Of a stretch of 64,000 nucleotides of DNA, positions 1 to 64,000 are shown one piece after another. The notes beneath the pieces were generated by a model, which was given only the letters and a program-made list of their open reading frames with translations, was not told the origin of the DNA and made no database searches. This DNA comes from a virus. The translations under genes were made by a program, and so were the position numbers. The stretch lies in the IMG/VR virus record IMGVR_UViG_3300021197_001203, positions 1-64,000 of that record. One strand, written 5' to 3'. Each line of letters opens with the position of its first letter. Position 1 is the first letter of the stretch.

Positions 1-3000
1 GTATTAGTATCAGTAGCAGCAATCGTTAGAGTCCCTGCTGCATCGTCATATGTTTTGGTAATATTAGAACCTGCTACGATAACTCCATTGACGTAATCCT
101 CAACTTGCTCTTGAGATAATTGCGTATTAGTATCTGTCGAAGCAAATGTAATCGTGTCAGAACTTGCATTGGTTGTAATTGTCACATTAGAACCTGCGGC
201 AAGGGTTAGCGTGTCTGCTGCCGCATCCGCTACAACATTAGATTGGCCGCTAACCGATATAGTCTTGAAAGCCTCACCAGCCCCGCCTGTTGCAGTAGTA
301 TCTATTGAATCCTGAAGATTATCAAGAGTCATGTGTTTCCATTCAGAAGCAGATTCGTCCCAAAGTAATATTTTATCATCGGTTGCATCTGAAGATTCAT
401 CTAACGCATTTAGATTAGCTGGGTCGGTTAAAGCGAAAGTCGTACCTGAAAGTGCAATGCCTACACCAGCTGAATAAGTAGTGTCAGAAGTTGATATTGT
501 TCCGTTAGATGATGGAATTGTAAGACTTGATATATCGTTGCCGTCACTACCTTGAAACCTTAGAATAGCACCGTTTGATGCGGCACTTGCTGTTTTTACA
601 GTAAGTCTAGTGCTTGTATCTCCTAACAATTGAACGGAATTGTTTAGTTGAATATCACCCGATACTGCTGAGATAGTGACGGTATCTGTTGAGGGCGTGG
701 TAGCAATCGCAAGATTTCCTGAAACTGCAAGGGTAAGAGTATCGGTTGTTCCATCTGCTACAACATCAGACGACCCACTTACTGATATGGTGCTGAAAGC
801 GTTCTGATTGTTCTCTCCGCCAGCACCCGCCGCTATCCAAGTAAATCCACCACTAGCTTGATCATAACTTAGAAGATGGTTATCTGTTGGTGAATTAGTT
901 GCGTTCAGATGCGATTCATCGATAGCCCCATCTTTTAATTCTGAACTATCAACTGCATTCTCATCGATCTGTCCTGCGGCAACCGAGTTAAGAGTAGCTA
1001 ATGCACCAAGAGCTGAACCGCCTAGATTTATTGCATCTGCATATAATACCCCATCAATATATGCGTCTTTGAACTTGAAAGTGCTAGAACCTAAATCGTA
1101 ATCATTGTTTGTTGCAGGTCTTACAAACCCATCATGAAAATGGATTTGGTCATCACCCTCAACTACAACCATTAATCCCTTTCTTTGATTTGTATTGTCG
1201 TCTATTGCGGCTCTAAGTCCTGTATTAGTCCAACCTGTGCCATAAAATGAATAACTTGGATGTGTATTCGCACCTGTTCCTACACGAATTATACCATTGT
1301 ATTGACCACCTACTGTTAGTAATTCCGTGTTATTAGAAGTTGTATATTTCAAACCTTGATGGCCTGTAATGCTTGTGCCATCGCCAAACGCAACTTGTGT
1401 ATCAGCTATGCTTCCTTGAACTCCTGTTGCAGCAGCAGACAAAACGCCACTACCGTTTATACTTAGATTCGCACCTACTTTTATTCCACCTAAAGTATCA
1501 GAAGCAGCAGTCGGTAAAGAGAAATTGTTTGCCGATGCTGCTATACCGTCAAGTTTAGTCTTAAGAGTATTAGTGAAATTGTTTTGTGTTAGACCTCCAT
1601 CACCAATAGAATACGTGGTGTCCTGAGTAGGTATTGTAAATGTAGCATCGGGAATAGTGACCGTCCTATCCGCTGAAACGGTTCCAGCTTTCAAAGTCAA
1701 TTCATTATTGTTAGCCGCACTACCTTCAAACACTACACCATTTGATGTCGATAATGTTTCGACATTCTCAGTAGTTGTCGTACCAGTCACAACAAGATTA
1801 CCTCGGACCCTGACCGTTGTATCGTCTCCTGAGTCACCCATAACTAAAGTGTCATCACCAGTAAGTGCTGCTAATGCAGTGGTTATATTTGCTAAATCAG
1901 TGACATCAGCTGCCGCTTCAATTGCGTCTAATTTACTTTTCAAAGCATCAGTAAAGTTGTTTTGTGTAAGTCCACCGTCACCCACTGAATATTCAGTATT
2001 AGCGGTCATGTCATCCACTACTAGATTTATTTTACCTGACGCTACGGCACCATCAACATAAGTAGCAGAAATCCTAGTTTCAGTATTAGAAGCAAACATC
2101 TCCCCTACTACATCTTGAATCCATTCTTTGTCTATATCATTATTTGTTAATACAGAACCTGAATGATCGGGAAAAGCCCATATCCTGCTATCAGCCTGTG
2201 GGCTGAGCCATGAAATTACGCCTACATTTGTATCACTAGCACTTCCTGAAATTATAAGGCTAGACGCACTTACTTGACCCGCAAAGATCGCTTTATGACC
2301 AGTAGTAGTACCAATGTTAAAATCAGCACCTATGTTTGCATTCAACGCAGATGCTACATCAGCAGTAGTGGTGGTATTAGTATCAGTTGATGCTATTGTG
2401 ACTGTATCTGTCCCAGCAGTAGTTGTGATTGTGACGTTTGACCCTGCTGCTAGGGTTAAAGTATCAGTGGATGAATCAGCAGCGACAGTTGTTTGACCGC
2501 TTACAGCTACATTACTGAAAGCATTTTGATTAGCCCCCCCTGCACTCGCAGCGTCTATCCACGTAAAACCGCCACTAGCTTGGTCATAACTTAGGATGTA
2601 ATTATCTGTTGGGGAATTAGTCACTTTGAGATTGTCTTCATCGACAACATTGGATGCTATGACAGTAGCCCCATCTGCCGAAGATGTCACCTCTCCACTA
2701 TGGTTAGGATGAGTATAAACTGTATTAGTATCAGTGGAGGAAATTGTTATGTTGTTTGCATCAGTATGAGTTAAACTGACATTAGAACCTGCTACGAACT
2801 TAATATCTTGTGTCCCACTACTGGCACCACTCTTGGTCAAACGTAATAGAATGTCGTTGGTTGAATCGACAAAAGATGAAGTAAATACATTTTGAGTATT
2901 AGTATCTGTTGTTAGCTGACTCGTTAAGGCAATAGTGCCTGTTGCATCCGGCAAAGTAATTGTTCGGTCAGCACTTACTGTCCCCGCTTTTAGGGACACT

Positions 3001-4613
3001 TCGTTGTTATCCGCATTAGAACCTTCAAAGATAACACCATTAGATGTTGAAACGGTTTCAACGTGATTCGTGGTTGTAGTCCCTGTCACTACAATTGAAC
3101 CGGGAAATGTAGTAGTTGTGCTGCCGTCTCCGATTTGAAGTGCATCACCCCCTATTGCCCCCCCTAAAGCTGATTTTACGTTAGCGGAATCTGTCACATC
3201 AGCAGATGCTTCTATACCATCCAACTTTGTCTTGAGGGCATTTGTGAAATTGTTTTGTGTTAAACCTCCATCTCCTACTGAATATTCGGTATTTGTATCA
3301 GTGGCGGTAAAGGTGATAGTATCGCTACCAGCTGTTGTAGTTATTGTGACATTAGCCCCGCCGACAAAAGTCAAGGTATCAGTGGTCGAATCTGCGGCGA
3401 CACTTGTTTGACCTGATACAGCAATAGTGCTGAAAGCATTTTGATTATTCTCCCCTACACTTGCTGGTGCAATCCATGTAAACCCGCCCGAAGCTTGATC
3501 GTAGCTTAAAATATAATTATCAGTAGGGGTATTGGTGACATCTAATTTTACTTCACTGATTGAATCATCGGTTATACTAAGTGTGTCTCCACTAAGAGTT
3601 AAACCTGTCCCCACTGCCAAGTTTGTATGACTTGATATGTCTATTGAATTGAGTAAAGCCATACTGCCTAGACCTAAATTGCTTCGTGCGGTTCCTGCAT
3701 TAACAAGATCAGATAAATTACTTGCCTTTGCTAACTTAGTGCCTATGCTTGTAGTAATTGTCGAGGCAAAAGAAGCATCATCATTTATTGCTGCTGCAAG
3801 CTCATTGAGGGTGTCTAATGCCCCCGGTGCGCCCCCTACAATTGTATCGACATAATCCTTGATTGCTGCTGATGTCATCAAAGTAGTATCATTATCTGCA
3901 AATGATTCTGAGCTTAATTGAAGAGTATTGGCCGCTAATTGAGAAATAGTCAAACCACTTACATTTAATGTCACATCTCCCGATACGCCACCCCCAGTCA
4001 GCCCAGTTCCTGCTACTACGCTACTTATGTCCCCGGTACTAGCAACTACCCAATTGTCGCCATTTCCTACTATTGATTGCCCATCAGTGGGGGTAAGTAG
4101 GGACAATTCTGTTAATCTTGCACTAAGCGTTTGATATATATTAGCCCCTGTGACCGCATTTGTAGTCGGATTAATAAAAGTGGTTTCAGTTTCAGCGGTC
4201 ATGCTGAAGGTCACAATTTCACATTGCATCGTATATCTGAATAGTTTTTTAGTACGGTCAGATAAGTCAGTACGTGTTTTGAAAATAATCCGATCAAAGT
4301 TTATTCCATCTCCTTTTCTAAACCCATGTAAAATCCTCCTGACCTCATTTCTTAATTCAGATAACCTCTCCCTGCTTTTTACAGTCCTAATGTCTAAAGT
4401 TAGGTTAATGTGTTCATTAACGAAATCGTACAATAACTCAGGCTGTGCTTCATTATGTGCTGTCTCAAATATACGAATTACGTCTTTGTCTTGAAGCCTT
4501 ACTCTTTTCCCATCACCCTTATCCAAATTGGCTATGTCTTGTATAGAAGGCTTAGGGGCCTTAGTCCAATTCGCATCAAGAATGTTAGTGACAATTGCGA
4601 TTGCGTCTGTCAT
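1..4613 (-). CDS. Large fibre protein (partial, runs off window): N-terminal ~135-aa tail-terminator/completion-like domain fused to repetitive Thr/Ser/Gly-rich fibre
   Basis: Absent from the ORF track, consistent with no in-window stop. The ATG at 4613 overlaps the upstream stop (ATGA) and reads MTDAIAIVTNILDANWTKAPKP..., includes the fibre motif APGALDTLNELAAAINDDASFASTIT, and the same frame reads IVAGSNITKTYDDAAGTLTIAATDTN at the window edge (>=1537 codons). Confidence 0.85.
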   Translation of the reverse strand, partial: MTDAIAIVTNILDANWTKAPKPSIQDIANLDKGDGKRVRLQDKDVIRIFETAHNEAQPELLYDFVNEHINLTLDIRTVKSRERLSELRNEVRRILHGFRKGDGINFDRIIFKTRTDLSDRTKKLFRYTMQCEIVTFSMTAETETTFINPTTNAVTGANIYQTLSARLTELSLLTPTDGQSIVGNGDNWVVASTGDISSVVAGTGLTGGGVSGDVTLNVSGLTISQLAANTLQLSSESFADNDTTLMTSAAIKDYVDTIVGGAPGALDTLNELAAAINDDASFASTITTSIGTKLAKASNLSDLVNAGTARSNLGLGSMALLNSIDISSHTNLAVGTGLTLSGDTLSITDDSISEVKLDVTNTPTDNYILSYDQASGGFTWIAPASVGENNQNAFSTIAVSGQTSVAADSTTDTLTFVGGANVTITTTAGSDTITFTATDTNTEYSVGDGGLTQNNFTNALKTKLDGIEASADVTDSANVKSALGGAIGGDALQIGDGSTTTTFPGSIVVTGTTTTNHVETVSTSNGVIFEGSNADNNEVSLKAGTVSADRTITLPDATGTIALTSQLTTDTNTQNVFTSSFVDSTNDILLRLTKSGASSGTQDIKFVAGSNVSLTHTDANNITISSTDTNTVYTHPNHSGEVTSSADGATVIASNVVDEDNLKVTNSPTDNYILSYDQASGGFTWIDAASAGGANQNAFSNVAVSGQTTVAADSSTDTLTLAAGSNVTITTTAGTDTVTIASTDTNTTTTADVASALNANIGADFNIGTTTGHKAIFAGQVSASSLIISGSASDTNVGVISWLSPQADSRIWAFPDHSGSVLTNNDIDKEWIQDVVGEMFASNTETRISATYVDGAVASGKINLVVDDMTANTEYSVGDGGLTQNNFTDALKSKLDAIEAAADVTDLANITTALAALTGDDTLVMGDSGDDTTVRVRGNLVVTGTTTTENVETLSTSNGVVFEGSAANNNELTLKAGTVSADRTVTIPDATFTIPTQDTTYSIGDGGLTQNNFTNTLKTKLDGIAASANNFSLPTAASDTLGGIKVGANLSINGSGVLSAAATGVQGSIADTQVAFGDGTSITGHQGLKYTTSNNTELLTVGGQYNGIIRVGTGANTHPSYSFYGTGWTNTGLRAAIDDNTNQRKGLMVVVEGDDQIHFHDGFVRPATNNDYDLGSSTFKFKDAYIDGVLYADAINLGGSALGALATLNSVAAGQIDENAVDSSELKDGAIDESHLNATNSPTDNHLLSYDQASGGFTWIAAGAGGENNQNAFSTISVSGSSDVVADGTTDTLTLAVSGNLAIATTPSTDTVTISAVSGDIQLNNSVQLLGDTSTRLTVKTASAASNGAILRFQGSDGNDISSLTIPSSNGTISTSDTTYSAGVGIALSGTTFALTDPANLNALDESSDATDDKILLWDESASEWKHMTLDNLQDSIDTTATGGAGEAFKTISVSGQSNVVADAAADTLTLAAGSNVTITTNASSDTITFASTDTNTQLSQEQVEDYVNGVIVAGSNITKTYDDAAGTLTIAATDTN
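190..3540 (-). repeat. Internal repeats of the fibre gene
   Basis: Three unit types. SYDQASGGFTWI..NQNAFSTIxVSGQ..VxAD.TTDTLT at ~3380-3540, ~2440-2630, ~740-910 and partially ~190-270. YSVGDGGLTQxNFT..KxKLD at ~3220-3290, ~1920-2000, ~1540-1615. VETxSTSNGVxFEGSxAxNNExxLKAGTVSADRT at ~2940-3090 and ~1645-1790. Confidence 0.85.
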
Positions 4614-4864
4614 CCCCCCATCACCTCTTCAAGCCGTTCCATTGCTTCTTCTAAATCCTTATTGATAGGATGGTTCAATATCTGCTTTGCCACTATGTTT
4701 TCTATTTCTGCCGGGGTATAATTATGACCCTCAAGAAACGAAGTTTGTTCTTCATAAAGTGTTAGTTTTTGTTCAAGAGAAGGATATATGCTCAACCATT
4801 TTTCATAACATTTTTCAACCGCTTCAAAACTATCCGCTAATTTCTGAAAATATTCACTCTGCAC
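4610..4864 (-). CDS. Hypothetical protein (neck/tail module)
   Basis: 84-aa ORF translationally coupled to both neighbours. Confidence 0.65.
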   Translation of the reverse strand: MQSEYFQKLADSFEAVEKCYEKWLSIYPSLEQKLTLYEEQTSFLEGHNYTPAEIENIVAKQILNHPINKDLEEAMERLEEVMGG

Positions 4865-4867
4865 AGA

Positions 4868-6460
4868 TCAACCACCTACTCCGGCAACAATAATTGTTTC
4901 TTGATAAGGTATTAACATTCTTTTAACTTCTTCATCTAGTTTTGTTATTTTACCATTTAGGTCTAAGTTTTGAGTTCCTTCAGGGAATAAAGCAGTGTAA
5001 TCATCAGTCATCAATATATCTCTAACTACAAGTTTGGTGCAAGCATCTTCAATGACTTTATCGAGATACCTCTCACCATATACATATGAAACTTTTAAGC
5101 TATGATTTTCAAAGAAAGGATATTGGTTGTTGAACATAATAGCCCCATTATCTTCTATTGACCACCAATCTTTTTGCCTCTCAATATCTTGTGAATCTAT
5201 CCCTAACCTTTGCTGGCGAATAACAACATCATTTGCACAGCTGGCTGCAAAGCTAGAAGTCAAGTCAGTCACGATAGTAAACACATTGCCGCTACGTGAA
5301 CACAAAGCAACATTGTCTCCATTATAGACTAATGAATGCCCTTGAACAAAGGTGCTAGCATCTGATAAAGTAAATGTATTTACAGGAGACCCCGTTGTTG
5401 CTGTAATAGTTGAGCTACAATCAGTCCCTCGATCCATTGCGAAACTACTACTGTTTGAAACCGCAATGGTGCTATTGATACCATCTTCACCCTCTCTCAT
5501 GCTACTTATTATGACTTTTCCATCACCATCATCACTATTTGATGTAGCAAGATATTCGTTTGATATATTCAAATTGCTACCATTTTGAGTTAGTGAGCCA
5601 ATTTGTATGGCTGCTTTGTTTGTAAGAGCATCTTCATTGATTAAGTTAGCCAACTCGGTAGCCACTGATTTAACACCAAAATCTCTAATATATTTTGATG
5701 TTGATGTCGCACCCGCACTACAAGCTTGAAGAATACCTACATGAGCCACATTAGGACACAAGAATACTTTGTCATTATCTGTCATTGAATGAGTGTTGCT
5801 TAGTGTAAGACGAACTCTTCCTGCGGCTAATTCTTTGTAATAATCACCCTGCCATACCCCCATCCTAAGTATTTGCCTAATACTTCTATGATTAAGATAC
5901 ACCGCACCTACATAATCAGTGTAATACCTACGGCGGTAGGGTTTGAAAGTAGTGAAGTTTTTGTATTCATCGACAACAATTCTTGGCCTCCATGATTGTC
6001 TAGTCATGGTATCAATATAGTCTTGTCTTTTCTTGATCAAGTTTTCAACGGCTGATTTTGTAATACCTCTTTGTTTACTGTTAGAAATAATAGAAACAGG
6101 CTGTAAAAATGCGTTGTTTGCAGTGGTAAATGTGTTGCTATCATTTGCAGCTACAAGATTGACCACACCGCTAGACCCCGCTGATGTTGCACCAGTCAAC
6201 GTATATTCAACATTCAAACTTGTCACATCATCATAAACATAGACCTTATCTCCTGCTGAAAACCCCCACCTTCTATAATCAGCACCACTTATAGGAAGTC
6301 TAATTGAACTACCCGATACAGATGTATTAACAGCTAATGCTATTGGTTCGGTCTCAGGTAATTGAAGATATTGAACAACTTTATCCACAGTAGTATAAAC
6401 TAAGCTATCAGGGTATAGTGGCTGACTTGGCCTATTTCCGGGGTTGAATGTTGTTGGCAT
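4868..6460 (-). CDS. Head-tail adaptor/connector-like protein with inserted beta-rich domains
   Basis: YTTVDKVVQYL...VENLIKKRQDYID and LKVSYVYG...IEDACTKLV motifs resemble gp6/gp15-type adaptors. Lies downstream of the capsid genes. Confidence 0.6.
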   Translation of the reverse strand: MPTTFNPGNRPSQPLYPDSLVYTTVDKVVQYLQLPETEPIALAVNTSVSGSSIRLPISGADYRRWGFSAGDKVYVYDDVTSLNVEYTLTGATSAGSSGVVNLVAANDSNTFTTANNAFLQPVSIISNSKQRGITKSAVENLIKKRQDYIDTMTRQSWRPRIVVDEYKNFTTFKPYRRRYYTDYVGAVYLNHRSIRQILRMGVWQGDYYKELAAGRVRLTLSNTHSMTDNDKVFLCPNVAHVGILQACSAGATSTSKYIRDFGVKSVATELANLINEDALTNKAAIQIGSLTQNGSNLNISNEYLATSNSDDGDGKVIISSMREGEDGINSTIAVSNSSSFAMDRGTDCSSTITATTGSPVNTFTLSDASTFVQGHSLVYNGDNVALCSRSGNVFTIVTDLTSSFAASCANDVVIRQQRLGIDSQDIERQKDWWSIEDNGAIMFNNQYPFFENHSLKVSYVYGERYLDKVIEDACTKLVVRDILMTDDYTALFPEGTQNLDLNGKITKLDEEVKRMLIPYQETIIVAGVGG

Positions 6461-6472
6461 ACTTCATCCCCC

Positions 6473-6688
6473 TCAACCTCTATTTGTGATATAATCAGGC
6501 GGAGTTATATCCTCAATCGTCAAATCTATCGAATTATCAAATCCTCTAGCCGCTGCATTTTTTCTTTGACGGCACCTGTTAGCTGGCATTCGGGCATTTT
6601 TACCACACCTGTCGCCGGGCATAGCACCGCAAACTCCGCATGGTGCGGCTTTAACCAACTCCCAAGCTTTGTCAAAATCTTCTGTCAT
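6473..6688 (-). CDS. Tagged small Zn-finger protein
   Basis: N-terminal FDKAWELVK tag followed by CGVCGAMPGDRC. Confidence 0.65.
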   Translation of the reverse strand: MTEDFDKAWELVKAAPCGVCGAMPGDRCGKNARMPANRCRQRKNAAARGFDNSIDLTIEDITPPDYITNRG

Positions 6689-6996
6689 TGTTCATACTTC
6701 CCTAAATTATAATCCATAGCCCCGCCACATCCTGCACAGGCTGGTGTCCAACAAAAGTGAAGAAGGCCGCATTCAAGGCAACGAGTACCCGCACCTATAT
6801 TTTGAATATCGTATTTTTGTCGCCCTCTTGTTTTTACTTTAATGTCATGGCTATGAGCCGCCATGTTGTCTTTACTGAAGATCGACTCATCAGTTTTAGT
6901 CATGCCAGTAGTAAGTTCTTCAAGACGTACTTCACGCCTTTTACCTATTTCTAGTAATTCTTCAAGATTTATTTCACCAAGTTCTAAGCTACCCAC
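6685..6996 (-). CDS. Zn-ribbon protein
   Basis: C-terminal CLECG...CAGCG. Confidence 0.65.
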   Translation of the reverse strand: MGSLELGEINLEELLEIGKRREVRLEELTTGMTKTDESIFSKDNMAAHSHDIKVKTRGRQKYDIQNIGAGTRCLECGLLHFCWTPACAGCGGAMDYNLGKYEQ

Positions 6997-7011
6997 AGGG
7001 ATTCACCCCGT

Positions 7012-7326
7012 TTATGCCCTTGTCCCGGTGACTGTGATGAAAAGAGTTTGACCTGATAAGTTAGTGGAGTCTGCCACTGCATCGAGAGAAGCACCATCCG
7101 CCCCTGCTTCGTAAGCAAGAAGTTTAGCTGCTGATCTATCAAATGACCAAACATATCCTCCGGGGTCTGAATCAACAAGAACCGTTTCTAATACAGGAAC
7201 GTATTGTGTCAAGTTCAATGCTTCGCCAGCCGCAAGCCAGCTACTATCAGGGACTACTTTTAGTGCAACAGTAAGTCTGTTGCCTGTAATATTCGTTCTT
7301 CCAAGTTGCGTCACGGTTAATGCCAT
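7012..7326 (-). CDS. Putative small virion protein
   Basis: Start moved to the ATG at 7326 (MALTVTQLG), which lies 31 nt from the start of a TATA box (leaderless). Beta-rich, in the head module. Confidence 0.7.
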   Translation of the reverse strand: MALTVTQLGRTNITGNRLTVALKVVPDSSWLAAGEALNLTQYVPVLETVLVDSDPGGYVWSFDRSAAKLLAYEAGADGASLDAVADSTNLSGQTLFITVTGTRA

Positions 7327-7349
7327 ATAGAACCCTTCATGATACAATC

Positions 7350-7357
7350 ATATATAA
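7350..7357 (-). promoter_or_regulatory. Archaeal TATA box (TTATATAT) with upstream A-run, leaderless transcript
   Basis: Box starts 31 nt upstream of the ATG at 7326. Similar spacing recurs at several other genes. Confidence 0.6.
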
Positions 7358-7373
7358 GAACTGTTTTTTTTTA

Positions 7374-7898
7374 TCATTCGTGAATAACTATTAATCTGAA
7401 ACTTCCACCAGCGAAAGTACCGTTAGATGTAGCTATTGTAAATGTGACTTTACCACATACAAGCCCACTCCACGGTGCGGCTTCATCAATTACTACTCCA
7501 CCTGTGGTCGAACTTGCTGGGGCTGAAACAGTGAAATGTAATCCACTTGTATTCCCGCCATCTGCATTCAAGTTGCCGCCCTCGGATGTTTGGAAATGCA
7601 AAGCGGTGTTGCTAGCAGTCCTTACATCTAAAGCTGCGAGCGTGTCACAATACGGATAACCTGTTGATGATCCAGTAGGGCTTAAATCCATTGAAATAAC
7701 TAATGAACCAGTGGTTGCCGCATTTGCATTGCAGGATATATCTTTAGGGTCAAGTATTACTCTTGTAATCTTACCATTCAAGTCAAGTGAACCCGATACG
7801 CTGTCAGTGCCGTCTCCTTCAATTGTCAAAACCCGTCTATTAACACGGGTGCGACTAGCGTATCTGCCTACGCCATCATTAACGTCTTCTGAACTCAC
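7374..7898 (-). CDS. Putative virion structural protein
   Basis: 174-aa Gly/Ser/Thr-rich ORF in the capsid operon. Confidence 0.7.
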   Translation of the reverse strand: MSSEDVNDGVGRYASRTRVNRRVLTIEGDGTDSVSGSLDLNGKITRVILDPKDISCNANAATTGSLVISMDLSPTGSSTGYPYCDTLAALDVRTASNTALHFQTSEGGNLNADGGNTSGLHFTVSAPASSTTGGVVIDEAAPWSGLVCGKVTFTIATSNGTFAGGSFRLIVIHE

Positions 7899-8365
7899 TC
7901 AGATGCCCCCGCTAAATGTTGGCGGGCTTTATCTGTAAGTTTGGCTTTAGTGTCGGTATTTACGGTTGTTATTCCTCTTTCCGTACACCAAGTCATCATT
8001 TGTGATCTTGTTAAGCCCTGAGAGAATCCATTCGACATTAATTCTTCGTCTGATATTGTTATTGGGGCTGGTGCCTCAACAACTGGTGCCTCAACAACTG
8101 GTTCAGGTGCGACTGGAGTTTCAACCACAGGGGCTGCTACTTCTTCGATCACCTTAGCCATTTCTTTAGCTTGGTCTTTACCAGTGGTGTCGATTACCTC
8201 CCACATCCTACCGCCGTTTTCTATTGCGGGTAATATTTGCACACGAATCCAATCGTCAGGAATGTCGTCCCTTTCCATGCCTCTAGCAAAACCTAGTTGC
8301 TTACCACTTGGTAAAGTGATTTCACAATAAGGTCTTGCACCGATATACTTCAATGTAAGAGCCAT
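7895..8365 (-). CDS. Hypothetical protein with Pro/Ala/Glu linker and C-terminal SAP/HeH-like helix pair
   Basis: PVVEAPVVEAP linker and LTRSQMMTWCTERGI..TKAKL. GAGGTGA-type RBS (AGGTGAG). Confidence 0.65.
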   Translation of the reverse strand: MALTLKYIGARPYCEITLPSGKQLGFARGMERDDIPDDWIRVQILPAIENGGRMWEVIDTTGKDQAKEMAKVIEEVAAPVVETPVAPEPVVEAPVVEAPAPITISDEELMSNGFSQGLTRSQMMTWCTERGITTVNTDTKAKLTDKARQHLAGASE

Positions 8366-8377
8366 TTAGCTCTCACC

Positions 8378-8770
8378 TCAAGCATATATTAAGGTCAATC
8401 TCATTACATCGGTGTTTGTACCGCTTGGACTTGTGAAAAGCACAGTTGAACCTGAAGTTCTAATGTCTGCTGGTATTTCATATGCCCCTGAGTTGTTTAC
8501 TAGAGAAAGAACTGCTAATGCTGTTGTTCCGTTTACTCCAGTTATACCTGAGTCTGCAAGATCAAAAGTAGTTGCTGTTGATGCTGATGTTATGTATAGG
8601 TCAACAGTTAGAAGATTTACTCCACCTTCTGCTTGACCCGCTGCTACACCAGCTATTCCATTCAACCATGCTGTTGACCCGTTCCGTGTACCCATCCATA
8701 GTCTTGAATCCAAAACTACTGAGCTGCTTGCTTCTGTAATATTTACGTTTGCCATATCTTTTTCCTCCAT
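8378..8770 (-). CDS. Putative capsid decoration/minor head protein
   Basis: Directly after the MCP and beta-rich. The true start is probably MANVNI, after a GGAGG RBS. Confidence 0.6.
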   Translation of the reverse strand: MEEKDMANVNITEASSSVVLDSRLWMGTRNGSTAWLNGIAGVAAGQAEGGVNLLTVDLYITSASTATTFDLADSGITGVNGTTALAVLSLVNNSGAYEIPADIRTSGSTVLFTSPSGTNTDVMRLTLIYA

Positions 8771-8792
8771 TAATTATTCTTCTTTAGCCACC

Positions 8793-9959
8793 TTAAGCAG
8801 ATAAATCTCTCACCTTACCGTGTGCGCCATAGAAGAGTTGCCAAAGGTTGCCCATAGTGTGGAACATTCCCATTTGTCCTAGTCTGTTGATTCCGAATGG
8901 ATCGCCAGTCTCTATACCGGATTCGTGGTATAATGTTGGTTTTGCAGTGCAAAAGTAAAGGTAGTCTGTATCTAAGTAATACATACGACTTAATCCACCG
9001 CTTTCTGAATGAACGTCTTTTGATGGAATTAGTGGGACTCCGTTGTATGTTGCTACAATGAAACCAGCTTCCATGCCCGGTACACCCTTAACGCCATTAA
9101 CGCCGGGTACAACTCTCTTCATCTCAGTAAATCTTTGCTGAGGTTGTAATAGTTGCTGAATCTTTTCTAATGTATCGTAGCCAGTAAGGATAACTTTAGG
9201 CTGTCCTCCACGTTCCCATACACTTCTGAACATTCCGTCCATGATGTTTAGAGACAATGCTCTCTCAGTACCTGAAGCACCTGCATCCACGTTTGCGTCA
9301 TACCATTGTGCAACGCTTCCTGCATTACGGTCAATGTTATATTGGTCGTGATCACCAGCAGCACTTACGTCACCAAAGCTAGTTGTTTCCACGAATGATG
9401 ATGATAGACAACGGTCAATTGACTCAAAGTCGTTTAGTGTTGTATCACGGAAATCAATGTCTTTTAGAAGCATTTTATTGATTGCCTCAGCGTGGTGCTT
9501 TGCCATTTCCATCTTCATGACAGCTCTAGCATCTCCAAGACCATCGTCTTTGTCAGCTAAGAACATTGCAGTTTCAGACAGATCGAATGTATGTGCGACT
9601 GTTCTTGGTTTGTCAGCTACGTGAGCAAAACTTGGTTTGCTTGTTTCAGGCAGTGTACCGTTCTCAGGAAGACCGCCACCAACATCGAATGAAGGTTTGT
9701 CAGTGACTACTCTCCAACCGGATTTTTCCCACGGTTTCTTAGGCAGTATAGAGAACGCATTGAACTCTTGGTTCAGCTGCGACCATACTTTACGACCAAA
9801 TATAGCTTGGTAAGTACCTGTGGTACTGCTCATTAGAGGCGAGTCAGCCTTCAGTAAGTCTGTACCGGAGTATGCCCATGCGTTAGCACCTGCACCAGCC
9901 CCGTAGTATAGACGTTCCATGTCTTCTATTGTTCTCAAATATCCTCTTGATCCACTCAT
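8793..9959 (-). CDS. Major capsid protein (HK97 fold)
   Basis: 388 aa, directly after the protease/scaffold. Motifs GGGLPENGTLPET, KHHAEAINKMLL, FESIDR and YNGVPLIPSKD are typical of archaeal tailed-virus MCPs. Confidence 0.88.
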   Translation of the reverse strand: MSGSRGYLRTIEDMERLYYGAGAGANAWAYSGTDLLKADSPLMSSTTGTYQAIFGRKVWSQLNQEFNAFSILPKKPWEKSGWRVVTDKPSFDVGGGLPENGTLPETSKPSFAHVADKPRTVAHTFDLSETAMFLADKDDGLGDARAVMKMEMAKHHAEAINKMLLKDIDFRDTTLNDFESIDRCLSSSFVETTSFGDVSAAGDHDQYNIDRNAGSVAQWYDANVDAGASGTERALSLNIMDGMFRSVWERGGQPKVILTGYDTLEKIQQLLQPQQRFTEMKRVVPGVNGVKGVPGMEAGFIVATYNGVPLIPSKDVHSESGGLSRMYYLDTDYLYFCTAKPTLYHESGIETGDPFGINRLGQMGMFHTMGNLWQLFYGAHGKVRDLSA

Positions 9960-9998
9960 TTTAATTTCATCTCCTGTATTTTATATCCCTGTGCAGAA

Positions 9999-11315
9999 TT
10001 ATTCTCCACGTATTGCTCTCCTTGCTAGGTCTTCAACAGCTCTCCAGCCGTCAATGTCACTACCCATTGCGTTAAACTCTTCATGTGTAGGGATTCGGAT
10101 GTCTGATGTTGTAGGTACTGCAACTGCTGATTTTTGTATATCTGCATTTACAGTTCTTAGTGATGCAATTTCTTGCTGTAATGCTGCGATCTGCCCGCTA
10201 TAATCAGATGCTTTTTGCATCTCCATAGCTCTAGCTGATTCAGCTTGATAACGCTCTTCCCATTGGGATTTTACGACTGACTTTAGATTTTCTTCATCAC
10301 GCATACCAGCGTATGCTCTATAACCACGCTCTAATCCTTCAGCGGTGACTTCATTTGATTCTTTGATTACGGACCTGTTGCCCTTTGGTGCCTCCATCTT
10401 CATCTTAGCTGGTGCCTTGATTACGTTTTTATTACCGCTAGCTGCTGGTAATGAAGGGTATGTAGGTTCAGAAGCATCTTCTCCGCTTCCAATCTCATCT
10501 CCCTGCCCTCGGTGTGAATAGCCCTGACCATCGCCCGGCAAATATGCCTTAGCTAATCCGAAGTGACCTCTTAATTTATCAAGATCAATTCCTTGTTCGT
10601 GAGCAAACTTCTCTAATGTGTCGATGTAAGCTACTGCTGTATCGTTAGATTTGTTCATCACTGGGGCTTCTGCTGGTTCTTCTTCGTCAATATGTTTTAG
10701 CACTCTTGCTAATCCATCTCGTATTTCACTTAGGGCTTCTGCATTATCTGTCATTTTTTCCACTTCCGGGTTTTCCATTTTTAATATAGTATAACGAGCT
10801 TCGGGGTTTATTCCTTTTTTACACAAAGTCACTTCATGCAATTCCAGCTCGGTAATCTCACGGTGGCTTCCATGCTCAGGCGTATGTTTACTAACCCTGA
10901 ACAAAGCTTGTCCACCAATAGAGAAGGCACGTAATTCATTATCTCTAATTTGCTTTTGTACCTCTCTAGCTTTCTGTATATCGCTGCGTATCTTACAAAC
11001 AACGAATAGGCCATGATCGTCAACTTCTGATTTCCATAATCGGCCATTTGAATCGGTGTGGTCTGCTACAACTTCTCCTACTTGTATTCCACTGTGCGCT
11101 AATTGCACATTTCTGAAAGCTTTGTTTTCCATGAAACTTCCAAATGCTTTCTTCAAAGCATCAGCAGGTATTCTATCTCCCTGCTTGTCCACCATGTCCA
11201 CACTAGCATATCCAGCTATGTATAAGTCATTACCAGCTTGAGACTTTAAGATAAAGTCTGACCCTACTGCACTCCACTTAAGGGAGGGTTGTATGGCTAA
11301 TGCGGCGGATGACAT
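9999..11315 (-). CDS. Prohead protease (HK97/S78-type) fused to scaffold domain
   Basis: IAGYASVDMVDKQGDRI, H (LAHSG), FSIGG (catalytic Ser) and LHEVTLC...NPEA, then an acidic coiled-coil C-terminus. Start at ATG 11315, TATA-like TTCATATA at 11340-11347. Confidence 0.88.
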   Translation of the reverse strand: MSSAALAIQPSLKWSAVGSDFILKSQAGNDLYIAGYASVDMVDKQGDRIPADALKKAFGSFMENKAFRNVQLAHSGIQVGEVVADHTDSNGRLWKSEVDDHGLFVVCKIRSDIQKAREVQKQIRDNELRAFSIGGQALFRVSKHTPEHGSHREITELELHEVTLCKKGINPEARYTILKMENPEVEKMTDNAEALSEIRDGLARVLKHIDEEEPAEAPVMNKSNDTAVAYIDTLEKFAHEQGIDLDKLRGHFGLAKAYLPGDGQGYSHRGQGDEIGSGEDASEPTYPSLPAASGNKNVIKAPAKMKMEAPKGNRSVIKESNEVTAEGLERGYRAYAGMRDEENLKSVVKSQWEERYQAESARAMEMQKASDYSGQIAALQQEIASLRTVNADIQKSAVAVPTTSDIRIPTHEEFNAMGSDIDGWRAVEDLARRAIRGE

Positions 11316-11378
11316 TAACAACTAATTATTTTACAATGGTATATGAATGAGATTGTGTTAAGGCTGACAACCCTAACA

Positions 11379-14300
11379 TCATACCGAATCAGTCCTAACG
11401 CTAGGCTGCGCCGCTGCATCAGCGATTTTTTCTTTTTTTTCTTTTTTTGGAAAACGCATCACTGCACCGTTTTCATCCATTTCTATTTTGGGCTTTTCTA
11501 ACTCGTCATCAGGGAATATATTTAGCATGGGTATATTGTGTTTTTCTTGGTCATCGTCCCTGCCCTCTTTTGGGTCTCCAAAAGTAGTATTTTCTTCGTC
11601 ATCAATAGTAGTAGCACCAGTGGGGGCGGTAATATCACCCTGCATACCTGACCACGCACCGCCATCACTGGATGCTCTATTCATTCTAGGAAAAGCAAAC
11701 TTCTCAATTGGAGTATCTGCAATATCGTCATCCACTGCTTGATTTACTGTCCATTTATTATCTTCAGTTCTTTCGATCCCATATTCATTTCCAAATCTCA
11801 ATAGGTGGTCTTCTTTGAGTCCATCTATTTTTTCTTCCAGCTGATCAGAGGTCAAAGAAATCTCTTCCTCAGTAATAACTTTAGATACGTGCCTCATCAT
11901 ATGTGCAATTTCGTCTTCTTCACCATTTGGTTCAAGGATAGCCGGGGCCTTTTGAATAATCTTCTTTTTCTTTTTACGGCGGGGATTAACAGAATGAATG
12001 GCCTGTAATGTCCCCTCGGTTGTCGAGGACACCATTCCCGTACCTTCGCCTCCACCACCTACTCCCGCAGCTGCACCTTCTTTCAAAACCAATGCGGCTG
12101 GGGCAGACCAAAGGTCAAATTGAGATTGAGCTTGTTTTACCAAATATGACAATCCTTCGTAAGATTCAACGAATATGCCGTTTTCATCAGTATTGGTCTT
12201 AACAATAACTGGCGAAACAATCTCAGGATATTCAAGTATAATATCAGTTCCTTTCACTAATAACTCAGGCAAAGGAGGATAAATCTTAGTTTTAGATATA
12301 TCATCATTAACGAATAATACCCATTTTGGATGTAATTCTTTATCTTTAATAAAAGTGGAATAAGAATCTCTAACTAAAAACTCGCCTTTATCAAAACCAG
12401 CTATTGATTTAACAAGTCCTTCATCATCTGAAAATACACAATTAGAAGGTGCTGGGAAATGAATATTGTCCGTTGAATGGTATAATGTGCGTAATACATT
12501 TATTCGGTCAGATAACGGTTCAAACGATAAATCGGAACCTTTGTGGACTAACAAATCAACAACTGATAATTTTTTATCATTCAAATAACCATCAATTGTG
12601 AAGTCTCCTTTCATACCTTTCAAGTCTTTTTGGATGTTGTTCGGTAGTCTTGGCTCTATTGATTTGCCTTTCTTTTCAATAAGCATACGACTCCCTAATG
12701 GTTTAGTTTGTATGACCCAATCTCCGCTAAACCCTTTTAATTCTGTAAGATCGTCAAAAGCTTTGACGGTATGTGCTGGTGAAATTAGATTTTTATTAAA
12801 GACACCTGTTGGCTCATAATCATCTGATTTATGCAAATCAGCAATTAAAGAAGGATAATTCTGATAATTAGACGTTAGTAGGTTAATATCCTTGTCTTTT
12901 GTCATTATAGTTTTCAAACTAAAAGCTGGGTCTAATTGTTTAACGTGTCCTTCATGTGCTGTTCTTTGAAGTATAATAAAAGGTTCTTCAGTTTGAGATA
13001 TTTCTATATCTAAAGTGTCAGGATTAAATGTCCATGCTATGTTTGTGGGCATAGGATGACCCCAAGCATCATTATTTCCTGTATTAAATATAGGGGCCAC
13101 TACCCCATGTGATTCAGGAGAAACCGCACCTAATGTTTCTTCAAAGCTTTCAAGCTGCCCTGATTCAAGATTAGGTAAAGCCATAGGAGAATGTCTAGCC
13201 ACATCGCCTTGACGCATCAAATTGTAATTTGCAGCTGCGAGGAATTGCTGAATATTGCCTCTAGCCAAAGTATTACCCTCAACGTCAGTGAATCCCGGCT
13301 CATCATCAATTGGTCCTGTAATAATTTCTGACCCTAATTCTTTCATCGCACGTTGCGATAGTCTCATCGCTTCTCTTGTTATCGCATTACTAGAAAGAAT
13401 TGAAAAACGATTATGTAATTGATGATATTTTTCATTTGAGTTAGGATGTTGTGAACCTAGAAATGGTGCCCCGTGTTCACCTATATTCATCATAGTCATA
13501 CCAAAGGGGCTTAACATATACGCATCGTGAGGTATTTCCATAATACTCCCCTGACCTTCAATTTCTGAGGGATGCAAATGATGATGATTAGAAGCTGAGG
13601 TCCATAAGGCCCTCTTTCTCTCAAAGTCTAAATCACCCTCTGAATGACTTGACAATATTGAAGATAATTCTCCGCTACCTAATTCGGTATTAGCAGACTT
13701 AGGAAAATGAGAACCTGCAATAGAATGTTTGCCGTCTAAAACCAACCCATCAAATAACAAACTTTCTAACCATGAGCCGTTAAAAACATTAGAATAAGAT
13801 TGATTAAATAATTGTCTCAATGAATTAAAATCCCTACCGACACCACCCCAATACTGAAAAGGTTCCCACCAATGATAATTGTGGCTTTGTGTAATACCTT
13901 CTTCAGTCATTACCCACGGTGAAGAATGATGTCTGTCAAATGATGCCTGATCGGGGTGGGGTCGAGTAGGGCCTGATTTGTCGGCTGGCCTAGCCCACCA
14001 AGCGGCCAACGGTGTAAATCTGTCCCTCCAATTTCGCAATGCTCTGTCCCAACTTAACCCGCCTTTTTCTTTTATTTGATTAGTAGCAAAGTCAACATCC
14101 GGTGAACCTTCTTCAGCATTAGACAATCTCCCTAACAAATCCATAAACTCGTCTCTTTGGGTAGTAGTCTGATATTCTAAACCAAATAAATAAGATAGAA
14201 GCCCATAGTCATAATTTAATTCTTCAGTTTTATTTTGGATATATTCTTCGTCTGAAAACTCACCATATCTGCCTCTATCAATATTATACAGGTCTAACAT

Positions 14301-14792
14301 TGTATCTGAGGGGTCTCCCATTACCAAGCGTTGTTCTTTCAAATCAACACGGATTCTTCTTTCAGCCTCTCTATGTGCATTCATCAATTCCCCTGTAAAC
14401 CTCATAACGTGTTTGGTATATTCGGGTTCACCGTGGGCCGCCCCATGCAATAGAGGACAACAATTTGATTGAGGGTGAAATGGATGATGCTCTCCAAAAC
14501 GATTGTCTTTTTCGGCTAACGGCCAGTCCCCCGCATAAGATGTTGAAACCTTAGTGTGCCCTGAAAGGAACTCACTCATTGATTCAGGAATTACCATTGT
14601 TGAAGGTTTCATTGGTTTGTCCAAATCTCTCATAGAATAAGGGGGCGGTGATGATGCAACGGCTAATGTAGCTGCATCCATGTTAGATTTAACAACTTGT
14701 AAATTAGACATATAATCTTCTAAAGCGGGTTTGCCACCTGTTAAAGAAGAAAGTAATACGTCAGTGCGTTGTCTTACAATTTCTTCCGTCAT
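11379..14792 (-). CDS. Large head-module protein containing a degenerate ATP-dependent ligase/nucleotidyltransferase-like domain
   Basis: At ~12290-12830: WVIQTKPLGSR (motif I-like), FTIDGY (III), VVDLL..G..L...PL.DR..L (IIIa), EFLVRD..S.F (IV) and KWV (V). Several catalytic positions differ from consensus. Confidence 0.7.
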   Translation of the reverse strand: MTEEIVRQRTDVLLSSLTGGKPALEDYMSNLQVVKSNMDAATLAVASSPPPYSMRDLDKPMKPSTMVIPESMSEFLSGHTKVSTSYAGDWPLAEKDNRFGEHHPFHPQSNCCPLLHGAAHGEPEYTKHVMRFTGELMNAHREAERRIRVDLKEQRLVMGDPSDTMLDLYNIDRGRYGEFSDEEYIQNKTEELNYDYGLLSYLFGLEYQTTTQRDEFMDLLGRLSNAEEGSPDVDFATNQIKEKGGLSWDRALRNWRDRFTPLAAWWARPADKSGPTRPHPDQASFDRHHSSPWVMTEEGITQSHNYHWWEPFQYWGGVGRDFNSLRQLFNQSYSNVFNGSWLESLLFDGLVLDGKHSIAGSHFPKSANTELGSGELSSILSSHSEGDLDFERKRALWTSASNHHHLHPSEIEGQGSIMEIPHDAYMLSPFGMTMMNIGEHGAPFLGSQHPNSNEKYHQLHNRFSILSSNAITREAMRLSQRAMKELGSEIITGPIDDEPGFTDVEGNTLARGNIQQFLAAANYNLMRQGDVARHSPMALPNLESGQLESFEETLGAVSPESHGVVAPIFNTGNNDAWGHPMPTNIAWTFNPDTLDIEISQTEEPFIILQRTAHEGHVKQLDPAFSLKTIMTKDKDINLLTSNYQNYPSLIADLHKSDDYEPTGVFNKNLISPAHTVKAFDDLTELKGFSGDWVIQTKPLGSRMLIEKKGKSIEPRLPNNIQKDLKGMKGDFTIDGYLNDKKLSVVDLLVHKGSDLSFEPLSDRINVLRTLYHSTDNIHFPAPSNCVFSDDEGLVKSIAGFDKGEFLVRDSYSTFIKDKELHPKWVLFVNDDISKTKIYPPLPELLVKGTDIILEYPEIVSPVIVKTNTDENGIFVESYEGLSYLVKQAQSQFDLWSAPAALVLKEGAAAGVGGGGEGTGMVSSTTEGTLQAIHSVNPRRKKKKKIIQKAPAILEPNGEEDEIAHMMRHVSKVITEEEISLTSDQLEEKIDGLKEDHLLRFGNEYGIERTEDNKWTVNQAVDDDIADTPIEKFAFPRMNRASSDGGAWSGMQGDITAPTGATTIDDEENTTFGDPKEGRDDDQEKHNIPMLNIFPDDELEKPKIEMDENGAVMRFPKKEKKEKIADAAAQPSVRTDSV

Positions 14793-14801
14793 ATACTCAC
14801 C

Positions 14802-15686
14802 TCACAGGCGAGCATACACTTTTTCAATGAGACTCGCAATCTCTTCAATAATACCTTCTTTACCTACGGTTGATTTCTTGATCTGCGCCAGCTTGTCTTC
14901 AAATGAGTCTAGGTTATCTGCTGTGCCGCCACCATCAGTGTAGTGCATATGAAGGGTCGAACCATCGGGGCCATATCCTGTTTGAGCTGCTGATGGCATT
15001 TTATACACTTCACTAATACCCTTTTTCGCAGTAGCATCCTCAGTGTATGGCAACACTCCATTAGTACCATACCCTTGAGACCTTATTTGTGCTGAACCTG
15101 AAACCTCGACAAACTGCGGCCTAGATTCTTTTGGCTCAACTTCGTATTTTACAAAAATCCCACGTTCTCTTAGGAATGCCGTGGTTGCATCTTCTTTCTC
15201 AACTTTGCCACATTCCTTGTCGCATTGAGCCTTTTGTGTATCTGAACATTCAGAATATTTGCATCCAAAGTGTTTTTGACAATAACTATTCTTTTCACTC
15301 ATGTCAGCCTTTTTTACCTTCATTTGCTTAAAATCATCGCCATCTATGTCGCCATCTTTGTCTTTATCGAGTTCTTTTTGCCCACCGATTAAAGGTTTTT
15401 TGCCTTTACCGATCTTATTTTTATTACCTTTAGGAGACGGCAGGTCCGGCATTTTTTTATCGCCTCTATCCGATTTATATCCTTTATCCTCATCCATGTA
15501 AGCCATAGAATTATACATAGCTGTTTTCGATTTTTTCACTGGATAGCAATCCTCGCAGCCATCATCGTCATCGCTACAATTCATACAATTGTAGTTTTTA
15601 GTGACTGCTTTTTCTAATCTTCTAACCATCCCTAATAATTGACCAGTCGGTGTATCTTTCATTGGGTCCGTATATCTTAAACTCAT
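14802..15686 (-). CDS. Putative internal head protein (Cys-rich, EF-hand-like loop)
   Basis: LDKDKDGDIDGDDF loop, Cys clusters, and many xxK-[AS] sites. Confidence 0.65.
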   Translation of the reverse strand: MSLRYTDPMKDTPTGQLLGMVRRLEKAVTKNYNCMNCSDDDDGCEDCYPVKKSKTAMYNSMAYMDEDKGYKSDRGDKKMPDLPSPKGNKNKIGKGKKPLIGGQKELDKDKDGDIDGDDFKQMKVKKADMSEKNSYCQKHFGCKYSECSDTQKAQCDKECGKVEKEDATTAFLRERGIFVKYEVEPKESRPQFVEVSGSAQIRSQGYGTNGVLPYTEDATAKKGISEVYKMPSAAQTGYGPDGSTLHMHYTDGGGTADNLDSFEDKLAQIKKSTVGKEGIIEEIASLIEKVYARL

Positions 15687-16009
15687 CTCATCGCCTCTTC
15701 TGCTTCAATCCATTCTTGTAATTCATCATAACGAGATTTAGATTTTTGGAATGTTTCACCAGTGCCCGCAAATGGTCCTACTGTATCGCTATTATTGGAC
15801 ATCTCTCTATTTAATGGGTCGAAAGTTTCTGCTGGATGTGGTGTTGAATATCTAAGATACCCCGCTTTACGCATAAGAATCTCAGGGTCCTCCATAGCTT
15901 TACGAAGGTCATTGTTTTCGCTTTCAACAAAAGCTAATCTTTCATTCAAAGCTCTTAGCTCACCCACTACTTGTTTTAGAACATCCAAGTTCATTTGGTC
16001 ATCGCTCAT
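15683..16009 (-). CDS. Hypothetical coiled-coil protein
   Basis: 108-aa ORF coupled to neighbours by ATGA overlaps. Confidence 0.65.
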   Translation of the reverse strand: MSDDQMNLDVLKQVVGELRALNERLAFVESENNDLRKAMEDPEILMRKAGYLRYSTPHPAETFDPLNREMSNNSDTVGPFAGTGETFQKSKSRYDELQEWIEAEEAMR

Positions 16010-16530
16010 ATCCTAAAGCCTCCTGCTTGACCGTCTATTGGAGGCATAGCAACGCCTTCGCCAACATCCATCTTAGGTGATTGCACAGGTGCATCGTATT
16101 GCATCAAAGTCGCATTGAGTTGTTTTGCTTGAGCTAATGCACTACCAGCGGCTGTAAGTTGTTCCTCGATCATCTTCATGCTCATGTCAAATTGCATGAC
16201 AGCTTCTTCCGGCATACCGTTTTTACGAAACATGGCCATCAAACCGTGTCTTTGCCCTAATTGTTGGCCTAACGCACCGACAGAATCTAACAATGAATCA
16301 ACATAATTTCCGCCTTCGGCTTGCGCTGGGACAACTGGTGCGCCCATCATATCACCAAACGCCTGATTTTGTACGGGTTGGGTATTTGACAGACCAGCAC
16401 CTGCTGGAGTTTCGGGGTTAGCCGCATTCATAGCAGCTTCAGGGTCAGCCGCTGCTTTGCTTATGGCCATGTTCTGTATTTCTAAGGCTCGCATCCTTTG
16501 AGCTATCGACCCACGATTTGATTCATACAA
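16006..16530 (-). CDS. Hypothetical protein (Met/Ala/Gln-rich)
   Basis: TTG start with GAGGTG RBS. Lies between portal and protease. Confidence 0.65.
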   Translation of the reverse strand: MYESNRGSIAQRMRALEIQNMAISKAAADPEAAMNAANPETPAGAGLSNTQPVQNQAFGDMMGAPVVPAQAEGGNYVDSLLDSVGALGQQLGQRHGLMAMFRKNGMPEEAVMQFDMSMKMIEEQLTAAGSALAQAKQLNATLMQYDAPVQSPKMDVGEGVAMPPIDGQAGGFRI

Positions 16531-16540
16531 CTAAGCCACC

Positions 16541-16897
16541 TCAATAAACTATGTGTTCTCGATACAATTTACTGGTTCGGCCCGGTCTTACAACGCCAAA
16601 CACTTCTGCGTCTTCTCCACCATTGAATGTATTCTCATGGTTGTTGGGAATAAAAGCCGTACCTTTTTGGATCAAAGAATCTGAGGGTGCTGGTGCTGCT
16701 TTCGACAAACGGTCATGCAATTGTAAATCGTCTTCGACCATTGAAAGAGCGTTTTTAGCAATGAGTAATTGTTGCTCAATTAAGTTTCTATCATTAGTGT
16801 CTATTCCTTTTTGCATTGCCTCAACAGCCGCTAAACATCTGCGAGCCATTGGGTCCATTTTTGCTAGTATATCAAAGCCCTCGCCCATATGTATCAA
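16541..16897 (-). CDS. Hypothetical protein
   Basis: 118-aa ORF downstream of portal. N-terminus EGFDILAK is a weak tag-like sequence. Confidence 0.65.
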   Translation of the reverse strand: MIHMGEGFDILAKMDPMARRCLAAVEAMQKGIDTNDRNLIEQQLLIAKNALSMVEDDLQLHDRLSKAAPAPSDSLIQKGTAFIPNNHENTFNGGEDAEVFGVVRPGRTSKLYREHIVY

Positions 16898-16921
16898 ACT
16901 CCCTACGAATTACAATCCTAT

Positions 16922-18715
16922 TCAAGACTTGTCCTCTTCTTTGCCTCTTTGACCATCAATATTTAATCTTTTTAATTTTGCATTGGCTCTTTTTAATGCA
17001 GGGGGGTCATCAGTATTTTTATTGCCTTTAGATGATATTGGTGAGCCTTCGTTATGAATTACTCTATCACCTGCATTGCCCTTTACCGAAGACCGTGTTT
17101 GGGATATTCCCCCTTCTCTAGCTGGGCGTATATCAGTACCTCTTGTTGTGACAGCAGCAGCAGCATCAGGGACACTGCCGTGAATAGGGTCATTAACATC
17201 TCTTTTGAATAATCCAAAAGCACCCATATCCTGCTTTTGCACTCCAGCACCCCCGCCAGCAGCTTGTTGTTCGGCCATCGCAGCCTCCTGTGCTGCCACT
17301 TCTTCGGGGTCCGGTTCCGCATAATCGAAAGTCAAATATGCGTCATCAACTGTGTCCCTCAATTTAGCATCAAATCCTGCTTGCTTCATTTGCATCATAT
17401 TGCGGATAGCCATCTCATCTCGGCGTAATTGCATTATCTCATCCTCTTCTTCGTGAGGCGTTAATGTTATTTCCCATTCAGTTATACCGAATGCTTCTAA
17501 CAATGCAGGGAATAAAAGACGGTTGTATATTGATTGTGAAAAGGACACTGATCGGTTGCTGACAACAATTTGCATACCTTCGTTATTTAATCCGCCTCCG
17601 GTCACATCATTCATAAATACATTAGATACACCATAAAAGGCGGATATACGTTGTCTGATGTCATCTTTAATTGGTATGTATTGTAGCTCTTCTAATGTGT
17701 CCATCATACGAACATACTCTATTCCTCCCCTACCTGATTCCGTCTCAACACCTATGGTTGGCACATAGTTAGGGTCACGTTCAAGATGTTCTTGGATATT
17801 CCTTGCTGTTCTCTCAACAGTTTCCATGTTTGATGATTTAATGACCATAATACCTCTTGGCATTCTTCTCTTTTGATATGCGGAATAGACATAGTTATCC
17901 ATAGCAATCAATGTATTGACTTGTCTCCACATAGTAGCAACTGGACTACGCCCATACAATTTTGAAGGGGACCATTTACTAAGATGAATAATTTCACCTT
18001 CAGTATAACATTGCCCGTTGCCCACTCCAGCTAAGTTCATGTAATGTATTGGCACTACATTCATACCAGTAGTTGGACATTTATCATTAGGGTCCGAAGT
18101 GCGGAACGACCTGTCAACAAGGCTGGTGTATTGATTACCCCCTCTTACCCCTCTTTTATCGGACAAAATACGCATAAATATAGGGTCTGCTCTCGATATT
18201 TCCTTAATCCTAAAAAACGTGGCCGCCTTTGTTTTAGGGTCAATAAAATATTCCTTTGTCACTACGAGATAGGCATCATCGACAATATTCAAATCCATTT
18301 CTAATTCTCTTAAAACATCAATAAACGTCTGCCCCATTTCATTCGTACTCCTGAATACCATGTCTGCATATTCTATTTGTGAACGGTCAGCTTTTCTCAT
18401 TTCGCCCCCCGTTTCAGGGTCGCTTTCATATTGTTGTCCGAACTCTTGATCAGTGTCTATACTTTTTACAACAAACTTTGGTTTCCATGCCCAGCCTTTA
18501 CGAAATGTTTCAACACATAAATGATTCAATATTGACCTTAAAACCATGCACTCGTAAGATGCTGCATACAAAGCAGGGATAGTAATACCCTGAAGTAAGG
18601 CAGGTTCTTGAATACCTGATGTAAATAAGGGCATTGAGGGTTTAGGACTAGAATGCCTCTCCATGTCCATTCCCACTGCTGAGAATAATCGTTCCATTCT
18701 TTTTTTATCGACCAT
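16922..18715 (-). CDS. Portal protein
   Basis: DLNIVDDAYL, EIIHL..WSP..LYGRSP, PRGIMVI and RISAFYGVS are HK97-like portal motifs. Located after terminase. Confidence 0.9.
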   Translation of the reverse strand: MVDKKRMERLFSAVGMDMERHSSPKPSMPLFTSGIQEPALLQGITIPALYAASYECMVLRSILNHLCVETFRKGWAWKPKFVVKSIDTDQEFGQQYESDPETGGEMRKADRSQIEYADMVFRSTNEMGQTFIDVLRELEMDLNIVDDAYLVVTKEYFIDPKTKAATFFRIKEISRADPIFMRILSDKRGVRGGNQYTSLVDRSFRTSDPNDKCPTTGMNVVPIHYMNLAGVGNGQCYTEGEIIHLSKWSPSKLYGRSPVATMWRQVNTLIAMDNYVYSAYQKRRMPRGIMVIKSSNMETVERTARNIQEHLERDPNYVPTIGVETESGRGGIEYVRMMDTLEELQYIPIKDDIRQRISAFYGVSNVFMNDVTGGGLNNEGMQIVVSNRSVSFSQSIYNRLLFPALLEAFGITEWEITLTPHEEEDEIMQLRRDEMAIRNMMQMKQAGFDAKLRDTVDDAYLTFDYAEPDPEEVAAQEAAMAEQQAAGGGAGVQKQDMGAFGLFKRDVNDPIHGSVPDAAAAVTTRGTDIRPAREGGISQTRSSVKGNAGDRVIHNEGSPISSKGNKNTDDPPALKRANAKLKRLNIDGQRGKEEDKS

Positions 18716-20015
18716 TCATCAACACCTTTTCTTTCATCTTATCAAATCTTTCAATAGAAACATTCTTGCTTTTTAGAAATGTGACTTGTTCCTTCCTATT
18801 TAATGAATCATGAACCATAACAATCAAAGCGTCTTTATCACCAACAAGTGCTTTAGATAACATAAATGCCTCATGCGAAGAGTCCGTGATGTATGGTGAA
18901 GCCATCTCAACTGCCTTAATAACTCCTTTCTCTCCTTCAATACATAAACCCGAAGACGTTGATTTTACACAATTCATATCCATTTCGTTATTCAACGCAT
19001 CGGCATACCACGGCGCAGTAGGGGCATTAAACCTCATTTCAATACGTGGTTTCATCCTACTATCAAACCTTACCGAAGAATTAGTTTCGATCAGGCCAGC
19101 TAAGAACCTGCCCGCATCTTTTAGAATAACATCTCTTCGTTTTATATCATAGAACAATCCTCTTCCTAAAGTTTTACTAACCTCTCCCACTGATATAATG
19201 TCATAGAGAAAACCATGCGATTTAATCAAGGAGGATATTTCTCCTGTGCTGGCTGAGACACCATTTATTTTCAAAGTCTGAGCATTCAAAGCCCCTTTCT
19301 TGAACAAGTGTCCAGCACATTCACTTAATATTGTCCTCTCTCTAGGAGATAATCTTAGATTTGCATCTATTACTGATTTCCATGCTGTGTATGATTCCTG
19401 CTTTGCTAGAGAGTCATCAGCAGCCTCCCAAACCTTTACAAATCTTCTAAACGGTATTCCCAACCTGTTTGAATATTTATTCAAGCTATCGTAATCAACA
19501 TCAGTCAAAGGTAAATGTTTTACAAGTTCAGGTGAAACTCCGGGGAATGAGGATAGAATCGCTTTCTTTTCAGCAATCAACAAAGGGTATAATGCGTCTA
19601 ATGCTTTGAGTTCATTGGATTTGATAAATATTGAAGCCATTTCAGAACCTGTCATTCCAAAATTATCCACGAACCAAGTTCTGTTTATGTCTATATCTGA
19701 TCTTAGAAAACCATCTTCAGACGGTGCTGTCAGGTCTCCGTCCATCTCCGGCGCACTCGTATGAGAACTGTCCATTCCTTCAATGTCGGCCCCTTGACCT
19801 TCTTCAGTCTTTGGTTTCTTCATAGCTTGAGCATCTGTTTTTTGGGCCTCCGCTAATTCCGCCTGAGCTTGTGTCACCTTATTCATCGCCATTTCAGTTA
19901 GCTTACCGCCTACAACCCCTGCTGCTGCTGTTCCAGCGGCTGCTAACATTGGATTTTTTCTTATCGAATCAGCAAGCGTTTCCACGCCAATTTGGGTTTC
20001 TAAGTATTTACGCAT
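18705..20015 (-). CDS. Hypothetical protein with C-terminal degenerate LAGLIDADG-like domain
   Basis: FLAGLIETNSSV followed by a RIEMRF beta-strand (~18760-19130). Sits between terminase and portal. Confidence 0.6.
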   Translation of the reverse strand: MRKYLETQIGVETLADSIRKNPMLAAAGTAAAGVVGGKLTEMAMNKVTQAQAELAEAQKTDAQAMKKPKTEEGQGADIEGMDSSHTSAPEMDGDLTAPSEDGFLRSDIDINRTWFVDNFGMTGSEMASIFIKSNELKALDALYPLLIAEKKAILSSFPGVSPELVKHLPLTDVDYDSLNKYSNRLGIPFRRFVKVWEAADDSLAKQESYTAWKSVIDANLRLSPRERTILSECAGHLFKKGALNAQTLKINGVSASTGEISSLIKSHGFLYDIISVGEVSKTLGRGLFYDIKRRDVILKDAGRFLAGLIETNSSVRFDSRMKPRIEMRFNAPTAPWYADALNNEMDMNCVKSTSSGLCIEGEKGVIKAVEMASPYITDSSHEAFMLSKALVGDKDALIVMVHDSLNRKEQVTFLKSKNVSIERFDKMKEKVLMNGR

Positions 20016-21378
20016 CCATCCACCCTAATCTCTTCTGCCATGTGGGACCATCTAATATCATAATATTTTCACGATATTCCTTTGTAGCTTGAACCGCCAA
20101 ACCCAAAGCTAAAACCATATCGTCATGAGAACCTAAACTCTCCATGCGACCATTTTCTAACATAGTAAAATTAGACAACTCAGTGAGTAGTGCGTTCATA
20201 TGCCTTCTTGTCCCTTCATGATTCTTGTAAGGTATAATCAGGTGTTGCTGTTCAAAATGAAGTTGTAAGGTGTGCATTATAGCCTCTTTTTTCATACGAG
20301 ACATATTGAATGGTTTAATGGGTAAATCGCTTATTTCTTTTAGCACCTGATTAAATGCCATAGCAAAATTGTTTGTCTCCAATTCAATTATAACAGGGTT
20401 AAATCTAGCATTCAATTCAATTATTTTATCTATCTGATGACTAAAGTCCATACCTTTTTCGTGATGAACATGAATTATTCTCTTATGTCTATTTTCATCC
20501 ATTCCTATAACCATCATACAAGTGTAATCAGCAGATCGGTTAGCACTAATCGCCGGGTCCCAACCAATGTAATAATTTAGCTCTTCTTCAGATTCAGGAT
20601 AATATGACAAAGCTAAACTTTGGTCCTTTACACGTTCAAGCATATCTTCAGGAAAAAGACTGGCTTCACTGGCGATTGGTTTACACAGGTACTCACGGGT
20701 AAATGCTATTGAAGTCATTTCCCCCCTTCTAGCATTCAAAGCTTCAAGAGACCATCTTTCAGGCCACAAGGGGTCTCCTGTTGCTTCATTAATCGCAGGG
20801 TACTCTCCAACGACATAACCGTCCAAAGCCTTCAATTCAGAATACAAATCAGTAAATGAAAACGGAGTCCCGACTATACATAATCTAGCTGTATGGTGAA
20901 GAACTGGTAGTAATGCGGTATAAAACCAAGTCGATATTGCTTTCAGCTGCGTTTGCGCTTCACTTGACAATATGTCATCTAAAACCACTATGTCAGGGTG
21001 CGCCCCTCTCACTGCTTTGCCGACTGACATAGCACGTATGGAGGATTTATTTGTCATCTTGAACAATTGCTTTGCCCATCCTCTTTTGGGTTTTAGATGC
21101 TGTAATGCGGGGGTTGTTTCTATTAATTCATTCATTTTACCCATGTGGTCAATGGACTGATGCTGACTGTGGCTGAAAAATAAAACTTCTGTATTTGGCC
21201 TGTAAGCCATTTTCCATAAAAGATAACATCTGAAAAATACTGATTTACCATGATCACGACTGGCTATTACACAAGTTTTAGTGTGGCCTTCTGACATCTC
21301 ATACCATTCTTTATGAAAATCCGCCAATTGAAAACCGCAAATATCTTCAAAAAAGAATCTGAAATCTTTACGCCCCAT
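20008..21378 (-). CDS. terL: Terminase large subunit
   Basis: Walker A ASRDHGKS, Walker B DIVVLDD, IVGTP coupling motif, nuclease motifs IGWDPA and HDDMVLAL. May start at an in-frame CTG at 21423. Confidence 0.93.
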   Translation of the reverse strand: MGRKDFRFFFEDICGFQLADFHKEWYEMSEGHTKTCVIASRDHGKSVFFRCYLLWKMAYRPNTEVLFFSHSQHQSIDHMGKMNELIETTPALQHLKPKRGWAKQLFKMTNKSSIRAMSVGKAVRGAHPDIVVLDDILSSEAQTQLKAISTWFYTALLPVLHHTARLCIVGTPFSFTDLYSELKALDGYVVGEYPAINEATGDPLWPERWSLEALNARRGEMTSIAFTREYLCKPIASEASLFPEDMLERVKDQSLALSYYPESEEELNYYIGWDPAISANRSADYTCMMVIGMDENRHKRIIHVHHEKGMDFSHQIDKIIELNARFNPVIIELETNNFAMAFNQVLKEISDLPIKPFNMSRMKKEAIMHTLQLHFEQQHLIIPYKNHEGTRRHMNALLTELSNFTMLENGRMESLGSHDDMVLALGLAVQATKEYRENIMILDGPTWQKRLGWMDA

Positions 21379-21415
21379 TTCAAAATCAACTTTACTGGCT
21401 AATTTCTGAACCGCT

Positions 21416-23158
21416 TCACTCAGAATCCCACCCCCTCGGTAGTAAGCTGGTATTGCTGAAGCTTGTATCTTCTTTTGGCATCATTGAAGGTAGCATACTA
21501 AGGTCGTCTCCCTCCCGTGTGTCAAATCCCGATTTTGCTAAAATATCATGAGCAGGATTAGAAACAAAAACTGGGCCATCGGTTGTATCGGCCCAAGCCC
21601 CAGCTTCAACTGCTTGCTCAGTCGATACCGGAGGCGGAGTATTATTCACTCGGAATGCTTCAGGATTATGGAATGGATTAGCAAACGGGTTAGCAACTGG
21701 GGTCCATGTTTCCGATTTAATTACTTTACCTGTTTTTTGATTTATCGCTTTACTTCCGGGCATAGGGAAATACAATGGTAAAGGTACTGTCCTATTTTTC
21801 GTACCTTCACTTTGACGCTTAACTTGGTCAACTGTGGTATATGGTGAAGCGATGGATGATATAGACCTTGAAGTGGTTTGCCCTAATGCTTTATTTGGTC
21901 TTTTTAGACTGTCTAAAGGAACACCTTCAGGGCGGTCAGGGTGAAAAGCAACAGTTATCGCTTTACCATCTTTGTCTTTACCTCGGCCAACAGTCCACCC
22001 TGTTTTCCCGTTTAGTTTTACTGGATTGCCTCTTACGTCTAATACTGGTATTGGTTTGCCTTCGCCCCAAGCCTCAAGTGCTTGTTCGGGATTATCAGTC
22101 ATACTGGTCTGAGCTTTACCCCTATTGAGTTTATTTACTGATTCAGGAAGTTTGAAGGCCGCAGTATCGGTGTAATCCATATCAGGGTTTTCTTCTAATG
22201 TCGCTCGATCCTGCTTTGCTTGAAGTTCTAAAAGTTGATTTTCTTTTCCTTCAATGACCGACTTTTTCCTCATTTGGTTAATTTCCTTTGGCGTAGTGTT
22301 CATTTTATCTGCTAACAGCTTAACCTCGGATGTTCGATTAAATTGATTTAATTGGTCTATATGTGCATCCGAACCCCCGGCTGCGAGTTTGCACAACGTA
22401 GCAAAGGACCTACCCACATCTTCAGGGTTATCTCCATTCATCATATCTATCAAAGTCAAAGCGTTGATTTTGTTTTCAGCATATTCTTTTTCATCATCTT
22501 GAGGCACAGTCATATTAGGTGTCGAAACCCCATTCCTGCCGTCCTCCATACCCTGTGTCTTAGCATCAACTATTGGTGAACCAAGTTCTTCGACCTTTTC
22601 TGCATCATCCGGCTGCGGCATAAAATGGTGATTTGTTTCATCGCCATGTTGATCAGGTTCATACCCTTGATTGAATCTGTCATCGCCACGGTCATCGGCA
22701 TATTCTATCTTAGGCTCGTCTTCCTCAGCTTCGGGTGTTTTCATGCCGTCCCCCGCCTTTGTTTTTTTAGGGGTTTTTTTTGGTTTTGGTATTTCCGCTA
22801 GAGTATCAGGTTTAGTCTCAGGCTCGACCACCGATTCTTCGACTTTTTCTTCGGGAATATCCGCTAATGTATCGGGCTTAGTCTCAGGCTCAACCTTCGG
22901 TTCTTCAATTGCGGGTTCTTCAATTGCGGGTTCTTCAATTGCGGGTTCCTCGATTACGGGTTCAGGCAAACGAAACTTGTCCCTCGGATTTATTTGACCC
23001 ATAAGAGTATTAGCCACTTCATCACGATAAGCCTCTCTCAACTGAGCTTGCCTACGAGCATTCCTAAAATCTTCTATCAGTCCCTTTTCAAAGTCTGATT
23101 CGCCAACGTCTTGTTTGGCTAAATCCCAAGCCTGATCGAATATATCATCTGAAGGCAT
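21416..23158 (-). CDS. Tagged acidic low-complexity protein (putative internal virion protein)
   Basis: Likely start MPSDDIFDQAWDLAK at 23158. Contains IEEPA and EPETKPDTLA repeats. Confidence 0.7.
   Translation of the reverse strand: MPSDDIFDQAWDLAKQDVGESDFEKGLIEDFRNARRQAQLREAYRDEVANTLMGQINPRDKFRLPEPVIEEPAIEEPAIEEPAIEEPKVEPETKPDTLADIPEEKVEESVVEPETKPDTLAEIPKPKKTPKKTKAGDGMKTPEAEEDEPKIEYADDRGDDRFNQGYEPDQHGDETNHHFMPQPDDAEKVEELGSPIVDAKTQGMEDGRNGVSTPNMTVPQDDEKEYAENKINALTLIDMMNGDNPEDVGRSFATLCKLAAGGSDAHIDQLNQFNRTSEVKLLADKMNTTPKEINQMRKKSVIEGKENQLLELQAKQDRATLEENPDMDYTDTAAFKLPESVNKLNRGKAQTSMTDNPEQALEAWGEGKPIPVLDVRGNPVKLNGKTGWTVGRGKDKDGKAITVAFHPDRPEGVPLDSLKRPNKALGQTTSRSISSIASPYTTVDQVKRQSEGTKNRTVPLPLYFPMPGSKAINQKTGKVIKSETWTPVANPFANPFHNPEAFRVNNTPPPVSTEQAVEAGAWADTTDGPVFVSNPAHDILAKSGFDTREGDDLSMLPSMMPKEDTSFSNTSLLPRGWDSE
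22899..22955. repeat. 15-bp tandem repeat (GGTTCTTCAATTGCG) encoding IEEPA
   Basis: Two perfect copies plus degenerate copies. Confidence 0.8.
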
Positions 23159-24365
23159 CTCTAATTGCCCCCGTAGTATTCTGTTCACGAATTGACATTA
23201 AATCACCACGGTACTCATAATGTTTAGCGAGTGTCATACTCATTTCCATTTCATATTCGGTATCAGACCTTAATAATCTGTTTCCTATATTAGCTGCACC
23301 CTGAGCTATTTTATTTGCCCCGTATTCCGTAGCAGCACCGACCCCGGCCACTGCCCCTGATAGCCCCAATGTCCTACCAAATGTTTTAGCTGCATTGTTT
23401 ACTGATTCATTACGAGTTGTTTTGATACTACCATCGGGGTTAGTCGTGGATGTTTCTGATACATCTTTACCCGGAACTAAACCCCTCCAGCCCGGTATTT
23501 TTATACCGCCTGAATCTGTTCCGCCCAAAGCTTGGTCTTTCCAATTCCCTAACTTATTTCCTGCTGGTTTATTGACCGTCACATTTTCTTGAGGGGGGTT
23601 AGGGGTTTGGCCTCCCTCGTTCCTTATATCATCTGTAATATTGAATGGGTCTTGATAGCCGCTAGCAGCGTCAAATGCCTGTTGGCTTTCGGGGTCTGCT
23701 AAAGTTCTAAGCGGTCCTTGACCTTCAGGGCTTCCGCCCGTTCCAAGAGCCTTCATTTTTCTTCGATTCGCCGCTGTGAGTTTTCGATTTGCTTGATCTT
23801 TATCTTGGTTTTCTCTATATCCCGCTTGTTCTTCAGGTGTCATATTTAGATTTTTTTGCTGAAATCTAGCCGCATTTGCGGCAGTAGGCATTTTGAAATC
23901 CATAGCTGCACCTACACGGTCTCCTATACCGCTAAAAATACCAGTCTTCACTCTTTGAGGCGTGGGTTCTCCCGGTTTTCGCATAAAATCTTGTACGTTT
24001 GTCCGAGCTTGATCCATATCCTCCCGAAGCCTATCCAGCCCCGGTGTGCCCGTTGGTTGTCCCGCTAGATTATCTAAACCCGGCGTAGCTGGTTGTCCCG
24101 CTAGATTATCTAAACCCGGCGTAGTGCTTTCATTTTTAGGAGGTATAGAAGTAGTAGGTTCAACGGCTGGTTCAATACCAGCAGCATCGTTTAATCTTTG
24201 TTTGTAGCTGGATTGGTTTGTTTTAGTTTCTTGATTGAGTCCATCAGCTTCGCCTTTTGCTGGTTTGGGCATAGCGTCTATTTTTCTATTTCTTAACCCT
24301 GTGCCCATTTGACTTGTGGTCTGCGGTGAAAACTTAACAACATTCCAAGCTTCTTCAAAACTCAT
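23145..24365 (-). CDS. Tagged Gly/Pro/Asn-rich protein (putative internal/ejection protein)
   Basis: Starts MSFEEAWNVVK. Has a duplicated TPGLDNLAGQP (~24054-24125). Confidence 0.7.
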   Translation of the reverse strand: MSFEEAWNVVKFSPQTTSQMGTGLRNRKIDAMPKPAKGEADGLNQETKTNQSSYKQRLNDAAGIEPAVEPTTSIPPKNESTTPGLDNLAGQPATPGLDNLAGQPTGTPGLDRLREDMDQARTNVQDFMRKPGEPTPQRVKTGIFSGIGDRVGAAMDFKMPTAANAARFQQKNLNMTPEEQAGYRENQDKDQANRKLTAANRRKMKALGTGGSPEGQGPLRTLADPESQQAFDAASGYQDPFNITDDIRNEGGQTPNPPQENVTVNKPAGNKLGNWKDQALGGTDSGGIKIPGWRGLVPGKDVSETSTTNPDGSIKTTRNESVNNAAKTFGRTLGLSGAVAGVGAATEYGANKIAQGAANIGNRLLRSDTEYEMEMSMTLAKHYEYRGDLMSIREQNTTGAIRDAFR

Positions 24366-26254
24366 GAAAACGCCACCTTTACCATTTGTACCTTTTCGTG
24401 ATCGACTCCAATTGTATGAGCAATATTACGCCAATCTCCTTTTGTGAATAAGATACTAATTACATCAGCCGTTGGTCTTTGAATATGTGCGCCCATCATA
24501 GCAATGTCAGTAGGTGAATTAATGTCAAAAGAAGGGACAGGGGTTAAATCTTCAAGAGTCGCCTTTGCGATTTCTAATTGGACATTTTCAAGATATGACT
24601 CTAATTGATTAGCGTCTTCGGAACGTAAGATTTGTCCTCCGCCCGATAAGCGACCTAGTAAATCTGCTATTTGACTCATTACGCCTCCGCCCCCCTCGCT
24701 TTGATTAGGTGCATTCGGCAATGGTATATTGCTGTTTATACCGTTTCCTCGCTGACGCATGAAATCTTGCATATTTGGCGGCATTATTAATTCCCTTGTT
24801 GATGACGGGTGAGCCACGGTTTTCGCAGGAGGCCCCATTGATTGAATTGGAGGTGGTGGAGGTGCTGCTTCAATACGAGGCGGTGGGGGAGGAACCGTGG
24901 CTATTTCTCTTGGCTTGACTTCTTGTTCGGGTATAACAGGGGCGGGGTCAGTCAGCATACTGCCTGATGTTGTCAACTGTTCTGCTACTGACGGTGGCTT
25001 CTCAGAATCAAACCACTGCGGGACATCTTGTGTTGTTCTAACATGATGGTCTAATAACTGGTCAACAAATCTTTTACGTGTCCTACCGCCTTTGGACATC
25101 CTGACATTACGAACAAACTCTTTTGCCGATTCGTCATCCATATGGTGATTTTCTTTTAGGTAATTCATAACATTAGCATTTGGCTTATCAGATAACTCAT
25201 CGTATAACGAATGTCTAATATTATTATTCATATTCTTGAACCAGTTTGCCTCCCTGTGGTCAGGATGTATAACAGCCATAGGGTCTGTTTGAGGTGCTTG
25301 TGTTCCCGCACCCGGCGCAACACCGTTATTCATGGCTTCTTCTTGATCGATTACTTCATCAGGCACTGGTAAATCATCAGCGGAGTCATCTCTTACATTT
25401 CGACCATAGCTGGATTCGGGGGCATGATTGTGATGTCCAGTCATAGAAAAGGAACGCTTGTCAGCCATCCATTGTTCACTAGCATGGTCGATAGCCTCTT
25501 GATGTCCCAAACCCGAAGTTGTAGCCTCACTATAATGTCTTTTCAATTCGTTAAACATAGGGACTAATTGATCGTGGTCGTTTATACTTATCAAATTACG
25601 ATTAGAAAAGTCCTTATGTCCCCTGATCACTCTATCATTTCTCTTTGTTGATGCTAAACCCTGTGCCTGTAATGCTTCTTCGTATGGCCTAGCCCAGCCC
25701 TCGACATTCCCGCCAGCAGTGTATATTGAACTAGCAATATGCGTCACAAGTTGTCCGTTGTAAAACGGATTGACTACTTTTTTGTTGCCCGGAACTTGTA
25801 GCTGTGCTTTTTGTGCTGTCGCCCCTTGTTTCCATATTGGATTCAGTCGAACCTGCCCATTACGATTGACTTCAAATGGAAGCGGCATCGCTTGAAAGCC
25901 TCTTTGAGAGTTAAGCTTATTTTGTCCGTCAACTGCTTGATTAACTACTTCTGACCCTCTTTGTAATGCGGTAGCAAATGCTTGCTTATAGTCGGGGTCT
26001 TGAGGTCCATTGTGTATTGCTTCATACACCTTTTCGTCTATTAATTTGTTCTTATACGCCAACTCAACAGCATCAATTTCAGGGCCTGACAATTCACTTT
26101 GTCGTAAGTCGTAATGGTCTTGTTGTAAAGACATTACAGCCGACATAGGGTCATCATTACCAAGCATTGCCTGAAACAACTGTGTCATGTCATAAACGCC
26201 GTAGCCCTTTTGAACAGTAAAATAATCAGTGTCAAACATCCAAGCTCTTGACAT
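24362..26254 (-). CDS. Hypothetical large protein (Pro-rich C-terminal region), putative internal virion protein
   Basis: 630 aa, coupled to neighbours. VQK-G, LRS-E and IAK-A sites. Confidence 0.7.
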   Translation of the reverse strand: MSRAWMFDTDYFTVQKGYGVYDMTQLFQAMLGNDDPMSAVMSLQQDHYDLRQSELSGPEIDAVELAYKNKLIDEKVYEAIHNGPQDPDYKQAFATALQRGSEVVNQAVDGQNKLNSQRGFQAMPLPFEVNRNGQVRLNPIWKQGATAQKAQLQVPGNKKVVNPFYNGQLVTHIASSIYTAGGNVEGWARPYEEALQAQGLASTKRNDRVIRGHKDFSNRNLISINDHDQLVPMFNELKRHYSEATTSGLGHQEAIDHASEQWMADKRSFSMTGHHNHAPESSYGRNVRDDSADDLPVPDEVIDQEEAMNNGVAPGAGTQAPQTDPMAVIHPDHREANWFKNMNNNIRHSLYDELSDKPNANVMNYLKENHHMDDESAKEFVRNVRMSKGGRTRKRFVDQLLDHHVRTTQDVPQWFDSEKPPSVAEQLTTSGSMLTDPAPVIPEQEVKPREIATVPPPPPRIEAAPPPPPIQSMGPPAKTVAHPSSTRELIMPPNMQDFMRQRGNGINSNIPLPNAPNQSEGGGGVMSQIADLLGRLSGGGQILRSEDANQLESYLENVQLEIAKATLEDLTPVPSFDINSPTDIAMMGAHIQRPTADVISILFTKGDWRNIAHTIGVDHEKVQMVKVAFS

Positions 26255-27564
26255 TATCTCTTCCCCACGACACCTGCTGCTTGAAGTGCAGTAGGGTCTT
26301 CAAACATCCAAGCCTCATGGCCGTCATCTAACTTTGTGCCCCCAGTAGGTGCCGTAGCCACATCTTCACTTGCTCTAGCCCCTCTTTTTGCGTTTTCTTC
26401 TAATTCAGGAGTTGCTTTTGTAATTTTTTCAAGCTGTCTTAGCAACTTTTCAATTTTAGCCTTTAGACCTATTATCTCAGTACGAGACAATGTTTTGAGA
26501 CCGCCAGCTTTTGAGATTTCCATAGCCAACTTCAACGGGTCTTCTGTCCCTAAAGGGTCTCCTGACCCCGGTTCGACCTTTTGGTCATACTGTCTCCCAC
26601 TATCCATGCGAGTCCCTAGATTGGGGCTAGAGGGTAATCTTGTGCCTCCTGCTTTAGTGCCTCCAATAGTCGAACCACGGGTTGTATCTGAAGAAACGCC
26701 AGCAGATGCTGAACGGTGATGAGTCATTGATCTAGGCATTGCCCCTGATTGCCTACGCAGTTTTTCATTTGCTAGCTTACGTGCATATGCTATTGGGTCT
26801 CTATACTTCAATGATAACTCAGAATGGGACCCGGTTGTTCTTCTTCCTTGTTTACCTCGGTCCATAACTTGGTCTCTTTCACCACGATTGATTTGTCGTC
26901 TAGCTGCACCAGCTACTGTTGCTGTTGTCCTCTTAGGATTACGACTATTAGAGCCTTTTAATCTCCCTCCTGCCTTTTTCCTACCTCTCAAACCGCTACG
27001 TTTCTTCTTACGTTTGTTTTTGCGTTTGCTCTTTTGCTCTTCTTCATCGTCTTCTTCGTCATCGCTATACTTGCGACCCTTGTATTTTCTTCGTGCTTTT
27101 GATAAATCAGACAATGCGGTCTCTATTGTTTTTCCAAAAGTGGGACTCCTACCGTATGTGACGTAAGGGGTAGTGCTACGAACAGAACCCCTGTTTGCAC
27201 CAGCCGACAACGATAACCCATTCGCCCCTAAATCAACACCTAAACCAGTTTCAAGCAATTTATTCTCTTCTTCAAATCTTGGTGAATTGTCGATCATGCT
27301 ATCCATGTCTTCAGGCTTAATACTAATGTGAGTGATTGCAGGGGCCAATTCCAATAAAGCTCGCCTTCTTCTTTTATCAGGGTCTCTTTGTTCCCTGCTT
27401 TCGGTGTCCTCAGTAGTGTGCCTACCATGATGAGACAGGCCGTCATTGTCCTCATTGGGATTAATATCGAGGTCTAATACTTCACGGGGGTTGTGGCCTC
27501 CGGTGAACTCTTGTGTTCTAGGGTGATATATGTCCCCATTACCTCTTGGATTAGCCATACCCAT
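26254..27564 (-). CDS. Hypothetical protein with highly basic central segment (putative DNA-condensing core protein)
   Basis: KSKRKNKRKKKRSGLRGRKK tract flanked by LSK-A and ISK-A sites. Confidence 0.7.
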   Translation of the reverse strand: MGMANPRGNGDIYHPRTQEFTGGHNPREVLDLDINPNEDNDGLSHHGRHTTEDTESREQRDPDKRRRRALLELAPAITHISIKPEDMDSMIDNSPRFEEENKLLETGLGVDLGANGLSLSAGANRGSVRSTTPYVTYGRSPTFGKTIETALSDLSKARRKYKGRKYSDDEEDDEEEQKSKRKNKRKKKRSGLRGRKKAGGRLKGSNSRNPKRTTATVAGAARRQINRGERDQVMDRGKQGRRTTGSHSELSLKYRDPIAYARKLANEKLRRQSGAMPRSMTHHRSASAGVSSDTTRGSTIGGTKAGGTRLPSSPNLGTRMDSGRQYDQKVEPGSGDPLGTEDPLKLAMEISKAGGLKTLSRTEIIGLKAKIEKLLRQLEKITKATPELEENAKRGARASEDVATAPTGGTKLDDGHEAWMFEDPTALQAAGVVGKR

Positions 27565-27566
27565 AA

Positions 27567-28016
27567 TTAGACCTCCTGTTCTCTTTGAGACCTTAATCGC
27601 TCATTACTTCTAATCGTCTTGAAAGAACCTGATACTCTCAATGGTAGGTTAAGATACCAACTTGAAATGATCGGTGTCCTTGCATATGACTTTGCTAAAC
27701 CGATATAAGCATTTTTTAAGTCGCCAAAATGTTTCATAACCTTAGTAAAGGACATAGAATTATCATTATCGTCCAAATAAGAATACACTGCAAAACGAGT
27801 GGACATATTTTCAAAATACAAATCCTGAGATAATTTCTCAGCCTGTTCTTCTAACCCGAAGGGTATCATTGATTCGGCCCATTCTTTGACTACAAAATCA
27901 AGTCCTTCAACCATTATGAAAAAGTCATCCCACGTTTTAGGGAAATCCCCATGTAGGTACGATTCGTAAGGCGTATCACGAAGCTGAAGCTGGACTAAGT
28001 TTTTGTGTCCCGTCAT
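27567..28016 (-). CDS. Hypothetical protein
   Basis: 149-aa ORF with ATGA overlap. Confidence 0.65.
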   Translation of the reverse strand: MTGHKNLVQLQLRDTPYESYLHGDFPKTWDDFFIMVEGLDFVVKEWAESMIPFGLEEQAEKLSQDLYFENMSTRFAVYSYLDDNDNSMSFTKVMKHFGDLKNAYIGLAKSYARTPIISSWYLNLPLRVSGSFKTIRSNERLRSQREQEV

Positions 28017-28720
28017 TCCATCACCCCTGCTTCTGCCAACATTGTTCTAATCACACGCCATTCATCGGGTGCTTTTTCTGAAAAGTATTCCTGCATAATC
28101 GATATGACAGATATGCTTTCACTTTTGTCAATCTCCTTTAGACGGTCCATCCATTTCGCCAATTCACTTAATGTTTCTCTTACTTCTCGGTGCATTTTGA
28201 TAGCTAAGTCTAGGTCTTTAGTCGAAACCATATCGGGATGATTGTGCATTTCTTCGTCAAGGCGGTCAAGGTGTAAAGAAAATATCCTATCGAAACGATT
28301 CATATTTCTCTCTATTCGGTCAAGGGAATCATGAGCTGTTTTCAATGCCGTTGGTATAAGTTCTATATCTGCTTGTTTTTGTATCAATGGTTTTATGTGA
28401 GACTCCATATGGGTACTAACTGCTTCTTCACTGACACCCAATTCTTCTGCAAAATCAATTATTGATGCTCTATGGTCAAGAATAGCCGACTCTATATCTG
28501 CTCGATCAACATTCGTGCATATCGGGCAATCATCATTACTGTCGTTAGAAAAATCCCCAGCGTGTCTTCTCATGTGCCTATGTGCGGAACCTGAAGCCCA
28601 CCCTTGATCTTTATCCAAATCACTAGACACCAGCGTCCCAGCTCTTATCTGCAACTCTAAATGGTCCCGTTCAGGATGATTACAAAAGTCGCAATTATTA
28701 CGAGTCCTCCGACCACCCAT
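28013..28720 (-). CDS. Tandem CxxC-HTH-HxxxH Zn-finger protein with coiled coil (candidate terminase small subunit/DNA-binding)
   Basis: CDFC...HMRRH and CPIC...HMESH units, followed by a helical C-terminus. First gene of the run leading to terL. Confidence 0.55.
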   Translation of the reverse strand: MGGRRTRNNCDFCNHPERDHLELQIRAGTLVSSDLDKDQGWASGSAHRHMRRHAGDFSNDSNDDCPICTNVDRADIESAILDHRASIIDFAEELGVSEEAVSTHMESHIKPLIQKQADIELIPTALKTAHDSLDRIERNMNRFDRIFSLHLDRLDEEMHNHPDMVSTKDLDLAIKMHREVRETLSELAKWMDRLKEIDKSESISVISIMQEYFSEKAPDEWRVIRTMLAEAGVME

Positions 28721-28743
28721 AGTCTAACCACGTTATACCATAG

Positions 28744-29175
28744 TTATTGTGTCTTTTCTTTATATTTGTTCATATGTATGCCACAATAGCCTTTAGACGA
28801 CTCTGCCGACATTCTTCTTTTACACCTGCTGCCGTCAGCGATTGTCCCTATACACCTCTCTTCATCGGTAGGATTCCGATAACATTCAACACATACTCCA
28901 GTTTTGTATTTAGATTTCTTTTTCAAATGTATTCCACACCTGCTGCATACCCTCATTGTTGGTTTCCCGTCTTTAGGAGGGGTAGGTAAAAACGAATCAG
29001 CTAAACCATGTAAATCGTCAAGAGTAATTTTTCCATCATTGTTTCTATCCAATGTGTTTTTGGCCAAGTGTTTTACGTCTTGAAAATTAACTTTACCATC
29101 TTTATTGTAATCAAACGGGGAATAAACTTGTTGGGTATTAGAGTAATAGGGATTTCTTTGTGCCCCGAATCCCAT
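28744..29175 (-). CDS. EF-hand pair plus Zn-finger protein
   Basis: EF loops DYNKDGKVNFQD and DRNNDGKITLDD, then CSRC..CVEC and C....C...CGIH. Confidence 0.75.
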   Translation of the reverse strand: MGFGAQRNPYYSNTQQVYSPFDYNKDGKVNFQDVKHLAKNTLDRNNDGKITLDDLHGLADSFLPTPPKDGKPTMRVCSRCGIHLKKKSKYKTGVCVECYRNPTDEERCIGTIADGSRCKRRMSAESSKGYCGIHMNKYKEKTQ

Positions 29176-29189
29176 TGAAGGGGATGGGG

Positions 29190-29456
29190 CTACCGAAAAG
29201 CCGCATATTGTCTAACAGCTAAGAAGAATGTTAGGAAAACACCCATTATGGCAATCATAGACCATGTTGGGTCCATCGTAGGACCTTTCCATATCATCAC
29301 TGAGGTGATCAAAAGCATGAATGATATAATAAAAATCATCGTTGCACTTTCGACTAACATCTTATTTGGTGCAAACATTTCCATTGTAGTGTCAGTCATT
29401 GTAGTCCCATACGGCCTACTGTTGTATTGATTTCTTTCATTTGTTTTGTCCTGCAT
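29190..29456 (-). CDS. Two-TM membrane protein
   Basis: Two hydrophobic stretches (MIFIISFMLLITSVMIW and WSMIAIMGVFLTFFLAV). Confidence 0.7.
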   Translation of the reverse strand: MQDKTNERNQYNSRPYGTTMTDTTMEMFAPNKMLVESATMIFIISFMLLITSVMIWKGPTMDPTWSMIAIMGVFLTFFLAVRQYAAFR

Positions 29457-29465
29457 TCTAACACC

Positions 29466-30092
29466 TCAAAGTAATGCGGCTGCACCTGCACCCATAGCAC
29501 CCATGCCACCCTGCTGATTCATTTGTTGACCTAAGACGTTTCCTAGAAGACTACCGAAGAAACCGGGTTGGTTCTGACCATTCATCAAAGGGTTGTGGGC
29601 TTGTAATAGCATAGATGTTTGTTGTTGGTTCATTTGTAGCTGGTTATTACAAGACGTTTGTAGTCTTTGTAAAGTCAGACTAAGGTTCTCAGGCGACATA
29701 GTGACCATATTTTGAGGCATGGATGAAAGATCGAGTGTAATTTTGCCTTCTGCATCTGTCAAAAAAGTCACATTACTAAAGAAATCTTTCATTGAAAGCA
29801 TTATTATTTCAGTAAATAAATCCATAAAAGTACCCATGTTGGATGAAACCATGAATGATGAAACAGGGTCATAATACTGTAATAGGCGTGATGTAGCCAT
29901 TACAGGGTCATTCGCCATCTGTTGCATAAACGGATTTTGCATCTGCTGTTGCATCATCATTGGGTCCATACCGCCCATCATATTGTTAGTCATCATTCCT
30001 CCAAAGCCTCCCGCTGCTGCACCAGCACCATATGTGCTAGGTGCCCCGAATTGCTGTGTTGGTGTCGTTGTGTCTTTACTGAACCAGCCCAT
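29466..30092 (-). CDS. Met/Gln/Gly-rich low-complexity protein
   Basis: MGWF N-terminus, MMMQQQMQ tracts and a GFFGSLLG amphipathic segment. Confidence 0.7.
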   Translation of the reverse strand: MGWFSKDTTTPTQQFGAPSTYGAGAAAGGFGGMMTNNMMGGMDPMMMQQQMQNPFMQQMANDPVMATSRLLQYYDPVSSFMVSSNMGTFMDLFTEIIMLSMKDFFSNVTFLTDAEGKITLDLSSMPQNMVTMSPENLSLTLQRLQTSCNNQLQMNQQQTSMLLQAHNPLMNGQNQPGFFGSLLGNVLGQQMNQQGGMGAMGAGAAALL

Positions 30093-30108
30093 TTACTCAT
30101 GTCTCCTT

Positions 30109-31062
30109 CTATTGTGTTTCTAACCCTTTCGCAGTATTTACTACTGGGGGAACTGGATTTTGTTGTTGCTGACCTGCAAGGCCAATCATATTTCGCTGCG
30201 CCATTGCGTCTTCAATTTGTAAAGCTCGCAGGTCAAAAGTCACAGTCACAAGATCAGATATGCCTGTAATTGGATTGGGGTATTGCGTCAAAGTAATACC
30301 CTTCTTGTGTTTAGCATCTTGTTGTATCAAGTTAAAAAACGGCTCATACTTTTTGAGCGATTCAGTTGTTGAACGGTTTGAATTGCTTGAACCAACCATT
30401 CCAGCTGTTAAGGTGGACAAACCCGGAACTTTGAGAAACTTAGTGCCTTTGCTGACTGGTTTGAAACCATCTTCGGCCATTTGGTCCTCCTGAACCATTT
30501 TCTTTAATGTGTGATATATGTGTAAATGGGCAGGGCACAGCGTACTATTCATTTGGTCGCCGTGATCGCCTCTAGTCCTTGCATGAGGTTTTACCGCCTC
30601 TTTCGTAGTTTCATCAAACCAATACAAATCAGCTAAAGACAGATTTATGTCGTAATCAACAATCTGAGCATAGTCGTTGTCCCCCTCAAGGAACCTTCTA
30701 ACATCGACTCCACAACAAGCGCACTCAAATGCTGCATTGTATCTATAAATCCTGTAAAGCCCTAGATTGTAGCTTGGTGGCCTCAAAGCTCTCCTTAACT
30801 TTTTTAGATTCTTTTTGCGGGCCTTTTTAGGGTTCTTCGCATTAGTCACTAATTGTATCTCGACTGTTGGTACGACAGCTTCTTCAAAATTACCCACTGA
30901 ACCCGCACTCGCAATTTCGGCCCTTTGTTGTGTTTTCAACAATTGATAATTTACTCCAGTAGTCGCTGCTAACGCCTTTAATTGTTCATCATTTAGACCC
31001 GATAATCTAGTATTACTATTCCATGAAGGCATGGACGGCATAAAGCTCGGCATGAAGTTCAT
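30109..31062 (-). CDS. Hypothetical Zn-binding protein
   Basis: CACC and CPAH motifs. Likely leaderless start at 31062 (MNFMPSFMPS), with TTTATTTG at 31087-31094. Confidence 0.65.
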   Translation of the reverse strand: MNFMPSFMPSMPSWNSNTRLSGLNDEQLKALAATTGVNYQLLKTQQRAEIASAGSVGNFEEAVVPTVEIQLVTNAKNPKKARKKNLKKLRRALRPPSYNLGLYRIYRYNAAFECACCGVDVRRFLEGDNDYAQIVDYDINLSLADLYWFDETTKEAVKPHARTRGDHGDQMNSTLCPAHLHIYHTLKKMVQEDQMAEDGFKPVSKGTKFLKVPGLSTLTAGMVGSSNSNRSTTESLKKYEPFFNLIQQDAKHKKGITLTQYPNPITGISDLVTVTFDLRALQIEDAMAQRNMIGLAGQQQQNPVPPVVNTAKGLETQ

Positions 31063-31105
31063 ATTAACCCTGCCACCCCTGTCAGCCAAATAAACATACT
31101 GCTGA

Positions 31106-31834
31106 TTACAGGAGTTCAACAATAGATAATAGCACTTTCTCGACATTTACGCCATGTTGTGCCGACATAGCGTCTATTTCAGCCCTAACTCCCGCCTTAC
31201 GGAGTCTTTTCAATTCGCCTCTAAAGGGCGAGATTATAGGGTGTTCTCTCGCTAAACCATTATCCCAAAGTACCTGTGCTTGAGGGGACCACCATAAATC
31301 CATTTTATTAGCAACAATTAACACTAATTTGGGCATATATACTGACTTAGCAGTTTTCTTTGCCTTACGAGATATTTCAGATGATACATCTTTACGTGTT
31401 ATATTGTCCACTAAATAAGTAAAGGATGCTAAAGCATCTTTTAGAAATGCTGGCGAAGTGACTACTCTATGATCAATCATAAACACAACAATTTCGACTT
31501 TTCTTCCAAACATATCTTCGATCCATAAATTACGGAACTGTGCTTGTCCCGCTATGTCAGAATTAGAAATTGGAATCCTTTCTTTTTTCCATCTAATCAA
31601 TTTCCGGTGTGCTTTGGGCTGAACGGGTTTGCCGTTTATTATCGGGTGCGATGTTCTCATTTCAAGGGGTATTGGGTCTATATCACCGGGGACTGTCAGA
31701 TATTGGTCTAGTGTAGTCTTACCCGTCATACTAGGGCCATATATGCCCACCCTGAATGGCCTCATTATCCTGTATATCTTCTGTAAGGCATTAACTGAAG
31801 CTAATAGAAGATGCCCTGCGATAACCGCACTCAT
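31106..31834 (-). CDS. Small Ras-superfamily (Arf/Sar-like) GTPase
   Basis: G1 GPSMTGKT, G2 T (EMRT), G3 DIAGQ followed by Arf-type RNLW, G4 NKMD and G5 SA. Hydrophobic/amphipathic N-terminal helix. Confidence 0.85.
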   Translation of the reverse strand: MSAVIAGHLLLASVNALQKIYRIMRPFRVGIYGPSMTGKTTLDQYLTVPGDIDPIPLEMRTSHPIINGKPVQPKAHRKLIRWKKERIPISNSDIAGQAQFRNLWIEDMFGRKVEIVVFMIDHRVVTSPAFLKDALASFTYLVDNITRKDVSSEISRKAKKTAKSVYMPKLVLIVANKMDLWWSPQAQVLWDNGLAREHPIISPFRGELKRLRKAGVRAEIDAMSAQHGVNVEKVLLSIVELL

Positions 31835-31845
31835 GCCTTAGCCTC

Positions 31846-32067
31846 TCAAAGACGACCTTTGAGGTATTCCCACAATTGTAATGGTGAAGTCCCCAATTCA
31901 TCTAAAATTATCAACACGGCAAAGGTCCCAGCCACACCACCGATAAGTGCCACCGTTGTTCTGACCCATCCGGCCATACGTTCCATTTTTCGTTCATATG
32001 AGTTTTCAGCTAATATTTGCGCCATTTCAGCAGCTTGTCGTTCCTGCCGTGTTGTAAATGGCCACAT
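31846..32067 (-). CDS. Small membrane protein
   Basis: One TM helix, VALIGGVAGTFAVLIIL. Confidence 0.7.
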   Translation of the reverse strand: MWPFTTRQERQAAEMAQILAENSYERKMERMAGWVRTTVALIGGVAGTFAVLIILDELGTSPLQLWEYLKGRL

Positions 32068-32082
32068 TTTCTATCACTCCAA

Positions 32083-32550
32083 TCACTGAGGGGGTTGGTT
32101 GTCTTCAGTGTTAGCGGGTGCATTAGGGAGGCCAAAAAGCTGTTGGCCTTCAGCCTGTGCTTGCATTTGCGCCATTTGTTGTTGCATTTCCCCATAATAT
32201 TGTTGTTTTTGCATTCTTCTATTCTGCATTTGCATTTGATTTCTAAACCATTTGTCGTAGCTGGCTTCTTTTGAAAACTCGGCTCTCATGGCCATACTGT
32301 CTCTTACACCACCTACTTGGAATAAAACCATAGCTATACACAAAAATCCGAATGAGATCAAACCATACTGAATACCCATCTCTCCGGCCCCAGCATCAGG
32401 TAAATACCAACCTTGATGCGACAAACCCACAGCCATACCTGTCAACAGGGATTGCCATAGCAACATTGCTATTAAATTAACATCGACTCTATTCGATGCT
32501 GCTGCGTCTGTTGGCGGCTGCCACATTGGTGTTCTTTGTCCCTGATTCAT
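32083..32550 (-). CDS. Two-TM membrane protein with Gln/Met-rich coiled-coil tail
   Basis: LIAMLLWQSLLTGMAVGL and YGLISFGFLCIAMVLF, then QMQMQ...MQQQMAQMQ. Confidence 0.7.
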   Translation of the reverse strand: MNQGQRTPMWQPPTDAAASNRVDVNLIAMLLWQSLLTGMAVGLSHQGWYLPDAGAGEMGIQYGLISFGFLCIAMVLFQVGGVRDSMAMRAEFSKEASYDKWFRNQMQMQNRRMQKQQYYGEMQQQMAQMQAQAEGQQLFGLPNAPANTEDNQPPQ

Positions 32551-32751
32551 TATATCATGTTCTCCTTGTCTCTAATGTGCTTGAAATACATCTCAAGTGC
32601 ATGATTGACAAAGGAAGATTTGGACTCACGCCCTCTAGTTTTTTCCATTTTCCGGTAAAGATCGTCCCTCATCACCACTGAAACGTGTTGGCTCATTATA
32701 GTGTGTGATACGTGTTAGGTTTAAGACAGTTGTCATATATAACAAGGTTAA

Positions 32752-35067
32752 TTAAGCGATTTTTCTGCCGCTTTGCGATTCTCGGATAGAGTTTTGTTGT
32801 ATTACTCGGAATATGTCATCTAATGCTTGACCATGTTCCATGTAAGATGTGTTTTCGTTTTCTCTTCTGAAACACATCCGGCATCCCATTTCACCAGTCA
32901 TTGGGTCAATATTCATGTCGCATTTTGTATCTGCACCGGGGAGTGATGCCGGACAAACCTGCTGCCGACTATTACCGCCAAAACCTTTCGGTGTTATCGT
33001 GCTTGTTGTAATTCCGGGGGATTCTAAAATCGAAGCGATGTCACCAACCCTGTCATTTCGTCCTTCTTTGCCCTTATACCACTCAGGTTCCTTGTCAATA
33101 GAAATCCTCATTGTTGCATTATCGGGCAAATGAGACTCTTGTGTCCCCCCTCTAGCCTCCATAGCCTCTCTTATGTATTGAGCTTGGCGTGAAGAAATCC
33201 AATGTTCTAAGTCTCGTAATTCTCTTGGGGTTTGTTGTTGTAGGAGATCGAAATAAGCTGAAACTTCACCGGGGCCTCTAAAATCTCCTGAAGCCTTTCC
33301 TCTAACATAACCCTTACCTGCAAGGTGTTTAGGCGCATTTCTTTTATTATTTGCGGTTTTCATCGCTTCAGAATACATTTCATTTTGCATGGCTGAAAGA
33401 TATTTAGGCATATCATTAAGAGAATTGTATAGATTACGGTGATATTTTCTTTGTGGGCCATTAAACGCCATTTTATTTTGAGCAGCATAACATATTTTAC
33501 AGGCCCCAGTTTTCATCGTACAAGCATGAACGGGCATATCCCCCAATGATATTCCGGGCATTTTACCGGGATTACCAAAGCCAGCCATTAACTTCGATTG
33601 TTTGTCGCTGCCCTCCCATGTTGGTATTTCCATCCCTTCTAAGGGATAATCCACTAGATTAGGGTTATCTTTGGGACCAGTGAGCTGTTGAACCTTTTCG
33701 GGGTATAGATTTATGAAATCAATTATATCTCTATTACCCCCCCCATACATCTGACCTTCAGGGCGTGGTGGGCCGTAATTTCCTTTTTTGTCTTTATTCC
33801 ACGGATATGGCACCGCATCCGGCAACTTACCACCGAACAGCTCTTCCCAAAAGAACATTTCACCGGGTTGCCCCCAGTGTTCTGAATCAAATACTGCTTT
33901 AACCAGCCCCCACGCATCTTCAAAGGTATTGTCTTCTGATAGATTAATGATCTGACCGAGCATTGCATTTTCTAATACGTCTCGGCCTGTATTGGTAAAA
34001 TCGCTTTCTCTAGCTAGAATACCATGAGTTGGGGTCACAAGACCCCGTTTCAAACCGAGTTTATCAGGATTGCTGCCTATATTCATAGGCACAGGAACTC
34101 CCTGATGCTTGAAACCTGATGAATCTCTATATGACGGCATTCTCCCTAACTCGTCTAATATTCTCATTATAGGGTCTATTGAGCCTGTCACTTTACTACT
34201 GTAAGGGACACCATCAGTGTGAACATCTGTATCTAAAGAACCAATACGATCACGCCAGTCATAATCATCAACATCTTCTCTATATTCCCTGTTATCAACA
34301 GAATATTTACCTTCTTTTGGGGTCAAATTGGGGTTTTTTGGTGTTGAGAAATCATAACCCACCATTATTAGAGGTCTGCCCGTTTCTTTATCCCAGCCCT
34401 GCATCGCCCCTTTCTTATCCCTGAAAAGGTCAACATCGTCCCCCCAATCTTGTAGCAACCGGGATTGGTCTAAACCTTCACCCAAAATATCAGATAATTC
34501 CCCGCGGCCTAGATTGCCGTGAACCCACATATGTTCATTTTTCTTACCATCGGCTTTTCTTTGACCATCAATTCTATGAGACCTAGACTGTGCGCCTCTC
34601 GATACATTAAATCTAGGGTCGTCTAAAGGGGTAGCATTAGAAGCCGCTAATGTTGTAAAACGCCCTTGTTTTTGAGGGTCTTCATCAAACCTTCTTTGTA
34701 ATGAGTGCATACCGCCTAAAGCTGGAAAATATTCACCACCAATTAAAGTAGGTGACGGAAGCGTATTACGTCCCGTAAATTGATTATTCCTAAACAAACG
34801 AGTGTTGTAGTCCCCAAAACGGTCTTTAGCAAACCGTGGTATAGCTAATCTGTCTCTCAATAATCGGCTCATACTCCTATGCGACCTTTTATCATCTAAT
34901 AAAGGATAAATAACTTCTCTAAGTGGATTTATTGTTGATTCTATACGGTCCACTGGGGTACGCTGCTGCCCCATTAACGCCCTAGTATTGAACCCATCAA
35001 TTGTAGCCCCGTCAAAGTCTAATGCAGTTTTCCAGCTCTTTTCAAAGAGACTGTCGTCACTGCCCAT
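32752..35067 (-). CDS. Doubly tagged protein with C-terminal GP88-like (Cys-rich, radical-SAM-like) domain
   Basis: N-terminal FEKSW tag and internal FEDAWGLVK tag. GP88-like motifs KMPG..C......C..CYA, VR...SGDF, W..SR, N..MRIS and CP...C...C..CF. Confidence 0.7.
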   Translation of the reverse strand: MGSDDSLFEKSWKTALDFDGATIDGFNTRALMGQQRTPVDRIESTINPLREVIYPLLDDKRSHRSMSRLLRDRLAIPRFAKDRFGDYNTRLFRNNQFTGRNTLPSPTLIGGEYFPALGGMHSLQRRFDEDPQKQGRFTTLAASNATPLDDPRFNVSRGAQSRSHRIDGQRKADGKKNEHMWVHGNLGRGELSDILGEGLDQSRLLQDWGDDVDLFRDKKGAMQGWDKETGRPLIMVGYDFSTPKNPNLTPKEGKYSVDNREYREDVDDYDWRDRIGSLDTDVHTDGVPYSSKVTGSIDPIMRILDELGRMPSYRDSSGFKHQGVPVPMNIGSNPDKLGLKRGLVTPTHGILARESDFTNTGRDVLENAMLGQIINLSEDNTFEDAWGLVKAVFDSEHWGQPGEMFFWEELFGGKLPDAVPYPWNKDKKGNYGPPRPEGQMYGGGNRDIIDFINLYPEKVQQLTGPKDNPNLVDYPLEGMEIPTWEGSDKQSKLMAGFGNPGKMPGISLGDMPVHACTMKTGACKICYAAQNKMAFNGPQRKYHRNLYNSLNDMPKYLSAMQNEMYSEAMKTANNKRNAPKHLAGKGYVRGKASGDFRGPGEVSAYFDLLQQQTPRELRDLEHWISSRQAQYIREAMEARGGTQESHLPDNATMRISIDKEPEWYKGKEGRNDRVGDIASILESPGITTSTITPKGFGGNSRQQVCPASLPGADTKCDMNIDPMTGEMGCRMCFRRENENTSYMEHGQALDDIFRVIQQNSIRESQSGRKIA

Positions 35068-35398
35068 AGTGATACTAGGGCATACCATTCATCAAAAGTC
35101 TGCCGGACATTTATAGACGATTGCAGAACATAATATTCTTTGCAGGGGGGGCTATTCATTTGTCTCGTCCCATTTTTTTGACACACCCCTATTGGTAGGC
35201 TGCAACCTAAACCAACCCCCCCCTGCACCTTCTAGTGCAGTTTGTTGATTTCATCAGCAATTTTTCCCAAAATATCAAAAACCTTCAAGGGAACGTACAA
35301 CACAAACAAGAAGGTGCCCACTATGAATAATAATAATAATTCTTTCAACATGGATTTAGAAGACATAAACAAAGCGCATACAATAGCATTTTTATTCT

Positions 35399-36274
35399 TT
35401 GCTGAGGATTATAACGCCAGCAATACAACTTTTGATTCTAGTTTTTATGATCATAGTTAATACTGATCGTAAGCTCAGACAAAGTATGAAAAAACCTGCG
35501 AGGGTCACTAAACTAATACAAAAAACCAAAACATTAGACCCTTCAAATAACGAACCAGCCACGGTTTTAAGTGCAAATAAGGTCACTGGTTGGTCTTTGA
35601 ACTTCCCTATACAAAAGACCTGTCAGCCGTCTAAGCTGTGCATAGAAACCTGCTACTTCGCTTCAGGCATGACGACATGGACAAACTCGTTAAGGAAACA
35701 GCTATGGAATTACGAGTCTTGTGTCGAAGACCCAATTGCCTTTGCTGAAAACATAATATCTGAATATGATAAGAAAATAAAAGGTAAAACAGATTTCTTA
35801 AGATGGAACGGGGGCGGAGATTTGTTTTTTGAATCGACTGAAGCATTGAATTACATCGGTCAAACTAGACCCGACATAGTAATTTGGATAGTCACTAGAA
35901 GGCCCGATATGGCAAAAAGAATAGAGAACCATCCGAATCTCTATGTCCATTTCAGTCTTGATCGAGAATCTATGACTAGAAGAAAAACCGTACTGCCATT
36001 ATTAACCCCTGAAATGCGTAAAAGAGTATTCTTTTCGTATCAAACCGCAGCAGGTGAAGAGCCTGATATGACAAAATTGATTAAAGAGGGGGTAAAATTG
36101 TTCTTTTTTGATAATTATAGGGTGCCTTTAGGTACATATTGGGCAGTAAAAGAAGAAAAAGGGGCTAGATGGGATGCGTTGTGTCCACTCAATAAGATGA
36201 GAAGTGAAGGTAAAGACATAGAAGGTGCCTGTAATGCTTGTCGAAGATGTTTCGATGGTAGCTGGGAACAGTAG
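35399..36274 (+). CDS. GP88-family protein
   Basis: TC.PSKLC.ETCY, LRWNGGGDL, WIVTR, PNLYVHFSLD and CP...C..C..CF. The true start is likely the ATG at 35447 or 35486. Confidence 0.72.
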   Translation: MLRIITPAIQLLILVFMIIVNTDRKLRQSMKKPARVTKLIQKTKTLDPSNNEPATVLSANKVTGWSLNFPIQKTCQPSKLCIETCYFASGMTTWTNSLRKQLWNYESCVEDPIAFAENIISEYDKKIKGKTDFLRWNGGGDLFFESTEALNYIGQTRPDIVIWIVTRRPDMAKRIENHPNLYVHFSLDRESMTRRKTVLPLLTPEMRKRVFFSYQTAAGEEPDMTKLIKEGVKLFFFDNYRVPLGTYWAVKEEKGARWDALCPLNKMRSEGKDIEGACNACRRCFDGSWEQ

Positions 36275-36275
36275 T

Positions 36276-36322
36276 TGTCAGTCCTGACAGGTTTTTCTGA
36301 AAAATTGGGCGTGGCGATTTTT
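36276..36322. terminator. Putative terminator between convergent genes
   Basis: TGTCAG-tc-CTGACA hairpin plus T- and A-runs between convergent stops. Confidence 0.35.
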
Positions 36323-36682
36323 TCAGGGTGTGCGTCCAGCTCTTCTAAAGCGATCAATGAGTCCTTTTGAACCAAGAGCTTGGGATGTGCTATCAGGAAT
36401 TGATGGTCCCTGCATTGTATCAGTACGTGCATATTCAGAAGCTGGTTCATTGTCAAACATATCCTTGAGCCTTTCATACTCATCTTCAATACCATCATTA
36501 TCTGTTTCTAATATGTTAGCCATAACCTTTCGATTATGACTTTCACCGTCAGTTGTTGATTTCATATCTGCAAATCTTTTAGGAACAGGTCTGCCGCCTT
36601 CTTTGAGTGAATCCAGCTTACTATTAAACTTCTCACCGAAGTCAGCCTTAACCACATTCCATGCTTGATCAAATGTTGTCAT
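36323..36682 (-). CDS. Tagged hypothetical protein
   Basis: Starts MTTFDQAWNVVK. Confidence 0.7.
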   Translation of the reverse strand: MTTFDQAWNVVKADFGEKFNSKLDSLKEGGRPVPKRFADMKSTTDGESHNRKVMANILETDNDGIEDEYERLKDMFDNEPASEYARTDTMQGPSIPDSTSQALGSKGLIDRFRRAGRTP

Positions 36683-36683
36683 T

Positions 36684-37004
36684 CTATGACCTACCGTAGT
36701 ATTCTTCTTCTGAACCGGGGTGCATTTCGTTTAATGCGGCTTGTGCCCCAACAATCATATCTTCAACCTCTGACATTTCACCGCAGCATTGTTCTGCTAA
36801 TGTAGTTGCTTGGCTAAGTAGTCTGTGTAATTCCTGCACTTTTTTGCCCATGTCTTCCATAGGAGAGCCATCGCTGAGTTGTCCGTTTATTGAACCACTA
36901 AACTCATCTAATTCATCTATATCAATACCATACTGCTCAAGTGTTGCTGGGTCATACCCACCTGACTCTTTTGTTATGTTCCAAGCTTTATCAAATGAGG
37001 ACAT
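36684..37004 (-). CDS. Tagged acidic hypothetical protein
   Basis: Starts MSSFDKAWNITK. GGAGG RBS. Confidence 0.7.
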   Translation of the reverse strand: MSSFDKAWNITKESGGYDPATLEQYGIDIDELDEFSGSINGQLSDGSPMEDMGKKVQELHRLLSQATTLAEQCCGEMSEVEDMIVGAQAALNEMHPGSEEEYYGRS

Positions 37005-37075
37005 TATTTTTTCCTCCTGAATAGTAGTTTGCGTTCCAGTTTGCTAAACAATTTACGTGCTGCCCCTGAGACCAT
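37004..37075 (-). CDS. Possible 23-aa basic peptide (MVSGAARKLFSKLERKLLFRRKK)
   Basis: Fills the gap, and its TAA overlaps the next ATG. Too short for the ORF track. Confidence 0.3.
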   Translation of the reverse strand: MVSGAARKLFSKLERKLLFRRKK

Positions 37076-37112
37076 GTTAGTCTGTAATATTACTATCCTT
37101 TTTTACCTTTCA

Positions 37113-37502
37113 CTATATTTTCCGTGAAACAATGCCTCTTGATTTGATTTTTTTGGGTTTTGACCTTGATACCTCAGTTAAGGGATAACCATACCCCGTG
37201 GTTTTATCTTCTTTAGATTTAGAAGGAACCCGGTGGTTCTTTCTGTCCCTATCAAAATCTTGTTTGCTTTTGTATTTCTTAGGTTTACCCACCTTTGCGT
37301 GTCCTACTAACTCAGCTGGACCTTTACCAGTCCTTATTATGCCGACTTTTTGGCCGACATAGGAGTCAAGTGTGGGTTTTTTACGTGTTTCAACCTTCTT
37401 TTTACCTGATAATATCATATCAGTGTAAGGGACATCTTTGTCATTTATGTTAATTCCCATCTCTTTGACTAGCTGCCAAGCAGTTTCAAACTCGTAGCTC
37501 AT
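37113..37502 (-). CDS. Tagged ASCH-domain-like protein
   Basis: Starts MSYEFETAWQLVK, then PYTDMILSGKKKVETR (ASCH GxKxxExR motif). Leaderless start with TTATTTAT at 37525-37532. Confidence 0.7.
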   Translation of the reverse strand: MSYEFETAWQLVKEMGININDKDVPYTDMILSGKKKVETRKKPTLDSYVGQKVGIIRTGKGPAELVGHAKVGKPKKYKSKQDFDRDRKNHRVPSKSKEDKTTGYGYPLTEVSRSKPKKIKSRGIVSRKI

Positions 37503-37546
37503 TAGCTGGTTGGTGTTTTCGATCATAAATAAGTGATCTGTTAATA

Positions 37547-38410
37547 TTATATTCTTTTGGAAGGATAACGCCGAATCGTTTTATCTGCCATATTAGGGGT
37601 TGAGGGGGTCGTGAAATCGCCGAGGAATGAGCCGTCTGCATAGTAATCGAGCATTCTCATGCCTTCCGTTGAAGGATAGTTGGGTGCATGGTAATTACCG
37701 GGGCCTATGTCATTTGTGTTATCAGACCCAAAATAATATTCCAGCTCGTCCAAAAGCTGGGCATTGACCCCTCTTTTTCCTCCAAACTCAAAGCTAGTCT
37801 TTGGGTTGCTCTTGGCTTCCTCATACGCATCCCTCGCAAGCTGGTCCCACCAATTTTCAAGCTTGTCATCAAAGGCACTCGCATTTGCTTGTCTTCTTGT
37901 AAGAGGCCCTTGTAATATGACTCTTTCACGATTCGGCCACTTTCCCACGTATGCAGTTCGGTCCCATTCATGTCCAGTCCCTGCCCCTTGTGTGTATTGT
38001 GAATCTTGTCCCTTTAACCAGCTCATATCGACTCTAGGCATTTTCATAGCATTCACAGGAAGGCCATCCACAGTCATCTGTTCGGCTGGAAGAAGGTATT
38101 TCTCAGCAACGTCCGGCAGGACGTTCTTCATCCTGTCATATGTGAAAGCCTCCCAAAAATCGTCTTTTTTACCCGGAGATTCATCATTAAGCTGTTCTAA
38201 TAATCGCCTCCCTCCAGCATCCAAATTAGGTACTTTAGCCACAGAGCCGGGGTCGTCCCGAATGTCGAAGACCCTTCTTTGGCCTCCTTGATCAAATGCG
38301 TCTCCTAAGCCCAACTTTTCCGTAGCTATCCGAGAAAGCTCGGTCTCTCTTTCTAATGGGGTCGTATCGTCAAACTTAACTATCTCCCAAGCTTGGTCAA
38401 ATGCGGTCAT
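37547..38410 (-). CDS. Tagged protein-kinase-like fold protein
   Basis: Starts MTAFDQAWEIVK. QGGQRRVF...VAKVP (Gly loop/VAIK-like), DIGPGN (catalytic-loop-like) and MLDY. Confidence 0.55.
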   Translation of the reverse strand: MTAFDQAWEIVKFDDTTPLERETELSRIATEKLGLGDAFDQGGQRRVFDIRDDPGSVAKVPNLDAGGRRLLEQLNDESPGKKDDFWEAFTYDRMKNVLPDVAEKYLLPAEQMTVDGLPVNAMKMPRVDMSWLKGQDSQYTQGAGTGHEWDRTAYVGKWPNRERVILQGPLTRRQANASAFDDKLENWWDQLARDAYEEAKSNPKTSFEFGGKRGVNAQLLDELEYYFGSDNTNDIGPGNYHAPNYPSTEGMRMLDYYADGSFLGDFTTPSTPNMADKTIRRYPSKRI

Positions 38411-38712
38411 TGATGGTCCTCCATCCTATTGTATCGCATCATTACCTCTTCGGGGGTAAGTCCTGAATCAGTCTCTGTATTTTCCCAATCCGTGTCACAC
38501 ACCCCACAACCACCCATTTTCGCACAGCAATCATTACAGATGTAATTTCCCGGTGTCCCACAGGCGTGTTCAGCCATACTATTCATACCGCACAACGGAC
38601 AAGGGGTATTTTCATTGTAAACGTCATCATCCTTCGACCTATCACGATTAGGGTCGATAGATATGGAAAAGTCCTCTTTTACAAGATTCCAAGCTCGATC
38701 AAAGGCGGTCAT
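38407..38712 (-). CDS. Tagged Cys-rich Zn-binding protein
   Basis: Starts MTAFDRAWNLVK. CPLC..C..CNDCC..CGVC. Confidence 0.7.
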   Translation of the reverse strand: MTAFDRAWNLVKEDFSISIDPNRDRSKDDDVYNENTPCPLCGMNSMAEHACGTPGNYICNDCCAKMGGCGVCDTDWENTETDSGLTPEEVMMRYNRMEDHQ

Positions 38713-39101
38713 TCATAATCCTCCATTCTATCTCGGTATGCCTCATAGTCAATACCATATGTTCTTTTAGGGCCAACCGTACTACCGTTTTCAATTGCCT
38801 GATTAAGATCGAATGGCTTGCCATCTCCAAAGAAACCTTCAATCTCCATTGAATCAGACATTCGTTTATCAACCCACGGATGAATACATTTGCTACATAA
38901 TTTTGGAATACCCTCAACTATGTTGTTGATGTCGCTAAAACATCGCTCACATTCACTCGGCCAGTTTACACTTGGGTCGGGGTCAAGCGGTTCTTGAAGC
39001 AATAATTGGTTCTCATTCGCAATTCTTTGTATTTCTTCATCGGAAAACAACCGATGATATACGGACTTCACAATATCCCATGCTCGGTCAAATGCGGTCA
39101 T
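38709..39101 (-). CDS. Tagged Zn-finger protein
   Basis: Starts MTAFDRAWDIVK. CERC..CSKC. Confidence 0.7.
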   Translation of the reverse strand: MTAFDRAWDIVKSVYHRLFSDEEIQRIANENQLLLQEPLDPDPSVNWPSECERCFSDINNIVEGIPKLCSKCIHPWVDKRMSDSMEIEGFFGDGKPFDLNQAIENGSTVGPKRTYGIDYEAYRDRMEDYE

Positions 39102-39721
39102 TGTTCCGCCCTCCTTTGCATTTCTTCAAGGCTCAATTCGGGCGAATGCCCTGTTTCATCGGGATCATCATCAAACCAAGCCAATCTTCTTTTTGGTCTA
39201 TCCACAGGCAGGTTTGCTCTTGCCAATGAATCAAGGTGTCCTCTTTCATAAGTCGGCCAATTTGTAGGTTCATTCACTTCAAAATCACTTTGATGCACCA
39301 ATTCTAAGAACTCCGGTGGTATGGTGACGTTTGAGAATAGGTGCGGTGAACCCCTGCCGTCATATCCTTCACGCATAGGGAATGATGGATCAATTCGTAT
39401 CATTGCAGGTGTAGCCACATCGTCTTGAATGTAGGGAACGCTAAGGTTTGGGTCACGCAGAAGATGAAGCCCTTGCTCATGCGCTCTTTTGCGTTGTGGC
39501 ATATTTGCTGCCATCATACCGTAAAGATTGGCAATGTTGGGATATGATGATGCGAACACCTTTGGCCCAGATCCGTATGTGTCTTTTCCTCCGATGAACT
39601 TGTTGCTATCCTCATACGTTCCGGGCTTCAATCCTTCACGCATTATGTTTTCAACACGATCTGATGTTGTTCCGTGATATGGCATCTTCACGATAGCCCA
39701 TGCGGTATCAAAGGCGGTCAT
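39098..39721 (-). CDS. Tagged ADP-ribosyltransferase-like protein
   Basis: Starts MTAFDTAWAIVK, then YHGT...I.REGL.P, G..VFAS and a terminal IPPE.L, typical of the H-type ART/Tpt1-like fold. Confidence 0.7.
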   Translation of the reverse strand: MTAFDTAWAIVKMPYHGTTSDRVENIMREGLKPGTYEDSNKFIGGKDTYGSGPKVFASSYPNIANLYGMMAANMPQRKRAHEQGLHLLRDPNLSVPYIQDDVATPAMIRIDPSFPMREGYDGRGSPHLFSNVTIPPEFLELVHQSDFEVNEPTNWPTYERGHLDSLARANLPVDRPKRRLAWFDDDPDETGHSPELSLEEMQRRAEQ

Positions 39722-40008
39722 TCCATGCCCTCCAATTCATCGTTCAGATTCAATTCAACCATAGCATCAGGATTTTCCCACCATTCAGTCAATTGTTTGG
39801 CAAACTCATTCGCTATCGAAGGCGACATCGTTTTTATGAAATTGAAAAATTGTTGCATATCTCCTAATCTCTTTGCATACATATCTGATTCATTGATGAT
39901 AGAAAGCATGGAAGCATTATCCGCGTTTCGTTTTCTGAGGAAGTTAATCTGCATCTCATAGTGTGGTGAGTTTTTCACCAAATCCCATGCTCGGTCAAAT
40001 GCGGTCAT
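39718..40008 (-). CDS. Tagged hypothetical protein
   Basis: Starts MTAFDRAWDLVK. Confidence 0.7.
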   Translation of the reverse strand: MTAFDRAWDLVKNSPHYEMQINFLRKRNADNASMLSIINESDMYAKRLGDMQQFFNFIKTMSPSIANEFAKQLTEWWENPDAMVELNLNDELEGME

Positions 40009-40097
40009 TTCGTCACCACTATCCTACAACATGAACCATCGATCACCCTAAGATTACCCAAAGCATTCCCACAATTAGGGCAATAAGATTTACTCAT
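40005..40097 (-). CDS. Small Zn-ribbon peptide (30 aa, MSKSYCPNCGNALGNLRVIDGSCCRIVVTK)
   Basis: Exactly fills the gap with ATGA overlaps at both ends. Confidence 0.5.
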   Translation of the reverse strand: MSKSYCPNCGNALGNLRVIDGSCCRIVVTK

Positions 40098-41551
40098 GAG
40101 GCAATCATCCTCGCATACCACGGCATTTGTTCTAATTCACTTGGAGGAACTACCCAGCGTGTCATGTCGCCTTCTCCACCCTGACCTCTAAATTGATGGA
40201 GATTGTTTTTGTTTGCTAAGTTCCTAGCCAAATTAGACCCTCTTTCAACCCCCTCGTACCCTTTGTCAGCGATAAATTGTTCCATAAAATTAGATGTGAC
40301 TCCGGGGACATTTGACACTACTAAAGATTCAGGCTTGATTGCTTTGCCCGCTGTTTTCTGACTCCCAGCTCTATTTACCTGAGCGTTCTGAAGCTTGTCG
40401 TGTCGAGCCATCAATATACTCAGGGGCAAACCACGCTCATTTATTGCATCTATAACTGGTTTTGTTGCGCTATTGTAAGTAAATGTGGGTGTCCCCTGTT
40501 CAGCCAACTCTTTGTGTTTGTCATAAACATCACCAGTCAATTCATCTGACCATACGTGCTGACCTTTTTCGCCTCCGCCATAAGGGGGGTCTTGGCCTAC
40601 TATATCTTTGTCAGCTGCAATATCAGCCCTGTCATAAAAATCACTAAAGTCATCGTTTGTAAATGCCCAGTTTTCCATTATCTTAGACCACGGACTAACA
40701 TCCCACGGGTCCATCTCTAAGTTCCCTCCACCTGAGAAAAGATTCAGACCCTGAGCTGAAAAGATAGGACCTGTTTCAAGATCAGACCTACCAAACTTCC
40801 TGTCCCCGGTTTCGGCTTCAAGAAAATCAGCAGCTCTTTGTGCATAGGAGGGAGTCAATTTACCCCCAGCATAGGACTGTTTTGCCCCCGGTGCCGAATT
40901 AACAAGACCCCTACTATTTGTCCTCCAAATACTGTTATAGACTCCCCTACTTAACCCCAAAATATTTCTCATCAATTCCTGTTTTTCTTGGGTACTAAGA
41001 TTTCCTGAACGATAATCGGGTAATTTTTGATTTACCGTTGCTCTTAATTCATTGACCCTTTGGGGCATATATACCCCATCTTCAAATACAGAATTAGGAT
41101 TTAGTTTTCTAGCCTCTTCTATATCCGCAGCTGTAATTTCAGGTAGCGTGTGCAACAACTCAGAACCTTGATTCGGCGAAGAAAACAAACGAGGCTCATC
41201 ACCTACTCTATACAAAATATCTTTTGGATCGAATGCTAATGCTTCGGGGTTATCTCTCATCATTTCATTCATATCAACTAAAAGCTGGTCCTTATCATTA
41301 CCAAAATAACCCTCTTCAGCTCTAACCGCTAAGGGGACAGCCAAGCTACCCATAAACGGTTCAACCAATCTGCGGCCAGTGGTACCCCCGCCGCCTCTTC
41401 TTGACTTACCATACAGATAAGCATTGATCGCACGATACATCGGGTCGTCTTTGTTGCCAGCTACTTTGTAGGCTGGAGGCGCAGCTGTGTTATACTTCAG
41501 CGCGTTTAGAATCTGCTGCATAGCAGGATGGGATTTGCGAAGACTAGCCAT
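40094..41551 (-). CDS. Dam-like (D12 class) DNA adenine methyltransferase, with insertions
   Basis: KVAGNK (motif X), VEPFMGSLAV (motif I), GNDKD..L, N..WRTN..G..N and DPPY (motif IV). Start MASLRKSH at 41551 after a GGTGA RBS. Confidence 0.75.
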   Translation of the reverse strand: MASLRKSHPAMQQILNALKYNTAAPPAYKVAGNKDDPMYRAINAYLYGKSRRGGGGTTGRRLVEPFMGSLAVPLAVRAEEGYFGNDKDQLLVDMNEMMRDNPEALAFDPKDILYRVGDEPRLFSSPNQGSELLHTLPEITAADIEEARKLNPNSVFEDGVYMPQRVNELRATVNQKLPDYRSGNLSTQEKQELMRNILGLSRGVYNSIWRTNSRGLVNSAPGAKQSYAGGKLTPSYAQRAADFLEAETGDRKFGRSDLETGPIFSAQGLNLFSGGGNLEMDPWDVSPWSKIMENWAFTNDDFSDFYDRADIAADKDIVGQDPPYGGGEKGQHVWSDELTGDVYDKHKELAEQGTPTFTYNSATKPVIDAINERGLPLSILMARHDKLQNAQVNRAGSQKTAGKAIKPESLVVSNVPGVTSNFMEQFIADKGYEGVERGSNLARNLANKNNLHQFRGQGGEGDMTRWVVPPSELEQMPWYARMIAS

Positions 41552-41553
41552 GA

Positions 41554-42444
41554 TCACCACTGTGGTTTCCCATAGGGTTTTACCCATTTTTCACAAGTCG
41601 TACAATATTTGTCATTCCATTCCCCTCTTGCTAGATTTAGATTGCCATCGCAATATGGACAAGTTTTTTGCTGCCTTTTGGAAATTATGGAAAATGATTT
41701 ACGAAGTTTTCTTTTATTATCCATCATTTGATGGTATCTAGCCAAAGCGGGATGCCACTGCGCCCTTGCTAAAGGATTCGGGTTCGGCATCAAACGTCTA
41801 TCATCCACAGCTGCATTTATGCCCATTCTTGCTAAATGCTGGTCCTGTTCCAATTTCCTGTCTCGTTTTCCTGAAGAATCCGTTATAGGGTCAATCTCAC
41901 CCAAAGTCGCTGCATATTCCTCTTGGTAATCATCTAACCTCTCTTCTTGAGATATTCCCGAAGAAGATAATGCCTGATGTATTGCCTCATGAGAAGCTAT
42001 CTCATTCATCCGGCTACCCCAACTAATGTCCTCATCCTCAGTCAAATCTCGGTCTAAGTCATCAATATTTTCCATTCCTAATATCTGAGCTAATACCTTT
42101 TCAGGATGGTTTCTAGCTGAATAAGGGCCTCTCCACTTGAGGGGGGCATAATTATCGCCACGCTCATTTGTCGCAATTCCGGTTTCTTTTAACCGTCTAA
42201 GCGGGCCAGCACTTGTTGTTTGACCTAAAGCACCCCCATGAGGTGCCTCTTCGCCCCAATCATCTAAGTAATCAGAAGTCCCTATTCTTGATTCAAGTTC
42301 TTCTTCTGAAGGGTCTCTTGTTGACGTTTCCCAATTGCTAGTCGTCAACGTGCTGGGTGCAGGAAAGCCAAATCTTGTCGGTGTTCTAGGATATGAAATC
42401 CTTGCCTTTACCAACTCCCAAGAGCTATCAAAGGCATCCGCCAT
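41554..42444 (-). CDS. Tagged zincin-type metallopeptidase-like protein
   Basis: Starts MADAFDSSWELVK. HEAIH with downstream EEYAA, and a C-terminal CPYC..CTTC. Confidence 0.65.
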   Translation of the reverse strand: MADAFDSSWELVKARISYPRTPTRFGFPAPSTLTTSNWETSTRDPSEEELESRIGTSDYLDDWGEEAPHGGALGQTTSAGPLRRLKETGIATNERGDNYAPLKWRGPYSARNHPEKVLAQILGMENIDDLDRDLTEDEDISWGSRMNEIASHEAIHQALSSSGISQEERLDDYQEEYAATLGEIDPITDSSGKRDRKLEQDQHLARMGINAAVDDRRLMPNPNPLARAQWHPALARYHQMMDNKRKLRKSFSIISKRQQKTCPYCDGNLNLARGEWNDKYCTTCEKWVKPYGKPQW

Positions 42445-42450
42445 GTATGT

Positions 42451-42642
42451 TCACTCTTTACCATCCTTCTTTTGCTTTACCATTATCTCGGTCCAAGCAT
42501 GACTATGTAAATCGTCCATCAGCTTACGTTGTGTTTCTAAATAATCACGCCATATCGGTTTCCGATTAGACTTCTCCATTTCCTCTAATTGAATATCCCA
42601 ATACTCTTCGGTCATACTCATATTACTCTTCCCAATCTTCAA
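42451..42642 (-). CDS. Hypothetical protein
   Basis: Short ORF. The true start is probably MSMTEEYW. Confidence 0.5.
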   Translation of the reverse strand: MKIGKSNMSMTEEYWDIQLEEMEKSNRKPIWRDYLETQRKLMDDLHSHAWTEIMVKQKKDGKE

Positions 42643-42966
42643 ATGATTCTGTCATAAATGCTTGCCACATTTTACAAGCACCATTGTGATGTTTTCTATC
42701 TTTCATTGTATTCCTCCTTTTCTAGTTGCTACCCAAAACCAAAAGGTATGAGAAACCGACCAAAACCACTTATCTAGCTTGCTCATTGTTTGCCTCATCG
42801 ATCAAAGTAAGGGTGAGGTGGCATATTTGCGTGGCGACAATTACAAAGAATGTATTGACATAAAACATCGCCATTTCCAATTTTATTGGTTGAGAAACTA
42901 TGCTTTCTAGTATCACGGTCTCCAACATGGTGTAAAAATTACACCGATTGTATTAATCTTTTTTGG

Positions 42967-43191
42967 TTATTTTTTCCAAAATCTATCCTCTAATTGCCTT
43001 TTCTCTCTTAACCGCTTCCTTGCTGCGGCCTTTGCACGACCCCTGCCAGCAGTACCGTCTCTCCTACGCTGGCTCTTTTCCTTGAGATAACATTTACCAC
43101 ACATACGCTGAAGCTCACTGGTCTGTTCACCGATCCCATTTGCCCTGCGATTAAACTCTCCACAGGTCGGACATCGGCGGGCCGAAGACAT
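42967..43191 (-). CDS. Basic Zn-finger protein
   Basis: CPTC...CGKC with an Arg/Lys-rich tail. Confidence 0.6.
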   Translation of the reverse strand: MSSARRCPTCGEFNRRANGIGEQTSELQRMCGKCYLKEKSQRRRDGTAGRGRAKAAARKRLREKRQLEDRFWKK

Positions 43192-43221
43192 AAATCGAAT
43201 AAAAAGTGTTAATTATTTAAC

Positions 43222-43404
43222 TTAACGGCTTTTTTTGTCGCTTTGAACTTGAACTCGCACATCTTGTGCGGTTCCCTTGATAGATTGCATAGCCACACGA
43301 ACTCTTGTTCCAGCTGCGCCATTACCTCTATCGTGCTTCTCAGCATCTGCGAGGGCGTTTTCTAGTTTTGTCATCATTCCTTTGATCATATCTGCAACAG
43401 ACAT
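43222..43404 (-). CDS. Histone H1-like Hc1-family nucleoid protein
   Basis: DAEK..RGN.AAGTRVR..MQ..K..AQ..R matches the Hc1 core. Leaderless, with TTATAACT at 43426-43433. Confidence 0.7.
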   Translation of the reverse strand: MSVADMIKGMMTKLENALADAEKHDRGNGAAGTRVRVAMQSIKGTAQDVRVQVQSDKKSR

Positions 43405-43479
43405 GACACGGGTGCGAATCCTGTTAGTTATAACAATTGTTGTGAAATAAGGGCATATACCCCCTATTTAGAGGTATAA

Positions 43480-44097
43480 TTAGCAATTCCATCTATCAAG
43501 AGCTGCGCCCTTTGGTGTTTTCTTGCCTTCTTTGCTGGTTGGACCCTTAACCCCACCCATTCTAGCGCAGAATGATTTACGCCTCTTTGCCTTCTTACTG
43601 TCAGGGTTGAGGGTTGATGGCTTCTCGGTCACTGGTGGTTTCAGGTTAGCACCTTCTTCACGCTTTGCTTTAGCTCGACCCTTAGCATTCAATCCACCTT
43701 CTTTGCTGTGTTTGTTAGGATTGTAGCCATGAAACGGTTTGTCATCCTTTTTCTCAAGAATATTATTGATCGAAACACAAATACCACAATTACAGGTTTT
43801 AGTCAGCTTGTCCCAGTTCTTCTTGTCAGGGTAGTCCTTGTCTCCGGGTTTAGCTGCCTTCTCGCCTCTTTTCTTTTTGGCGTGAACATTATCCCAAAGA
43901 CCACGTTTGCCTTTATCCATGTAAGTCATACTCTTTTCGATTTCATCCTCCTGATTTGCTGAAACACAAGTATAACAACTGTGTTTACCCAAATCATCCA
44001 TACCGTGAGCAGGGTCGCCACAATAATGACAATCAGGGCCTTCTCCCTCATACGGCCATTCTTTCAAGACACCCCAAGCCTTGTCGAATGCGGTCAT
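43480..44097 (-). CDS. Tagged multi-module basic protein
   Basis: Starts MTAFDKAWGVLK, then a Zn finger, GLWDNVHAKKKRGEK and the common phage basic module GGLNAKGR..NLKPPV..RRKSFCARM..W.C. Confidence 0.7.
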   Translation of the reverse strand: MTAFDKAWGVLKEWPYEGEGPDCHYCGDPAHGMDDLGKHSCYTCVSANQEDEIEKSMTYMDKGKRGLWDNVHAKKKRGEKAAKPGDKDYPDKKNWDKLTKTCNCGICVSINNILEKKDDKPFHGYNPNKHSKEGGLNAKGRAKAKREEGANLKPPVTEKPSTLNPDSKKAKRRKSFCARMGGVKGPTSKEGKKTPKGAALDRWNC

Positions 44098-44468
44098 TCC
44101 ATGTCCTCCGGCATACCATTATTGAAAAATCCCTGTAATATGTTCTGAAGGTAGGTATCAGCAGCAGCATCGTCATCTTGGTATTCATTATTCAATTCTG
44201 AGATACCCGTTTCTTGTTCTGATAATGAAGGCCCGTGATCTGCACAATAATATCCTGTGTCGCTACCAAAAAGCCCTTCCCATGAGGCTATATCGCCACA
44301 ACCGGGATGCTCACACATGGGATAATCCTCGTCATCATAATCATTACTGTCAATTTTGAACCATGATGGTGTTTTTTGATTCCACGGCAGGGGACCACCC
44401 TCATCATCGTGAGTCCTCCCTTCGATTGTGTTTTTCACCAAATCCCATGCTTCATCAAATGCGGTCAT
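44094..44468 (-). CDS. Tagged acidic Zn-finger protein
   Basis: Start reassigned to MTAFDEAWDLVK at 44468. CEHPGC...YCADH. Confidence 0.7.
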   Translation of the reverse strand: MTAFDEAWDLVKNTIEGRTHDDEGGPLPWNQKTPSWFKIDSNDYDDEDYPMCEHPGCGDIASWEGLFGSDTGYYCADHGPSLSEQETGISELNNEYQDDDAAADTYLQNILQGFFNNGMPEDME

Positions 44469-44469
44469 C

Positions 44470-44757
44470 TTACTCAATCCTTCCTCGATCCTTGTAGCAC
44501 CCTTTACAAAAGGCATTACCTTGCTTTGATTCGTAGCTTATGTTTTCATCGTTAAACTCTTTACCGCACAGCTGGCATTCATTACCTGCATAGCCGCCCG
44601 GACCCATCTTGACAATGTTCCAAGCTCGGTCAAAAGATTTCTTTACGTCTTTCGCAGCATAACAAGGACACTTAGGCTCAGTCTTAGAGCATTTCATGAT
44701 GCCCTGCTTCATACAAGCACAAGGGTTAGACTTGGTGGCCCCGCAACAGCAGCCCAC
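44470..44757 (-). CDS. Cys-rich protein with internal tag
   Basis: Metallothionein-like CCCG..CAC..C..CPC N-half, internal SFDRAWNIVK, then CQLC..CKGC. Confidence 0.65.
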   Translation of the reverse strand: MGCCCGATKSNPCACMKQGIMKCSKTEPKCPCYAAKDVKKSFDRAWNIVKMGPGGYAGNECQLCGKEFNDENISYESKQGNAFCKGCYKDRGRIE

Positions 44758-45162
44758 TTACATCAAGCCTCGTAGCATATCCATGAGCTTAATTTTGTCA
44801 AGAGTCCCATAAATGTCTTCACCTTCGTAATCACCCATGAAATCAGGGGCTAGTGGTTCGTATGGACCGCCTTCATAATGTCGGTCGAATAATTCAGACA
44901 TATCAGGACGGTCTTTCGTATATTGAGCGTAAGGACCCGCTTCGGTCCCATCATATCCTATATCTCGATAAACTTCAGGGTCTGACATCAACATTTCAAT
45001 CATAGGAACCATACTAGCTGGTACTTCCATAGTCACCATCCCTCCTTCTATGTCTTGGGCTATTGATTGTTGATCTGCAAAAACATCTTCATCTGTTCTG
45101 CTTAACTCTTTATTAACGACATTCCAGCTTTGCTCAAAAACAAAATCTTCGGCATCCGACAT
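44758..45162 (-). CDS. Tagged acidic protein, first gene of the minus-strand arm
   Basis: Start reassigned to MSDAEDFVFEQSWNVVNK at 45162. TATA-like CTATTAAC at 45184-45191. Confidence 0.65.
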   Translation of the reverse strand: MSDAEDFVFEQSWNVVNKELSRTDEDVFADQQSIAQDIEGGMVTMEVPASMVPMIEMLMSDPEVYRDIGYDGTEAGPYAQYTKDRPDMSELFDRHYEGGPYEPLAPDFMGDYEGEDIYGTLDKIKLMDMLRGLM

Positions 45163-45199
45163 ATCACACGCCACGGTACCATCGTTAATAGAATTGTCG

Positions 45200-45940
45200 A
45201 AAAAAAATACCCCGAAAAAAAATACCCGAATATACTCCAAAAACACAGGTTTTTTCGATCAAAATGCCACCATGACAGCCCTGACAAAAAAATATCAGAA
45301 AAATCGCCGAGCTGCGTATGCGGTGAGGCGGGCGCAGCCCGCCAAAAAAAAAAAAAATATCGGCACCGAAGCCTAGCCATTGCTCAATGGGTGTGGCGGG
45401 CTAACCACCATTCACCAATGCCATTGCCCAGCCCCATTCAATAGCTAAACCCATTCGATCAGACCAGCTTGAGAACACATTGGTGAATGGCTGGGCTGAA
45501 ACGCCCAGCAACACACCCATTCAAGCCTAAATCTAGGGCTATTGACGGCTATCTGAGGCCATTCACGCCCATCCAGCCCACCGTATATCATTCGGGCTGG
45601 TTGCATTGGTCAATGAGGCCACATTGACACGCCATTCACCCATTCGCCAATCCCATTGACCAATGCCCAGCCAAAGCGCAGATGTTCGTGATATAATGAA
45701 AGTGGGTTATTGGGATAGGTGTCTTAGGTTGGCTGGACGAAAAGAGCATACTGCGGGCTTATCGAGACACGTATGACACGATGGACAGACACAATATACT
45801 ACTTTTACAAAGAACGATTTAATTATACTCTGATTTAGAGTATTATAGAGAGGCTGTCCAGTGTCCAACGTGGGTTTTGTCCTATGTTATCGATGTCTGT
45901 TAGAAACAGCCTAGAAAGGGGTGTTTAGGCTGGTTTGACC
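45200..45940. other. Non-coding strand-switch region (candidate origin/packaging or genome-end region)
   Basis: Lies between the divergent arms. A-tracts (A14 at 45344-45357), repeated dyads and imperfect hairpin 45904-45936. Confidence 0.55.
45378..45666. repeat. Repeated dyad CATT[GC]nn[CG]AAT[GC] (6 copies) forming two 13-bp inverted-repeat pairs
   Basis: Copies at 45378, 45409, 45478, 45604, 45641 and 45654. Perfect inverted repeats 45408-45420/45478-45490 and 45603-45615/45654-45666. Confidence 0.8.
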
Positions 45941-45948
45941 AACAGTGC

Positions 45949-45997
45949 TTAAGTAGGGTGTTCAACCCCGTAGGGGTATGTAGTCCGATGTGGCTAC
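45949..45997 (+). promoter_or_regulatory. Early-type promoter: TATA-GGGTG plus 5' hairpin
   Basis: TTAAGTA GGGTG, with hairpin GTAGTCC..GGCTAC at 45980-45997. Confidence 0.6.
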
Positions 45998-46018
45998 GAT
46001 TAAATGGAAGTGTAAAAT

Positions 46019-49000
46019 ATGAGTATGACAGAAATAATGAATGTAATGAGAATGATACTAGGCAGTCTATTGCCTAGCGTATTCGGCCAAAAGGCTGGAT
46101 TAGAGATGACTGTAATGAGTGAGGCTAGAATCGGTGAAGCTGCCGATCAATTATACCACACCGATTTAGTGCTAATACAACAAGAACTACGCACATTATC
46201 GCACGTTGTTATCACCAATGAGTGGACTGGTGAACACCCAAAGAGAACCGATATGACACATGGTCTTGAAGCACAAATGAAAGTGGACAGATTAATCAAA
46301 GCGTCAGCAACACTAGAGACATACGCAAATGGCTGTGAATGTATCGAATGTAAGTTTGTAGTAGCAAAGGAGATGCCTAGCCTAAAGAATGTAGTATTAG
46401 GGACACCAGTGTCCTCATTCACATGGACAGGGACAGGTATGGTCGAAGAGGCCATTACACCTGACCCAGCACTAGAATTAGATGTGCCTATTACAGAAGA
46501 TGAAATTAGGTATCACATGAAGAAGTGGAACGGTGTAATACGGTCAACCTTCGTATGGCAACACAAAATGAATGCTGCTGAATTGATCGAAGATTTGCGT
46601 AAAGCGTCTTATCCTGCGGCTGGATATGAACCGACCTATGTTGGTGGTGGCAGTGATGCAGAACACGATTGGGTTGAGGCTAACTATAATTTCGATTCAG
46701 AATATGATAGAGAAAAGAATCGAATGAATGCTTCAATGGTAGTAGTGAATGAGGCTAGAACTGCAAATGGGTATAACCTCGATAGGGATAGGACAATACA
46801 CGATGTTCAGCCAGTAGTTAAGTCAATGAAAGAAGTGGAGGGCTGGACACAAGAGATGCTCTATATTATTATCCGTGATAGCACAAACGCATCTGATCGA
46901 GTGGAGGCGGCTGAAATGCTTGTTGAGCTAAAACAGAAGCAATTACACAGCTATCTGAAAGACAACCTAAAACCATCTGTCTTTAGAGCCGTGGATTTTG
47001 TTATTGGTTGTATGCCTAGCGACCTAGATTTGAACACGACAGTGGTGCAGGAATCCCGTGTTAATGATGAAGAACTTAGAGGCTTTCAAGACTATCGCAT
47101 GGGTGCAACACATCAGGCTACTGATGGTCTATACTATGAGACACCATTAGATGAATGCCTGTGGCAGATTCTTGACCGAGAAGATGTGGAGGCTAATTGT
47201 GGCTTAGAAGAGGGTGAAATAACCGAAGCGGCTTGGAAACAATTTCTTGCGTTGCATAAGGATGCCTTCGCTAGTGCGGTTTGTGCGTTGGCTTCGGAAT
47301 ATTACAATGATTATCATACACCAAAAGATGACTTGAGCGATACAGTAGTGCAGGAATCAAGAACTAGAATGTCATATATGTTCAAAGAAGGAGATGAATA
47401 TCCAGTCTCAGTGGCAAATAAATCTCAAGCTCACAAAATGCTTGTTCATATGATTGCTCATGCTTCGGGGGACGGCACACCTATTGCTATCGTTGTGGCC
47501 AACACATATGCAGATGAAGCCTTCGACATACCTATGGAAACTCCACATTCAGGAGATGAGTTATTGCATGGGACATATCAAGCAGTCAAAGAAGTTAGAG
47601 ACGGACAGAGCGTTCATGTTCAATTAAGTCGAGACGATGAAAGATTCGATCACACGACAGTAAAAACTAGCCATGTATGGGACAGGAGGACTTTGACTAA
47701 TTCAGACATTAACAGACTTAGAGAGCAATGGAATAGAGAGTTAGATGGTTTAGATTCAGACTCAAGATTCTTTCCTTATTCGATAACTGGTGCGAGGGCT
47801 GCTTCTAGCTTAATTGGCCAGCTTCTGACTAAAGCAGAAGATGATGATTATGGCGGTTCAGTAATGGTCAATGTTCTATGTGCCGAATACAAAGCAGAAC
47901 AGGTGTTGCGTGTGTATAATTTGAAAGATGAGTTTGGCGATCAGATTATGTCTCAAGCGGCTGGGTATAATCTCCCAATGACCGATGTAAGTCTGTTAGA
48001 GATGAGTCATTCAGTACCACTCATTGGTTATCGTGAGGCTAAAAATACCTTTATTTCATTAGATGGAGGTCGCTGGAGTCTTTCATGGGCTATTACTGGT
48101 AGTTATGATGATATGACTAATGAGTCGCCTAGAATAGAGATTAGCAACCATTACGTTATTGACAAATCAATTAGAGATTTGTGCGACCACATATTAACAC
48201 GAAAAGACAGTGGTCGCTTACTAACCACAGGACAGGTAAAGTCTGATGTGTTAGTCAAAGCCACAAGTAAAGAAAACACATATCTTGTTTCAGACCACCA
48301 GTTAAAGATAGTCAAGAAGGATTTGGCTGACCTTCGATCAGCCGCACAGCTCTCGCTAGATGACACAGTAGTCCATGAGGTTAGATTGGACATACCTGAT
48401 GAGCATTGGGACACACTGATGGAGACATTACTACTAGATACTGAAACAATGGCAATAGAGCCGTCTGAGAGGGACAGAATACGTGAGGCTTTGGATAGTG
48501 TCGAGACAGTCAATCCTTTCTTTGATAGAGGTCAATTGCATTGTGGATTTGATGTTCTTAAGAATCCACTTTACAGAATATCTCTTGCTGATGCGATTAA
48601 TGTATGTAAAGCAGGAGGATTAGTGTGGTTGGCTAATGAATCTCAAGATAACTATGGAGGGGAGGACAGCAGACACTATTCATACCCCGTTGAGAACCAT
48701 GAAGACCTATATGATTATGAAGATAGTGAAGAATTATTGATCGTATTAGAACCAATGTTTTACAATAAGCATGGTAATTTACTGGAGGGACATATACTAC
48801 CTAATTCTAAAGATGGTGTATGGAAGGTGTCATTGACTCTAGCTAGAGATGCGAGACATAGATTAGCTGATGAAACACACTTCGATGAAGAGCATATTGA
48901 AGGCGAAATTAAGTCATGGTTAGAGGACATAGACTACCGTGTCCTTGAGTGCGACATTATAGATGTATCAAACATCCCTAATGCTAACGATGGGGTCTAT

Positions 49001-49735
49001 GACTTAGGTGATGCTGTAAAGAATCAATTAATGGCTGTCGAGACAGAAGAAGAGGTCAAAGAAATAGCGATTCTTTATCAGACCCGTCAAGCATGGTTGG
49101 ATGGTTTCAGACACAAGAATGAGGAAGGTGAATATGAATTGCTTGAGCCTAGCACCAAAGAACAAATTGACGCTTTGTATGTCCCATTACCTAATTCAGT
49201 CGTTCTTGATGTGATAGAGCAATTACAACCAGTATGGGGTTATCATTGGTCAAAGGTAGTAGGCAATCTTGATACTGTGTCTGATCAGATATTTCACATA
49301 ATGAACCACGACAATAGGAATCCATTGTCAGTCAGTTTCCATAAGCATGGTATAGACGGAGATAGAACCATGCAGAATTGGATGGGGGACAACGGACTGG
49401 GACATACATCAATGAGTATGAATGACGTGATAGCCTACCGACTTACAGACGGCTGGGTGTATCACAGTTGCAGAGCTTTAGGATGGGCGTGGTTGCCTGT
49501 TATTCATCAGGCTCAAGGGGCAGAGAATATGACTCGCTTTGAAAAGGTAAAAGCAATGATTAATCTTGATACAAACAGGATTCCGCTTCAAGAGGGAGAA
49601 TTAGAATTGATTGAGGCTATGGTTAATGGTTTTAACCATCCCCGTATCAATGACTCATGGGGGGAACTCAATGAAGATGGAATGTTTTGGGCTACAAAAG
49701 CCATGGAAACTCTGAGTCATGAGGTGATCGAATGA
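46019..49735 (+). CDS. Large modular acidic protein with repeated TVVxE[SAV]R linkers (possible polyprotein)
   Basis: 1238-aa ORF with 5 copies of the linker motif. Confidence 0.8.
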   Translation: MSMTEIMNVMRMILGSLLPSVFGQKAGLEMTVMSEARIGEAADQLYHTDLVLIQQELRTLSHVVITNEWTGEHPKRTDMTHGLEAQMKVDRLIKASATLETYANGCECIECKFVVAKEMPSLKNVVLGTPVSSFTWTGTGMVEEAITPDPALELDVPITEDEIRYHMKKWNGVIRSTFVWQHKMNAAELIEDLRKASYPAAGYEPTYVGGGSDAEHDWVEANYNFDSEYDREKNRMNASMVVVNEARTANGYNLDRDRTIHDVQPVVKSMKEVEGWTQEMLYIIIRDSTNASDRVEAAEMLVELKQKQLHSYLKDNLKPSVFRAVDFVIGCMPSDLDLNTTVVQESRVNDEELRGFQDYRMGATHQATDGLYYETPLDECLWQILDREDVEANCGLEEGEITEAAWKQFLALHKDAFASAVCALASEYYNDYHTPKDDLSDTVVQESRTRMSYMFKEGDEYPVSVANKSQAHKMLVHMIAHASGDGTPIAIVVANTYADEAFDIPMETPHSGDELLHGTYQAVKEVRDGQSVHVQLSRDDERFDHTTVKTSHVWDRRTLTNSDINRLREQWNRELDGLDSDSRFFPYSITGARAASSLIGQLLTKAEDDDYGGSVMVNVLCAEYKAEQVLRVYNLKDEFGDQIMSQAAGYNLPMTDVSLLEMSHSVPLIGYREAKNTFISLDGGRWSLSWAITGSYDDMTNESPRIEISNHYVIDKSIRDLCDHILTRKDSGRLLTTGQVKSDVLVKATSKENTYLVSDHQLKIVKKDLADLRSAAQLSLDDTVVHEVRLDIPDEHWDTLMETLLLDTETMAIEPSERDRIREALDSVETVNPFFDRGQLHCGFDVLKNPLYRISLADAINVCKAGGLVWLANESQDNYGGEDSRHYSYPVENHEDLYDYEDSEELLIVLEPMFYNKHGNLLEGHILPNSKDGVWKVSLTLARDARHRLADETHFDEEHIEGEIKSWLEDIDYRVLECDIIDVSNIPNANDGVYDLGDAVKNQLMAVETEEEVKEIAILYQTRQAWLDGFRHKNEEGEYELLEPSTKEQIDALYVPLPNSVVLDVIEQLQPVWGYHWSKVVGNLDTVSDQIFHIMNHDNRNPLSVSFHKHGIDGDRTMQNWMGDNGLGHTSMSMNDVIAYRLTDGWVYHSCRALGWAWLPVIHQAQGAENMTRFEKVKAMINLDTNRIPLQEGELELIEAMVNGFNHPRINDSWGELNEDGMFWATKAMETLSHEVIE

Positions 49736-52599
49736 GCTGGAAAGTAATTGAGCTAGCCGACTCAACACCAGCACCTGCTATGGATGGTGATGAATCCTTT
49801 GACACTATGGGGGGTTATGCACATACAAGTCTATACGAACGTGCGGTCAAGCTGGGCGCATGGTGTCCTTCAACAAACAAAGACGGCTTCATGTGGTCCA
49901 TTGAACAAGCTGAGATATTAACTAAGACTCAAGTCGATTTAGTTAAATGGACACACTACGGAATACCTTGTCGTGTTTCGATCAATAGTGTTGCAGGTAG
50001 TGGTAAAACTACACTGATTGAAGGGATTGCCAAATTGATTTGTAATATGGGGCTAGGCAATCAGAAGATAATCATGACAGCCTTTAACACCCACATAGCA
50101 AAGGCATTAGGTGATGTGGCTAAGTCTCTCAAGAAGAGTGGTCTAACAGGCTTCAAATCAATGGGTTATAGCAACACAGCCTCAGCTGGTGGTCGTGAGC
50201 TGTTATTCAAAATGATAAGGGCTAATGGTATGACACCTATTCAGGATGACCAATACAAATACAGGAGTCTCAGTCGCCAAGTGTTTTCTGAGATAGCAGG
50301 AATGAAAGAGATGTTGATAGGCATAACAAGTCAGCATGAAGAGATTAAGAATCCAGTGGCTGGATGGATGAGTGGCACTAGGGCTATTGAACACCTAGTA
50401 AGTGCATCAATGGCCAGTGGGATAATTACAGAGACAGAAGGTAGTATTGATTCGATCAAGAAATTGATTACAAGTGAACACGGACAACGTGATGATGTAG
50501 TATTTCTAATTAGTTTCCTCGGTGTTGATGCAGTGGCTAATGCTGTTGAACAAGTCATAGAGAGGGCTATGGACACTTTGGTGTCAGACATAGTGTATAG
50601 AGCAGACAAGGATGCAGTAGTGCCTGATTCAGTCTCAGGCTACTATTCACGCAGGTCATTAGTATCAGTGGCCGAATTACTAGCCCAGCCCAATGGACAC
50701 CAAATACACAGGCAGTTAGGTGTGGACTTTCCATACAGGAAAGAAGTGCCTAAACAGGTAATGAATCATGAGCTTGGTAGTTTAGCTAAAGTTCAGAATC
50801 GTGGTGGTGTATCAGGCACTTACAAAGTATTGATCGAAGATGTTGATGATGGGTCAGCTTGTTTTAGGTCAGCTAGCTATGCAGCATCTAATATTGTCAT
50901 GGGTAGTGTTCAGGACATAGAAACAAGGCTGGGAGTTTCGTTTCAATATGTCCCTCGCAATAATCAGGTTGTTCTTCGTAATTTAATCAGGACAGCCTCA
51001 GAAGACAACCAAGCACCAGTGCCTGAATGTCAATACAGATACATTGTATCTAAGGACAGGGCACAAATATTGAAGGCTATTATTAACGAAGTATTAGGTG
51101 CAAAGAATGTCGAATATAGCAGTGAAGAGGTTCTTACGACAGGAGTCGCTACATCAGGCAGCAATGCCACTGTGCCTGTGTCGATGCAGGACTTTGTGTA
51201 TGGTTGTGTTTATCATAATCTAACCGACCCAGCACCAGCGGCTATGATAATGATTGATGAGGTGCAAGACTTTTCTCAATTACAAGGTAGGTTCTTACAG
51301 TGCTTTTCTAGTTCTAATACTTCTATGATTTGTGTGGGTGATGTTAGACAAAGCTTGTATCTATTCAATTTTGCTAACAGTAAAGCGACCAAGATGATCA
51401 TAAATGATTTCAATTGTGATGTGATGCCTATGACTATTTGCTGGCGAAACAGTAAGAATGTAGTCTATGATGTTCATCAATTTGTCAATCAATGTATTGC
51501 TGAGGCGGGGGTTGATGGTTATGATAAATACAAGTTATTGAATGCTGGTATGGGTGATTATTCAGCACATAAATGTCCTGATGCGGATTACTGGCCTGAT
51601 GGTAAAAGGTCTGTTGTTATGCCAGCGCATTTGCTACCTTATGCGGCTCAATTAGGAGATATAGTGTCGTGTAGGATAAATGCGCCATTGGCTAAATTAG
51701 CTTTGAGGACGCTAGTGGATGGTGAAAAGAGTATTACATTACCCGCTGGTAAAAAGGGAATAGGTGAAGAGGTTATGTCAATAGTCAAGGGTGGCTTGAG
51801 ATATAATGGGGCGCATCAAGGATTCGGTTTGTTAAATGGTGATGAAGCTAGAGAATATCTCGATCATGATACAATAGAAAAGAGATATGATTCATACATG
51901 GACACTAACTATGAAGCGGCGGTAAAGAGGTGTGGTGGTGATTTGACAGCGGCTAAAAGTGAGGCTACTTATGTAAAGCTGGCCGATATTGCTGATGCAG
52001 CTCAGACGTTGCTTCATGGTTATATTGACAGAAGAGGCGAAAGTGGGACAGCACCAATGGCTAAGTTTGAGGGTTGGTTGAACACTTTATGCGGTGAAAC
52101 AGAAGGCAGGTCAGGTCATGATAATACTATCAGATTTGCATCGGTTCATAGGACAAAAGGCGCACAAGGCAAACAGGCATTCGTAATAACTGATCGAATA
52201 AACCACGAAGGTCAATTGAAACCCACGTTTATGTTGCCACATTGCATGAATAATGCAGCCGAGGTCGTGCAGGAAATAAATGCAGCTTATGTAGCAGCAA
52301 CGAGAGCCATTGATAGAGTGGTCTTTGTTTCCTTCTCTCAAGCACTAGCTGATAAATATCCAACATGGGAATCATTCAGCTTAGTATGGAATCAAGAGAT
52401 AGAAGAAGGTCAGAAGGTTGTAGCAACACAGAAGATAATTGACCAAGATAACGAATATGGGGTCATAGCTAACACTGGCGATTCAGGAGAGGTTATCCAT
52501 GTAGCTGAGGATGGTTTTCCTTGCGTTAGATTTGAAAGCGGTTTAGCTACCGATGTATCATTCGACCAAATAGTGGAGGCGAACAAGCACGATGAGTGA
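49732..52599 (+). CDS. UvrD/Rep-like superfamily 1 helicase
   Basis: AGSGKTT, IDEVQD, VGDVRQSLY, ICWRN, SVHRTKG and YVAATRA, with a large insertion between motifs I and II. Confidence 0.88.
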   Translation: MSWKVIELADSTPAPAMDGDESFDTMGGYAHTSLYERAVKLGAWCPSTNKDGFMWSIEQAEILTKTQVDLVKWTHYGIPCRVSINSVAGSGKTTLIEGIAKLICNMGLGNQKIIMTAFNTHIAKALGDVAKSLKKSGLTGFKSMGYSNTASAGGRELLFKMIRANGMTPIQDDQYKYRSLSRQVFSEIAGMKEMLIGITSQHEEIKNPVAGWMSGTRAIEHLVSASMASGIITETEGSIDSIKKLITSEHGQRDDVVFLISFLGVDAVANAVEQVIERAMDTLVSDIVYRADKDAVVPDSVSGYYSRRSLVSVAELLAQPNGHQIHRQLGVDFPYRKEVPKQVMNHELGSLAKVQNRGGVSGTYKVLIEDVDDGSACFRSASYAASNIVMGSVQDIETRLGVSFQYVPRNNQVVLRNLIRTASEDNQAPVPECQYRYIVSKDRAQILKAIINEVLGAKNVEYSSEEVLTTGVATSGSNATVPVSMQDFVYGCVYHNLTDPAPAAMIMIDEVQDFSQLQGRFLQCFSSSNTSMICVGDVRQSLYLFNFANSKATKMIINDFNCDVMPMTICWRNSKNVVYDVHQFVNQCIAEAGVDGYDKYKLLNAGMGDYSAHKCPDADYWPDGKRSVVMPAHLLPYAAQLGDIVSCRINAPLAKLALRTLVDGEKSITLPAGKKGIGEEVMSIVKGGLRYNGAHQGFGLLNGDEAREYLDHDTIEKRYDSYMDTNYEAAVKRCGGDLTAAKSEATYVKLADIADAAQTLLHGYIDRRGESGTAPMAKFEGWLNTLCGETEGRSGHDNTIRFASVHRTKGAQGKQAFVITDRINHEGQLKPTFMLPHCMNNAAEVVQEINAAYVAATRAIDRVVFVSFSQALADKYPTWESFSLVWNQEIEEGQKVVATQKIIDQDNEYGVIANTGDSGEVIHVAEDGFPCVRFESGLATDVSFDQIVEANKHDE

Positions 52600-52858
52600 G
52601 GGGACACAGGACACACCTGCATGGGCTAAAGCAGCTCTAAAGGTCAAAGGAGTAGGGGTTGGAACCCCTACCCCCGAAGACTGGGATGGTAGGTGTGATT
52701 CTTGTGGTCAATCAGGCGTTTGCCACCACCCTCATGATCAAGTCGTATGGCGACTTAATGAGAGTGAAGTGTGCTTAAAATGCAATCAATTACTACATGG
52801 TAGCCCCACAAAGGATGAAGAGAGATGTGCTTCTTGTGGCCGACTATGGTGTGAATGA
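52592..52858 (+). CDS. Zn-finger protein
   Basis: CDSC..CHH and CLKC..CASC. Confidence 0.6.
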   Translation: MSEGTQDTPAWAKAALKVKGVGVGTPTPEDWDGRCDSCGQSGVCHHPHDQVVWRLNESEVCLKCNQLLHGSPTKDEERCASCGRLWCE

Positions 52859-52902
52859 TTAAATAGGGTGTATTCCCTAGAGATTGATGTCCTACGTGGA
52901 CA
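52859..52902 (+). promoter_or_regulatory. Early-type promoter: TATA-GGGTG plus 5' hairpin
   Basis: TTAAATA GGGTG, with TGTCC-tacgt-GGACA at 52888-52902. Confidence 0.6.
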
Positions 52903-52917
52903 GGAGTATGATGAGAT

Positions 52918-53799
52918 ATGATTAATGAACAAAATATAGAACAACAACAATACGATGAAAACTTGTGTATAGCTTGCGGCTATAAGTCGCTTGAATACTG
53001 TGATGACACTAGCTTAATGCCTAGTGAATATGCTAGAAGGATGATTTGCACGTCATGTGGTAAATCCACCGAGTTTTACGGTGAAGTCATTTGGACGCAC
53101 TTAGAGCAGGATGAGAGACATGATGAGATTACAGACGACTGTGCTGACCTGATAATACAAGCGACAAAAGTAAACCAATTGATTAGTAATTGGTGTGAGC
53201 CTTTAGAAGAAGTAATAGGGAGTTTTATTGGTTATGATCGAGAAGATTATGTGGCTTTAGATTCATTCGTAAATGCTGAATATTTTACCAAGTTTTTCAG
53301 TATCAAGAATATTGCCAGCTACTATGATGACACAAAATGGTCGCATGGACCCCATGTCCACCGTAATCGTGAGGATGGTAAAGTAGCAATGACTGATTTT
53401 ATGGCGGCTACTTTCGGCAAGATAAGACTACTAGGTGTAGGGATAACCACCGAAGTCCTATGGAATTACTTATGGTTTCACACTGAAAACTACATAGAGA
53501 CAAGATGTCAAGATGAGGATGATGAAGAGATTTATGAAGAATACATAAACTGGTTGAAAGGTTCTGTAAAACCAGCTTTATCGTTTATACATGAAAGAGA
53601 GTTTGCTTACGCATCTAACCTAGTGAAGAATAACACACATATGAATAGTAGCTGGGCAATTAAACACATGAAGCCGTTTAGCTTAATGCAACAAGCGATA
53701 GAATGTGCCATACGAGGGGACATAGAGATGTTTGAAGAGAATAGAAGAGAATTGAGCAATGAGTATTACGAAAGAAGGAACGGGGGGCGATATGTATGA
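52918..53799 (+). CDS. Hypothetical protein with N-terminal Zn ribbon
   Basis: CIACG...CTSCG. Confidence 0.7.
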   Translation: MINEQNIEQQQYDENLCIACGYKSLEYCDDTSLMPSEYARRMICTSCGKSTEFYGEVIWTHLEQDERHDEITDDCADLIIQATKVNQLISNWCEPLEEVIGSFIGYDREDYVALDSFVNAEYFTKFFSIKNIASYYDDTKWSHGPHVHRNREDGKVAMTDFMAATFGKIRLLGVGITTEVLWNYLWFHTENYIETRCQDEDDEEIYEEYINWLKGSVKPALSFIHEREFAYASNLVKNNTHMNSSWAIKHMKPFSLMQQAIECAIRGDIEMFEENRRELSNEYYERRNGGRYV

Positions 53800-54302
53800 G
53801 TAAAGCTGTGTCGATCAGTCTTGAAGAGATGGATGCTTTTATGGAGGCTCAATTCTTTACTAGATTAGAGCCTGACCAAGTGGGGCATACTTGTTATGAG
53901 TGGGTCTATGAACAAGAGATGAATCATAGATATGCCCCAAACTGTAAGATTAGAATCTATTCAAGTATAGACCGTAATGGTGAATCAAGAGCTAAAGGTT
54001 CGGATGCAATAAGAGTAGTATTGACAGACCCTAAAGGCTATCCCTTCTGTAAAGCTTTCAAGCGTGTGCATAGAGTCAAAGGCTGGAGGCTTAACCTGTT
54101 AAGAAGATACGAGCCTGTGTTGCATGAGCCATGGAATTATACGTGGGCTGAGGAATACTGTTGTCCTAAGTGTAAGAACGGATTGCTAAGGACACGTTGG
54201 GGTAAAAAGGGTAGCTTCATGGGTTGTTCTAATTATCAATTGAGTAATCCCGATCCATGTAAATATACTGAACCCGTAATATTGCAGGAGGTATTACAAT
54301 GA
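53796..54302 (+). CDS. Protein with C-terminal topoisomerase-type C4 Zn ribbon
   Basis: CPKC..G.L..R.GK.G.F.GCSNY..C.YT. Confidence 0.75.
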   Translation: MSKAVSISLEEMDAFMEAQFFTRLEPDQVGHTCYEWVYEQEMNHRYAPNCKIRIYSSIDRNGESRAKGSDAIRVVLTDPKGYPFCKAFKRVHRVKGWRLNLLRRYEPVLHEPWNYTWAEEYCCPKCKNGLLRTRWGKKGSFMGCSNYQLSNPDPCKYTEPVILQEVLQ

Positions 54303-54523
54303 AAATAGACTTAAGCGAAACAAAACCTGTGTATGAATTACACATTTGGTATGATAAAACAGAACCACCATTAGGTGAGTTCGATGAGTTTGTAAAGTAT
54401 GAAAATGCTAACGAAGCGATAGAAGCATATCACAAATTAGATTGTGCATACAAGATACTCATAGAGTATGCAGGTGATGATGGTGATGTGTTGTTGGAAC
54501 ACAGCAGGGGTGATGACAAATGA
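54299..54523 (+). CDS. Hypothetical protein
   Basis: ATGA-coupled with a GGAGG RBS. Resembles 61428..61679. Confidence 0.6.
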   Translation: MKIDLSETKPVYELHIWYDKTEPPLGEFDEFVKYENANEAIEAYHKLDCAYKILIEYAGDDGDVLLEHSRGDDK

Positions 54524-55059
54524 ATATATTTATCTTAGATGAAATACCAAGAATGGCGGCAAAATATCACTGTGATATTCACGTCAATAAAATGATATTA
54601 GAAACAACACAGATGTTATCAACGTGTTTAAGATTGAATGGTGCTGATGATGAGTGGATGATAGAAAGAGGCATTACTACCAAAGCAGGAACGCCATACA
54701 AAAAGACGCACCAACATCACCCAGCTGTGAAGTGGGCTTCTGAAACTAGAGATAATTTTGATTGGTTATCGGACTTAGGTTATTGGCTATTGATCGAATA
54801 TCATTTTCGCTACGACAAAACACACGGCTGTGAAAAACCTTTGATGAATATCATAAGATTAGACATAAATCAAAGTCATCTGATCAAAGAAGGTGAAATG
54901 ACCGACTTTGCTCAATGTATGCCCGATGAATACAAAGTCAAGGGTGATGCGGTAGCAGCTTATCGTGATTTTTACATCAATGATAAAGCTGGATTTGCTA
55001 AATGGAAACATAGCACCCCGCAACCTGATTGGTGGCCTCATGAAGAGGTGGTGGCGTAA
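54520..55059 (+). CDS. Pyrimidine-dimer DNA glycosylase-like protein
   Basis: MNIF.LD..P..AA.YHCD.HV.KMILE..QMLST, H.HHP..KW, F.Q.MPDEYK..DAV.AYR.FY..DK. Confidence 0.8.
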   Translation: MNIFILDEIPRMAAKYHCDIHVNKMILETTQMLSTCLRLNGADDEWMIERGITTKAGTPYKKTHQHHPAVKWASETRDNFDWLSDLGYWLLIEYHFRYDKTHGCEKPLMNIIRLDINQSHLIKEGEMTDFAQCMPDEYKVKGDAVAAYRDFYINDKAGFAKWKHSTPQPDWWPHEEVVA

Positions 55060-55376
55060 TGGGATGGTGGCCATTAGACTTAGAAACAGGCAACATCAAG
55101 TGGGGTAAAACCCCACCACATGATATGATGTGGGGTGATGCGGTTGCTGACGCTATGGACAGGATAATGGAAAATGCGTTAGAAGAAGCCATGGTTCAAT
55201 GTAAGGCTATCTTTGAATCCTTAGAAGGCGAGCCAGTGATGACTCCTTTGGAGTTTTTATCGGGTATTGCCTTTTCATTGAATACTGTTGAAGAATATGC
55301 TTTCAGCCCAGCTTTCAAAGAAGCGTTGGGTGGTTATACATTACAAGTTAAATTAGTCAAAAAGGAGGATGAGTGA
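55059..55376 (+). CDS. Hypothetical protein
   Basis: Coupled ORF with RBS. Confidence 0.65.
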   Translation: MGWWPLDLETGNIKWGKTPPHDMMWGDAVADAMDRIMENALEEAMVQCKAIFESLEGEPVMTPLEFLSGIAFSLNTVEEYAFSPAFKEALGGYTLQVKLVKKEDE

Positions 55377-55508
55377 TATGCCTATATGGAAAATATGTGC
55401 AAACTGTGGGATGCCTGACGGCGGGACGACAGAATGCTGGCGTGTTGAAAAGGGCGCAAGGGTTGTGTTTCCAGCTGGGCACAGCTTCTTCGATCAGGAG
55501 ATGAAAAA

Positions 55509-55859
55509 ATGACTCGGTATGAATACACTTGTTTAGCTTGTAATGAAACTGTTTTGTTGCGAGGCGAGCCTATGCACAATGACCTTTTGGAAAAGGGTCA
55601 ATGTCCAGCTTGTGGACATAGTGGCAGCTCTATATGGGATTACCGCTATCCTGAACGGACACCCTCTTTTGACCCGTGGAGTAAATGCCCTACTTGTAAT
55701 AACAAACAAGGTTTAGCCCTCAAGGTCTTAGTGAAACATAATCCCGATTGGAGGGGCGTGGACAGATGTTTTCGTTTTTGCAGCCCTAAGTATGGTGGTT
55801 GTGGTGAAAAGTTCTTTGAAGATGGAATTGAAGGTATTGAAGGTGATGAAAATGAATGA
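55509..55859 (+). CDS. Multi Zn-ribbon protein
   Basis: YEYTCLAC..CPACG, CPTC..C..C. Confidence 0.65.
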   Translation: MTRYEYTCLACNETVLLRGEPMHNDLLEKGQCPACGHSGSSIWDYRYPERTPSFDPWSKCPTCNNKQGLALKVLVKHNPDWRGVDRCFRFCSPKYGGCGEKFFEDGIEGIEGDENE

Positions 55860-56115
55860 TACAGAAAAACGCTGGGTAAAGTATGCACAAGAGCATTTAA
55901 CGGGCAAAACAATCGTTTCAGTTAGATACCTGACCAAAGAAGAAGCAAAGGGTATGTATTGGACAGCTCAATGCCTTGTGATCACGCTAAACGATGGAAC
56001 GGTGTTATTCCCTTCAAGAGATGATGAAGGCAACGGTGCTGGGACAATGTTCGGCAGAACAAGCAAGAATGGCGGTGCTGATTTGACATTTCCAGTTCTT
56101 CAAATCTATGACTGA
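55852..56115 (+). CDS. Hypothetical phage-type protein
   Basis: Start MNDTEK after a GGTGA RBS. L.GKTI..VRY...DDEGNG.G motif. Confidence 0.65.
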   Translation: MNDTEKRWVKYAQEHLTGKTIVSVRYLTKEEAKGMYWTAQCLVITLNDGTVLFPSRDDEGNGAGTMFGRTSKNGGADLTFPVLQIYD

Positions 56116-56124
56116 GGTGATTAA

Positions 56125-56328
56125 ATGAAAGATAATGAGTGGGGGACTAGGTTTTGGTCGCCTATGCCACAGCCGCCAAGAGAACCGCAGGATGAAGATG
56201 TAATGTCTATTCACTTGTGTCCTGTGTGTGAACGAAGATTAAGGCACCCTCAAGACCTAAAACTAGGGCTAAAAAAGGATAGTTTGCTACAATGTGATGG
56301 TTGTGGCTGGTGGACTATTTTGAAATAG
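56125..56328 (+). CDS. Zn-ribbon protein
   Basis: CPVC...CDGC. GAGGTGA RBS. Confidence 0.6.
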   Translation: MKDNEWGTRFWSPMPQPPREPQDEDVMSIHLCPVCERRLRHPQDLKLGLKKDSLLQCDGCGWWTILK

Positions 56329-56383
56329 TTTTGATCGAATCAATGTGAGAGGTTAATAATAACACGACAATCGGTCAGCCTAC

Positions 56384-58018
56384 ATGGGACGAGATGAACA
56401 ACCAATATATGTATTGAATCAAAACATAGACCGCAAACAAGGCAGGACAGCACAGCGCAGTAATATAGCTGCGGCCAAAGCAGTAGCTGAAGCTGTTCGA
56501 TCAACATTAGGGCCAAGCGGTTCTGATAAGATGTTGGTATCAGGAGAGGGTAAAAGCGTCATAATAACTAATGATGGTGCTACAATACTGAGAGAGATAG
56601 ATTGCCAACACCCAGCGGGACAGCTTATGATTAGTGTCGCTGAAGTCCAAGAAGAAGTAGCTTATGACGGCACCACAAGCTCGGTTATAGTAGCAGGTAG
56701 TCTATTAGCTGAAGCTGAACAATTAATATCCAAAGGCATACATCCCACTACTATTTGTAAAGGTTTCAAGAGTGCTTCTAAGGTTGCGTTAGAAAAAATT
56801 AAGAGTCAGGCTAAAGATGTTGAAATGATGATGGAGGCTTCAGACCTTGAAAAAGAGGCGGCTCTGTCTATGATTGCTAAAACCGCATTAACTGGTAAAT
56901 CCGCAGAGAGTGAGATTGACCAAATAGCAGGATTAGCTATTGATTCAGTCATGAGAGTAGGTGGAGAGGGTAAAGCGGATTTGGATGACATTAAGATATT
57001 GACATTTTCAGGTGCTAGCTTTGAAGACTCACATATTTTAGATGGAGTGCTTCTTGAAAAAGAGCCAGTGCATAGTCAGATGCCCACATCAGCGAGTGGT
57101 AAAATATTGTGTCTAACATCTGATATTGAAGTTAGAGAATTAAAACAAGAGACTACCCTTTCGATCACAGACCCAAACGCACTAGAACAATTTCTAGCTA
57201 AAGAAGAGGCGGCCTTGTTAGAGATGGTTGATGCTATAAAAGCGTCAAAGAGTAAAATTGTGCTGTGTAAAGGGGCTATTGATGAGTTGGCCCAGCACTA
57301 CTTACAGAATGCAGGAATTATAGCTGTGAACCGTGTGAAAATGTCAGACCTTCAATTAGTTTGTAAATCCACAGGGGCAAAGCTAGTCAATTCTTTGAAA
57401 GATATTAGTCAGAAGGATTTAGGAGATGGTGCTACCGATGTAGTGGAGTATGGTGATCATAAATGCCTACACATATATGGCGAAAACGCCAACAATCCTT
57501 CACCTGTTTCAGCTGTTTTACGAGGTGTTAGCTCTCATACAGCCGAAGAGTTAGAACGAGCTTTTGATGATACTGTGGGGGTTGTTTCCGTTGCTTATAT
57601 TAATAATCAATTTTTAGTGGGTGGCGGGGCATCATACATGGGTTTGTCAAAGGAATTGAATAGCTATGCAAAGTCTGTTGGTGGACGTGAACAAATGGCC
57701 GTTGAAGCGTTTGCTAGAGCATTAGAGAGTGTCCCAATAACATTAGCCGAGAATGCTGGTGCTGATGCCGTTGATGTTATGATTCAGTTGAGGCACGTTG
57801 TCGCTAATAATCCCCGTTCAGTTCACGGTATTGACATGAGTGGTAAAGTAAGTAATATTCTAACCGAGAAGGTCATAGAGCCAGCGATAGTCATCGAATC
57901 AGCAGTTAAATCGGCTACTGAAGCAGCTGTGTCTATTCTGAGGATTGACGATGTTTTGAGTATGAAGCCAGCTGGTGGGCCTATGGGTGGTATGCCTAGT
58001 ATGGGTGGTATGGGCTAA
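56384..58018 (+). CDS. ths: Group II chaperonin (thermosome subunit)
   Basis: STLGP.G.DKM, ITNDGATIL, DGTTS, GGGA, LAENAG and ILRIDD motifs, with a GGM tail. Leaderless, with TTAATAAT at 56353-56360. Confidence 0.95.
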   Translation: MGRDEQPIYVLNQNIDRKQGRTAQRSNIAAAKAVAEAVRSTLGPSGSDKMLVSGEGKSVIITNDGATILREIDCQHPAGQLMISVAEVQEEVAYDGTTSSVIVAGSLLAEAEQLISKGIHPTTICKGFKSASKVALEKIKSQAKDVEMMMEASDLEKEAALSMIAKTALTGKSAESEIDQIAGLAIDSVMRVGGEGKADLDDIKILTFSGASFEDSHILDGVLLEKEPVHSQMPTSASGKILCLTSDIEVRELKQETTLSITDPNALEQFLAKEEAALLEMVDAIKASKSKIVLCKGAIDELAQHYLQNAGIIAVNRVKMSDLQLVCKSTGAKLVNSLKDISQKDLGDGATDVVEYGDHKCLHIYGENANNPSPVSAVLRGVSSHTAEELERAFDDTVGVVSVAYINNQFLVGGGASYMGLSKELNSYAKSVGGREQMAVEAFARALESVPITLAENAGADAVDVMIQLRHVVANNPRSVHGIDMSGKVSNILTEKVIEPAIVIESAVKSATEAAVSILRIDDVLSMKPAGGPMGGMPSMGGMG

Positions 58019-58281
58019 TGCCTATACGTGCAAATAAAACATTAAGATTAAGAAACAAATTAATTGCATTCTTAAAGGTGCGAGGCACTGCTTCTTCAAG
58101 GCAATTGCTCGATCACTTCAACTCAACGACAAGACAAGGCTCAACCATGAATAGCATGACAAACGTGCTAGCAAAAGACCCTAGATTCAAAATAGTAGGA
58201 CATACCAAAGTATCAAAGTTTTCAGGTAAATACTCTATGCTAGTGTGGGGTCTTTCAGGTGAAGAAGAAGAAGAAGAGTGA
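58018..58281 (+). CDS. Winged-helix protein (DUF3860-like)
   Basis: T.RLR.K...FL...S.QLL.H.N.T.R.G.T.....NVL.KD pattern. Confidence 0.6.
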   Translation: MPIRANKTLRLRNKLIAFLKVRGTASSRQLLDHFNSTTRQGSTMNSMTNVLAKDPRFKIVGHTKVSKFSGKYSMLVWGLSGEEEEEE

Positions 58282-58501
58282 TACGTTGTGCAACGTGCAT
58301 CATTTGAGAGTCAGAAGAGAAACTAAGTGTAGGTTATGTGGTAGGTCATATTCATGAGAAATAGAAGAGCTTGCAGGTGGTGTGGAGGCAAGGTCGATCA
58401 CAACCATGATAGGAAATATAGGTGTGAAAATTGCCCCCCAAAATGGAACGCACGATAAAACAAAAAATGCCTCGCAGTATCACGTTTAGCTGACCTAAGT
58501 A

Positions 58502-58551
58502 TTATAAGGGGTGCCCCCCCTCATAGGTAATGTAGTGGACACGGGGCCACT
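58502..58551 (+). promoter_or_regulatory. Early-type promoter: TATA-GGGGTG plus 5' hairpin
   Basis: TTATAA GGGGTG, with AGTGG..CCACT at 58534-58551. Confidence 0.55.
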
Positions 58552-58677
58552 GAGAATGGAGATGAAGAGAATGACAACAGATAAAACGGAATGTAATGGT
58601 AAAGAATGTATGTGCGGCACTAAATCATCAGGTGAGATGATAGTGCCTATTGGACAGGGACACAGCTGGTGTCTTGA

Positions 58678-59742
58678 TTGTGGAGGGATTGTATGAGCCA
58701 CATGAAACATGAATCATGGATGATCAGATTGGACAACAAAGCAGTTAATAAAATGGAGTTAGTAAAACACTTCTGTCTAAATATAGACTGGGATTCGATT
58801 GTCGATCAAGCGTATGACTGGTGTAAAGAGAATCATTACTTAGGTCAGCAGCCTACACTTATGGATGAATTGCCTAAAGTAAAGCAGACAGAATATAGCT
58901 CAAATAAAAGAATGGCCGACCTATGGTCTAATACTGAATCCTCATTAAGAAGTCAAGCAATACTTAGAAGACAGCCAGTAAAAGTAGGCGGTGGATTCAT
59001 TGTGCGATTTAGTGGTAATGGGTCAAGAGCTGGCCCTCATTACGGTTGCACACTTGGGACTAATTGGGTATCGACAAAGGCAGGTGTTGATACAATAATC
59101 CATGAGCTGGCGCATATAGCTCATCTAGGACGTTATCATAAAGCAGTGATTAATGGACGGGCTAGGCCACACGATATATTTTACAATAGGATTATGCTGA
59201 CTGCTATGGACGCAGCGTTTGGTTTGACTAAATCATGCACTGACCCCATTTACATGGGTTATTCTGTTGGTAATGGCTATGCGCCAACATCAAAGGTAAA
59301 AGGAATGATTAATCTTGATACAGACAGGATGAAGCCATTCATCACAAGAGAAAACTTTGATTGGTTGGATGATCGAGAAGAAGCAAAACAAATCAAGGCG
59401 GCTAAACCAAAGAAACAACGAATTACAAGACAAACAGGTGAAGGGACATACGAAACTAATTGTGGTGATATTGAAATTACCAATGTTGGTGGCTACGGCT
59501 ATACTTGTTATGAGATTGAAGCACCAAACGGATTCAATTGGTGTGGTGCCCATTACAAAGAAGTTAATACAATCAAAGAGGCGTATTCCTACCTAGGCAC
59601 GTATGACAAAGACAAGGGACGATACACAGGTGATGAGCTAGAACGATGCGAGGCTGGTTGTGATTGTGAATGGGACGTTGTTGATAGCGAGCATTACAGT
59701 TCTGTCCGATCACTTGATGGTCTAGCGTCATTGTTTGCATAG
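58678..59742 (+). CDS. Zincin-like metalloprotease-domain protein
   Basis: IIHELAH...PHD.FY. The true start is probably MSHMKH. Confidence 0.7.
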   Translation: MWRDCMSHMKHESWMIRLDNKAVNKMELVKHFCLNIDWDSIVDQAYDWCKENHYLGQQPTLMDELPKVKQTEYSSNKRMADLWSNTESSLRSQAILRRQPVKVGGGFIVRFSGNGSRAGPHYGCTLGTNWVSTKAGVDTIIHELAHIAHLGRYHKAVINGRARPHDIFYNRIMLTAMDAAFGLTKSCTDPIYMGYSVGNGYAPTSKVKGMINLDTDRMKPFITRENFDWLDDREEAKQIKAAKPKKQRITRQTGEGTYETNCGDIEITNVGGYGYTCYEIEAPNGFNWCGAHYKEVNTIKEAYSYLGTYDKDKGRYTGDELERCEAGCDCEWDVVDSEHYSSVRSLDGLASLFA

Positions 59743-59806
59743 AGGTATTGGGTGAATACCCTATATGAATTAATTAGGCAGTAAGTTAGAGTATCAAACT
59801 GCTGTA

Positions 59807-59851
59807 TTAATATAGGGAACCTACCCCTGAGAGGATTACCACTACGAGTGG
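59807..59851 (+). promoter_or_regulatory. Early-type promoter: TATA-GGG plus 5' hairpin
   Basis: TTAATATA GGG, with CCACT-acg-AGTGG at 59839-59851. Confidence 0.55.
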
Positions 59852-60834
59852 GAGTAATGATTGAGATGACGAGAAAGATATTGAAAGAGAAACTTGAAGC
59901 ACAGCTAGAAGGAATGCTAACACCCGAAATAGGGCCATTATTAGAAGTGGCCGGATCGCTATGTAAGGAGATATGGCATGAAAAAAATGGTGTCTATCTT
60001 GATGCCGATGACCGTAAGGTCAAGCAGCAAACAAATGATGTATTGGCGGTAGTCGATTCAGTCAGCCATATTGAAATCAAATTAGGCAATGGTAAAGTAT
60101 TATCATTTGGCAATGCTAAACCTGACAAACCAGCTATGACTATACCTTACGGCATGAGTGATAGAATCAATACAGCAGCAATGCCTAAAGATTGGTTGCC
60201 TATGGCTCTATACCAACACTTAGTCGATGTATATGAAGGAGACACTACCTTTGCACAGGATGTTGCAGATTATCTGAATAAATGTATTGACGCAGCTACT
60301 GAGATTAGTGAAGAGGGTAGGCTTTCGATCAACAAGAAGAAACTACCGACTCCTTCAGCTACTGTGTTTACACAAGGTTTAGTGGAGTCTCACAAAAGAA
60401 TGTTCAAATCAAAAACCAAAGGTTCAACAGTATTCAATCTGACTTGTAGTATTGAAGATATTCAAGACGACCAGCCACTTAGAATACCACCACGATTAAC
60501 GGGATTCATATCCCCTAATATCATAGAAACTCCAGTTGCGCCACCAATGACTTCAAGGCCGCACACTTTACAGTCAGAAGCAACGGAGGACAAGGAGGCA
60601 GACGAAGGTGGTATGTCTGTTTCCGACCACTTGTTCAATGTGCTGGGTAATGACCCACTAACTAAGGGCATGATCAGAAAGGCGATAGCTGATAACGTCC
60701 CTGAGCCGATGTGGGTGGCTGAATTAGATAAGCTGGTCAAAGAGGGTATCATAATCAAGGACGCTAGTGGTGGGCCTAGAAGCACAAAATATGTGGTGGT
60801 TTCACCTATTCCTGATTTGGAGGTGATCGAATGA
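59848..60834 (+). CDS. Hypothetical protein with C-terminal winged-helix
   Basis: PLTKGMIR...LDKLVKEGII..G..STKY wHTH-like tail. Confidence 0.7.
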   Translation: MGVMIEMTRKILKEKLEAQLEGMLTPEIGPLLEVAGSLCKEIWHEKNGVYLDADDRKVKQQTNDVLAVVDSVSHIEIKLGNGKVLSFGNAKPDKPAMTIPYGMSDRINTAAMPKDWLPMALYQHLVDVYEGDTTFAQDVADYLNKCIDAATEISEEGRLSINKKKLPTPSATVFTQGLVESHKRMFKSKTKGSTVFNLTCSIEDIQDDQPLRIPPRLTGFISPNIIETPVAPPMTSRPHTLQSEATEDKEADEGGMSVSDHLFNVLGNDPLTKGMIRKAIADNVPEPMWVAELDKLVKEGIIIKDASGGPRSTKYVVVSPIPDLEVIE

Positions 60835-61214
60835 AGGCAAATGGTATTCCTGTCAAAGAGGCATACATTTTGAGAGCTTCAGGCGAGCTAGATTATACTC
60901 TCTTGTCTGAAGAGGATTGGTTTGAAGAGGTTTCAATCATATTAGGAGGAATGGTTGAGCCTGTAAATTATGTTAGAGAACACATAGGTGAAATGTATGT
61001 AAATGAAGAAGGCATACCTTTAGGACTCCAACCTAATCTTTTAGCTATGTCATTATTTGACCGACAGCCTTTCGGAAACACAGTGTTTAGAGGTAATGTT
61101 GTCTTGATGAGAAAAGGCATGAATGCTGATGTTAGAAATAACATAGACCTACTGATCGCATCAATGGAAATACAAACAAAAGAATGGTTCGATGTAAAGG
61201 AGGAAGAGGAATGA
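60831..61214 (+). CDS. DUF3846-like protein
   Basis: LGG.VE...MYVNEEG..LGL.PN..A...GNVV. Confidence 0.7.
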   Translation: MKANGIPVKEAYILRASGELDYTLLSEEDWFEEVSIILGGMVEPVNYVREHIGEMYVNEEGIPLGLQPNLLAMSLFDRQPFGNTVFRGNVVLMRKGMNADVRNNIDLLIASMEIQTKEWFDVKEEEE

Positions 61215-61427
61215 ATAATTACGAATGTTCATGTTGTGGTCATATATGGGCTGATGATGACGGACAACCATGTGGATGTGGTGAAGAATGAGCGACACAG
61301 AAAAGACTTGTTGTGAATGGTGTAGTGAAACTATCTCATCTAAAAAAGATGAGAGACGCATTAGAGGGGAGACGATTTGTAAGGATTGTAAAGATGGTTG
61401 GAATGAGCAACCTGCTGATGGGGGGTT

Positions 61428-61679
61428 TTGGTAATGAGCAAGGCAACAGAATATGCAATATTAGTATGGGATGTGAAGCCCGAAGATTACCCCTTTCTCG
61501 GTTGTATAGACAGGGAGTTCAACGTGGACACTCTTGATGAGGCAAACAAAATCTATGAAGGTTTAACGGATGTGTTTGCTAAGGAACTACATCACTATTA
61601 CGAATACAAAACACATGGGTTCATGTCTAGTTCTAACTGTCTAATGTCATGGGCGATTGAAGGAGATGATGATGAATGA
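61428..61679 (+). CDS. Hypothetical protein
   Basis: ATGA-coupled to the next ORF. Confidence 0.55.
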   Translation: MVMSKATEYAILVWDVKPEDYPFLGCIDREFNVDTLDEANKIYEGLTDVFAKELHHYYEYKTHGFMSSSNCLMSWAIEGDDDE

Positions 61680-61903
61680 GCAAAGAAGATTATTACATGA
61701 GTAATGAACACGGTGCGGCTCTTTACTTGTTTGCTGGTGCAGGAGATTTAAGATTCGTAATAACGCCTAGTGGTGATGGACGCATTGAATTGAGTCAGCC
61801 TAGAAAACATATTCAATTTAAGTTAGATAACTCTCAAATCACTATGATGACTAAATATCTTAATGAAGAATACGAGAAGGTGTATCAGGAGGAATCAGAA
61901 TGA
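61676..61903 (+). CDS. Hypothetical protein
   Basis: Coupled ORF. Confidence 0.6.
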   Translation: MSKEDYYMSNEHGAALYLFAGAGDLRFVITPSGDGRIELSQPRKHIQFKLDNSQITMMTKYLNEEYEKVYQEESE

Positions 61904-62322
61904 AGTTTATGATAGAAGTTGAATTGTCAAAGGAGGACATTTGGGGTCAGCTTGTTGGGGCTTTAGAAGGAGGGAGTAATTATTGGATCGATTATGTTGA
62001 AGAACAAGTTCCTAAAGATTTCACCCATGTAAGCTCATCTGAAGTGCCTTATAGTAATCAAGAAATAGATTACCACACTAAGAATCAAACCTATTCATAT
62101 ACAAGTCAGCTGCCGTTATTAGGTGGTTCATTTACAGTTATAGAGAGAGGTTATGACCACAACCCGAAAGTGGTCAATGCAGAAAATATCCTAGCTGGCC
62201 TAAAAAAAATGGCTGAAAAATCACCAAGACACATGAAAGATTTGATCGAGGAAACATTCGACTCAACAACCAGTGATGTATTGCTACAATACACTGTCTT
62301 TGGAGAGGTTATCTATGGGTAG
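61900..62322 (+). CDS. Hypothetical phage-type protein
   Basis: ALEGGSNYW...D...DVLLQ..VFGEVIYG. Confidence 0.7.
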   Translation: MKFMIEVELSKEDIWGQLVGALEGGSNYWIDYVEEQVPKDFTHVSSSEVPYSNQEIDYHTKNQTYSYTSQLPLLGGSFTVIERGYDHNPKVVNAENILAGLKKMAEKSPRHMKDLIEETFDSTTSDVLLQYTVFGEVIYG

Positions 62323-62548
62323 GACTCGTATAGAGTATAATAGAAAACCACGTTCAAGGTCGCAAAGAAGAGCAAACTTAGTTTGGAGTGGGGCTAGAAT
62401 GGTATTTGGTTCGCCTCCTGATTCTATGACTATCATAAAAGCTGGTCAAGGCAGAAGCACTGAATGGATAATAAGAAAGAATGATAAAAAGATAGAGTTG
62501 TCAGGAGACAGTAAAGCGGCTTATCAGAAGCTGATGGAGATGATATGA
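62273..62548 (+). CDS. Hypothetical basic protein
   Basis: The true start is probably MGRTRIEY, after a GGAGAGG RBS. Confidence 0.55.
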   Translation: MMYCYNTLSLERLSMGRTRIEYNRKPRSRSQRRANLVWSGARMVFGSPPDSMTIIKAGQGRSTEWIIRKNDKKIELSGDSKAAYQKLMEMI

Positions 62549-63357
62549 TGAAGATAGTAAGGTCATTCCCTAGCTCGCTACCTACTGAATTATTAACTCA
62601 ATTTTATCGTGTAAGAAACACGATCAGAGTTGGGGGCGACTTAGTAAGTGTAGCTGGTGAATCGAAAGTCTCAAGATTTCCATACAAAGACGCAAGGTTC
62701 CCTATGTGGTCTAAAGAAGGCATTGAATCAATGTATGATTATGGGCAACATACAGTTTCTTCTAACCCGTTTTTTGTAGGCGGGGTTGAATATCTTGAAG
62801 AGCCAAAGGAACCAATACATTATACTAATAAAGAAGTATTAGGATGGATAGAATCAGAATATCCTATTCATAATGTTTGGGATGAAGGGGAGATAATTGC
62901 TTTATTACCCGAAGTCGAAATACCCCCTCTTTTCTTCAACAGGGGGCAGATGTATGCAGCGGTTAATATGAATGGCGAGCTGGGGGTTGTCTGTCGTTCT
63001 GTGCGTGATTCTTATGTTATGATAGACTTTGATGACACCTGTTTAGATGACTTCAAGATTGCAGCTTTAACATCAGGCTGGCAGTGTATAGAGTATGAAA
63101 CCCATCTATTAAACGACCCTCCAGTAATCAGGGCTAATTTATCAGGTCATCACGATTTGAAATATTTCCCAAGAGTCGATGACGGCCATTTTGATCAGAA
63201 AACCTTTGCATTTTGGGTGGGTTCCCGTTGTAAATGGTGTGGCTCATCATCCCTAACACCTCCGTTCTTAGGCGAAAGAGGGTGTGTTGCTTGTAAAACA
63301 GTCGGAGAGGATAACGTATCTAGTGATAACTTCATTAATCTAAATGATTTAGTGTGA
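62545..63357 (+). CDS. Hypothetical protein with C-terminal Zn finger
   Basis: CKWC...CVAC. Confidence 0.7.
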   Translation: MMKIVRSFPSSLPTELLTQFYRVRNTIRVGGDLVSVAGESKVSRFPYKDARFPMWSKEGIESMYDYGQHTVSSNPFFVGGVEYLEEPKEPIHYTNKEVLGWIESEYPIHNVWDEGEIIALLPEVEIPPLFFNRGQMYAAVNMNGELGVVCRSVRDSYVMIDFDDTCLDDFKIAALTSGWQCIEYETHLLNDPPVIRANLSGHHDLKYFPRVDDGHFDQKTFAFWVGSRCKWCGSSSLTPPFLGERGCVACKTVGEDNVSSDNFINLNDLV

Positions 63358-63720
63358 GTGATTAAAGGCAGCACTACATTCAGATCGCTTAAGATGAACG
63401 ATAAAAGGCTCAAGGCAATAAGCATAGAGAGAAGATACAGGGTGTTTCATTCGGCATGGACAGATATACTGAGAGAGCTTAGAGCTGAAAGAGGGGCTTT
63501 GTTAGGCAGCAGTGAATATGATGACCAATTAGCTATGCAGAAGGCTGTTAGCTTAGATTTGATCGACCAAAGAATACAAGACGCTGAAACATGGATGACA
63601 AGATACCAAAATGAGAGAGAGGATAATTACAGGAAACTGAAATGGAATGCACGAAAGCTCATCAATGAGATAAAGACCATGACTGATAATGAATTGGAGG
63701 CAGGGCACCATGAAATCTAA
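63358..63720 (+). CDS. Hypothetical coiled-coil protein
   Basis: 120-aa helical ORF. Confidence 0.6.
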   Translation: MIKGSTTFRSLKMNDKRLKAISIERRYRVFHSAWTDILRELRAERGALLGSSEYDDQLAMQKAVSLDLIDQRIQDAETWMTRYQNEREDNYRKLKWNARKLINEIKTMTDNELEAGHHEI

Positions 63721-63868
63721 AGTTAAGTGTAGTAGCAGGTGTCTCGATCCAAGAGGTAAACCAATTTATATGATTCGTGGTCCTGAAAAGTGGATGGTTA
63801 TAGAATCAAGAAAAGCACCAACTTTAGTGTGCCCTGCTTGTAGGGGGTGGACATTTGAAAGAGTTTGA
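63710..63868 (+). CDS. Small Zn-ribbon protein (52 aa)
   Basis: MKSKVKCSSRC...CPACRGWTFERV, with a GGAGG RBS. Below the ORF-track cutoff. Confidence 0.5.
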   Translation: MKSKVKCSSRCLDPRGKPIYMIRGPEKWMVIESRKAPTLVCPACRGWTFERV

Positions 63869-64000
63869 AGATGTGTCCAATCATCAAATTGAGTGGTGCG
63901 ATAGACTTTGGACATCACTAAAGATAGACGCTAGCTGGACATTACCTAGTGTTGGCATCTATATCAAAACAGGAACCTACGAATTAACCTTGAATGAATT

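Follow-up and report, generated by a model that had tools for sequence, protein, structure and literature searches.

The analysed window (64,000 nt) is part of the 108-kb genome of a thermosome-encoding ocean magrovirus, whose host group is the Marine Group II archaea; a close relative is contained in a Poseidoniales single-cell genome. A minus-strand unit carries the head and tail genes, and about one sixth of the virus's proteins start with a common, predicted helix of 12 residues, M-T-A-F-D-x-A-W-x-L-V-K, here called the tag (Table 1).

Table 1. Tagged genes and reference features of the magrovirus genome. For strict tag copies in the window, the tag position is that of the F codon.
Feature	Position	Strand	Tag position	Tag and remarks
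71-aa Cys-rich (zinc-finger-like) protein	6473..6688	-	6676	MTEDFDKAWELVK; in head-tail gene block
Major capsid protein (SU10/HK97 type)	8793..9959	-		Pfam SU10_MCP 2.1e-9
Prohead protease (S78) fused to scaffold-like C-terminal part	9999..11321	-		Pfam Peptidase_S78 4.2e-10
Portal protein	16922..18715	-		
Large terminase (TerL)	20008..21378	-		marker of head-packaging block with embedded tagged genes
580-aa acidic, low-complexity protein	21416..23158	-	23140	MPSDDIFDQAWDLAK; directly upstream of TerL
406-aa low-complexity protein	23145..24365	-	24359	MSFEEAWNVVK
778-aa two-module protein	32752..35088	-	33924; after Met at 35067	internal FEDAWGLVK (aa 389-397, nt 33898-33924); degenerate N-terminal LFEKSWKTAL
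119-aa protein	36323..36682	-	36673	MTTFDQAWNVVKAD
106-aa acidic protein	36684..37004	-	36995	MSSFDKAWNITK
129-aa basic protein	37113..37502	-	37490	MSYEFETAWQLVK; weak ASCH match, E 0.026
287-aa protein	37547..38410	-	38401	MTAFDQAWEIVK; kinase-like, lead only
101-aa Cys-rich protein	38407..38712	-	38703	MTAFDRAWNLVKED
130-aa protein	38709..39101	-	39092	MTAFDRAWDIVK
207-aa ART-fold protein	39098..39721	-	39712	MTAFDTAWAIVK-MPYHGTT
96-aa protein	39718..40008	-	39999	MTAFDRAWDLVK
296-aa protein	41554..42444	-	42432	MADAFDSSWELVK; HEAIH (HExxH) motif and C-terminal zinc ribbon
205-aa protein	43480..44097	-	44088	MTAFDKAWGVLK; Cys cluster and DUF6321 (3.9e-17)
124-aa acidic protein	44094..44468	-	44459	MTAFDEAWDLVK
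95-aa Cys-rich protein	44470..44757	-	44634	internal SFDRAWNIVK (aa 41-50) between two Cys-rich halves
134-aa acidic protein	44758..45162	-	45138	MSDAEDFVFEQSWNVVNK; loose copy VFEQSWNVV, HMM 7.2 bits
Replication arm	46019..64000, continuing to 76508 in the genome	+		tag-free; negative control
Thermosome (chaperonin)	56384-58018			within replication arm
C5-methyltransferase-like protein, 594 aa	76474-78258		78249	PFDEAWEMTK
HExxH protein, 213 aa			78872	AFQHGWALVK

A six-frame regex scan for F[DE]x[AS]Wx[LIVM]xK found 16 strict copies in the window, all 16 on the minus strand and nearly all at ORF starts. The number expected from residue frequencies is 0.009, and in 300 residue shuffles the mean was 0.007 matches and the highest count one; the tag occurs far above chance and the observation is real. 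Together with the two looser copies, these make up the 18 occurrences of the original prediction, which had also placed every ORF start and both internal copies correctly and had described the plus-strand arm as tag-free, where regex scan and tag HMM alike found no copy. Two more copies lie in the genome beyond the window. Over the whole genome, 18 of the 66 genes of the structural-strand unit are tagged, versus none of 35 in the replication arm (p ~2e-4 by our own hypergeometric calculation).

The window's 17 tagged proteins all belong to different BLAST families and are, at that level, as unrelated as had been proposed. Among the identities suggested for them, GP88 was recovered by Pfam, the ART-like fold by fold search and HExxH in the sequence itself, whereas the ASCH, zinc-finger and kinase-like labels are weak. 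The GP88 domain (aa 506-684, Pfam 1.2e-9) of the 778-aa protein is preceded by the well-kept internal tag, which is retained in the homologues of genomes G005 and G006; the remaining members of this family are stand-alone, N-tagged proteins. The 207-aa ART-fold protein belongs to the largest payload family (35 members), in whose alignment the mean column identity is 15% and the invariant positions are the tag residues F4, A7, W8 and K12, plus H16 and G30. In its AF2 model (pLDDT 74.9) the tag is predicted as a helix (residues 3-11), and the top Foldseek matches are Tpt1/KptA, pertussis toxin S1, Arr, tankyrase and DarT, with E values of 2e-3 to 5e-2 for the Tpt1/KptA and pertussis-toxin-S1 folds. 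For the 287-aa protein, Atlas feature matches to Kinase-PolyVal and Phage_T7_kinase clusters (score 0.92) are a lead only, and a Pfam search gave no match. The 71-aa protein matched Pfam Phage_zn_bind_8 below cut-off (E 7e-4), and only two of 36 related loci have a tagged gene at this position. A tagged gene lies directly upstream of TerL in six of seven complete genomes of two lineages; its product could be the small terminase, a non-packaged protein, which we counted against loading into the head, and a family search returned no match for or against this assignment.

In related IMG/VR loci (551 kb) we found 297 strict copies, 211 of them with a Met exactly three residues upstream. The information content of the tag has a three-base periodicity, with conserved residues encoded by synonymous codons, and the tag is selected at the protein level. 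When all other tag positions are held fixed, K:R is 230:1 and W:F 230:3, and F is invariant, a pattern that suggests specific recognition by a partner. The tag is predicted to form a short, amphipathic helix, one face of which bears F, A/W and L/V. It is highly unlikely that this peptide is incidental to a conserved nucleic-acid element of 36 bases (Shine-Dalgarno, ATG and tag) that serves as a recombination cassette boundary or as a translation-initiation or regulatory RNA site. Such an element would be in keeping with the strongly biased codon use within the tag (Thr ACC 119 versus 37 expected, Asp GAC 168 versus 72, Ala GCT 168 versus 82), the conserved G-rich block at -12 to -8, the in-frame 'GEPM', readable as Shine-Dalgarno plus ATG, that fused cassettes of the sister lineage retain, and the very high cassette turnover. 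Third codon positions, however, are far less informative than first and second ones, the x positions are free to vary, Leu, Val and Lys are each encoded by several codons, variant tags preserve residue classes rather than bases, and internal tags are conserved without a start signal (33924). Recombination at the common tag DNA may well be a by-product.

The 312 unique payloads of related viral contigs form 129 BLAST families, and the tag precedes no fewer than 129 unrelated payload families in these contigs. ART-fold, HExxH, methyltransferase and zinc-ribbon proteins can be recognised among the payloads; a D12 methyltransferase is untagged in this genome and tagged in the related L025, and relatives encode tagged N6-methyltransferases. 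Tagged genes are the fastest-turning-over genes of the virus, 67% being without a homologue in three sister genomes versus 31% and 40% in the other gene classes. A transmembrane-like segment was found in none of 125 payload families versus 4-9 of ~75 untagged proteins per genome, and the tag is confined to soluble proteins. Most payloads are acidic (median pI 4.8), which we counted against packaging. The tag is virus-specific and essentially absent from host genomes: its one match among 185,579 species genomes lies on a viral contig from a Poseidoniales single cell, and 200 other Poseidoniales genomes (~340 Mb) hold four single matches. The magrovirus literature that we searched contained no mention of the tag, which agrees with the claim that it had not been described for these viruses.

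The protease-scaffold protein (S78) is a candidate processing enzyme and/or docking partner for the tag. In an alignment of 68 homologues, G-N-x-x-V-I-K occurs as a pair of invariant sites (about aa 296-302 and 315-321), each followed by variable residues, and an [IL]-Q-K-S site and a Trp-containing C-terminal helix are conserved; the scaffold region of the sister lineage is without V-I-K, which we counted against a clipped, capsid-loading tag. The major capsid protein has an invariant N-terminal site, L35-L36-K37, with the same ending as the tag consensus and followed by A-D. After the tag Lys, family-weighted frequencies are 25% Ala and 18% Glu at K+1 and 26% Asp at K+2. The pattern [LIVM][LIVMAT]K[AE][DP], partly chosen after the capsid protein site had been seen, has only four matches in the 35,016-aa proteome, namely two tags, LLKAD (aa 35) of the capsid protein and VIKAP (aa 300) of the protease-scaffold protein. 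In HK97, the type S78 system, the capsid protein is cut at K103/S104 (PMC10275583). The tag HMM did not detect the C-terminal tail of the protease, a conserved Trp helix that differs in sequence from the tag in both lineages, and there is therefore no sequence evidence for a common docking site.

Because the tag Lys is invariant, capsid and scaffold proteins have comparable Lys sites and HK97 cuts after Lys, the tag is best read as a capsid-loading, protease-clipped label resembling the capsid targeting sequence (CTS) of phage T4, a reading that we favour tentatively and rate at slightly below an even chance. The same Lys might instead mark only an S78 cleavage site, or belong to a host-protease degron, whose effect would be to switch the tagged proteins on or off or to set their timing, with no role in head targeting. 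This is improbable: it would account for the 230:1 preference of Lys over Arg, for comparable Lys sites that are conserved in known S78-family substrates and for internal tags at module junctions, but cleavage alone would not call for conserved F, D, A and W at seven to eight residues before the site. As established for HK97, S78-family prohead proteases work inside the procapsid, so that a substrate normally must be inside as well. In the sister lineage, where tag copies are also internal and C-terminal, G004 has a copy at the extreme C-terminus from which cleavage would remove only four residues, a point that counts against clipping in the capsid-loading reading as well.

The original prediction took the tagged genes to be late, which is an assumption; the main cluster of tags, from 45.2 to 36.3 kb, could be an early operon, since it occupies the promoter-proximal end of the minus unit and adjoins the divergent intergenic region, and a convergent plus-strand gene (35399-36274) bounds it on the other side. 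We counted this against packaging. Divergent control regions are a frequent place of early genes, and the arrangement would suit a cytoplasmic docking motif that brings viral effectors to one non-capsid hub, where they would function inside the infected cell and stay out of the virion. The hub could be host RNA polymerase, the proteasome/PAN, the replication clamp or a viral factor. The resemblance of the payloads to host-takeover enzymes, the docking motif-like internal and C-terminal tags of the sister lineage and a strict residue specificity that suits any protein-protein interface are consistent with such a motif, which we nevertheless consider unlikely, if still worth serious attention. 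The replication arm is tag-free and tagged genes are embedded in the head block, including the position upstream of TerL; the invariant Lys and the hydrophobic-hydrophobic-Lys ending common to capsid and scaffold proteins would be left unexplained; and no host protein has the motif, which therefore is not mimicry of a host motif. It is very doubtful that the helix instead recruits new accessory proteins for folding by the thermosome that the virus encodes. A chaperonin is present in every near-complete tag-bearing genome examined (this genome, five of five genomes compared and the sister lineage), but since all members of the lineage have a chaperonin, the co-occurrence says nothing about a link, and the chaperonin is encoded in the replication arm, whose products are untagged. 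Folding help would matter little for the many payloads that are short, disordered or zinc-ribbon proteins, and we know of no group II chaperonin that uses linear N-terminal tags.

Capsid loading by a terminal peptide has several precedents. The T4 CTS of IPI-III and Alt (Mullaney and Black 1996, reviewed in PMC3012670) is a short N-terminal peptide, the sole common element of diverse, polymorphic proteins that include an ADP-ribosyltransferase and anti-restriction proteins; it sends cargo to the scaffolding core, and the prohead protease cuts it off at the consensus site that also serves in the capsid protein (PMC3012670). The magrovirus tag is likewise the sole common element of fast-changing payloads, including an ART-fold family, and its ending resembles conserved capsid and scaffold protein sites. 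The two peptides have no sequence similarity, however: the T4 site (L/I-x-E) is cut by gp21, of another protease family, whereas the Lys ending would need an S78 (HK97-type) enzyme. Magroviruses also differ in their archaeal host, in having 17-19 tagged genes per genome with >129 payload families and in internal and C-terminal copies, and packaging is proven for T4 and putative here. In phage P1, an N-terminal signal sends DarB, a large methyltransferase/helicase-type anti-restriction protein, into the head, and the Dar proteins have no N-terminal consensus and are loaded stepwise via DarA/Hdf (PMC9024508). The tagged C5-methyltransferase-like protein of this genome and the N6-methyltransferases of its relatives recall DarB, but all magrovirus tagged proteins have one strict consensus in common. 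The HK97 maturation protease gp4 was reportedly found by Duda, Oh and Hendrix in 2013 to be encapsidated through its C-terminal tail. It has in common with the magrovirus system the protease family (Pfam Peptidase_S78), a terminal peptide as address for the capsid interior and cleavage after Lys, loading and cleavage being putative for the magrovirus. The HK97 address is C-terminal and on the protease itself, whereas the tag is mostly N-terminal, on separate cargo and not recognisably similar to the virus's own protease tail; we know of no family of unrelated tagged cargo in HK97. Encapsulins also use a short conserved terminal peptide on unrelated enzymes, which binds the luminal face of an HK97-fold shell. 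These cargo-loading peptides are usually C-terminal, have other consensus sequences and, in contrast to the proposed tag, remain uncleaved in a shell without DNA; shell binding by the tag is putative. The payload repertoire is also that of the polyvalent proteins of phages and conjugative elements, for whose conflict domains delivery together with the DNA is predicted (Iyer et al. 2017, PMC5512222): ART, zincin-like HExxH peptidase, DNA methyltransferase, kinase and zinc ribbons, encoded beside portal-terminase genes as in the magrovirus. Polyvalent proteins string their domains in one giant polypeptide, whereas magrovirus payloads are mostly separate small genes, each with its own tag, and fusions are few (the 778-aa protein and those of the sister lineage).

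The analogy with T4 is apt because a modular, virus-specific label, its conserved Lys, the capsid and scaffold Lys sites and the payload types match; T4 packages Alt, comparable to the ART-fold payloads (PMC3012670), and polyvalent phage proteins predicted to be encapsidated contain matching domain types (PMC5512222). The original prediction is supported in part: its address label stands as a modular, virus-specific peptide of the head and tail strand, with protein-level selection, a predicted helix and a conserved Lys, and from this we infer the docking partner, cleavage, packaging and delivery. Under the capsid-loading reading, (M-T-)A-F-D-x-A-W-x-[LIV]-[VL]-K would be a portable address tag, recognised stereospecifically by a conserved viral partner, that the virus puts on rapidly changing soluble accessory proteins (ART-fold, zincin-like HExxH, DNA methyltransferase, zinc-ribbon and acidic). 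As the head assembles, the tag would dock its cargo inside the procapsid, with either the capsid protein or the scaffold part of the protease-scaffold protein as the docking site. Cleavage by the S78 prohead protease would follow, after the invariant Lys of the tag; the enzyme presumably treats the capsid protein likewise at L-L-K37, and its own scaffold part at both V-I-K sites. Freed cargo would remain in the head and enter the next Poseidoniales cell alongside the DNA.

The source record comprises 108,315 bases and is rated complete by CheckV; the window covers its bases 1–64000. Whole-record gene calling separated two units of transcription direction, a plus unit from 46019 to 76508 and a minus unit from 45868 to 1, which extends from 108188 to 76474 when the record ends are joined. 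A 1537-aa ORF (window positions 3–4613) is cut by the left record end, at base 1 of the contig, so the record is probably a permuted or cut circle in which the minus unit goes on into its far end. The minus-strand head module is of Caudoviricetes type, and the replication arm (plus strand from 46019) encodes a UvrD-like helicase and a thermosome subunit; this unit layout and the chaperonin agree with what has been published on magroviruses of Marine Group II archaea (PMC5434244). The virus is thus a magrovirus (Magrovirales, thermosome-bearing lineage), probably of group A or a neighbouring group. An 88% identical capsid protein is encoded on a 106-kb contig of the Poseidoniales single-cell genome AG-422-I20 (related viral locus L059; contig C2 of compared genome G010), which is direct evidence for the host. 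This contig looks like a close viral relative caught in its host cell. In the surface ocean, few archaeal viruses are more abundant than magroviruses.

A short peptide, FDxAWxLVK, had been proposed to begin many otherwise unrelated proteins of this virus; in its 12-residue form it reads M-T-A-F-D-x-A-W-x-L-V-K (hereafter the tag). A six-frame scan with the strict motif, F[DE]x[AS]Wx[LIVM]xK, returned 16 matches in the window, every one on the minus strand, and the original prediction was correct in every detail as to where the copies of the motif lie. The chance expectation from residue frequencies is 0.009 matches and the maximum in 300 shuffles was one, which rules out chance or a composition artefact as the source of the tag. 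Fourteen of the 16 strict copies sit 2–6 residues after a start codon that has a G-rich Shine-Dalgarno block ahead of it; the other two are internal. Four copies were added to the strict set, three with a profile built from the tags of related viruses and one degenerate copy visible by eye.

Head-module genes, the chaperonin gene and tag copies beyond the strict set
Feature	Position	Strand	Basis
S78 (HK97-type) prohead protease fused to scaffold-like part	9999-11321	-	Pfam Peptidase_S78
SU10/HK97-type capsid protein	8793-9959	-	
Portal	16922-18715	-	
Large terminase (TerL)	20008-21378	-	
Thermosome subunit	56384-58018	+	E 2.7e-136
Loose tag copy	45138	-	profile of related-virus tags
Tag copy on 594-aa protein with C5-methyltransferase motifs	78249		profile of related-virus tags
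Tag copy on 213-aa HExxH protein	78872		profile of related-virus tags
Degenerate N-terminal tag of 778-aa protein	32752-35088	-	by eye

The tag is a viral feature. Among 185,579 prokaryotic species genomes its pattern matched once, on a viral contig of a Poseidoniales single-cell genome, and a looser pattern gave four single matches in ~340 Mb of 200 other Poseidoniales genomes versus 17 in this 108-kb virus. The motif is therefore not host-derived, and the earlier proviso that it might be equally common in host proteins does not hold. The 106-kb contig of AG-422-I20 carries 11 tag matches, the other ~1.1 Mb of that assembly none.

Within the genome, tagged genes make up 18 of the 66 genes in the structural-strand unit and none of the 35 in the replication arm (p ~2e-4, hypergeometric, by our own arithmetic), and the same confinement holds in six further complete genomes, bar a few weak regex matches. 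The first gene of the replication arm (46019–49735) encodes a 1238-aa protein with repeated D-(T)-T-V-V-Q-E-(S)-R linkers at aa ~338–348, 439–449 and 780–790, a motif different from the tag. The gene directly upstream of TerL is tagged in six of seven complete genomes of two lineages, with payloads (the protein part after the tag) that cannot be aligned; these proteins, like most payloads, have no Pfam or PHROGs name. A conserved core zinc-finger gene with a tag in the head-tail block was considered and rejected, as it is present in only two of 36 related loci. Tagged genes lie on the head-gene strand and unit, which would fit late expression together with the head genes, yet their main cluster (minus strand, 36.3–45.2 kb) is promoter-proximal, beside a 772-bp divergent region with iteron-like repeats. 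The latter position speaks for the main rival to capsid loading, in which the tag would be a cytoplasmic docking motif on expressed effectors, a reading that we consider unlikely. Intergenic gaps are too few for a classification by promoter comparison. The divergent region itself (45247–46018, between tag cluster and replication arm) also has long A/T runs and, at 45370–45670, many CCATTSRCCAATG-like words in both orientations, and may be an origin of replication or a regulatory hub.

The payloads of the 17 tagged proteins of the window all belong to separate BLAST families, as their description as unrelated had implied. Most tagged proteins are single small modules with a median payload of ~150 aa, fusions being few, and they are mostly acidic (median pI 4.8) with the exception of a basic methyltransferase-like protein and some zinc-ribbon proteins. 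Transmembrane-like segments occur in 0 of 125 payload families versus 4–9 of ~75 untagged proteins per genome. The 207-aa protein encoded at 39098–39721 yielded a predicted fold of moderate confidence (pLDDT 74.9), in which the tag forms a helix (residues 3–11) immediately ahead of the first strand. Its structural neighbours are Tpt1/KptA, pertussis toxin S1, Arr, tankyrases and DarT, which, at weak E-values, suggests a predicted ADP-ribosyltransferase (ART) fold for the payload. HExxH motifs are found in the tagged proteins at 41554–42444 and 78255–78896, and further payloads include a C5-methyltransferase-like protein, GP88 and DUF6321 domains, and a kinase-like lead. The GP88 domain occurs in two genes, as the C-terminal module of the 778-aa tagged protein and in an untagged plus-strand gene inside the minus arm (35399–36274; Pfam, 3.5e-21), the convergent gene that closes off the tag cluster.

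Searched as an exact degenerate DNA pattern, M-T-A-F-D-x-A-W-x-Φ-V-K matched 58 stretches on ~45 IMG/VR contigs, at least 18 of which also encode a protease 62–76% identical to that of the window. The 551 kb of these contigs contain 297 strict tags, 211 of them with a Met exactly three residues upstream. Across 140 loci, BLAST sorts the 312 unique payloads into 129 families, and similarity between them ends after the tag Lys, which rules out a paralogous family with a common N-terminal domain. In the largest payload family (35 members, including 39098–39721; mean column identity 15%) the invariant columns are F4, A7, W8 and K12 of the tag and two payload residues. Homologues that seemed untagged mostly have variant tags (AFDAGWAILK, AFDTAFALLK, AFNEAWSICK); few truly lack one, such as the D12 methyltransferase at 40094–41587, whose homologue in the related locus L025 is tagged. 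Tagged genes are the least conserved gene class: when three same-lineage genomes are searched, no homologue is found for 67% of them, against 31% for untagged genes of the minus arm and 40% for genes of the replication arm, and the sister lineage has no homologue of any tagged gene.

The sister lineage, whose capsid protein, protease and thermosome are 63%, 38% and 37% identical to those of the window, has its own tag variant, P-[FIL]-D-x-A-W-x-[IL]-L-K. Three of its genomes (G001, G002 and G004; loci L144–L159, e.g. L144:17928–18815) contain in-frame internal or C-terminal tags after (G/S)-E-P-M. In the internal copies, (G/S)EPM-DLAWRLLK, the DNA of (G/S)-E-P-M reads as a Shine-Dalgarno sequence plus ATG, which suggests that tagged cassettes were fused to upstream genes by stop-codon loss and kept their ribosome-binding site and start. 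Also kept in this lineage, at 39–42% identity, is a 242-aa protein (31106–31834 in the window) with a weak match to Arf/Ras small GTPases (Pfam Arf E 8.4e-4, below the cut-off); a tagged gene follows it there.

Conservation of the tag has a three-base periodicity. In 230 independent tags at N-termini, the information content is 1.5–2.4 bits for first and second codon positions and 0.3–1.2 bits for third positions, and conserved residues are encoded by several codons; selection therefore acts on the peptide. A nucleic-acid-level cassette signal is a smaller rival, and a DNA-level repeat as the primary signal is ruled out by this periodicity together with the freely varying x positions. Tag codons are nevertheless skewed relative to those of the payloads (e.g. 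36647–36673 and 38677–38703), with Thr ACC, Asp GAC and Ala GCT favoured. Thr ACC was counted 119 times versus 37 expected and Asp GAC 168 versus 72; GCC for the Ala before Trp, which would create CCTGG, was seen once versus 61 expected. The bias could reflect codon optimisation, CCTGG avoidance or common descent of the tag DNA. When all other positions are kept fixed, the tag ends in Lys in 230 cases and in Arg in one, Trp gives way to Phe in three cases and Phe is never replaced. The near-absolute conservation of K, W and F is a signature of stereospecific recognition rather than of a generic amphipathic or membrane-binding helix. A chaperonin client tag is likewise a smaller rival, about which co-occurrence with the thermosome is uninformative because every genome examined has a chaperonin.

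The closest known parallel is the capsid targeting sequence (CTS) of phage T4. As in T4, a short N-terminal peptide is common to unrelated proteins of one virus (17 proteins in the window, 129 families in relatives), and the cargo set is polymorphic between close relatives (67% without a same-lineage homologue). In T4-type systems the peptide ends in the consensus site of the prohead protease, a site that recurs in the capsid and scaffold proteins; the tagged proteins occur in processed form in the virion, and the tag alone is enough to bring a foreign protein into the head. T4 packages Alt, and the payload repertoire here (predicted ART-fold proteins and others) is of the same kind. Encapsulins load cargo through a terminal peptide on the cargo that binds the luminal face of the HK97-fold shell protein; their consensus is a Gly/Ser/Leu-rich C-terminal peptide, whereas the tag is N-terminal, aromatic and helical. 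A repertoire like that of the payloads is also known from polyvalent proteins, which are predicted to be encapsidated (Iyer et al., PMC5512222), but these combine two to fifteen conflict domains per polypeptide, unlike the mostly single modules found here.

The C-terminal tail of the HK97 protease is capsid-binding, and the tag does not resemble the protease tail of this virus. The latter is conserved in this lineage as ...D-[LI]-[DE]-G-W-[RK]-A-[TV]-E-[DE]-L-A-R-R-A-L-R-G-E and received no score among the listed matches of the tag HMM; the sister-lineage tail, ...M-E-W-x-E-V-H-x-L-A..., is likewise unlike the tag of that lineage. The tag is thus not a copy of the protease/scaffold tail in either lineage, and the two have only their general character in common, that of a Trp-containing amphipathic helix. 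No mention of a shared motif, N-terminal tag or targeting signal was found in the main magrovirus papers, the original prediction having been aware of no description for these viruses, and full-text literature searches returned nothing on capsid targeting in archaeal tailed viruses. The principle of address-peptide loading is already known from T4 and P1; the sequence, protease family, host domain and scale are new.

The tag ends in [LIV][VL]K. Weighted by family, the residue after the Lys is Ala in 25% and Glu in 18%, and the next residue is Asp in 26%; Ala and Asp are enriched three- to four-fold and Glu about two-fold. A scan of the 35,016-residue proteome for [LIVM][LIVMAT]K[AE][DP] gave four matches: two tags, LLKAD in the capsid protein (residue 35) and VIKAP in the protease-scaffold protein (residue 300). 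Although ~2 non-tag matches are expected by chance, both of those found sit in the two proteins that HK97-type proteases process, in a test that is only partly independent because one of the two sites influenced the choice of pattern. The 68 protease-scaffold homologues have two invariant G-N-x-x-V-I-K sites, 20 residues apart and with variable residues after each Lys (aa ~296–321 of the window protein), and a conserved [IL]-Q-K-S lies at aa ~395–400, before the C-terminal Trp-helix tail. These motifs are candidate self-processing sites; V-I-K is absent from the scaffold region of the sister lineage. In both lineages the capsid protein keeps L35-L36-K37 without exception; in the window A-D follows. 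The HK97 capsid protein is cleaved at K103/S104 (PMC10275583). Neither the capsid protein nor the protease sequence had matches in the PDB, and the AF2 model of the capsid protein (pLDDT 33.6) is unusable for placing LLK37 relative to the N-arm. From the Lys sites of tag, capsid protein and scaffold we infer a Lys-P1 specificity that may be common to all three, which would be coherent. That the tag signals cleavage only, or acts as a degron, is a smaller rival to its being a loading address.

The best-supported explanation, which we hold with some reserve, is that the tag is a capsid-loading address ending in a prohead-protease site. It would then be a counterpart of the T4 CTS in archaeal viruses and act like an encapsulin cargo-loading peptide. 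More tentatively still, magroviruses may load >100 exchangeable effector families into an HK97-type head via the address code AFDxAWxΦΦK, which has variant forms in sister lineages, and may free them through Lys-specific cleavage by the prohead protease. If the tag loads capsids, address-peptide encapsidation, which is known from T4 and P1, would reach archaeal viruses whose protease is HK97-type. Such a tag would also be relevant to the relationship proposed between viruses and encapsulins, and its 12 residues could serve to bring foreign proteins into HK97-type shells. Should the partner not be the capsid, the presence of so strictly conserved and portable a motif in one of every six genes still points to a virus-host interaction hub. 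If the tag is a loading label, a simple regex or HMM would suffice to list the proteins that this virus group, uncultured but abundant worldwide, probably injects: small enzymes by the hundred, directed at Poseidoniales and of ART-fold, zincin, methyltransferase and kinase-like types. It would amount to a ready list of candidates for injected anti-defence and host-takeover proteins in an uncultured host, to whose defence systems and physiology there is otherwise no access.

Follow-up and report, generated by a model that had tools for sequence, protein, structure and literature searches.

What could a tailed archaeal virus do with a small GTPase of its own, encoded among small membrane proteins and directly upstream of its packaging genes? 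The question is raised by the 108-kb genome of a magrovirus, a tailed virus of Marine Group II (Poseidoniales), archaea that are abundant in the ocean. The window analysed here comprises 64,000 nucleotides, that is, positions 1 to 64,000 of the IMG/VR record IMGVR_UViG_3300021197_001203. Within it, the initial annotation had pointed to an Arf/Sar-like GTPase in a membrane-protein cluster and suggested a role in membrane remodelling, lysis or egress, or in building a viral compartment. The exit of tailed archaeal viruses that form no pyramid structures is an unresolved question (PMC10791045), and the cassette, for which no description was found in the searchable literature, is a candidate for how magroviruses act on, or exit through, the host membrane.

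Layout of the gene block

The ORF listing of the window gives exactly seven ORFs between 28744 and 32550 (g1 to g7), all on the minus strand, co-oriented and tightly packed, just as had been reported, and the cargo tag is absent from all of them as claimed (motif in 0 of the 7 proteins). Upstream of g1 lies the gene of a 48-aa protein (32550..32696, minus strand), which stands at the head of the block and whose stop codon and the following start codon overlap in ATGA. This protein looks like a DNA binder of the ribbon-helix-helix type; its NCBIfam matches are only weak ones (PRK13696), and 51 of the 80 related loci carry a relative in that place. About 40 nt further upstream, a TATA-like box (TTATATAT, 32736..32743, minus strand) can be read from the sequence as a possible archaeal promoter. 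The genes are packed behind this box, each with its own ribosome-binding site.

The terminase and portal genes have the block immediately upstream of them in the window; it is contiguous and co-oriented with the structural genes, rather than with the arm of replication or early genes. The genes had been called late; they clearly share their orientation with the head and packaging genes, and it is from this that late expression may be read. Short contigs 99-100% identical to the GTPase gene, g4, g5/g6 and g8 occur in three marine metatranscriptomes from one study, a weak hint of transcription that DNA carryover into the libraries could also produce.

A divergent Arf-like GTPase

The g3 gene (31106..31834, minus strand) encodes a protein of 242 aa, recognized by its motifs, its fold and its sequence matches in PDB. 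In an alignment of 23 family members (identity 42-81%), G1 reads GPSMTGKT, with G33, G38, K39, T40 and T41 invariant; so are T61 in G2, D93 and G96 in G3, the following W104, and N176, K177 and D179 in G4, while G5 reads SAQ with A222 nearly invariant. Among 232 unique homologues, G1, G3 and G4 are retained in about 95-98%. Switch II, DxxGQxxFRNLW, is of Arf type. Thus the five intact G motifs and the Arf-type switch II that had been described are present in g3, but the Gln after DxxG is not invariant across the family: Q is the commonest residue and E, D or H replaces it in some clades, so that the chemistry of the switch may differ from that of Arf. Two inserts are found, a basic one (ISRKAKK, about 153-160) and a Trp-rich one after G4 (W181, W182, W190).

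The AlphaFold2 model of g3 (pLDDT 75.5) predicts a helix at residues 2-24, with low confidence for residues 1-12. Its hydrophobic moment of about 0.45-0.5 agrees with the amphipathic helix proposed earlier, and by hydropathy the segment falls short of a TM helix in both length and hydrophobicity. The fold matches Galpha, Rag, SRbeta, Arf6, Arl2 and Arl8 with Z of about 12 over 145-158 aligned residues. The best PDB sequence match is the Asgard Arf-like protein 8oun (E 7e-6), followed by Arl8, Arl6 and Arf1. The Pfam Arf score of g3, 19.3 bits, is under the cut-off; across the family Arf is the commonest Pfam match (14 of the 23 members), and distant relatives exceed the Arf cut-off and also match Pfam SRPRB. 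The g3 protein is a genuine, divergent, Arf-like small GTPase. The narrower assignment to Arf/Sar is less secure, because the Pfam Arf score is sub-cut-off and the fold match is tied with SRbeta, Galpha and Rag. Nor are such proteins confined to eukaryotes and Asgard archaea, of which they had been called typical, since Arf-like G domains make up bacterial clusters too and ArvA occurs in Haloferax (PMC10927574).

Candidate partners, membrane proteins and accessory genes

The g4 gene always directly follows the GTPase gene. Counted from the first ATG, its ORF would span 30109-31146 (345 aa); the most likely start is the ATG at 31062, which follows a ribosome-binding site of GGGGTGG type, giving a protein of 317 aa (30109..31062, minus strand). 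The description of g4 as a CACC/CPAH Zn protein needs this change of start, while its Cys/His character stands, with C114, C117, C176 and H179 (317-aa numbering) as the probable Zn site. No known fold was recognized for it (model pLDDT 73, best fold match Z 4.6). A role with nucleic acids is possible in view of its basic helix NPKKARKKNxK and of faint likenesses to homeodomains and winged helices (Z at most 4.6). The next gene, g5 (29466..30092, minus strand; ORF and alignment), encodes 208 aa and is of low complexity, as had been noted, with 13% Met, 11.5% Gln and 10.6% Gly; its N-terminus reads MG[WL]F, its central domain is conserved, its C-terminal tail is rich in Gly, and both ends are hydrophobic. 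Relatives of g4 were found in 80-82 of the loci tested, and those of g5 in 64-65 of 80.

The membrane-protein setting of g3 was borne out by hydropathy, which gives two TM segments in g1, one in g2 and two in g6, and none in g3, g4, g5 or g7. In g1 (32083..32550, minus strand, 155 aa), these segments (26-44 and 64-82) are followed by a C-terminal tail of 27% Gln and 10% Met, which is probably cytoplasmic. The 73-aa g2 (31846..32067, minus strand) has a basic N-terminal helix and a TM segment at 37-55, and the 88-aa g6 (29190..29456, minus strand) has segments at 37-55 and 63-81 and a short basic C-terminus. Relatives of g1, g2 and g6 are present in 52-65, 53 and 52-58 of the 80 loci, respectively.

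The last gene of the block, g7 (28744..29175, minus strand, 143 aa), was rightly described as an EF-hand and Zn-finger protein: it passes Pfam EF-hand_1 (30.4 bits, cut-off 25.4) with two loops, and has, in Cys-rich, Zn-ribbon-like parts, a CxxC...CxxC motif as well as a Cys/His part with a sub-threshold likeness to DUF5763. It is found in only 16 of the 80 loci, all of them close relatives (GTPase identity about 58% or more). Therefore, g7 is taken as an accessory insertion outside the module, and the idea of timing by Ca2+ is weak. The neighbouring g8 (28013..28720, minus strand, 235 aa) is Cys-rich, HTH-like and coiled-coil, with weak Lrp/ArsR HTH matches only and no match to a terminase small subunit. 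It is present in 79 of the 80 loci and co-conserved downstream in viral lineages A and A2 but not in B or C, and is therefore treated as context and not as part of the cassette.

Conservation and origin of the cassette

Relatives of g3 are found on more than 400 IMG/VR viral contigs; a search of 1.84 billion proteins yielded just 89 matching representatives. A search of 60 other Poseidoniales genomes gave no relative, and the exception is a single-cell Poseidoniales genome, which carries its relative on a 106-kb viral contig. Across 80 viral loci the genes keep one and the same order, which answers favourably the earlier call for a synteny check. In lineage B, the triad of GTPase, g4 and g5 is homologous by hhalign (Prob 99.9, 96.7 and 94.6%, respectively, no off-diagonal control exceeding 16%), where a 226-aa protein corresponds to g4 (Prob 96.7-96.9%, E 1e-10) and a 236-aa protein to g5 (Prob 93.5-94.6%). 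The order in lineage C is g1, g2, an extra gene, GTPase, g4, g5 and g6, with E values of 1e-14 for g1 (family HMM), 1e-44 for g4, 1e-8 to 1e-11 for g5 and 1e-10 for g6. At the position of g1, lineage B has a two-TM analogue by position alone (hhalign Prob 13%), and no g6 was seen there; the place of g2 is taken in both B and C by a protein of 70-75 aa, a counterpart by place and size.

The triad is thus common to deeply split viral lineages, with two-TM and one-TM proteins adjoining it in three genomic contexts: upstream of the packaging genes in the present window, between the MCP and tail genes in lineage B, and beside glycosyltransferases in lineage C, where no recognisable head or tail genes occur within the 13-17 kb examined. 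That the cassette is intact in all three points to an autonomous module. In the phylogeny, the viral lineages form one clade (support 99/97) with long internal branches, and those with conserved gene order are separated by branch lengths of 0.4-1.2. Judged by these comparisons, the cassette is virus-specific and anciently conserved in magroviruses.

Proposed function and alternatives

From architecture and position, a role in lysis or egress, or in a viral compartment, may be inferred. The core would be the divergent Arf-like GTPase followed by the orphan cytoplasmic partners g4 and g5, flanked by the small integral membrane proteins g1, g2 and g6, all expressed together with the late genes. 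In its GTP state, g3 may use its N-terminal hydrophobic helix to attach to the host membrane from the cytoplasmic side, perhaps aided in membrane contact by its basic and Trp-rich inserts. There, timed by its nucleotide, it would serve as a switch for bringing together or setting free g4, g5 and the small TM proteins, and these would then reshape or breach the membrane, most plausibly for virion release from a host without a peptidoglycan wall. We give this reading, a late, membrane-acting GTP switch cassette for virion release, somewhat less than an even chance. No holin or endolysin had been recognised previously, and the search agrees, since the cassette proteins match no PHROG lysis family, holin or muralytic enzyme, and likewise no ArfGAP, OapB or DUF2072.

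A position beside or inside the morphogenesis genes suits assembly equally well. The GTPase and its partners could mark a membrane site for heads, tails or DNA packaging, or chaperone morphogenesis, with no part in release; the cassette lies next to the terminase and portal genes here and between MCP and tail genes in lineage B, the basic helix, Zn site and faint DNA-binding resemblances of g4 would fit, and the Gln/Met/Gly-rich low-complexity proteins could form assemblies. We nevertheless consider it rather unlikely, because in lineage C the cassette lies away from recognisable head and tail genes, its place in the morphogenesis region differs between lineages A and B, which fits an autonomous module better, and no HK97-type virus is known to require a small GTPase for assembly. 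A little less probable is a takeover of the host membrane for ends other than release, such as superinfection exclusion, the blocking of a membrane-bound defence or receptor, or ArvA-like shedding of vesicles as decoys or for receptor removal. A membrane-directed GTPase with TM proteins would suit it, overexpression of ArvA leads to hypervesiculation in Haloferax (PMC10927574), and OapB (ArvB) was not found in the 41 Poseidoniales genomes searched, so that the virus may supply a function that its host lacks. On the other hand, the cassette goes with the structural genes and not with the early arm, a PADLOC search of it gave no match, and its retention in every lineage examined suits an essential step of the life cycle over an accessory function.

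The two remaining explanations concern g3 itself. It is very improbable that g3 is a soluble housekeeping-type GTPase, like Era, Der, EngB or a translation factor, working on ribosomes or RNA beside membrane neighbours that are there by coincidence. G domains of Era, EngA, EngB and translation factors are indeed among its fold matches (Z 10-11), and a few family members have weak MMR_HSR1 or GTP_EFTU Pfam matches; however, Arf-like proteins top the sequence searches, switch II is Arf-like, g3 has no KH or other RNA-binding domain, and chance is inadequate to explain an order with TM proteins that is kept across such branch lengths. Large viruses do sometimes take small GTPases, as the mimivirus Rab structure 5xc5, itself among the fold matches of g3, illustrates. 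Nothing else was found to favour the last view, in which an Arf-like gene was taken from a host recently and sporadically and serves no conserved viral function; this is almost certainly wrong. It was one of the outcomes that the initial annotation had set against its own proposal, and it clearly fails on distribution, on synteny and on the deep, well-supported viral clade; as far as the searched databases reach, it is rejected.

Comparison with known systems

The Arf family (Arf1, Arf6, Arl6, Arl8, Sar1 and the Asgard 8OUN, 8OUM and 8OUL) provides the best PDB sequence matches to g3 and fold matches with Z of 10-12. Shared are a small G domain with five G motifs, the switch II type including the invariant Trp, and a helix ahead of the G domain that could bind membranes. 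However, identity is only 15-20% and g3 falls below the Pfam Arf cut-off; it has extra stretches, a basic helix between G3 and G4 and a Trp-rich insert after G4, lacks the N-terminal Gly for myristoylation, varies at the catalytic Gln within its family, and is encoded by a tailed virus whose host is a non-Asgard archaeon and in which orphan partners stand instead of Sec7 and ArfGAP proteins. The match to SRbeta (2fh5_B and 5ck4_A, Z 12.2 and 12.1) ties with the best, and SRbeta also has an N-terminal hydrophobic segment, its membrane anchor, ahead of an Arf-like G domain. In g3 this segment does not reach the length of a TM helix, the search for an SRX/longin partner brought none to light, and the context is viral and probably late, not protein targeting.

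The S-R-Rz lysis cassette of lambda heads the late operon. Phage holin cassettes resemble the present one in architecture and position only, with small one- or two-TM proteins together at the head of or inside a late array, and g6 resembles class II holins in architecture only, that is, in size and likely N-in/C-in topology. No sequence match links the cassette proteins to holin, endolysin, spanin or PVAP families, and no lysis system is known to include a GTPase.

In Haloferax volcanii, vesicles form through the action of the small GTPase ArvA, which works with ArvB and with ArvC, a Zn-ribbon protein (PMC10927574). This ArvABC (OapABC) operon likewise consists of a small GTPase with a hydrophobic helix, releasable in ArvA, followed by two small partners, one of them Zn-binding; it acts on an archaeal membrane, as is proposed for the viral cassette. 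Yet no sign of homology was seen, OapB (PF09846) and DUF2072 are matched by neither g4 nor g5, the likeness of ArvA to g3 is one of description, and the operon as described in that paper has no small TM proteins, while the viral cassette has three. Small GTPases encoded by viruses or mobile elements are also known from giant viruses (mimivirus Rab, 5XC5) and from Asgard mobile-element-like regions (Arf GTPases; PMC11529989). Those are close copies of host-type proteins, whereas g3, encoded by a prokaryotic tailed virus, belongs to a deep family that is confined to viruses and has conserved partners of its own.

Genome and host

The GTPase gene lies in the first 64 kb, that is, the window, of a 108,315-bp IMG/VR virus record rated as 100% complete. 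The minus strand of the window encodes an HK97-type major capsid protein (MCP; 8793-9959), a head maturation protease, a portal protein and the large terminase subunit, and the plus-strand arm encodes a thermosome-type chaperonin (56384-58018; Pfam Cpn60_TCP1, E 3e-136). With about 100 kb, head genes of archaeal-virus type and a thermosome subunit, the genome fits the description of magrovirus groups A and D, which are viruses of Marine Group II (Poseidoniales) archaea (Philosof et al.; PMC5434244). Reports count magroviruses, whose hosts are uncultivated, among the most abundant surface-ocean viruses (PMC5434244, PMC11706807). In the Poseidoniales single-cell genome AG-422-I20, one contig of 106,262 bp encodes both a relative of the window GTPase (59% identity) and an MCP that is 88% identical to that of the window. 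This contig is probably a related magrovirus caught within its host cell, which would be direct evidence for the host.

Organization of the cassette

The stretch 28744-32550 is filled by seven minus-strand ORFs, g1 to g7, exactly the co-oriented genes listed in the initial annotation. The third of them (31106-31834) encodes the GTPase of 242 aa, and we refer to it together with g1, g2, g4, g5 and g6 as the cassette. Hydropathy analysis confirms the transmembrane (TM) segments described initially, namely two in g1 (155 aa), one in g2 (73 aa) and two in g6 (88 aa). The tail of g1 is composed of 27% Gln and 10% Met, and g5 (208 aa) of 13% Met, 11.5% Gln and 10.6% Gly. The protein g7 (143 aa), described as an EF-hand and Zn-finger protein, indeed passes Pfam EF-hand_1 with two loops, and contains Cys-rich parts besides. 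The genes are closely packed, each with a purine-rich ribosome-binding site; a 48-aa gene overlaps the start of g1 by ATGA, and a TTATATAT box is located about 40 nt upstream of this small gene. The start of g4 is most likely the ATG at 31062, giving a protein of 317 aa, since a ribosome-binding site precedes it and the homology to relatives begins there.

The N-terminal cargo tag known elsewhere in the genome is absent from all seven proteins, as had been stated. Two divergent genes nearby, 32752-35088 (minus strand) and 35399-36274 (plus strand), both match Pfam GP88 (E 1e-9 and 4e-21, respectively), and the larger one has the cargo-tag motif in its interior, at residue 389.

Motifs and fold of the GTPase

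The motifs were analyzed in an alignment of 23 relatives with 42-81% identity and in a wider set of 232 unique homologues. The G1 P-loop reads GPSMTGKT, in which G33, G38, K39, T40 and T41 are invariant among the 23 sequences, as are T61 of G2, D93 and G96 of G3, and N176, K177 and D179 of G4, while A222 in the G5 motif SAQ is nearly invariant. Across the wider set, G1, G3 and G4 are kept in 221, 227 and 228 of the 232 homologues, respectively (about 95-98%); the exceptions are mostly truncated ORF calls, and six family members carry TKKD instead of NKxD. The five motifs are intact, as initially read from the window. The Arf-type switch II claimed with them stands for the window protein, where DIAGQAQFRNLW agrees with the Arf signature DxGGQxxxRxxW, and D93, G96 and W104 are invariant and N102 nearly so among the 23 sequences. 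However, the Gln of this signature does not hold for the whole family: residue 97, the catalytic position that follows DxxG, is mostly Q, and entire clades have E (about 30 members), D (about 29) or H (4) instead. Judging from these substitutions, the chemistry of hydrolysis may differ between GTPase lineages.

In the AlphaFold2 model (pLDDT 75.5), a helix spanning residues 2-24 (residues 1-12 modelled with low confidence) is followed by the G domain. Two additional elements are modelled with confidence, namely a basic helix around ISRKAKK and, after NKMD, a Trp-rich stretch. The N-terminal helix has a hydrophobic moment of 0.45-0.5 and a mean hydropathy below the TM threshold. Lineages A, B and C of the viral GTPases all have a hydrophobic N-terminus, although of non-conserved sequence. 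By VIA-align the model matches many small GTPases with Z of 10-12.3 (rmsd 3.0-3.5 over 145-158 residues), and Foldseek gave 311 matches at E 1e-3 or better, with GTPases only among the matches listed. With the G1-G5 motifs and the small G-domain fold, the window protein is a small GTPase of the Ras superfamily (TRAFAC).

Then, is it an Arf protein? The match of the window protein to Pfam Arf (PF00025) reaches 19.3 bits (E 8e-4, residues 72-123 only), below the gathering cut-off of 22.3 bits, and the best E-value across the 23 family members is 1.4e-4. Four distant relatives (P0178, P0185, P0191 and P0196) pass the cut-off with 27-38 bits. It should be noted that this model has low specificity, since 12 of the 14 ordinary bacterial and archaeal genomes used as controls also contain a match above its cut-off, and therefore the matches of the distant relatives are not strong proof of Arf membership. 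The weak Pfam votes among the 23 members are divided between Arf (14), Roc (12), Ras (10) and Gtr1_RagA (3), the last having the best E-value (3e-6). By fold, Galpha (Z 12.3), the Asgard Rag-like protein LokiRag (12.3), SRbeta (12.2), Arf6 (11.9), Arl2 (11.8) and Arl8 (11.8) tie within 1 Z unit, and Sar1 reaches 10.9. The closest solved relative by sequence is the Asgard Arf-like protein 8oun (E 1e-4 with the single sequence and 7e-6 with the profile), followed by Arl8, Arl6 and Arf1. Because the Pfam Arf match is below the cut-off, the fold matches tie, and Roc, Ras and Gtr1_RagA are matched too, we call the protein Arf-like, resembling a member of the Arf-SRbeta-Galpha-Rag branch in its action, with membership in Arf proper only a possibility.

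A virus-only family

A profile search against 1.84 billion representative proteins (E 1e-3 or better) gave only 89 matches. Those that are close and full-length come from marine contigs of 60-117 kb, and the most distant ones are singletons, Arf-like and above the Pfam Arf cut-off. In IMG/VR, relatives are carried by 257 contigs of the window type, 140 of a second type (that of the related protein P0123) and four of a third type (that of P0117). Besides AG-422-I20, where the relative is on the viral contig, 60 Poseidoniales genomes gave no match to the family profile; likewise, the GTPase has no match in the INPHARED phage records and no related family in PHROGs. The loci of two far relatives, P0161 and P0148, were not found in viral or metagenome contig collections.

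In a tree that takes in only the proteins recovered by our searches, the viral GTPases fall into five lineages (A, A2, B, C and D, with the window in A), each of which is fully supported. Together they form one clade (99/97) that excludes the distant Arf-like proteins and has internal branches of 0.4-1.2 changes per site. On this phylogenetic reading, the GTPase gene is an old viral gene. The initial annotation had raised a recent, sporadic host capture without conserved neighbours. As far as the databases reach, such a capture is refuted by the 60 Poseidoniales genomes without a match and by the depth of the viral clade, and the neighbours are kept as well. An 8,227-bp contig (NZQM01000063.1) binned as 'MAG: Parvibaculum sp.', a bacterium, also encodes a GTPase of the viral family (56% identity). 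Most likely, this contig is a piece of a magrovirus that was mis-binned.

Conservation of the cassette across lineages

The synteny check proposed in the initial annotation shows one conserved order in 80 loci of lineages A and A2, namely the 48-aa gene, g1, g2, GTPase, g4, g5, g6 and g8. By tblastn, the GTPase and g4 are both found in 80/80 loci, g8 in 79/80, g5 in 64/80, and g1, g2 and g6 in 52-53/80; phmmer raises the counts somewhat. Only 16 of the 80 loci, all of them close relatives, contain the EF-hand gene g7, which on this distribution is an accessory insertion.

In lineage B, the GTPase comes after a two-TM protein and one of about 74 aa, and before proteins of 226 and 236 aa. Profile-profile comparison identifies the 226-aa protein as a homologue of g4 (Prob 96.7-96.9%, E 1e-10), the CxxC...CPxH site included, and the 236-aa protein as a homologue of g5 (Prob 93.5-94.6%), with all 39 of 39 off-diagonal hhalign controls at or below 16%; the two-TM protein matches g1 weakly (13%). 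The order in lineage C is g1, a 70-aa one-TM protein, an extra 252-aa gene, GTPase, g4, g5 and g6, with HMM E-values of 1e-14 for g1, 1e-44 for g4, 1e-8 to 1e-11 for g5 and 1e-10 for g6. This inserted gene (about 250 aa; L170:7241-7999, L175:6435-7181 and L179:7229-7999 in three lineage C loci), which separates the one-TM gene from the GTPase gene, has no family match. Homologous GTPase-g4-g5 sets are thus present in lineages B and C.

The surroundings of the cassette are different: it is located upstream of the packaging genes in the window, between the MCP and tail genes in lineage B, and next to two glycosyltransferase genes in lineage C. Since the gene set stays together while its surroundings change, the cassette is most simply read as one functional unit.

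Partner proteins and transcription

The protein g4 has a probable Zn site, composed of C114, C117, C176 and H179 (317-aa numbering), and, in the alignment, a conserved helix that is very basic. No solved fold in PDB matches the g4 model (pLDDT 73) above Z 4.6, and BFVD gave only one unnamed viral protein (E 2e-5). A homeodomain-like or winged-helix-like likeness was considered and rejected, the fold matches being too weak to use (Z 4.6 or less). The predicted complex of the GTPase with g4 (residues 55-290) scored 0.00 without controls, which carries no weight for or against binding.

Conserved parts of g5 are the MG[WL]F start and the central domain, and its tail is hydrophobic and rich in Gly; the homologues in lineage B have the same layout with a different hydrophobic tail, and ESM Atlas gave no usable match. 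The start, which is MGLFGTSN in lineage B, resembles that of eukaryotic N-myristoylation (MGxxxS/T). Myristoylation is not known from archaea. As for the membrane proteins, the counts of basic residues suggest that both g6 termini, as well as the long g1 and g2 tails, face the cytoplasm, where the GTPase, g4 and g5 would be.

The Cys-rich protein g8 (28013-28720, minus strand; 235 aa), encoded about 7 kb upstream of the large terminase, contains an HTH-like stretch (residues 70-107 have weak Lrp/ArsR matches), and its C-terminal half is of coiled-coil type. A role as regulator or as small terminase subunit is conceivable; PHROG, Pfam and NCBIfam gave no match for either.

Three marine metatranscriptomes from one study contain contigs of 151-307 nt, 99-100% identical to the window, on the GTPase, g4, the g5/g6 junction and g8. 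These contigs are assembled from RNA libraries at a depth of 2-6, at which the uncovered parts of the block carry no meaning. They show that a near-identical virus was present and hint at transcription of the cassette, but are proof of neither transcription nor its timing.

Proposed function and alternatives

What can be stated firmly is that a constrained and intact nucleotide switch with a hydrophobic N-terminal helix has long been kept beside small membrane proteins and two soluble partners. That the protein is instead a soluble GTPase of the ribosome type, with neighbours that are coincidental, is highly improbable. In Arf, Sar1 and SRbeta, the nucleotide state governs membrane attachment through an N-terminal hydrophobic element. 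Based on what is established for these proteins and for ArvA, the GTP form of the viral GTPase would probably attach to the inner face of the host membrane, and the membrane-attached GTPase would probably control the action of g4, g5 and the TM proteins.

The cassette would run with the late genes, and the purpose that we favour is virion release, because of the late-gene company, the holin-sized TM proteins and, in this lineage, the place at the head of the packaging genes. The lysis genes of lambda precede the terminase genes, an order that this place recalls. A further reason is that the literature offers no exit mechanism for tailed viruses of archaea, whose release from cells without peptidoglycan is an open question (PMC10791045). 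Taken as a whole, a membrane switch serving egress is plausible, at somewhat less than an even chance. A more specific version, in which a new egress machine uses the Arf-like switch to time and place rupture or budding by the three small TM proteins and the two orphan partners, can only be put forward tentatively. The cassette might otherwise provide a membrane-tethered site of assembly or packaging, which we consider unlikely. Some other takeover of the membrane, such as exclusion or vesicle shedding, seems less likely still, and PADLOC found no match to a defence system.

As a virus-only set that combines an Arf-like switch with small membrane proteins and is conserved in every magrovirus lineage examined, the cassette is a concrete, cloneable candidate for the exit step. 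If the egress reading is true, it would be the first molecular account of exit by tailed viruses of wall-less marine archaea, and a prokaryotic-virus counterpart of the GTPase-driven membrane remodelling of eukaryotic style. Even if the role is assembly or takeover, g4 and g5 would be new protein families partnering a small GTPase.

Comparison with known systems

To holin-endolysin cassettes, the likeness is confined to the small-TM architecture. The initial annotation recognized no holin or endolysin, and in agreement with this the seven block proteins have no Pfam or PHROGs match to holin, endolysin or spanin families or to muralytic domains. The existing annotation of the GTPase is an automatic JGI label ('GTPase SAR1 family protein') only, and the magrovirus literature searched mentions no GTPase at all. 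The nearest published case is an Arf GTPase in a mobile-element-like region of Asgard archaea (PMC11529989).

The Arf-family GTPases are the closest known relatives of the viral GTPase, and the closest functional parallel to the cassette is ArvABC, in which vesicle formation in Haloferax is driven by ArvA together with ArvB and ArvC, a Zn-ribbon protein (PMC10927574). However, neither partner family matches g4 or g5: no cassette protein has a Pfam or NCBIfam match to ArvB (OapB, PF09846) or ArvC (DUF2072 Zn ribbon) at E-values up to 1. OapB/ArvB was not found in the 41 Poseidoniales genomes searched, and therefore the host may lack the ArvABC route. We rate the type of switch as known, and the deep viral GTPase family, its partners and its setting as new. 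The cassette would add viruses of Euryarchaeota to the eukaryotes, Asgard archaea and haloarchaea (ArvA system) as users of GTPase-controlled membrane remodelling.

Follow-up and report, generated by a model that had tools for sequence, protein, structure and literature searches.

The DNA that encodes a short N-terminal tag in an array of viral genes is probably a recombination joint, at which homologous recombination from tag to tag shuffles the cargo genes lying behind the tags. Taken as a whole, this is the best explanation of our data. The window, by which we mean the whole stretch of 64,000 nucleotides that we analyzed, corresponds to the first 64 kb of a CheckV-complete 108-kb genome of a tailed archaeal-type virus. 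Its gene set comprises an SU10-like capsid protein, an S78 head protease (Pfam), a portal, a terminase and a thermosome, and the virus looks like a marine archaeal tailed virus of the magrovirus-like kind. The array (Table 1) is flanked by a divergent late/early control region (45250-46019) and by a GP88-like gene on the plus strand (35399-36274). All its genes have the same orientation and most are coupled via ATGA overlaps, which had been noted originally and occur in five gene pairs (starts at 44097, 39721, 39101, 38712 and 38410). Most of the array payloads had no family match in a Pfam search; among those of recognizable type are an ADP-ribosyltransferase-fold protein, an ASCH-like protein and Zn-ribbon proteins.

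Table 1. Features of the probable cargo-gene array, in window coordinates
Feature	Position	Strand	Basis
Probable cargo-gene array, 13 tagged and 4 untagged genes	36323..45246	minus	starts and tag motif
First array gene, divergent tag (DFVFEQSWNVVNK), acidic payload	44758..45246	minus	tag motif
95-aa Cys-rich ORF, tag at residues 41-50	44470..44757	minus	tag motif
124-aa cassette (MTAFDEAWDLVK)	44094..44468	minus	repeat and L060 comparison
205-aa cassette (MTAFDKAWGVLK), DUF6321 C-terminal domain	43480..44097	minus	Pfam/homologues
3 small untagged genes (63, 74, 60 aa) within the array	42451..43404	minus	ORFs
296-aa cassette (MADAFDSSWELVK), HEAIH string	41554..42444	minus	motif read from sequence, putative
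D12-class N6-adenine DNA methyltransferase, no recognizable tag	40094..41587	minus	family match
96-aa cassette (MTAFDRAWDLVK...)	39718..40008	minus	payload absent from L059, replaced in L060
27-bp direct repeat copy 1, start of the 96-aa gene's tag	39982..40008	minus	left arm of 907-bp indel
207-aa cassette (MTAFDTAWAIVK-MPYHGT...), ADP-ribosyltransferase-fold payload	39098..39721	minus	absent from L059, replaced in L060
130-aa cassette	38709..39101	minus	99% nt identical in L059, 91.6% in L002
27-bp direct repeat copy 2, start of the 130-aa gene's tag	39075..39101	minus	right arm of 907-bp indel
101-aa Cys-rich cassette	38407..38712	minus	in L060 at 92%
287-aa cassette, no family match	37547..38410	minus	kept in L060 (91-92%)
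137-aa cassette (tag ...MSYEFETAWQLVK), weak ASCH-domain match	37113..37526	minus	78% aa identical in L025
106-aa cassette	36684..37004	minus	L060 comparison
119-aa cassette	36323..36682	minus	L052/L060 comparison

The tag has the consensus M-T-A-F-D-x-A-W-x-x-V-K (12 residues, 36 nt), begins 13 array genes and forms a separate N-terminal helix. Of its core motif, F[DE]x[AS]WxxVK, the 108-kb genome has 20 copies, 18 of which lie in the window; all are on the minus (late) strand and almost all stand at an N-terminus. In 58 IMG/VR loci we counted 335 tags, with unrelated payloads behind them. The tag ending, [VIL][VIL]K, resembles three sites in the C-terminal part of the protease-scaffold protein and LLK-A in the N-terminus of the major capsid protein (MCP). 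Presence of the tag varies among homologues: those of the 205-aa cassette in other contigs often lack it, and a 37%-identical homologue of the methyltransferase in L025 bears one. Homologues of the 95-aa ORF in L015, L022 and L032 have shorter leaders, and the first array gene likely starts at the ATG at 45162.

At the nucleotide level, the three repeats on which the original prediction was built were confirmed exactly. The 27-bp sequence ATGACCGCATTTGACCGAGCATGGGAT is identical (27/27) at 39075-39101 and 39982-40008, positions 39970-40008 match 44430-44468 at 36/39, and the junction GGAGG[GA]CATGGAATGACCGC recurs at 39714-39733 and 44090-44109 (19/20), the last being by our estimate only marginally beyond chance when taken alone. 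Among the seven MTAFD tags, pairwise identity over the 36 nt is 78% (maximum 92%), so that only some pairs of tags offer at least 20 bp of perfect homology. The 36 nt upstream and downstream are just 34% and 27% identical, respectively, so that the homology hardly extends beyond the tag. The prediction had taken ribosome-binding site (RBS) and tag together as the homology module; the tag part holds, while the RBS contributes little more than its GGAGG.

We then compared the array with related sequences, all of which are metagenome assemblies, so that the junctions are known from assembled contigs. Neither the GP88-like protein nor the methyltransferase, used as a query, retrieved relatives from IMG/VR, and the two close relatives, L059 and L060, come from one metagenome scan. 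L059 is a contig 97-99% identical to the window that lacks 907 bp, corresponding to the 96-aa payload and the 207-aa gene, and the chimeric junction of this indel lies inside the 27-bp repeat. It also carries a 134-aa payload in the 101-aa slot, with the break at +14 of the tag. In L060, different payloads occupy the 96-aa and 207-aa slots, among others, with breaks inside the tags. In its 124-aa slot the upstream sequence and the tag are kept and the payload differs (break at +26), and its 106-aa slot holds a 56-aa payload, with one break at +15 of the slot's tag and the other at +16 of the tag that follows. Two more tag-to-tag indels with chimeric junctions inside tags distinguish L015 from L032 and L022, and L011 from L006 and L016. 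In the L059, L015 and L011 comparisons, the three crossovers map within identical tag stretches, with parental flanks on either side. The prediction that gain and loss breakpoints of close relatives fall in the tags was therefore borne out, in one case exactly in the 27-bp repeat; gene order and content are not invariant across relatives, nor are breakpoints unrelated to tags. Not every boundary follows this pattern: among six simple indels, three reach a tag at one boundary only, and L005, L040 and L048, in which an identical promoter and tag precede three unrelated payloads, differ by a replacement whose far end is not at a tag.

Single cassettes have also moved between more distant genomes. 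The 130-aa cassette is the clearest mobile unit of the array, with different neighbours in all three genomes that carry it (window, L059 and L002). An exact 35-nt probe from it matched L002 alone in IMG/VR, and the third codon positions of its gene are identical to those of L002 at 0.885, compared with 0.40 for the large terminase gene (TerL) and 0.52 for MCP. Similarly, the 119-aa cassette shares 86% of third codon positions with L052, against 53-57% for core genes; its homologue in L060 has no tag.

The 36-base tag DNA is kept alike beyond what the peptide requires. Codon identity among the seven MTAFD tags is 87, compared with 63 ± 7.6 expected from protein constraint and codon usage (P-value = 0.004). 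Thr is encoded by ACC in seven of seven tags (genome frequency 0.14) and Arg by CGA in four of four (0.09). The same bias was detectable throughout the lineage when 195 unique tags were compared with the bodies of the same genes: ACC accounts for 70% of Thr in tags and 23% in bodies, GAC for 80% and 30% of Asp, AAG for 87% and 35% of Lys at the variable position x, and Arg at x is always CGA, which makes up 16% in bodies. Synonymous identity between tags exceeds expectation both between contigs (0.476 observed, 0.397 expected) and within them (0.542 and 0.430). Synonymous sites in the tags are therefore more similar, within the genome and across the lineage, than expected from protein constraint and codon usage, as had been anticipated. 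Codon optimization and a generic N-terminal codon effect were rejected as causes, as ACC, CGA and GCC are avoided in the capsid gene and the bias does not extend to untagged N-termini. Contig-specific codon usage covers about half of the excess within genomes and was rejected as its full cause.

The tag DNA could instead be conserved for a function of the nucleic acid, such as translation (re-)initiation at ATGA overlaps or the binding of a regulatory protein or RNA, with recombination as a passive by-product. We regard this as unlikely, although it is the most credible of the alternatives. The non-preferred codons ACC, GAC, AAG, CGA and GTG recur where core genes are synonymously saturated, many tags start at an ATGA stop/start overlap behind GGAGG, and the lineage-wide codon preference could reflect a role at the RNA or DNA level rather than copying. 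However, the tag region folds no better than its shuffles (z from -0.25 to -0.75), and the codons are avoided in the highly expressed capsid gene and not enriched at untagged starts. Moreover, a single transition separates Arg CGA from Gln CAA at the variable position, which argues for descent of the DNA and not for codon selection. A nucleic-acid function would explain the conservation and is compatible with the chimeric junctions, but leaves them unexplained.

To place breakpoints across the lineage, we relied on the endpoints of BLAST homology in 47 IMG/VR contigs. Overall, 96 of 280 endpoints fall in tag windows, against 9.4 expected under random placement, although these counts are inflated because the resemblance between tags pulls BLAST endpoints towards tag ends. 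Endpoints are found at 59% of tagged starts (88 out of 150) and at 12.5% of untagged ones (27 out of 216; odds ratio approximately 10, P-value = 6 × 10-21). This contrast and the three chimeric junctions are independent of the attraction of BLAST endpoints. The crossover positions are scattered over the tag, between -10 and +28.

Two further explanations have little probability. In the first, protein constraint and codon usage account for the tags, and selection retains those products of illegitimate recombination that end at gene boundaries. Because the genes abut or overlap, surviving indels must indeed end near gene starts, and conserved tags do attract BLAST endpoints. This is very hard to reconcile with the excess of codon identity and the rare codons in common, with crossovers inside identical tag stretches between parental flanks, and with the roughly ten-fold higher frequency of breakpoints at tagged than at untagged starts. 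In the second, the mosaicism is an artifact of assemblers that jump at tags between strains or within a genome. All sequences are assemblies and the junctions do sit on repeats, but these are of 27-36 nt and mostly imperfect. The final k-mers of metagenome assemblers would be expected to be longer than this. Furthermore, the same junctions appear in independent assemblies (L022 and L032; L006 and L016), and shared cassettes differ by 1-8%, with third-position identity far above that of core genes, which chimeric assembly cannot produce. We consider such an artifact highly improbable.

According to these comparisons, homologous recombination between two tags, within one genome or between co-infecting relatives, deletes, inserts or replaces a whole unit made of tag end, payload, RBS and start of the next tag. 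Tag-tag crossovers are all in frame, and the resulting genes are consequently translated and tagged once more. The same recombination, through continual copying and homogenization, may keep the tag DNA uniform. The enzymes would be general recombination functions of the host or of the virus, rather than a site-specific recombinase. The virus appears to encode some of them, the candidates being a PD-(D/E)XK exonuclease, a weak Sak4-like annealase match and an ERCC4 nuclease. In the CheckV-complete genome there was no match to tyrosine integrases (PF00589; control genomes were positive) or serine resolvases (PF00239), and no attC-like hairpin at the tag region; the lack of a dedicated site-specific recombinase fits with all three being absent. 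The original idea of a cassette-like array that does without a recombinase of its own is supported, with general recombination enzymes still being required. It had further held that any captured domain would be translated and addressed to the capsid. Homology between tags accounts for the shuffling of payloads but not for their first capture, since recombination that depends on sequence homology moves only payloads already tagged. That a dedicated recombinase recognizes the tag DNA in the manner of integrons and attC, as apparently promoterless cassettes in one orientation behind one control region and the conserved tag DNA might suggest, is the least credible alternative of all, given these negative searches and crossovers that keep to no single position.

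The array genes are probable virion-cargo genes. The peptide is a putative sorting signal through which the payloads may be loaded into the procapsid; there, the head protease would clip it after Lys. It is possible, and we advance it tentatively, that the tag DNA is a selected device, address label and recombination linker in one 36-bp element, serving a lineage-wide pool of exchangeable virion cargo. If so, whatever payload came to lie behind a tag through recombination would need no further adaptation for its expression, packaging and delivery, and viruses of uncultured marine archaea would possess a natural plug-and-play cargo system. If packaging holds, the tag would also be a ready-made peptide to load foreign proteins into HK97-fold archaeal virus capsids. 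The natural variants show a route of turnover for an arsenal of probable host-takeover or counter-defence proteins. Modular-evolution theory predicted "linker sequences", and those documented are, to our knowledge, mostly intergenic; here the homology patch is intragenic and codes for the putative sorting signal of the genes as well. We found no mention of the tag in the magrovirus papers checked. Hundreds of unknown proteins carry it in the abundant viruses of uncultured archaea in the ocean, and it thus offers a simple sequence handle for cataloguing candidate cargo.

Among known systems, integrons read a row of promoterless cassettes in one orientation from one end, and gain, lose and reshuffle them rapidly. 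The array resembles them in its single orientation and rapid turnover, and its cassettes may likewise be promoterless and read from one end. It differs in having no IntI and no attC hairpins, in its varying crossover positions and in a homology-dependent recombination confined to genes already tagged; on the absence of integrase, resolvase and attC-like hairpin, we rejected the integron as a model. In the vmp genes of Borrelia hermsii, a patch of approximately 60 nt, the upstream homology sequence (UHS), which covers the start region together with part of the codons for the signal peptide, is likewise the 5' joint for swapping gene bodies (PMC3974855). That system is bacterial, with unidirectional gene conversion from silent archives into one expression site; its leader is a lipoprotein signal peptide and its 3' joint a separate element (DHS).

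The head protease is S78 here and gp21 in T4, and in the array packaging and tag cleavage are putative. The ADP-ribosyltransferase-fold protein among the probable cargo parallels Alt in T4, and the tag MTAFDxAWxxVK is unlike the capsid targeting sequence (CTS) of T4. Like the internal-protein (IP) loci with the CTS in T-even phages, the array is a small hypervariable locus of a tailed virus with a head protease, whose unrelated proteins share only a short N-terminal peptide (PMC3012670, PMC2839356). T-even shuffling has been attributed to PeSL-like intergenic elements and not to CTS codons (PMC3012670, PMC2839356). PeSLs (promoter-early stem-loops), known from T4-type phages, are mobile regulatory cassettes (Arbiol et al. 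2010, PMC2839356; Comeau et al. 2014, PMC4122927), and their authors also liken them to integrons (PMC2839356, PMC4122927). They are intergenic, of approximately 100 bp, and composed of promoter and stem-loop, whereas the repeat of the array is 36 bp of coding sequence without a stem-loop, and its cassettes appear to have no promoter of their own. In both systems, accessory ORFs of hyperplastic regions lie between short conserved repeats, close relatives differ by repeat-bounded insertions, deletions and replacements with crossovers inside the repeat, and homologous recombination proceeds without a dedicated integrase. The mechanism in the array is ordinary homologous recombination, which acts on short coding homology and is analogous to the PeSL shuffling of T4-type phages.

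The tag, a 12-residue N-terminal peptide (M-T-A-F-D-x-A-W-x-x-V-K) coded by 36 bases, is a recurrent element of this genome. Its motif F[DE]x[AS]WxxVK is present in 18 copies in the window and 20 in the genome, with 13 copies in the array. The late strand carries every copy, and almost every copy is N-terminal. The original prediction regarded ribosome-binding site (RBS) and tag DNA as one homology module through which payloads, the protein parts behind the tag, are gained, lost or swapped. We recovered the repeats on which it was based, with 27/27 identity, a 36/39 match and a 19/20 junction, as well as ATGA overlaps in five pairs of adjoining genes. The 36 coding bases of the seven M-T-A-F-D tags are 78% identical pairwise (maximum 92%), and the 36 bases on either side share 27-34%. 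Since the flanks are at background identity, the homology unit is the tag, to which the RBS adds no more than its GGAGG.

A metagenome search with the methyltransferase of the array as query returned two contigs, L059 and L060. L059 aligns first to window positions 43953-39974 at 96.7% identity and then to 39102-38689 at 99.0%, and 36 nt of L059 belong to both alignments. In a three-way alignment, L059 runs from the region upstream of the 96-aa gene (cassettes are named by protein length) through the shared 27-bp repeat into the payload of the 130-aa gene. L059 lacks the 907 bp that separate the two 27-bp repeats in the window, a stretch composed of the 96-aa payload and the entire 207-aa gene. 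This three-segment structure indicates that one strain has the 907 bp and the other does not, with the crossover within the very 27-bp repeat that had been singled out beforehand, so that breakpoints between relatives fall in tags as anticipated. On the 3' side of the 130-aa gene, L059 changes to another payload at +14 of the next tag. L060 is 80-92% identical to the window and keeps the methyltransferase, with payloads of 153, 76 and 140 aa at the place of those of 96, 207 and 130 aa; homology returns at the 101-, 287- and 137-aa genes, and the 106-aa payload gives way to one of 56 aa. Counted from the Phe codons of the tags, these breaks are at +26, -24, +15 and +16. At L060 6858-6968, a homologue of the 119-aa payload follows non-tag sequence (...E-D-V-D-K-A-D-F-G-E-K), and hence the same payload occurs with and without a tag.

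Searching IMG/VR with a degenerate DNA pattern that left third positions free, we identified 58 loci from 47 contigs, which together carry 335 tagged ORFs; their arrays comprise at most 18 genes. When all loci were screened for simple indels, two further tag-to-tag events with the same chimeric structure emerged (L015 compared to L032/L022 and L011 compared to L006/L016), each junction being found in two independent assemblies. In three other loci (L005, L040 and L048), with 92-97% identical flanking 5 kb, the upstream region and the tag (M-G-E-A-F-D-R-A-W-G-L-V-K) are identical throughout and lead into three unrelated payloads, which start at the codon after the Lys of the tag. We also counted the internal endpoints of HSPs that join different contigs at 85% identity or more. 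Overall, 96 of 280 endpoints lie close to tags (-12 to +30 of the Phe codon), compared to 9.4 after random placement, although these raw counts are inflated because alignments extend into any neighbouring tag. Endpoints occur at 59% of tagged and 12.5% of untagged gene starts (odds ratio approximately 10, P-value = 6e-21). Both this contrast and the chimeric junctions are independent of the inflation. Gain, loss and swapping at tags are thus general among these loci.

Cassettes have also been exchanged between diverged viruses. Between the window and L002, a locus of a moderately distant relative (84% and 88% amino acid identity in TerL and capsid protein, respectively), the 130-aa cassette is 91.6% identical. 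The shared block begins at the ATG of the tag of the 130-aa gene and stops eight bases into the next tag, with unrelated flanks. Third-codon-position identity between window and L002 is 0.40 in TerL, 0.52 in the capsid gene and 0.885 in the cassette; for the 119-aa cassette and locus L052 it is 0.864, against 0.53-0.57 in core genes. The 130-aa cassette is found in three different neighbourhoods (window, L059 and L002), and the window's cargo families turn up on many contigs in varying order.

Tag DNA is more alike than the peptide demands, as had been expected of synonymous sites. For Thr at position 2, the tags of this genome always use ACC (7/7; genome frequency 0.14), and for Arg at the variable position always CGA (4/4; 0.09). 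The seven M-T-A-F-D tags have a codon identity of 87, compared to 63+-7.6 expected. The same bias is detectable when 195 unique tags are compared with the bodies of the same genes: ACC (70% versus 23%) and ACT (1% versus 24%) for Thr, GAC for Asp (80% versus 30%), AAG (87% versus 35%) and CGA, used for Arg without exception (versus 16%). A general N-terminal effect is excluded by untagged gene starts, where no such bias was found, and translational optimisation by the capsid gene, from which ACC, CGA and GCC are nearly absent. Synonymous identity of tags exceeds that simulated with the codon usage of each contig both between contigs (0.476 versus 0.397) and within them (0.542 versus 0.430), which indicates lineage-wide conservation plus additional homogeneity within genomes. 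Variable tag residues are likewise genome-specific (0.282 within contigs, 0.199 between). One variable position uses CGA (Arg) or CAA (Gln), one transition apart, a pair that fits descent and copying of one DNA element.

The source record, of which the window is bases 1-64000, is a single-contig IMG/VR virus of 108,315 bp, rated complete by CheckV. Late genes occupy the minus strand from approximately 45.2 kb down to 1. From 46 kb the plus strand holds the early genes, among them those for a UvrD-like helicase and a group II chaperonin. This gene set matches the published tailed viruses of marine group II archaea (PMC5434244). One late protein of 242 aa matches the Arf and Ras small GTPases in Pfam weakly and below threshold.

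Features of the virus genome (window positions unless stated)
Feature	Position	Strand	Remark
SU10-like major capsid protein	8793-9959	-	late gene
S78 prohead protease with long C-terminal extension (protease-scaffold protein)	9999-11321	-	late gene
Portal	16922-18715	-	late gene
Large terminase	20008-21378	-	late gene
242-aa protein	31106-31834	-	late protein
778-aa ORF	32752-35088	-	GP88 (PF17338) domain in C half
GP88 (PF17338) gene	35399-36274		opposite orientation
Tag array	36323-45246	-
D12 methyltransferase	40094-41587	-	alternative ATG near 41551
Segment between two small array genes	42730-42954		84% identical to L052:6065-6289
52-aa ORF	42770-42928	-
Candidate recombination/repair cluster	whole genome 68314-74296 (L061 4314-10296, beyond the window)		early arm; weak Sak4-like annealase match, PAPS-reductase-domain protein, PD-(D/E)XK exonuclease, ERCC4 nuclease with HhH

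The array had been likened to a recombinase-free integron. Recombinase-free fits as far as site-specific enzymes are concerned, in that the complete genome contains no tyrosine integrase or serine resolvase. An integron is excluded by this absence, by tag DNA folding no better than shuffled sequence, and by crossovers that spread across the entire tag rather than falling at one point. The process is homology-dependent recombination, and the virus may supply its own machinery, as the early region has genes for a helicase, an ERCC4 nuclease and a PD-(D/E)XK exonuclease, together with a weak match to a Sak4-like annealase. Crossovers between tags are always in frame, and the RBS of the next gene, sitting in the 3' end of the cassette, survives them, so that every product is again a coupled, tagged gene. 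The claim that any captured domain is translated thus applies to products of tag-tag crossover and not to the first entry of an untagged gene into the pool, which tag homology cannot explain.

The 778-aa ORF begins with a tag-like sequence (SLFEKSWKTA) and contains a second, complete tag (NTFEDAWGLVK) at residue 388. Its halves are separate genes elsewhere (N half in L044/L023, C half in L012/L028), and the C-half genes bear their own tag; the ORF therefore resembles a fusion of two cassettes. The D12 methyltransferase, whose start overlaps the preceding gene by 34 nt, has no recognisable tag, and its 37%-identical L025 homologue is tagged. The conserved segment at 42730-42954 may represent a non-coding element or a small gene, the 52-aa ORF being the sole one able to explain the similarity.

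Cargo and packaging are the predicted part of this reading. In the tag, F, A, W and V/L stand at i, i+3, i+4 and i+7, and in a structural model its residues 3-11 form a helix of their own before the payload. Approximately 25% of all tags in the 58 loci run on as K-[MA]-P-hydrophobic before payloads of four or more unrelated families (YHGT ART-like, LYQG...DTGYWTP, PIVPGSL/PLDVDSI and HTH-like), which suggests that the tag may reach three residues further. The protease-scaffold protein has three [VI][IV]K sites in its C-terminal part, and the N-terminus of the capsid protein (A-N-A-W-A-Y-S-G-T-D-L-L-K-A-D), conserved in L017 and L027, resembles the tag end; the head protease may cleave at all of these sites. 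For the 207-aa payload, the fold is that of an ADP-ribosyltransferase, with structural matches to KptA/Tpt1 first and then to DarT and toxin ARTs, all at low TM-scores (0.3-0.36), and members of its family have weak PARP and Tpt1 Pfam matches. Such a payload recalls T4 Alt. Our best guess, which could well go either way, is that the tag loads payloads into the procapsid and is clipped after the Lys.

These data confirm the original observation and support its interpretation, the recombination part of which rests directly on the sequences of natural variants. In a limited search of the magrovirus literature, we found no mention of the tag or of the arrays. The nearest described mechanism is the shuffling at promoter-early stem-loops (PeSLs) of T4-type phages, where homologous recombination also occurs at short repeats flanking accessory ORFs, crossovers were mapped and the analogy to integrons is explicit (PMC2839356). 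However, PeSL repeats are intergenic promoter/stem-loop elements, whereas the repeat described here is the tag-coding sequence. At the internal protein loci of T-even phages, the same authors credit PeSL-like elements and not the codons of the capsid targeting sequence (PMC2839356). A coding leader as a recombination joint is already known in the upstream homology sequence of Borrelia hermsii (PMC3974855).
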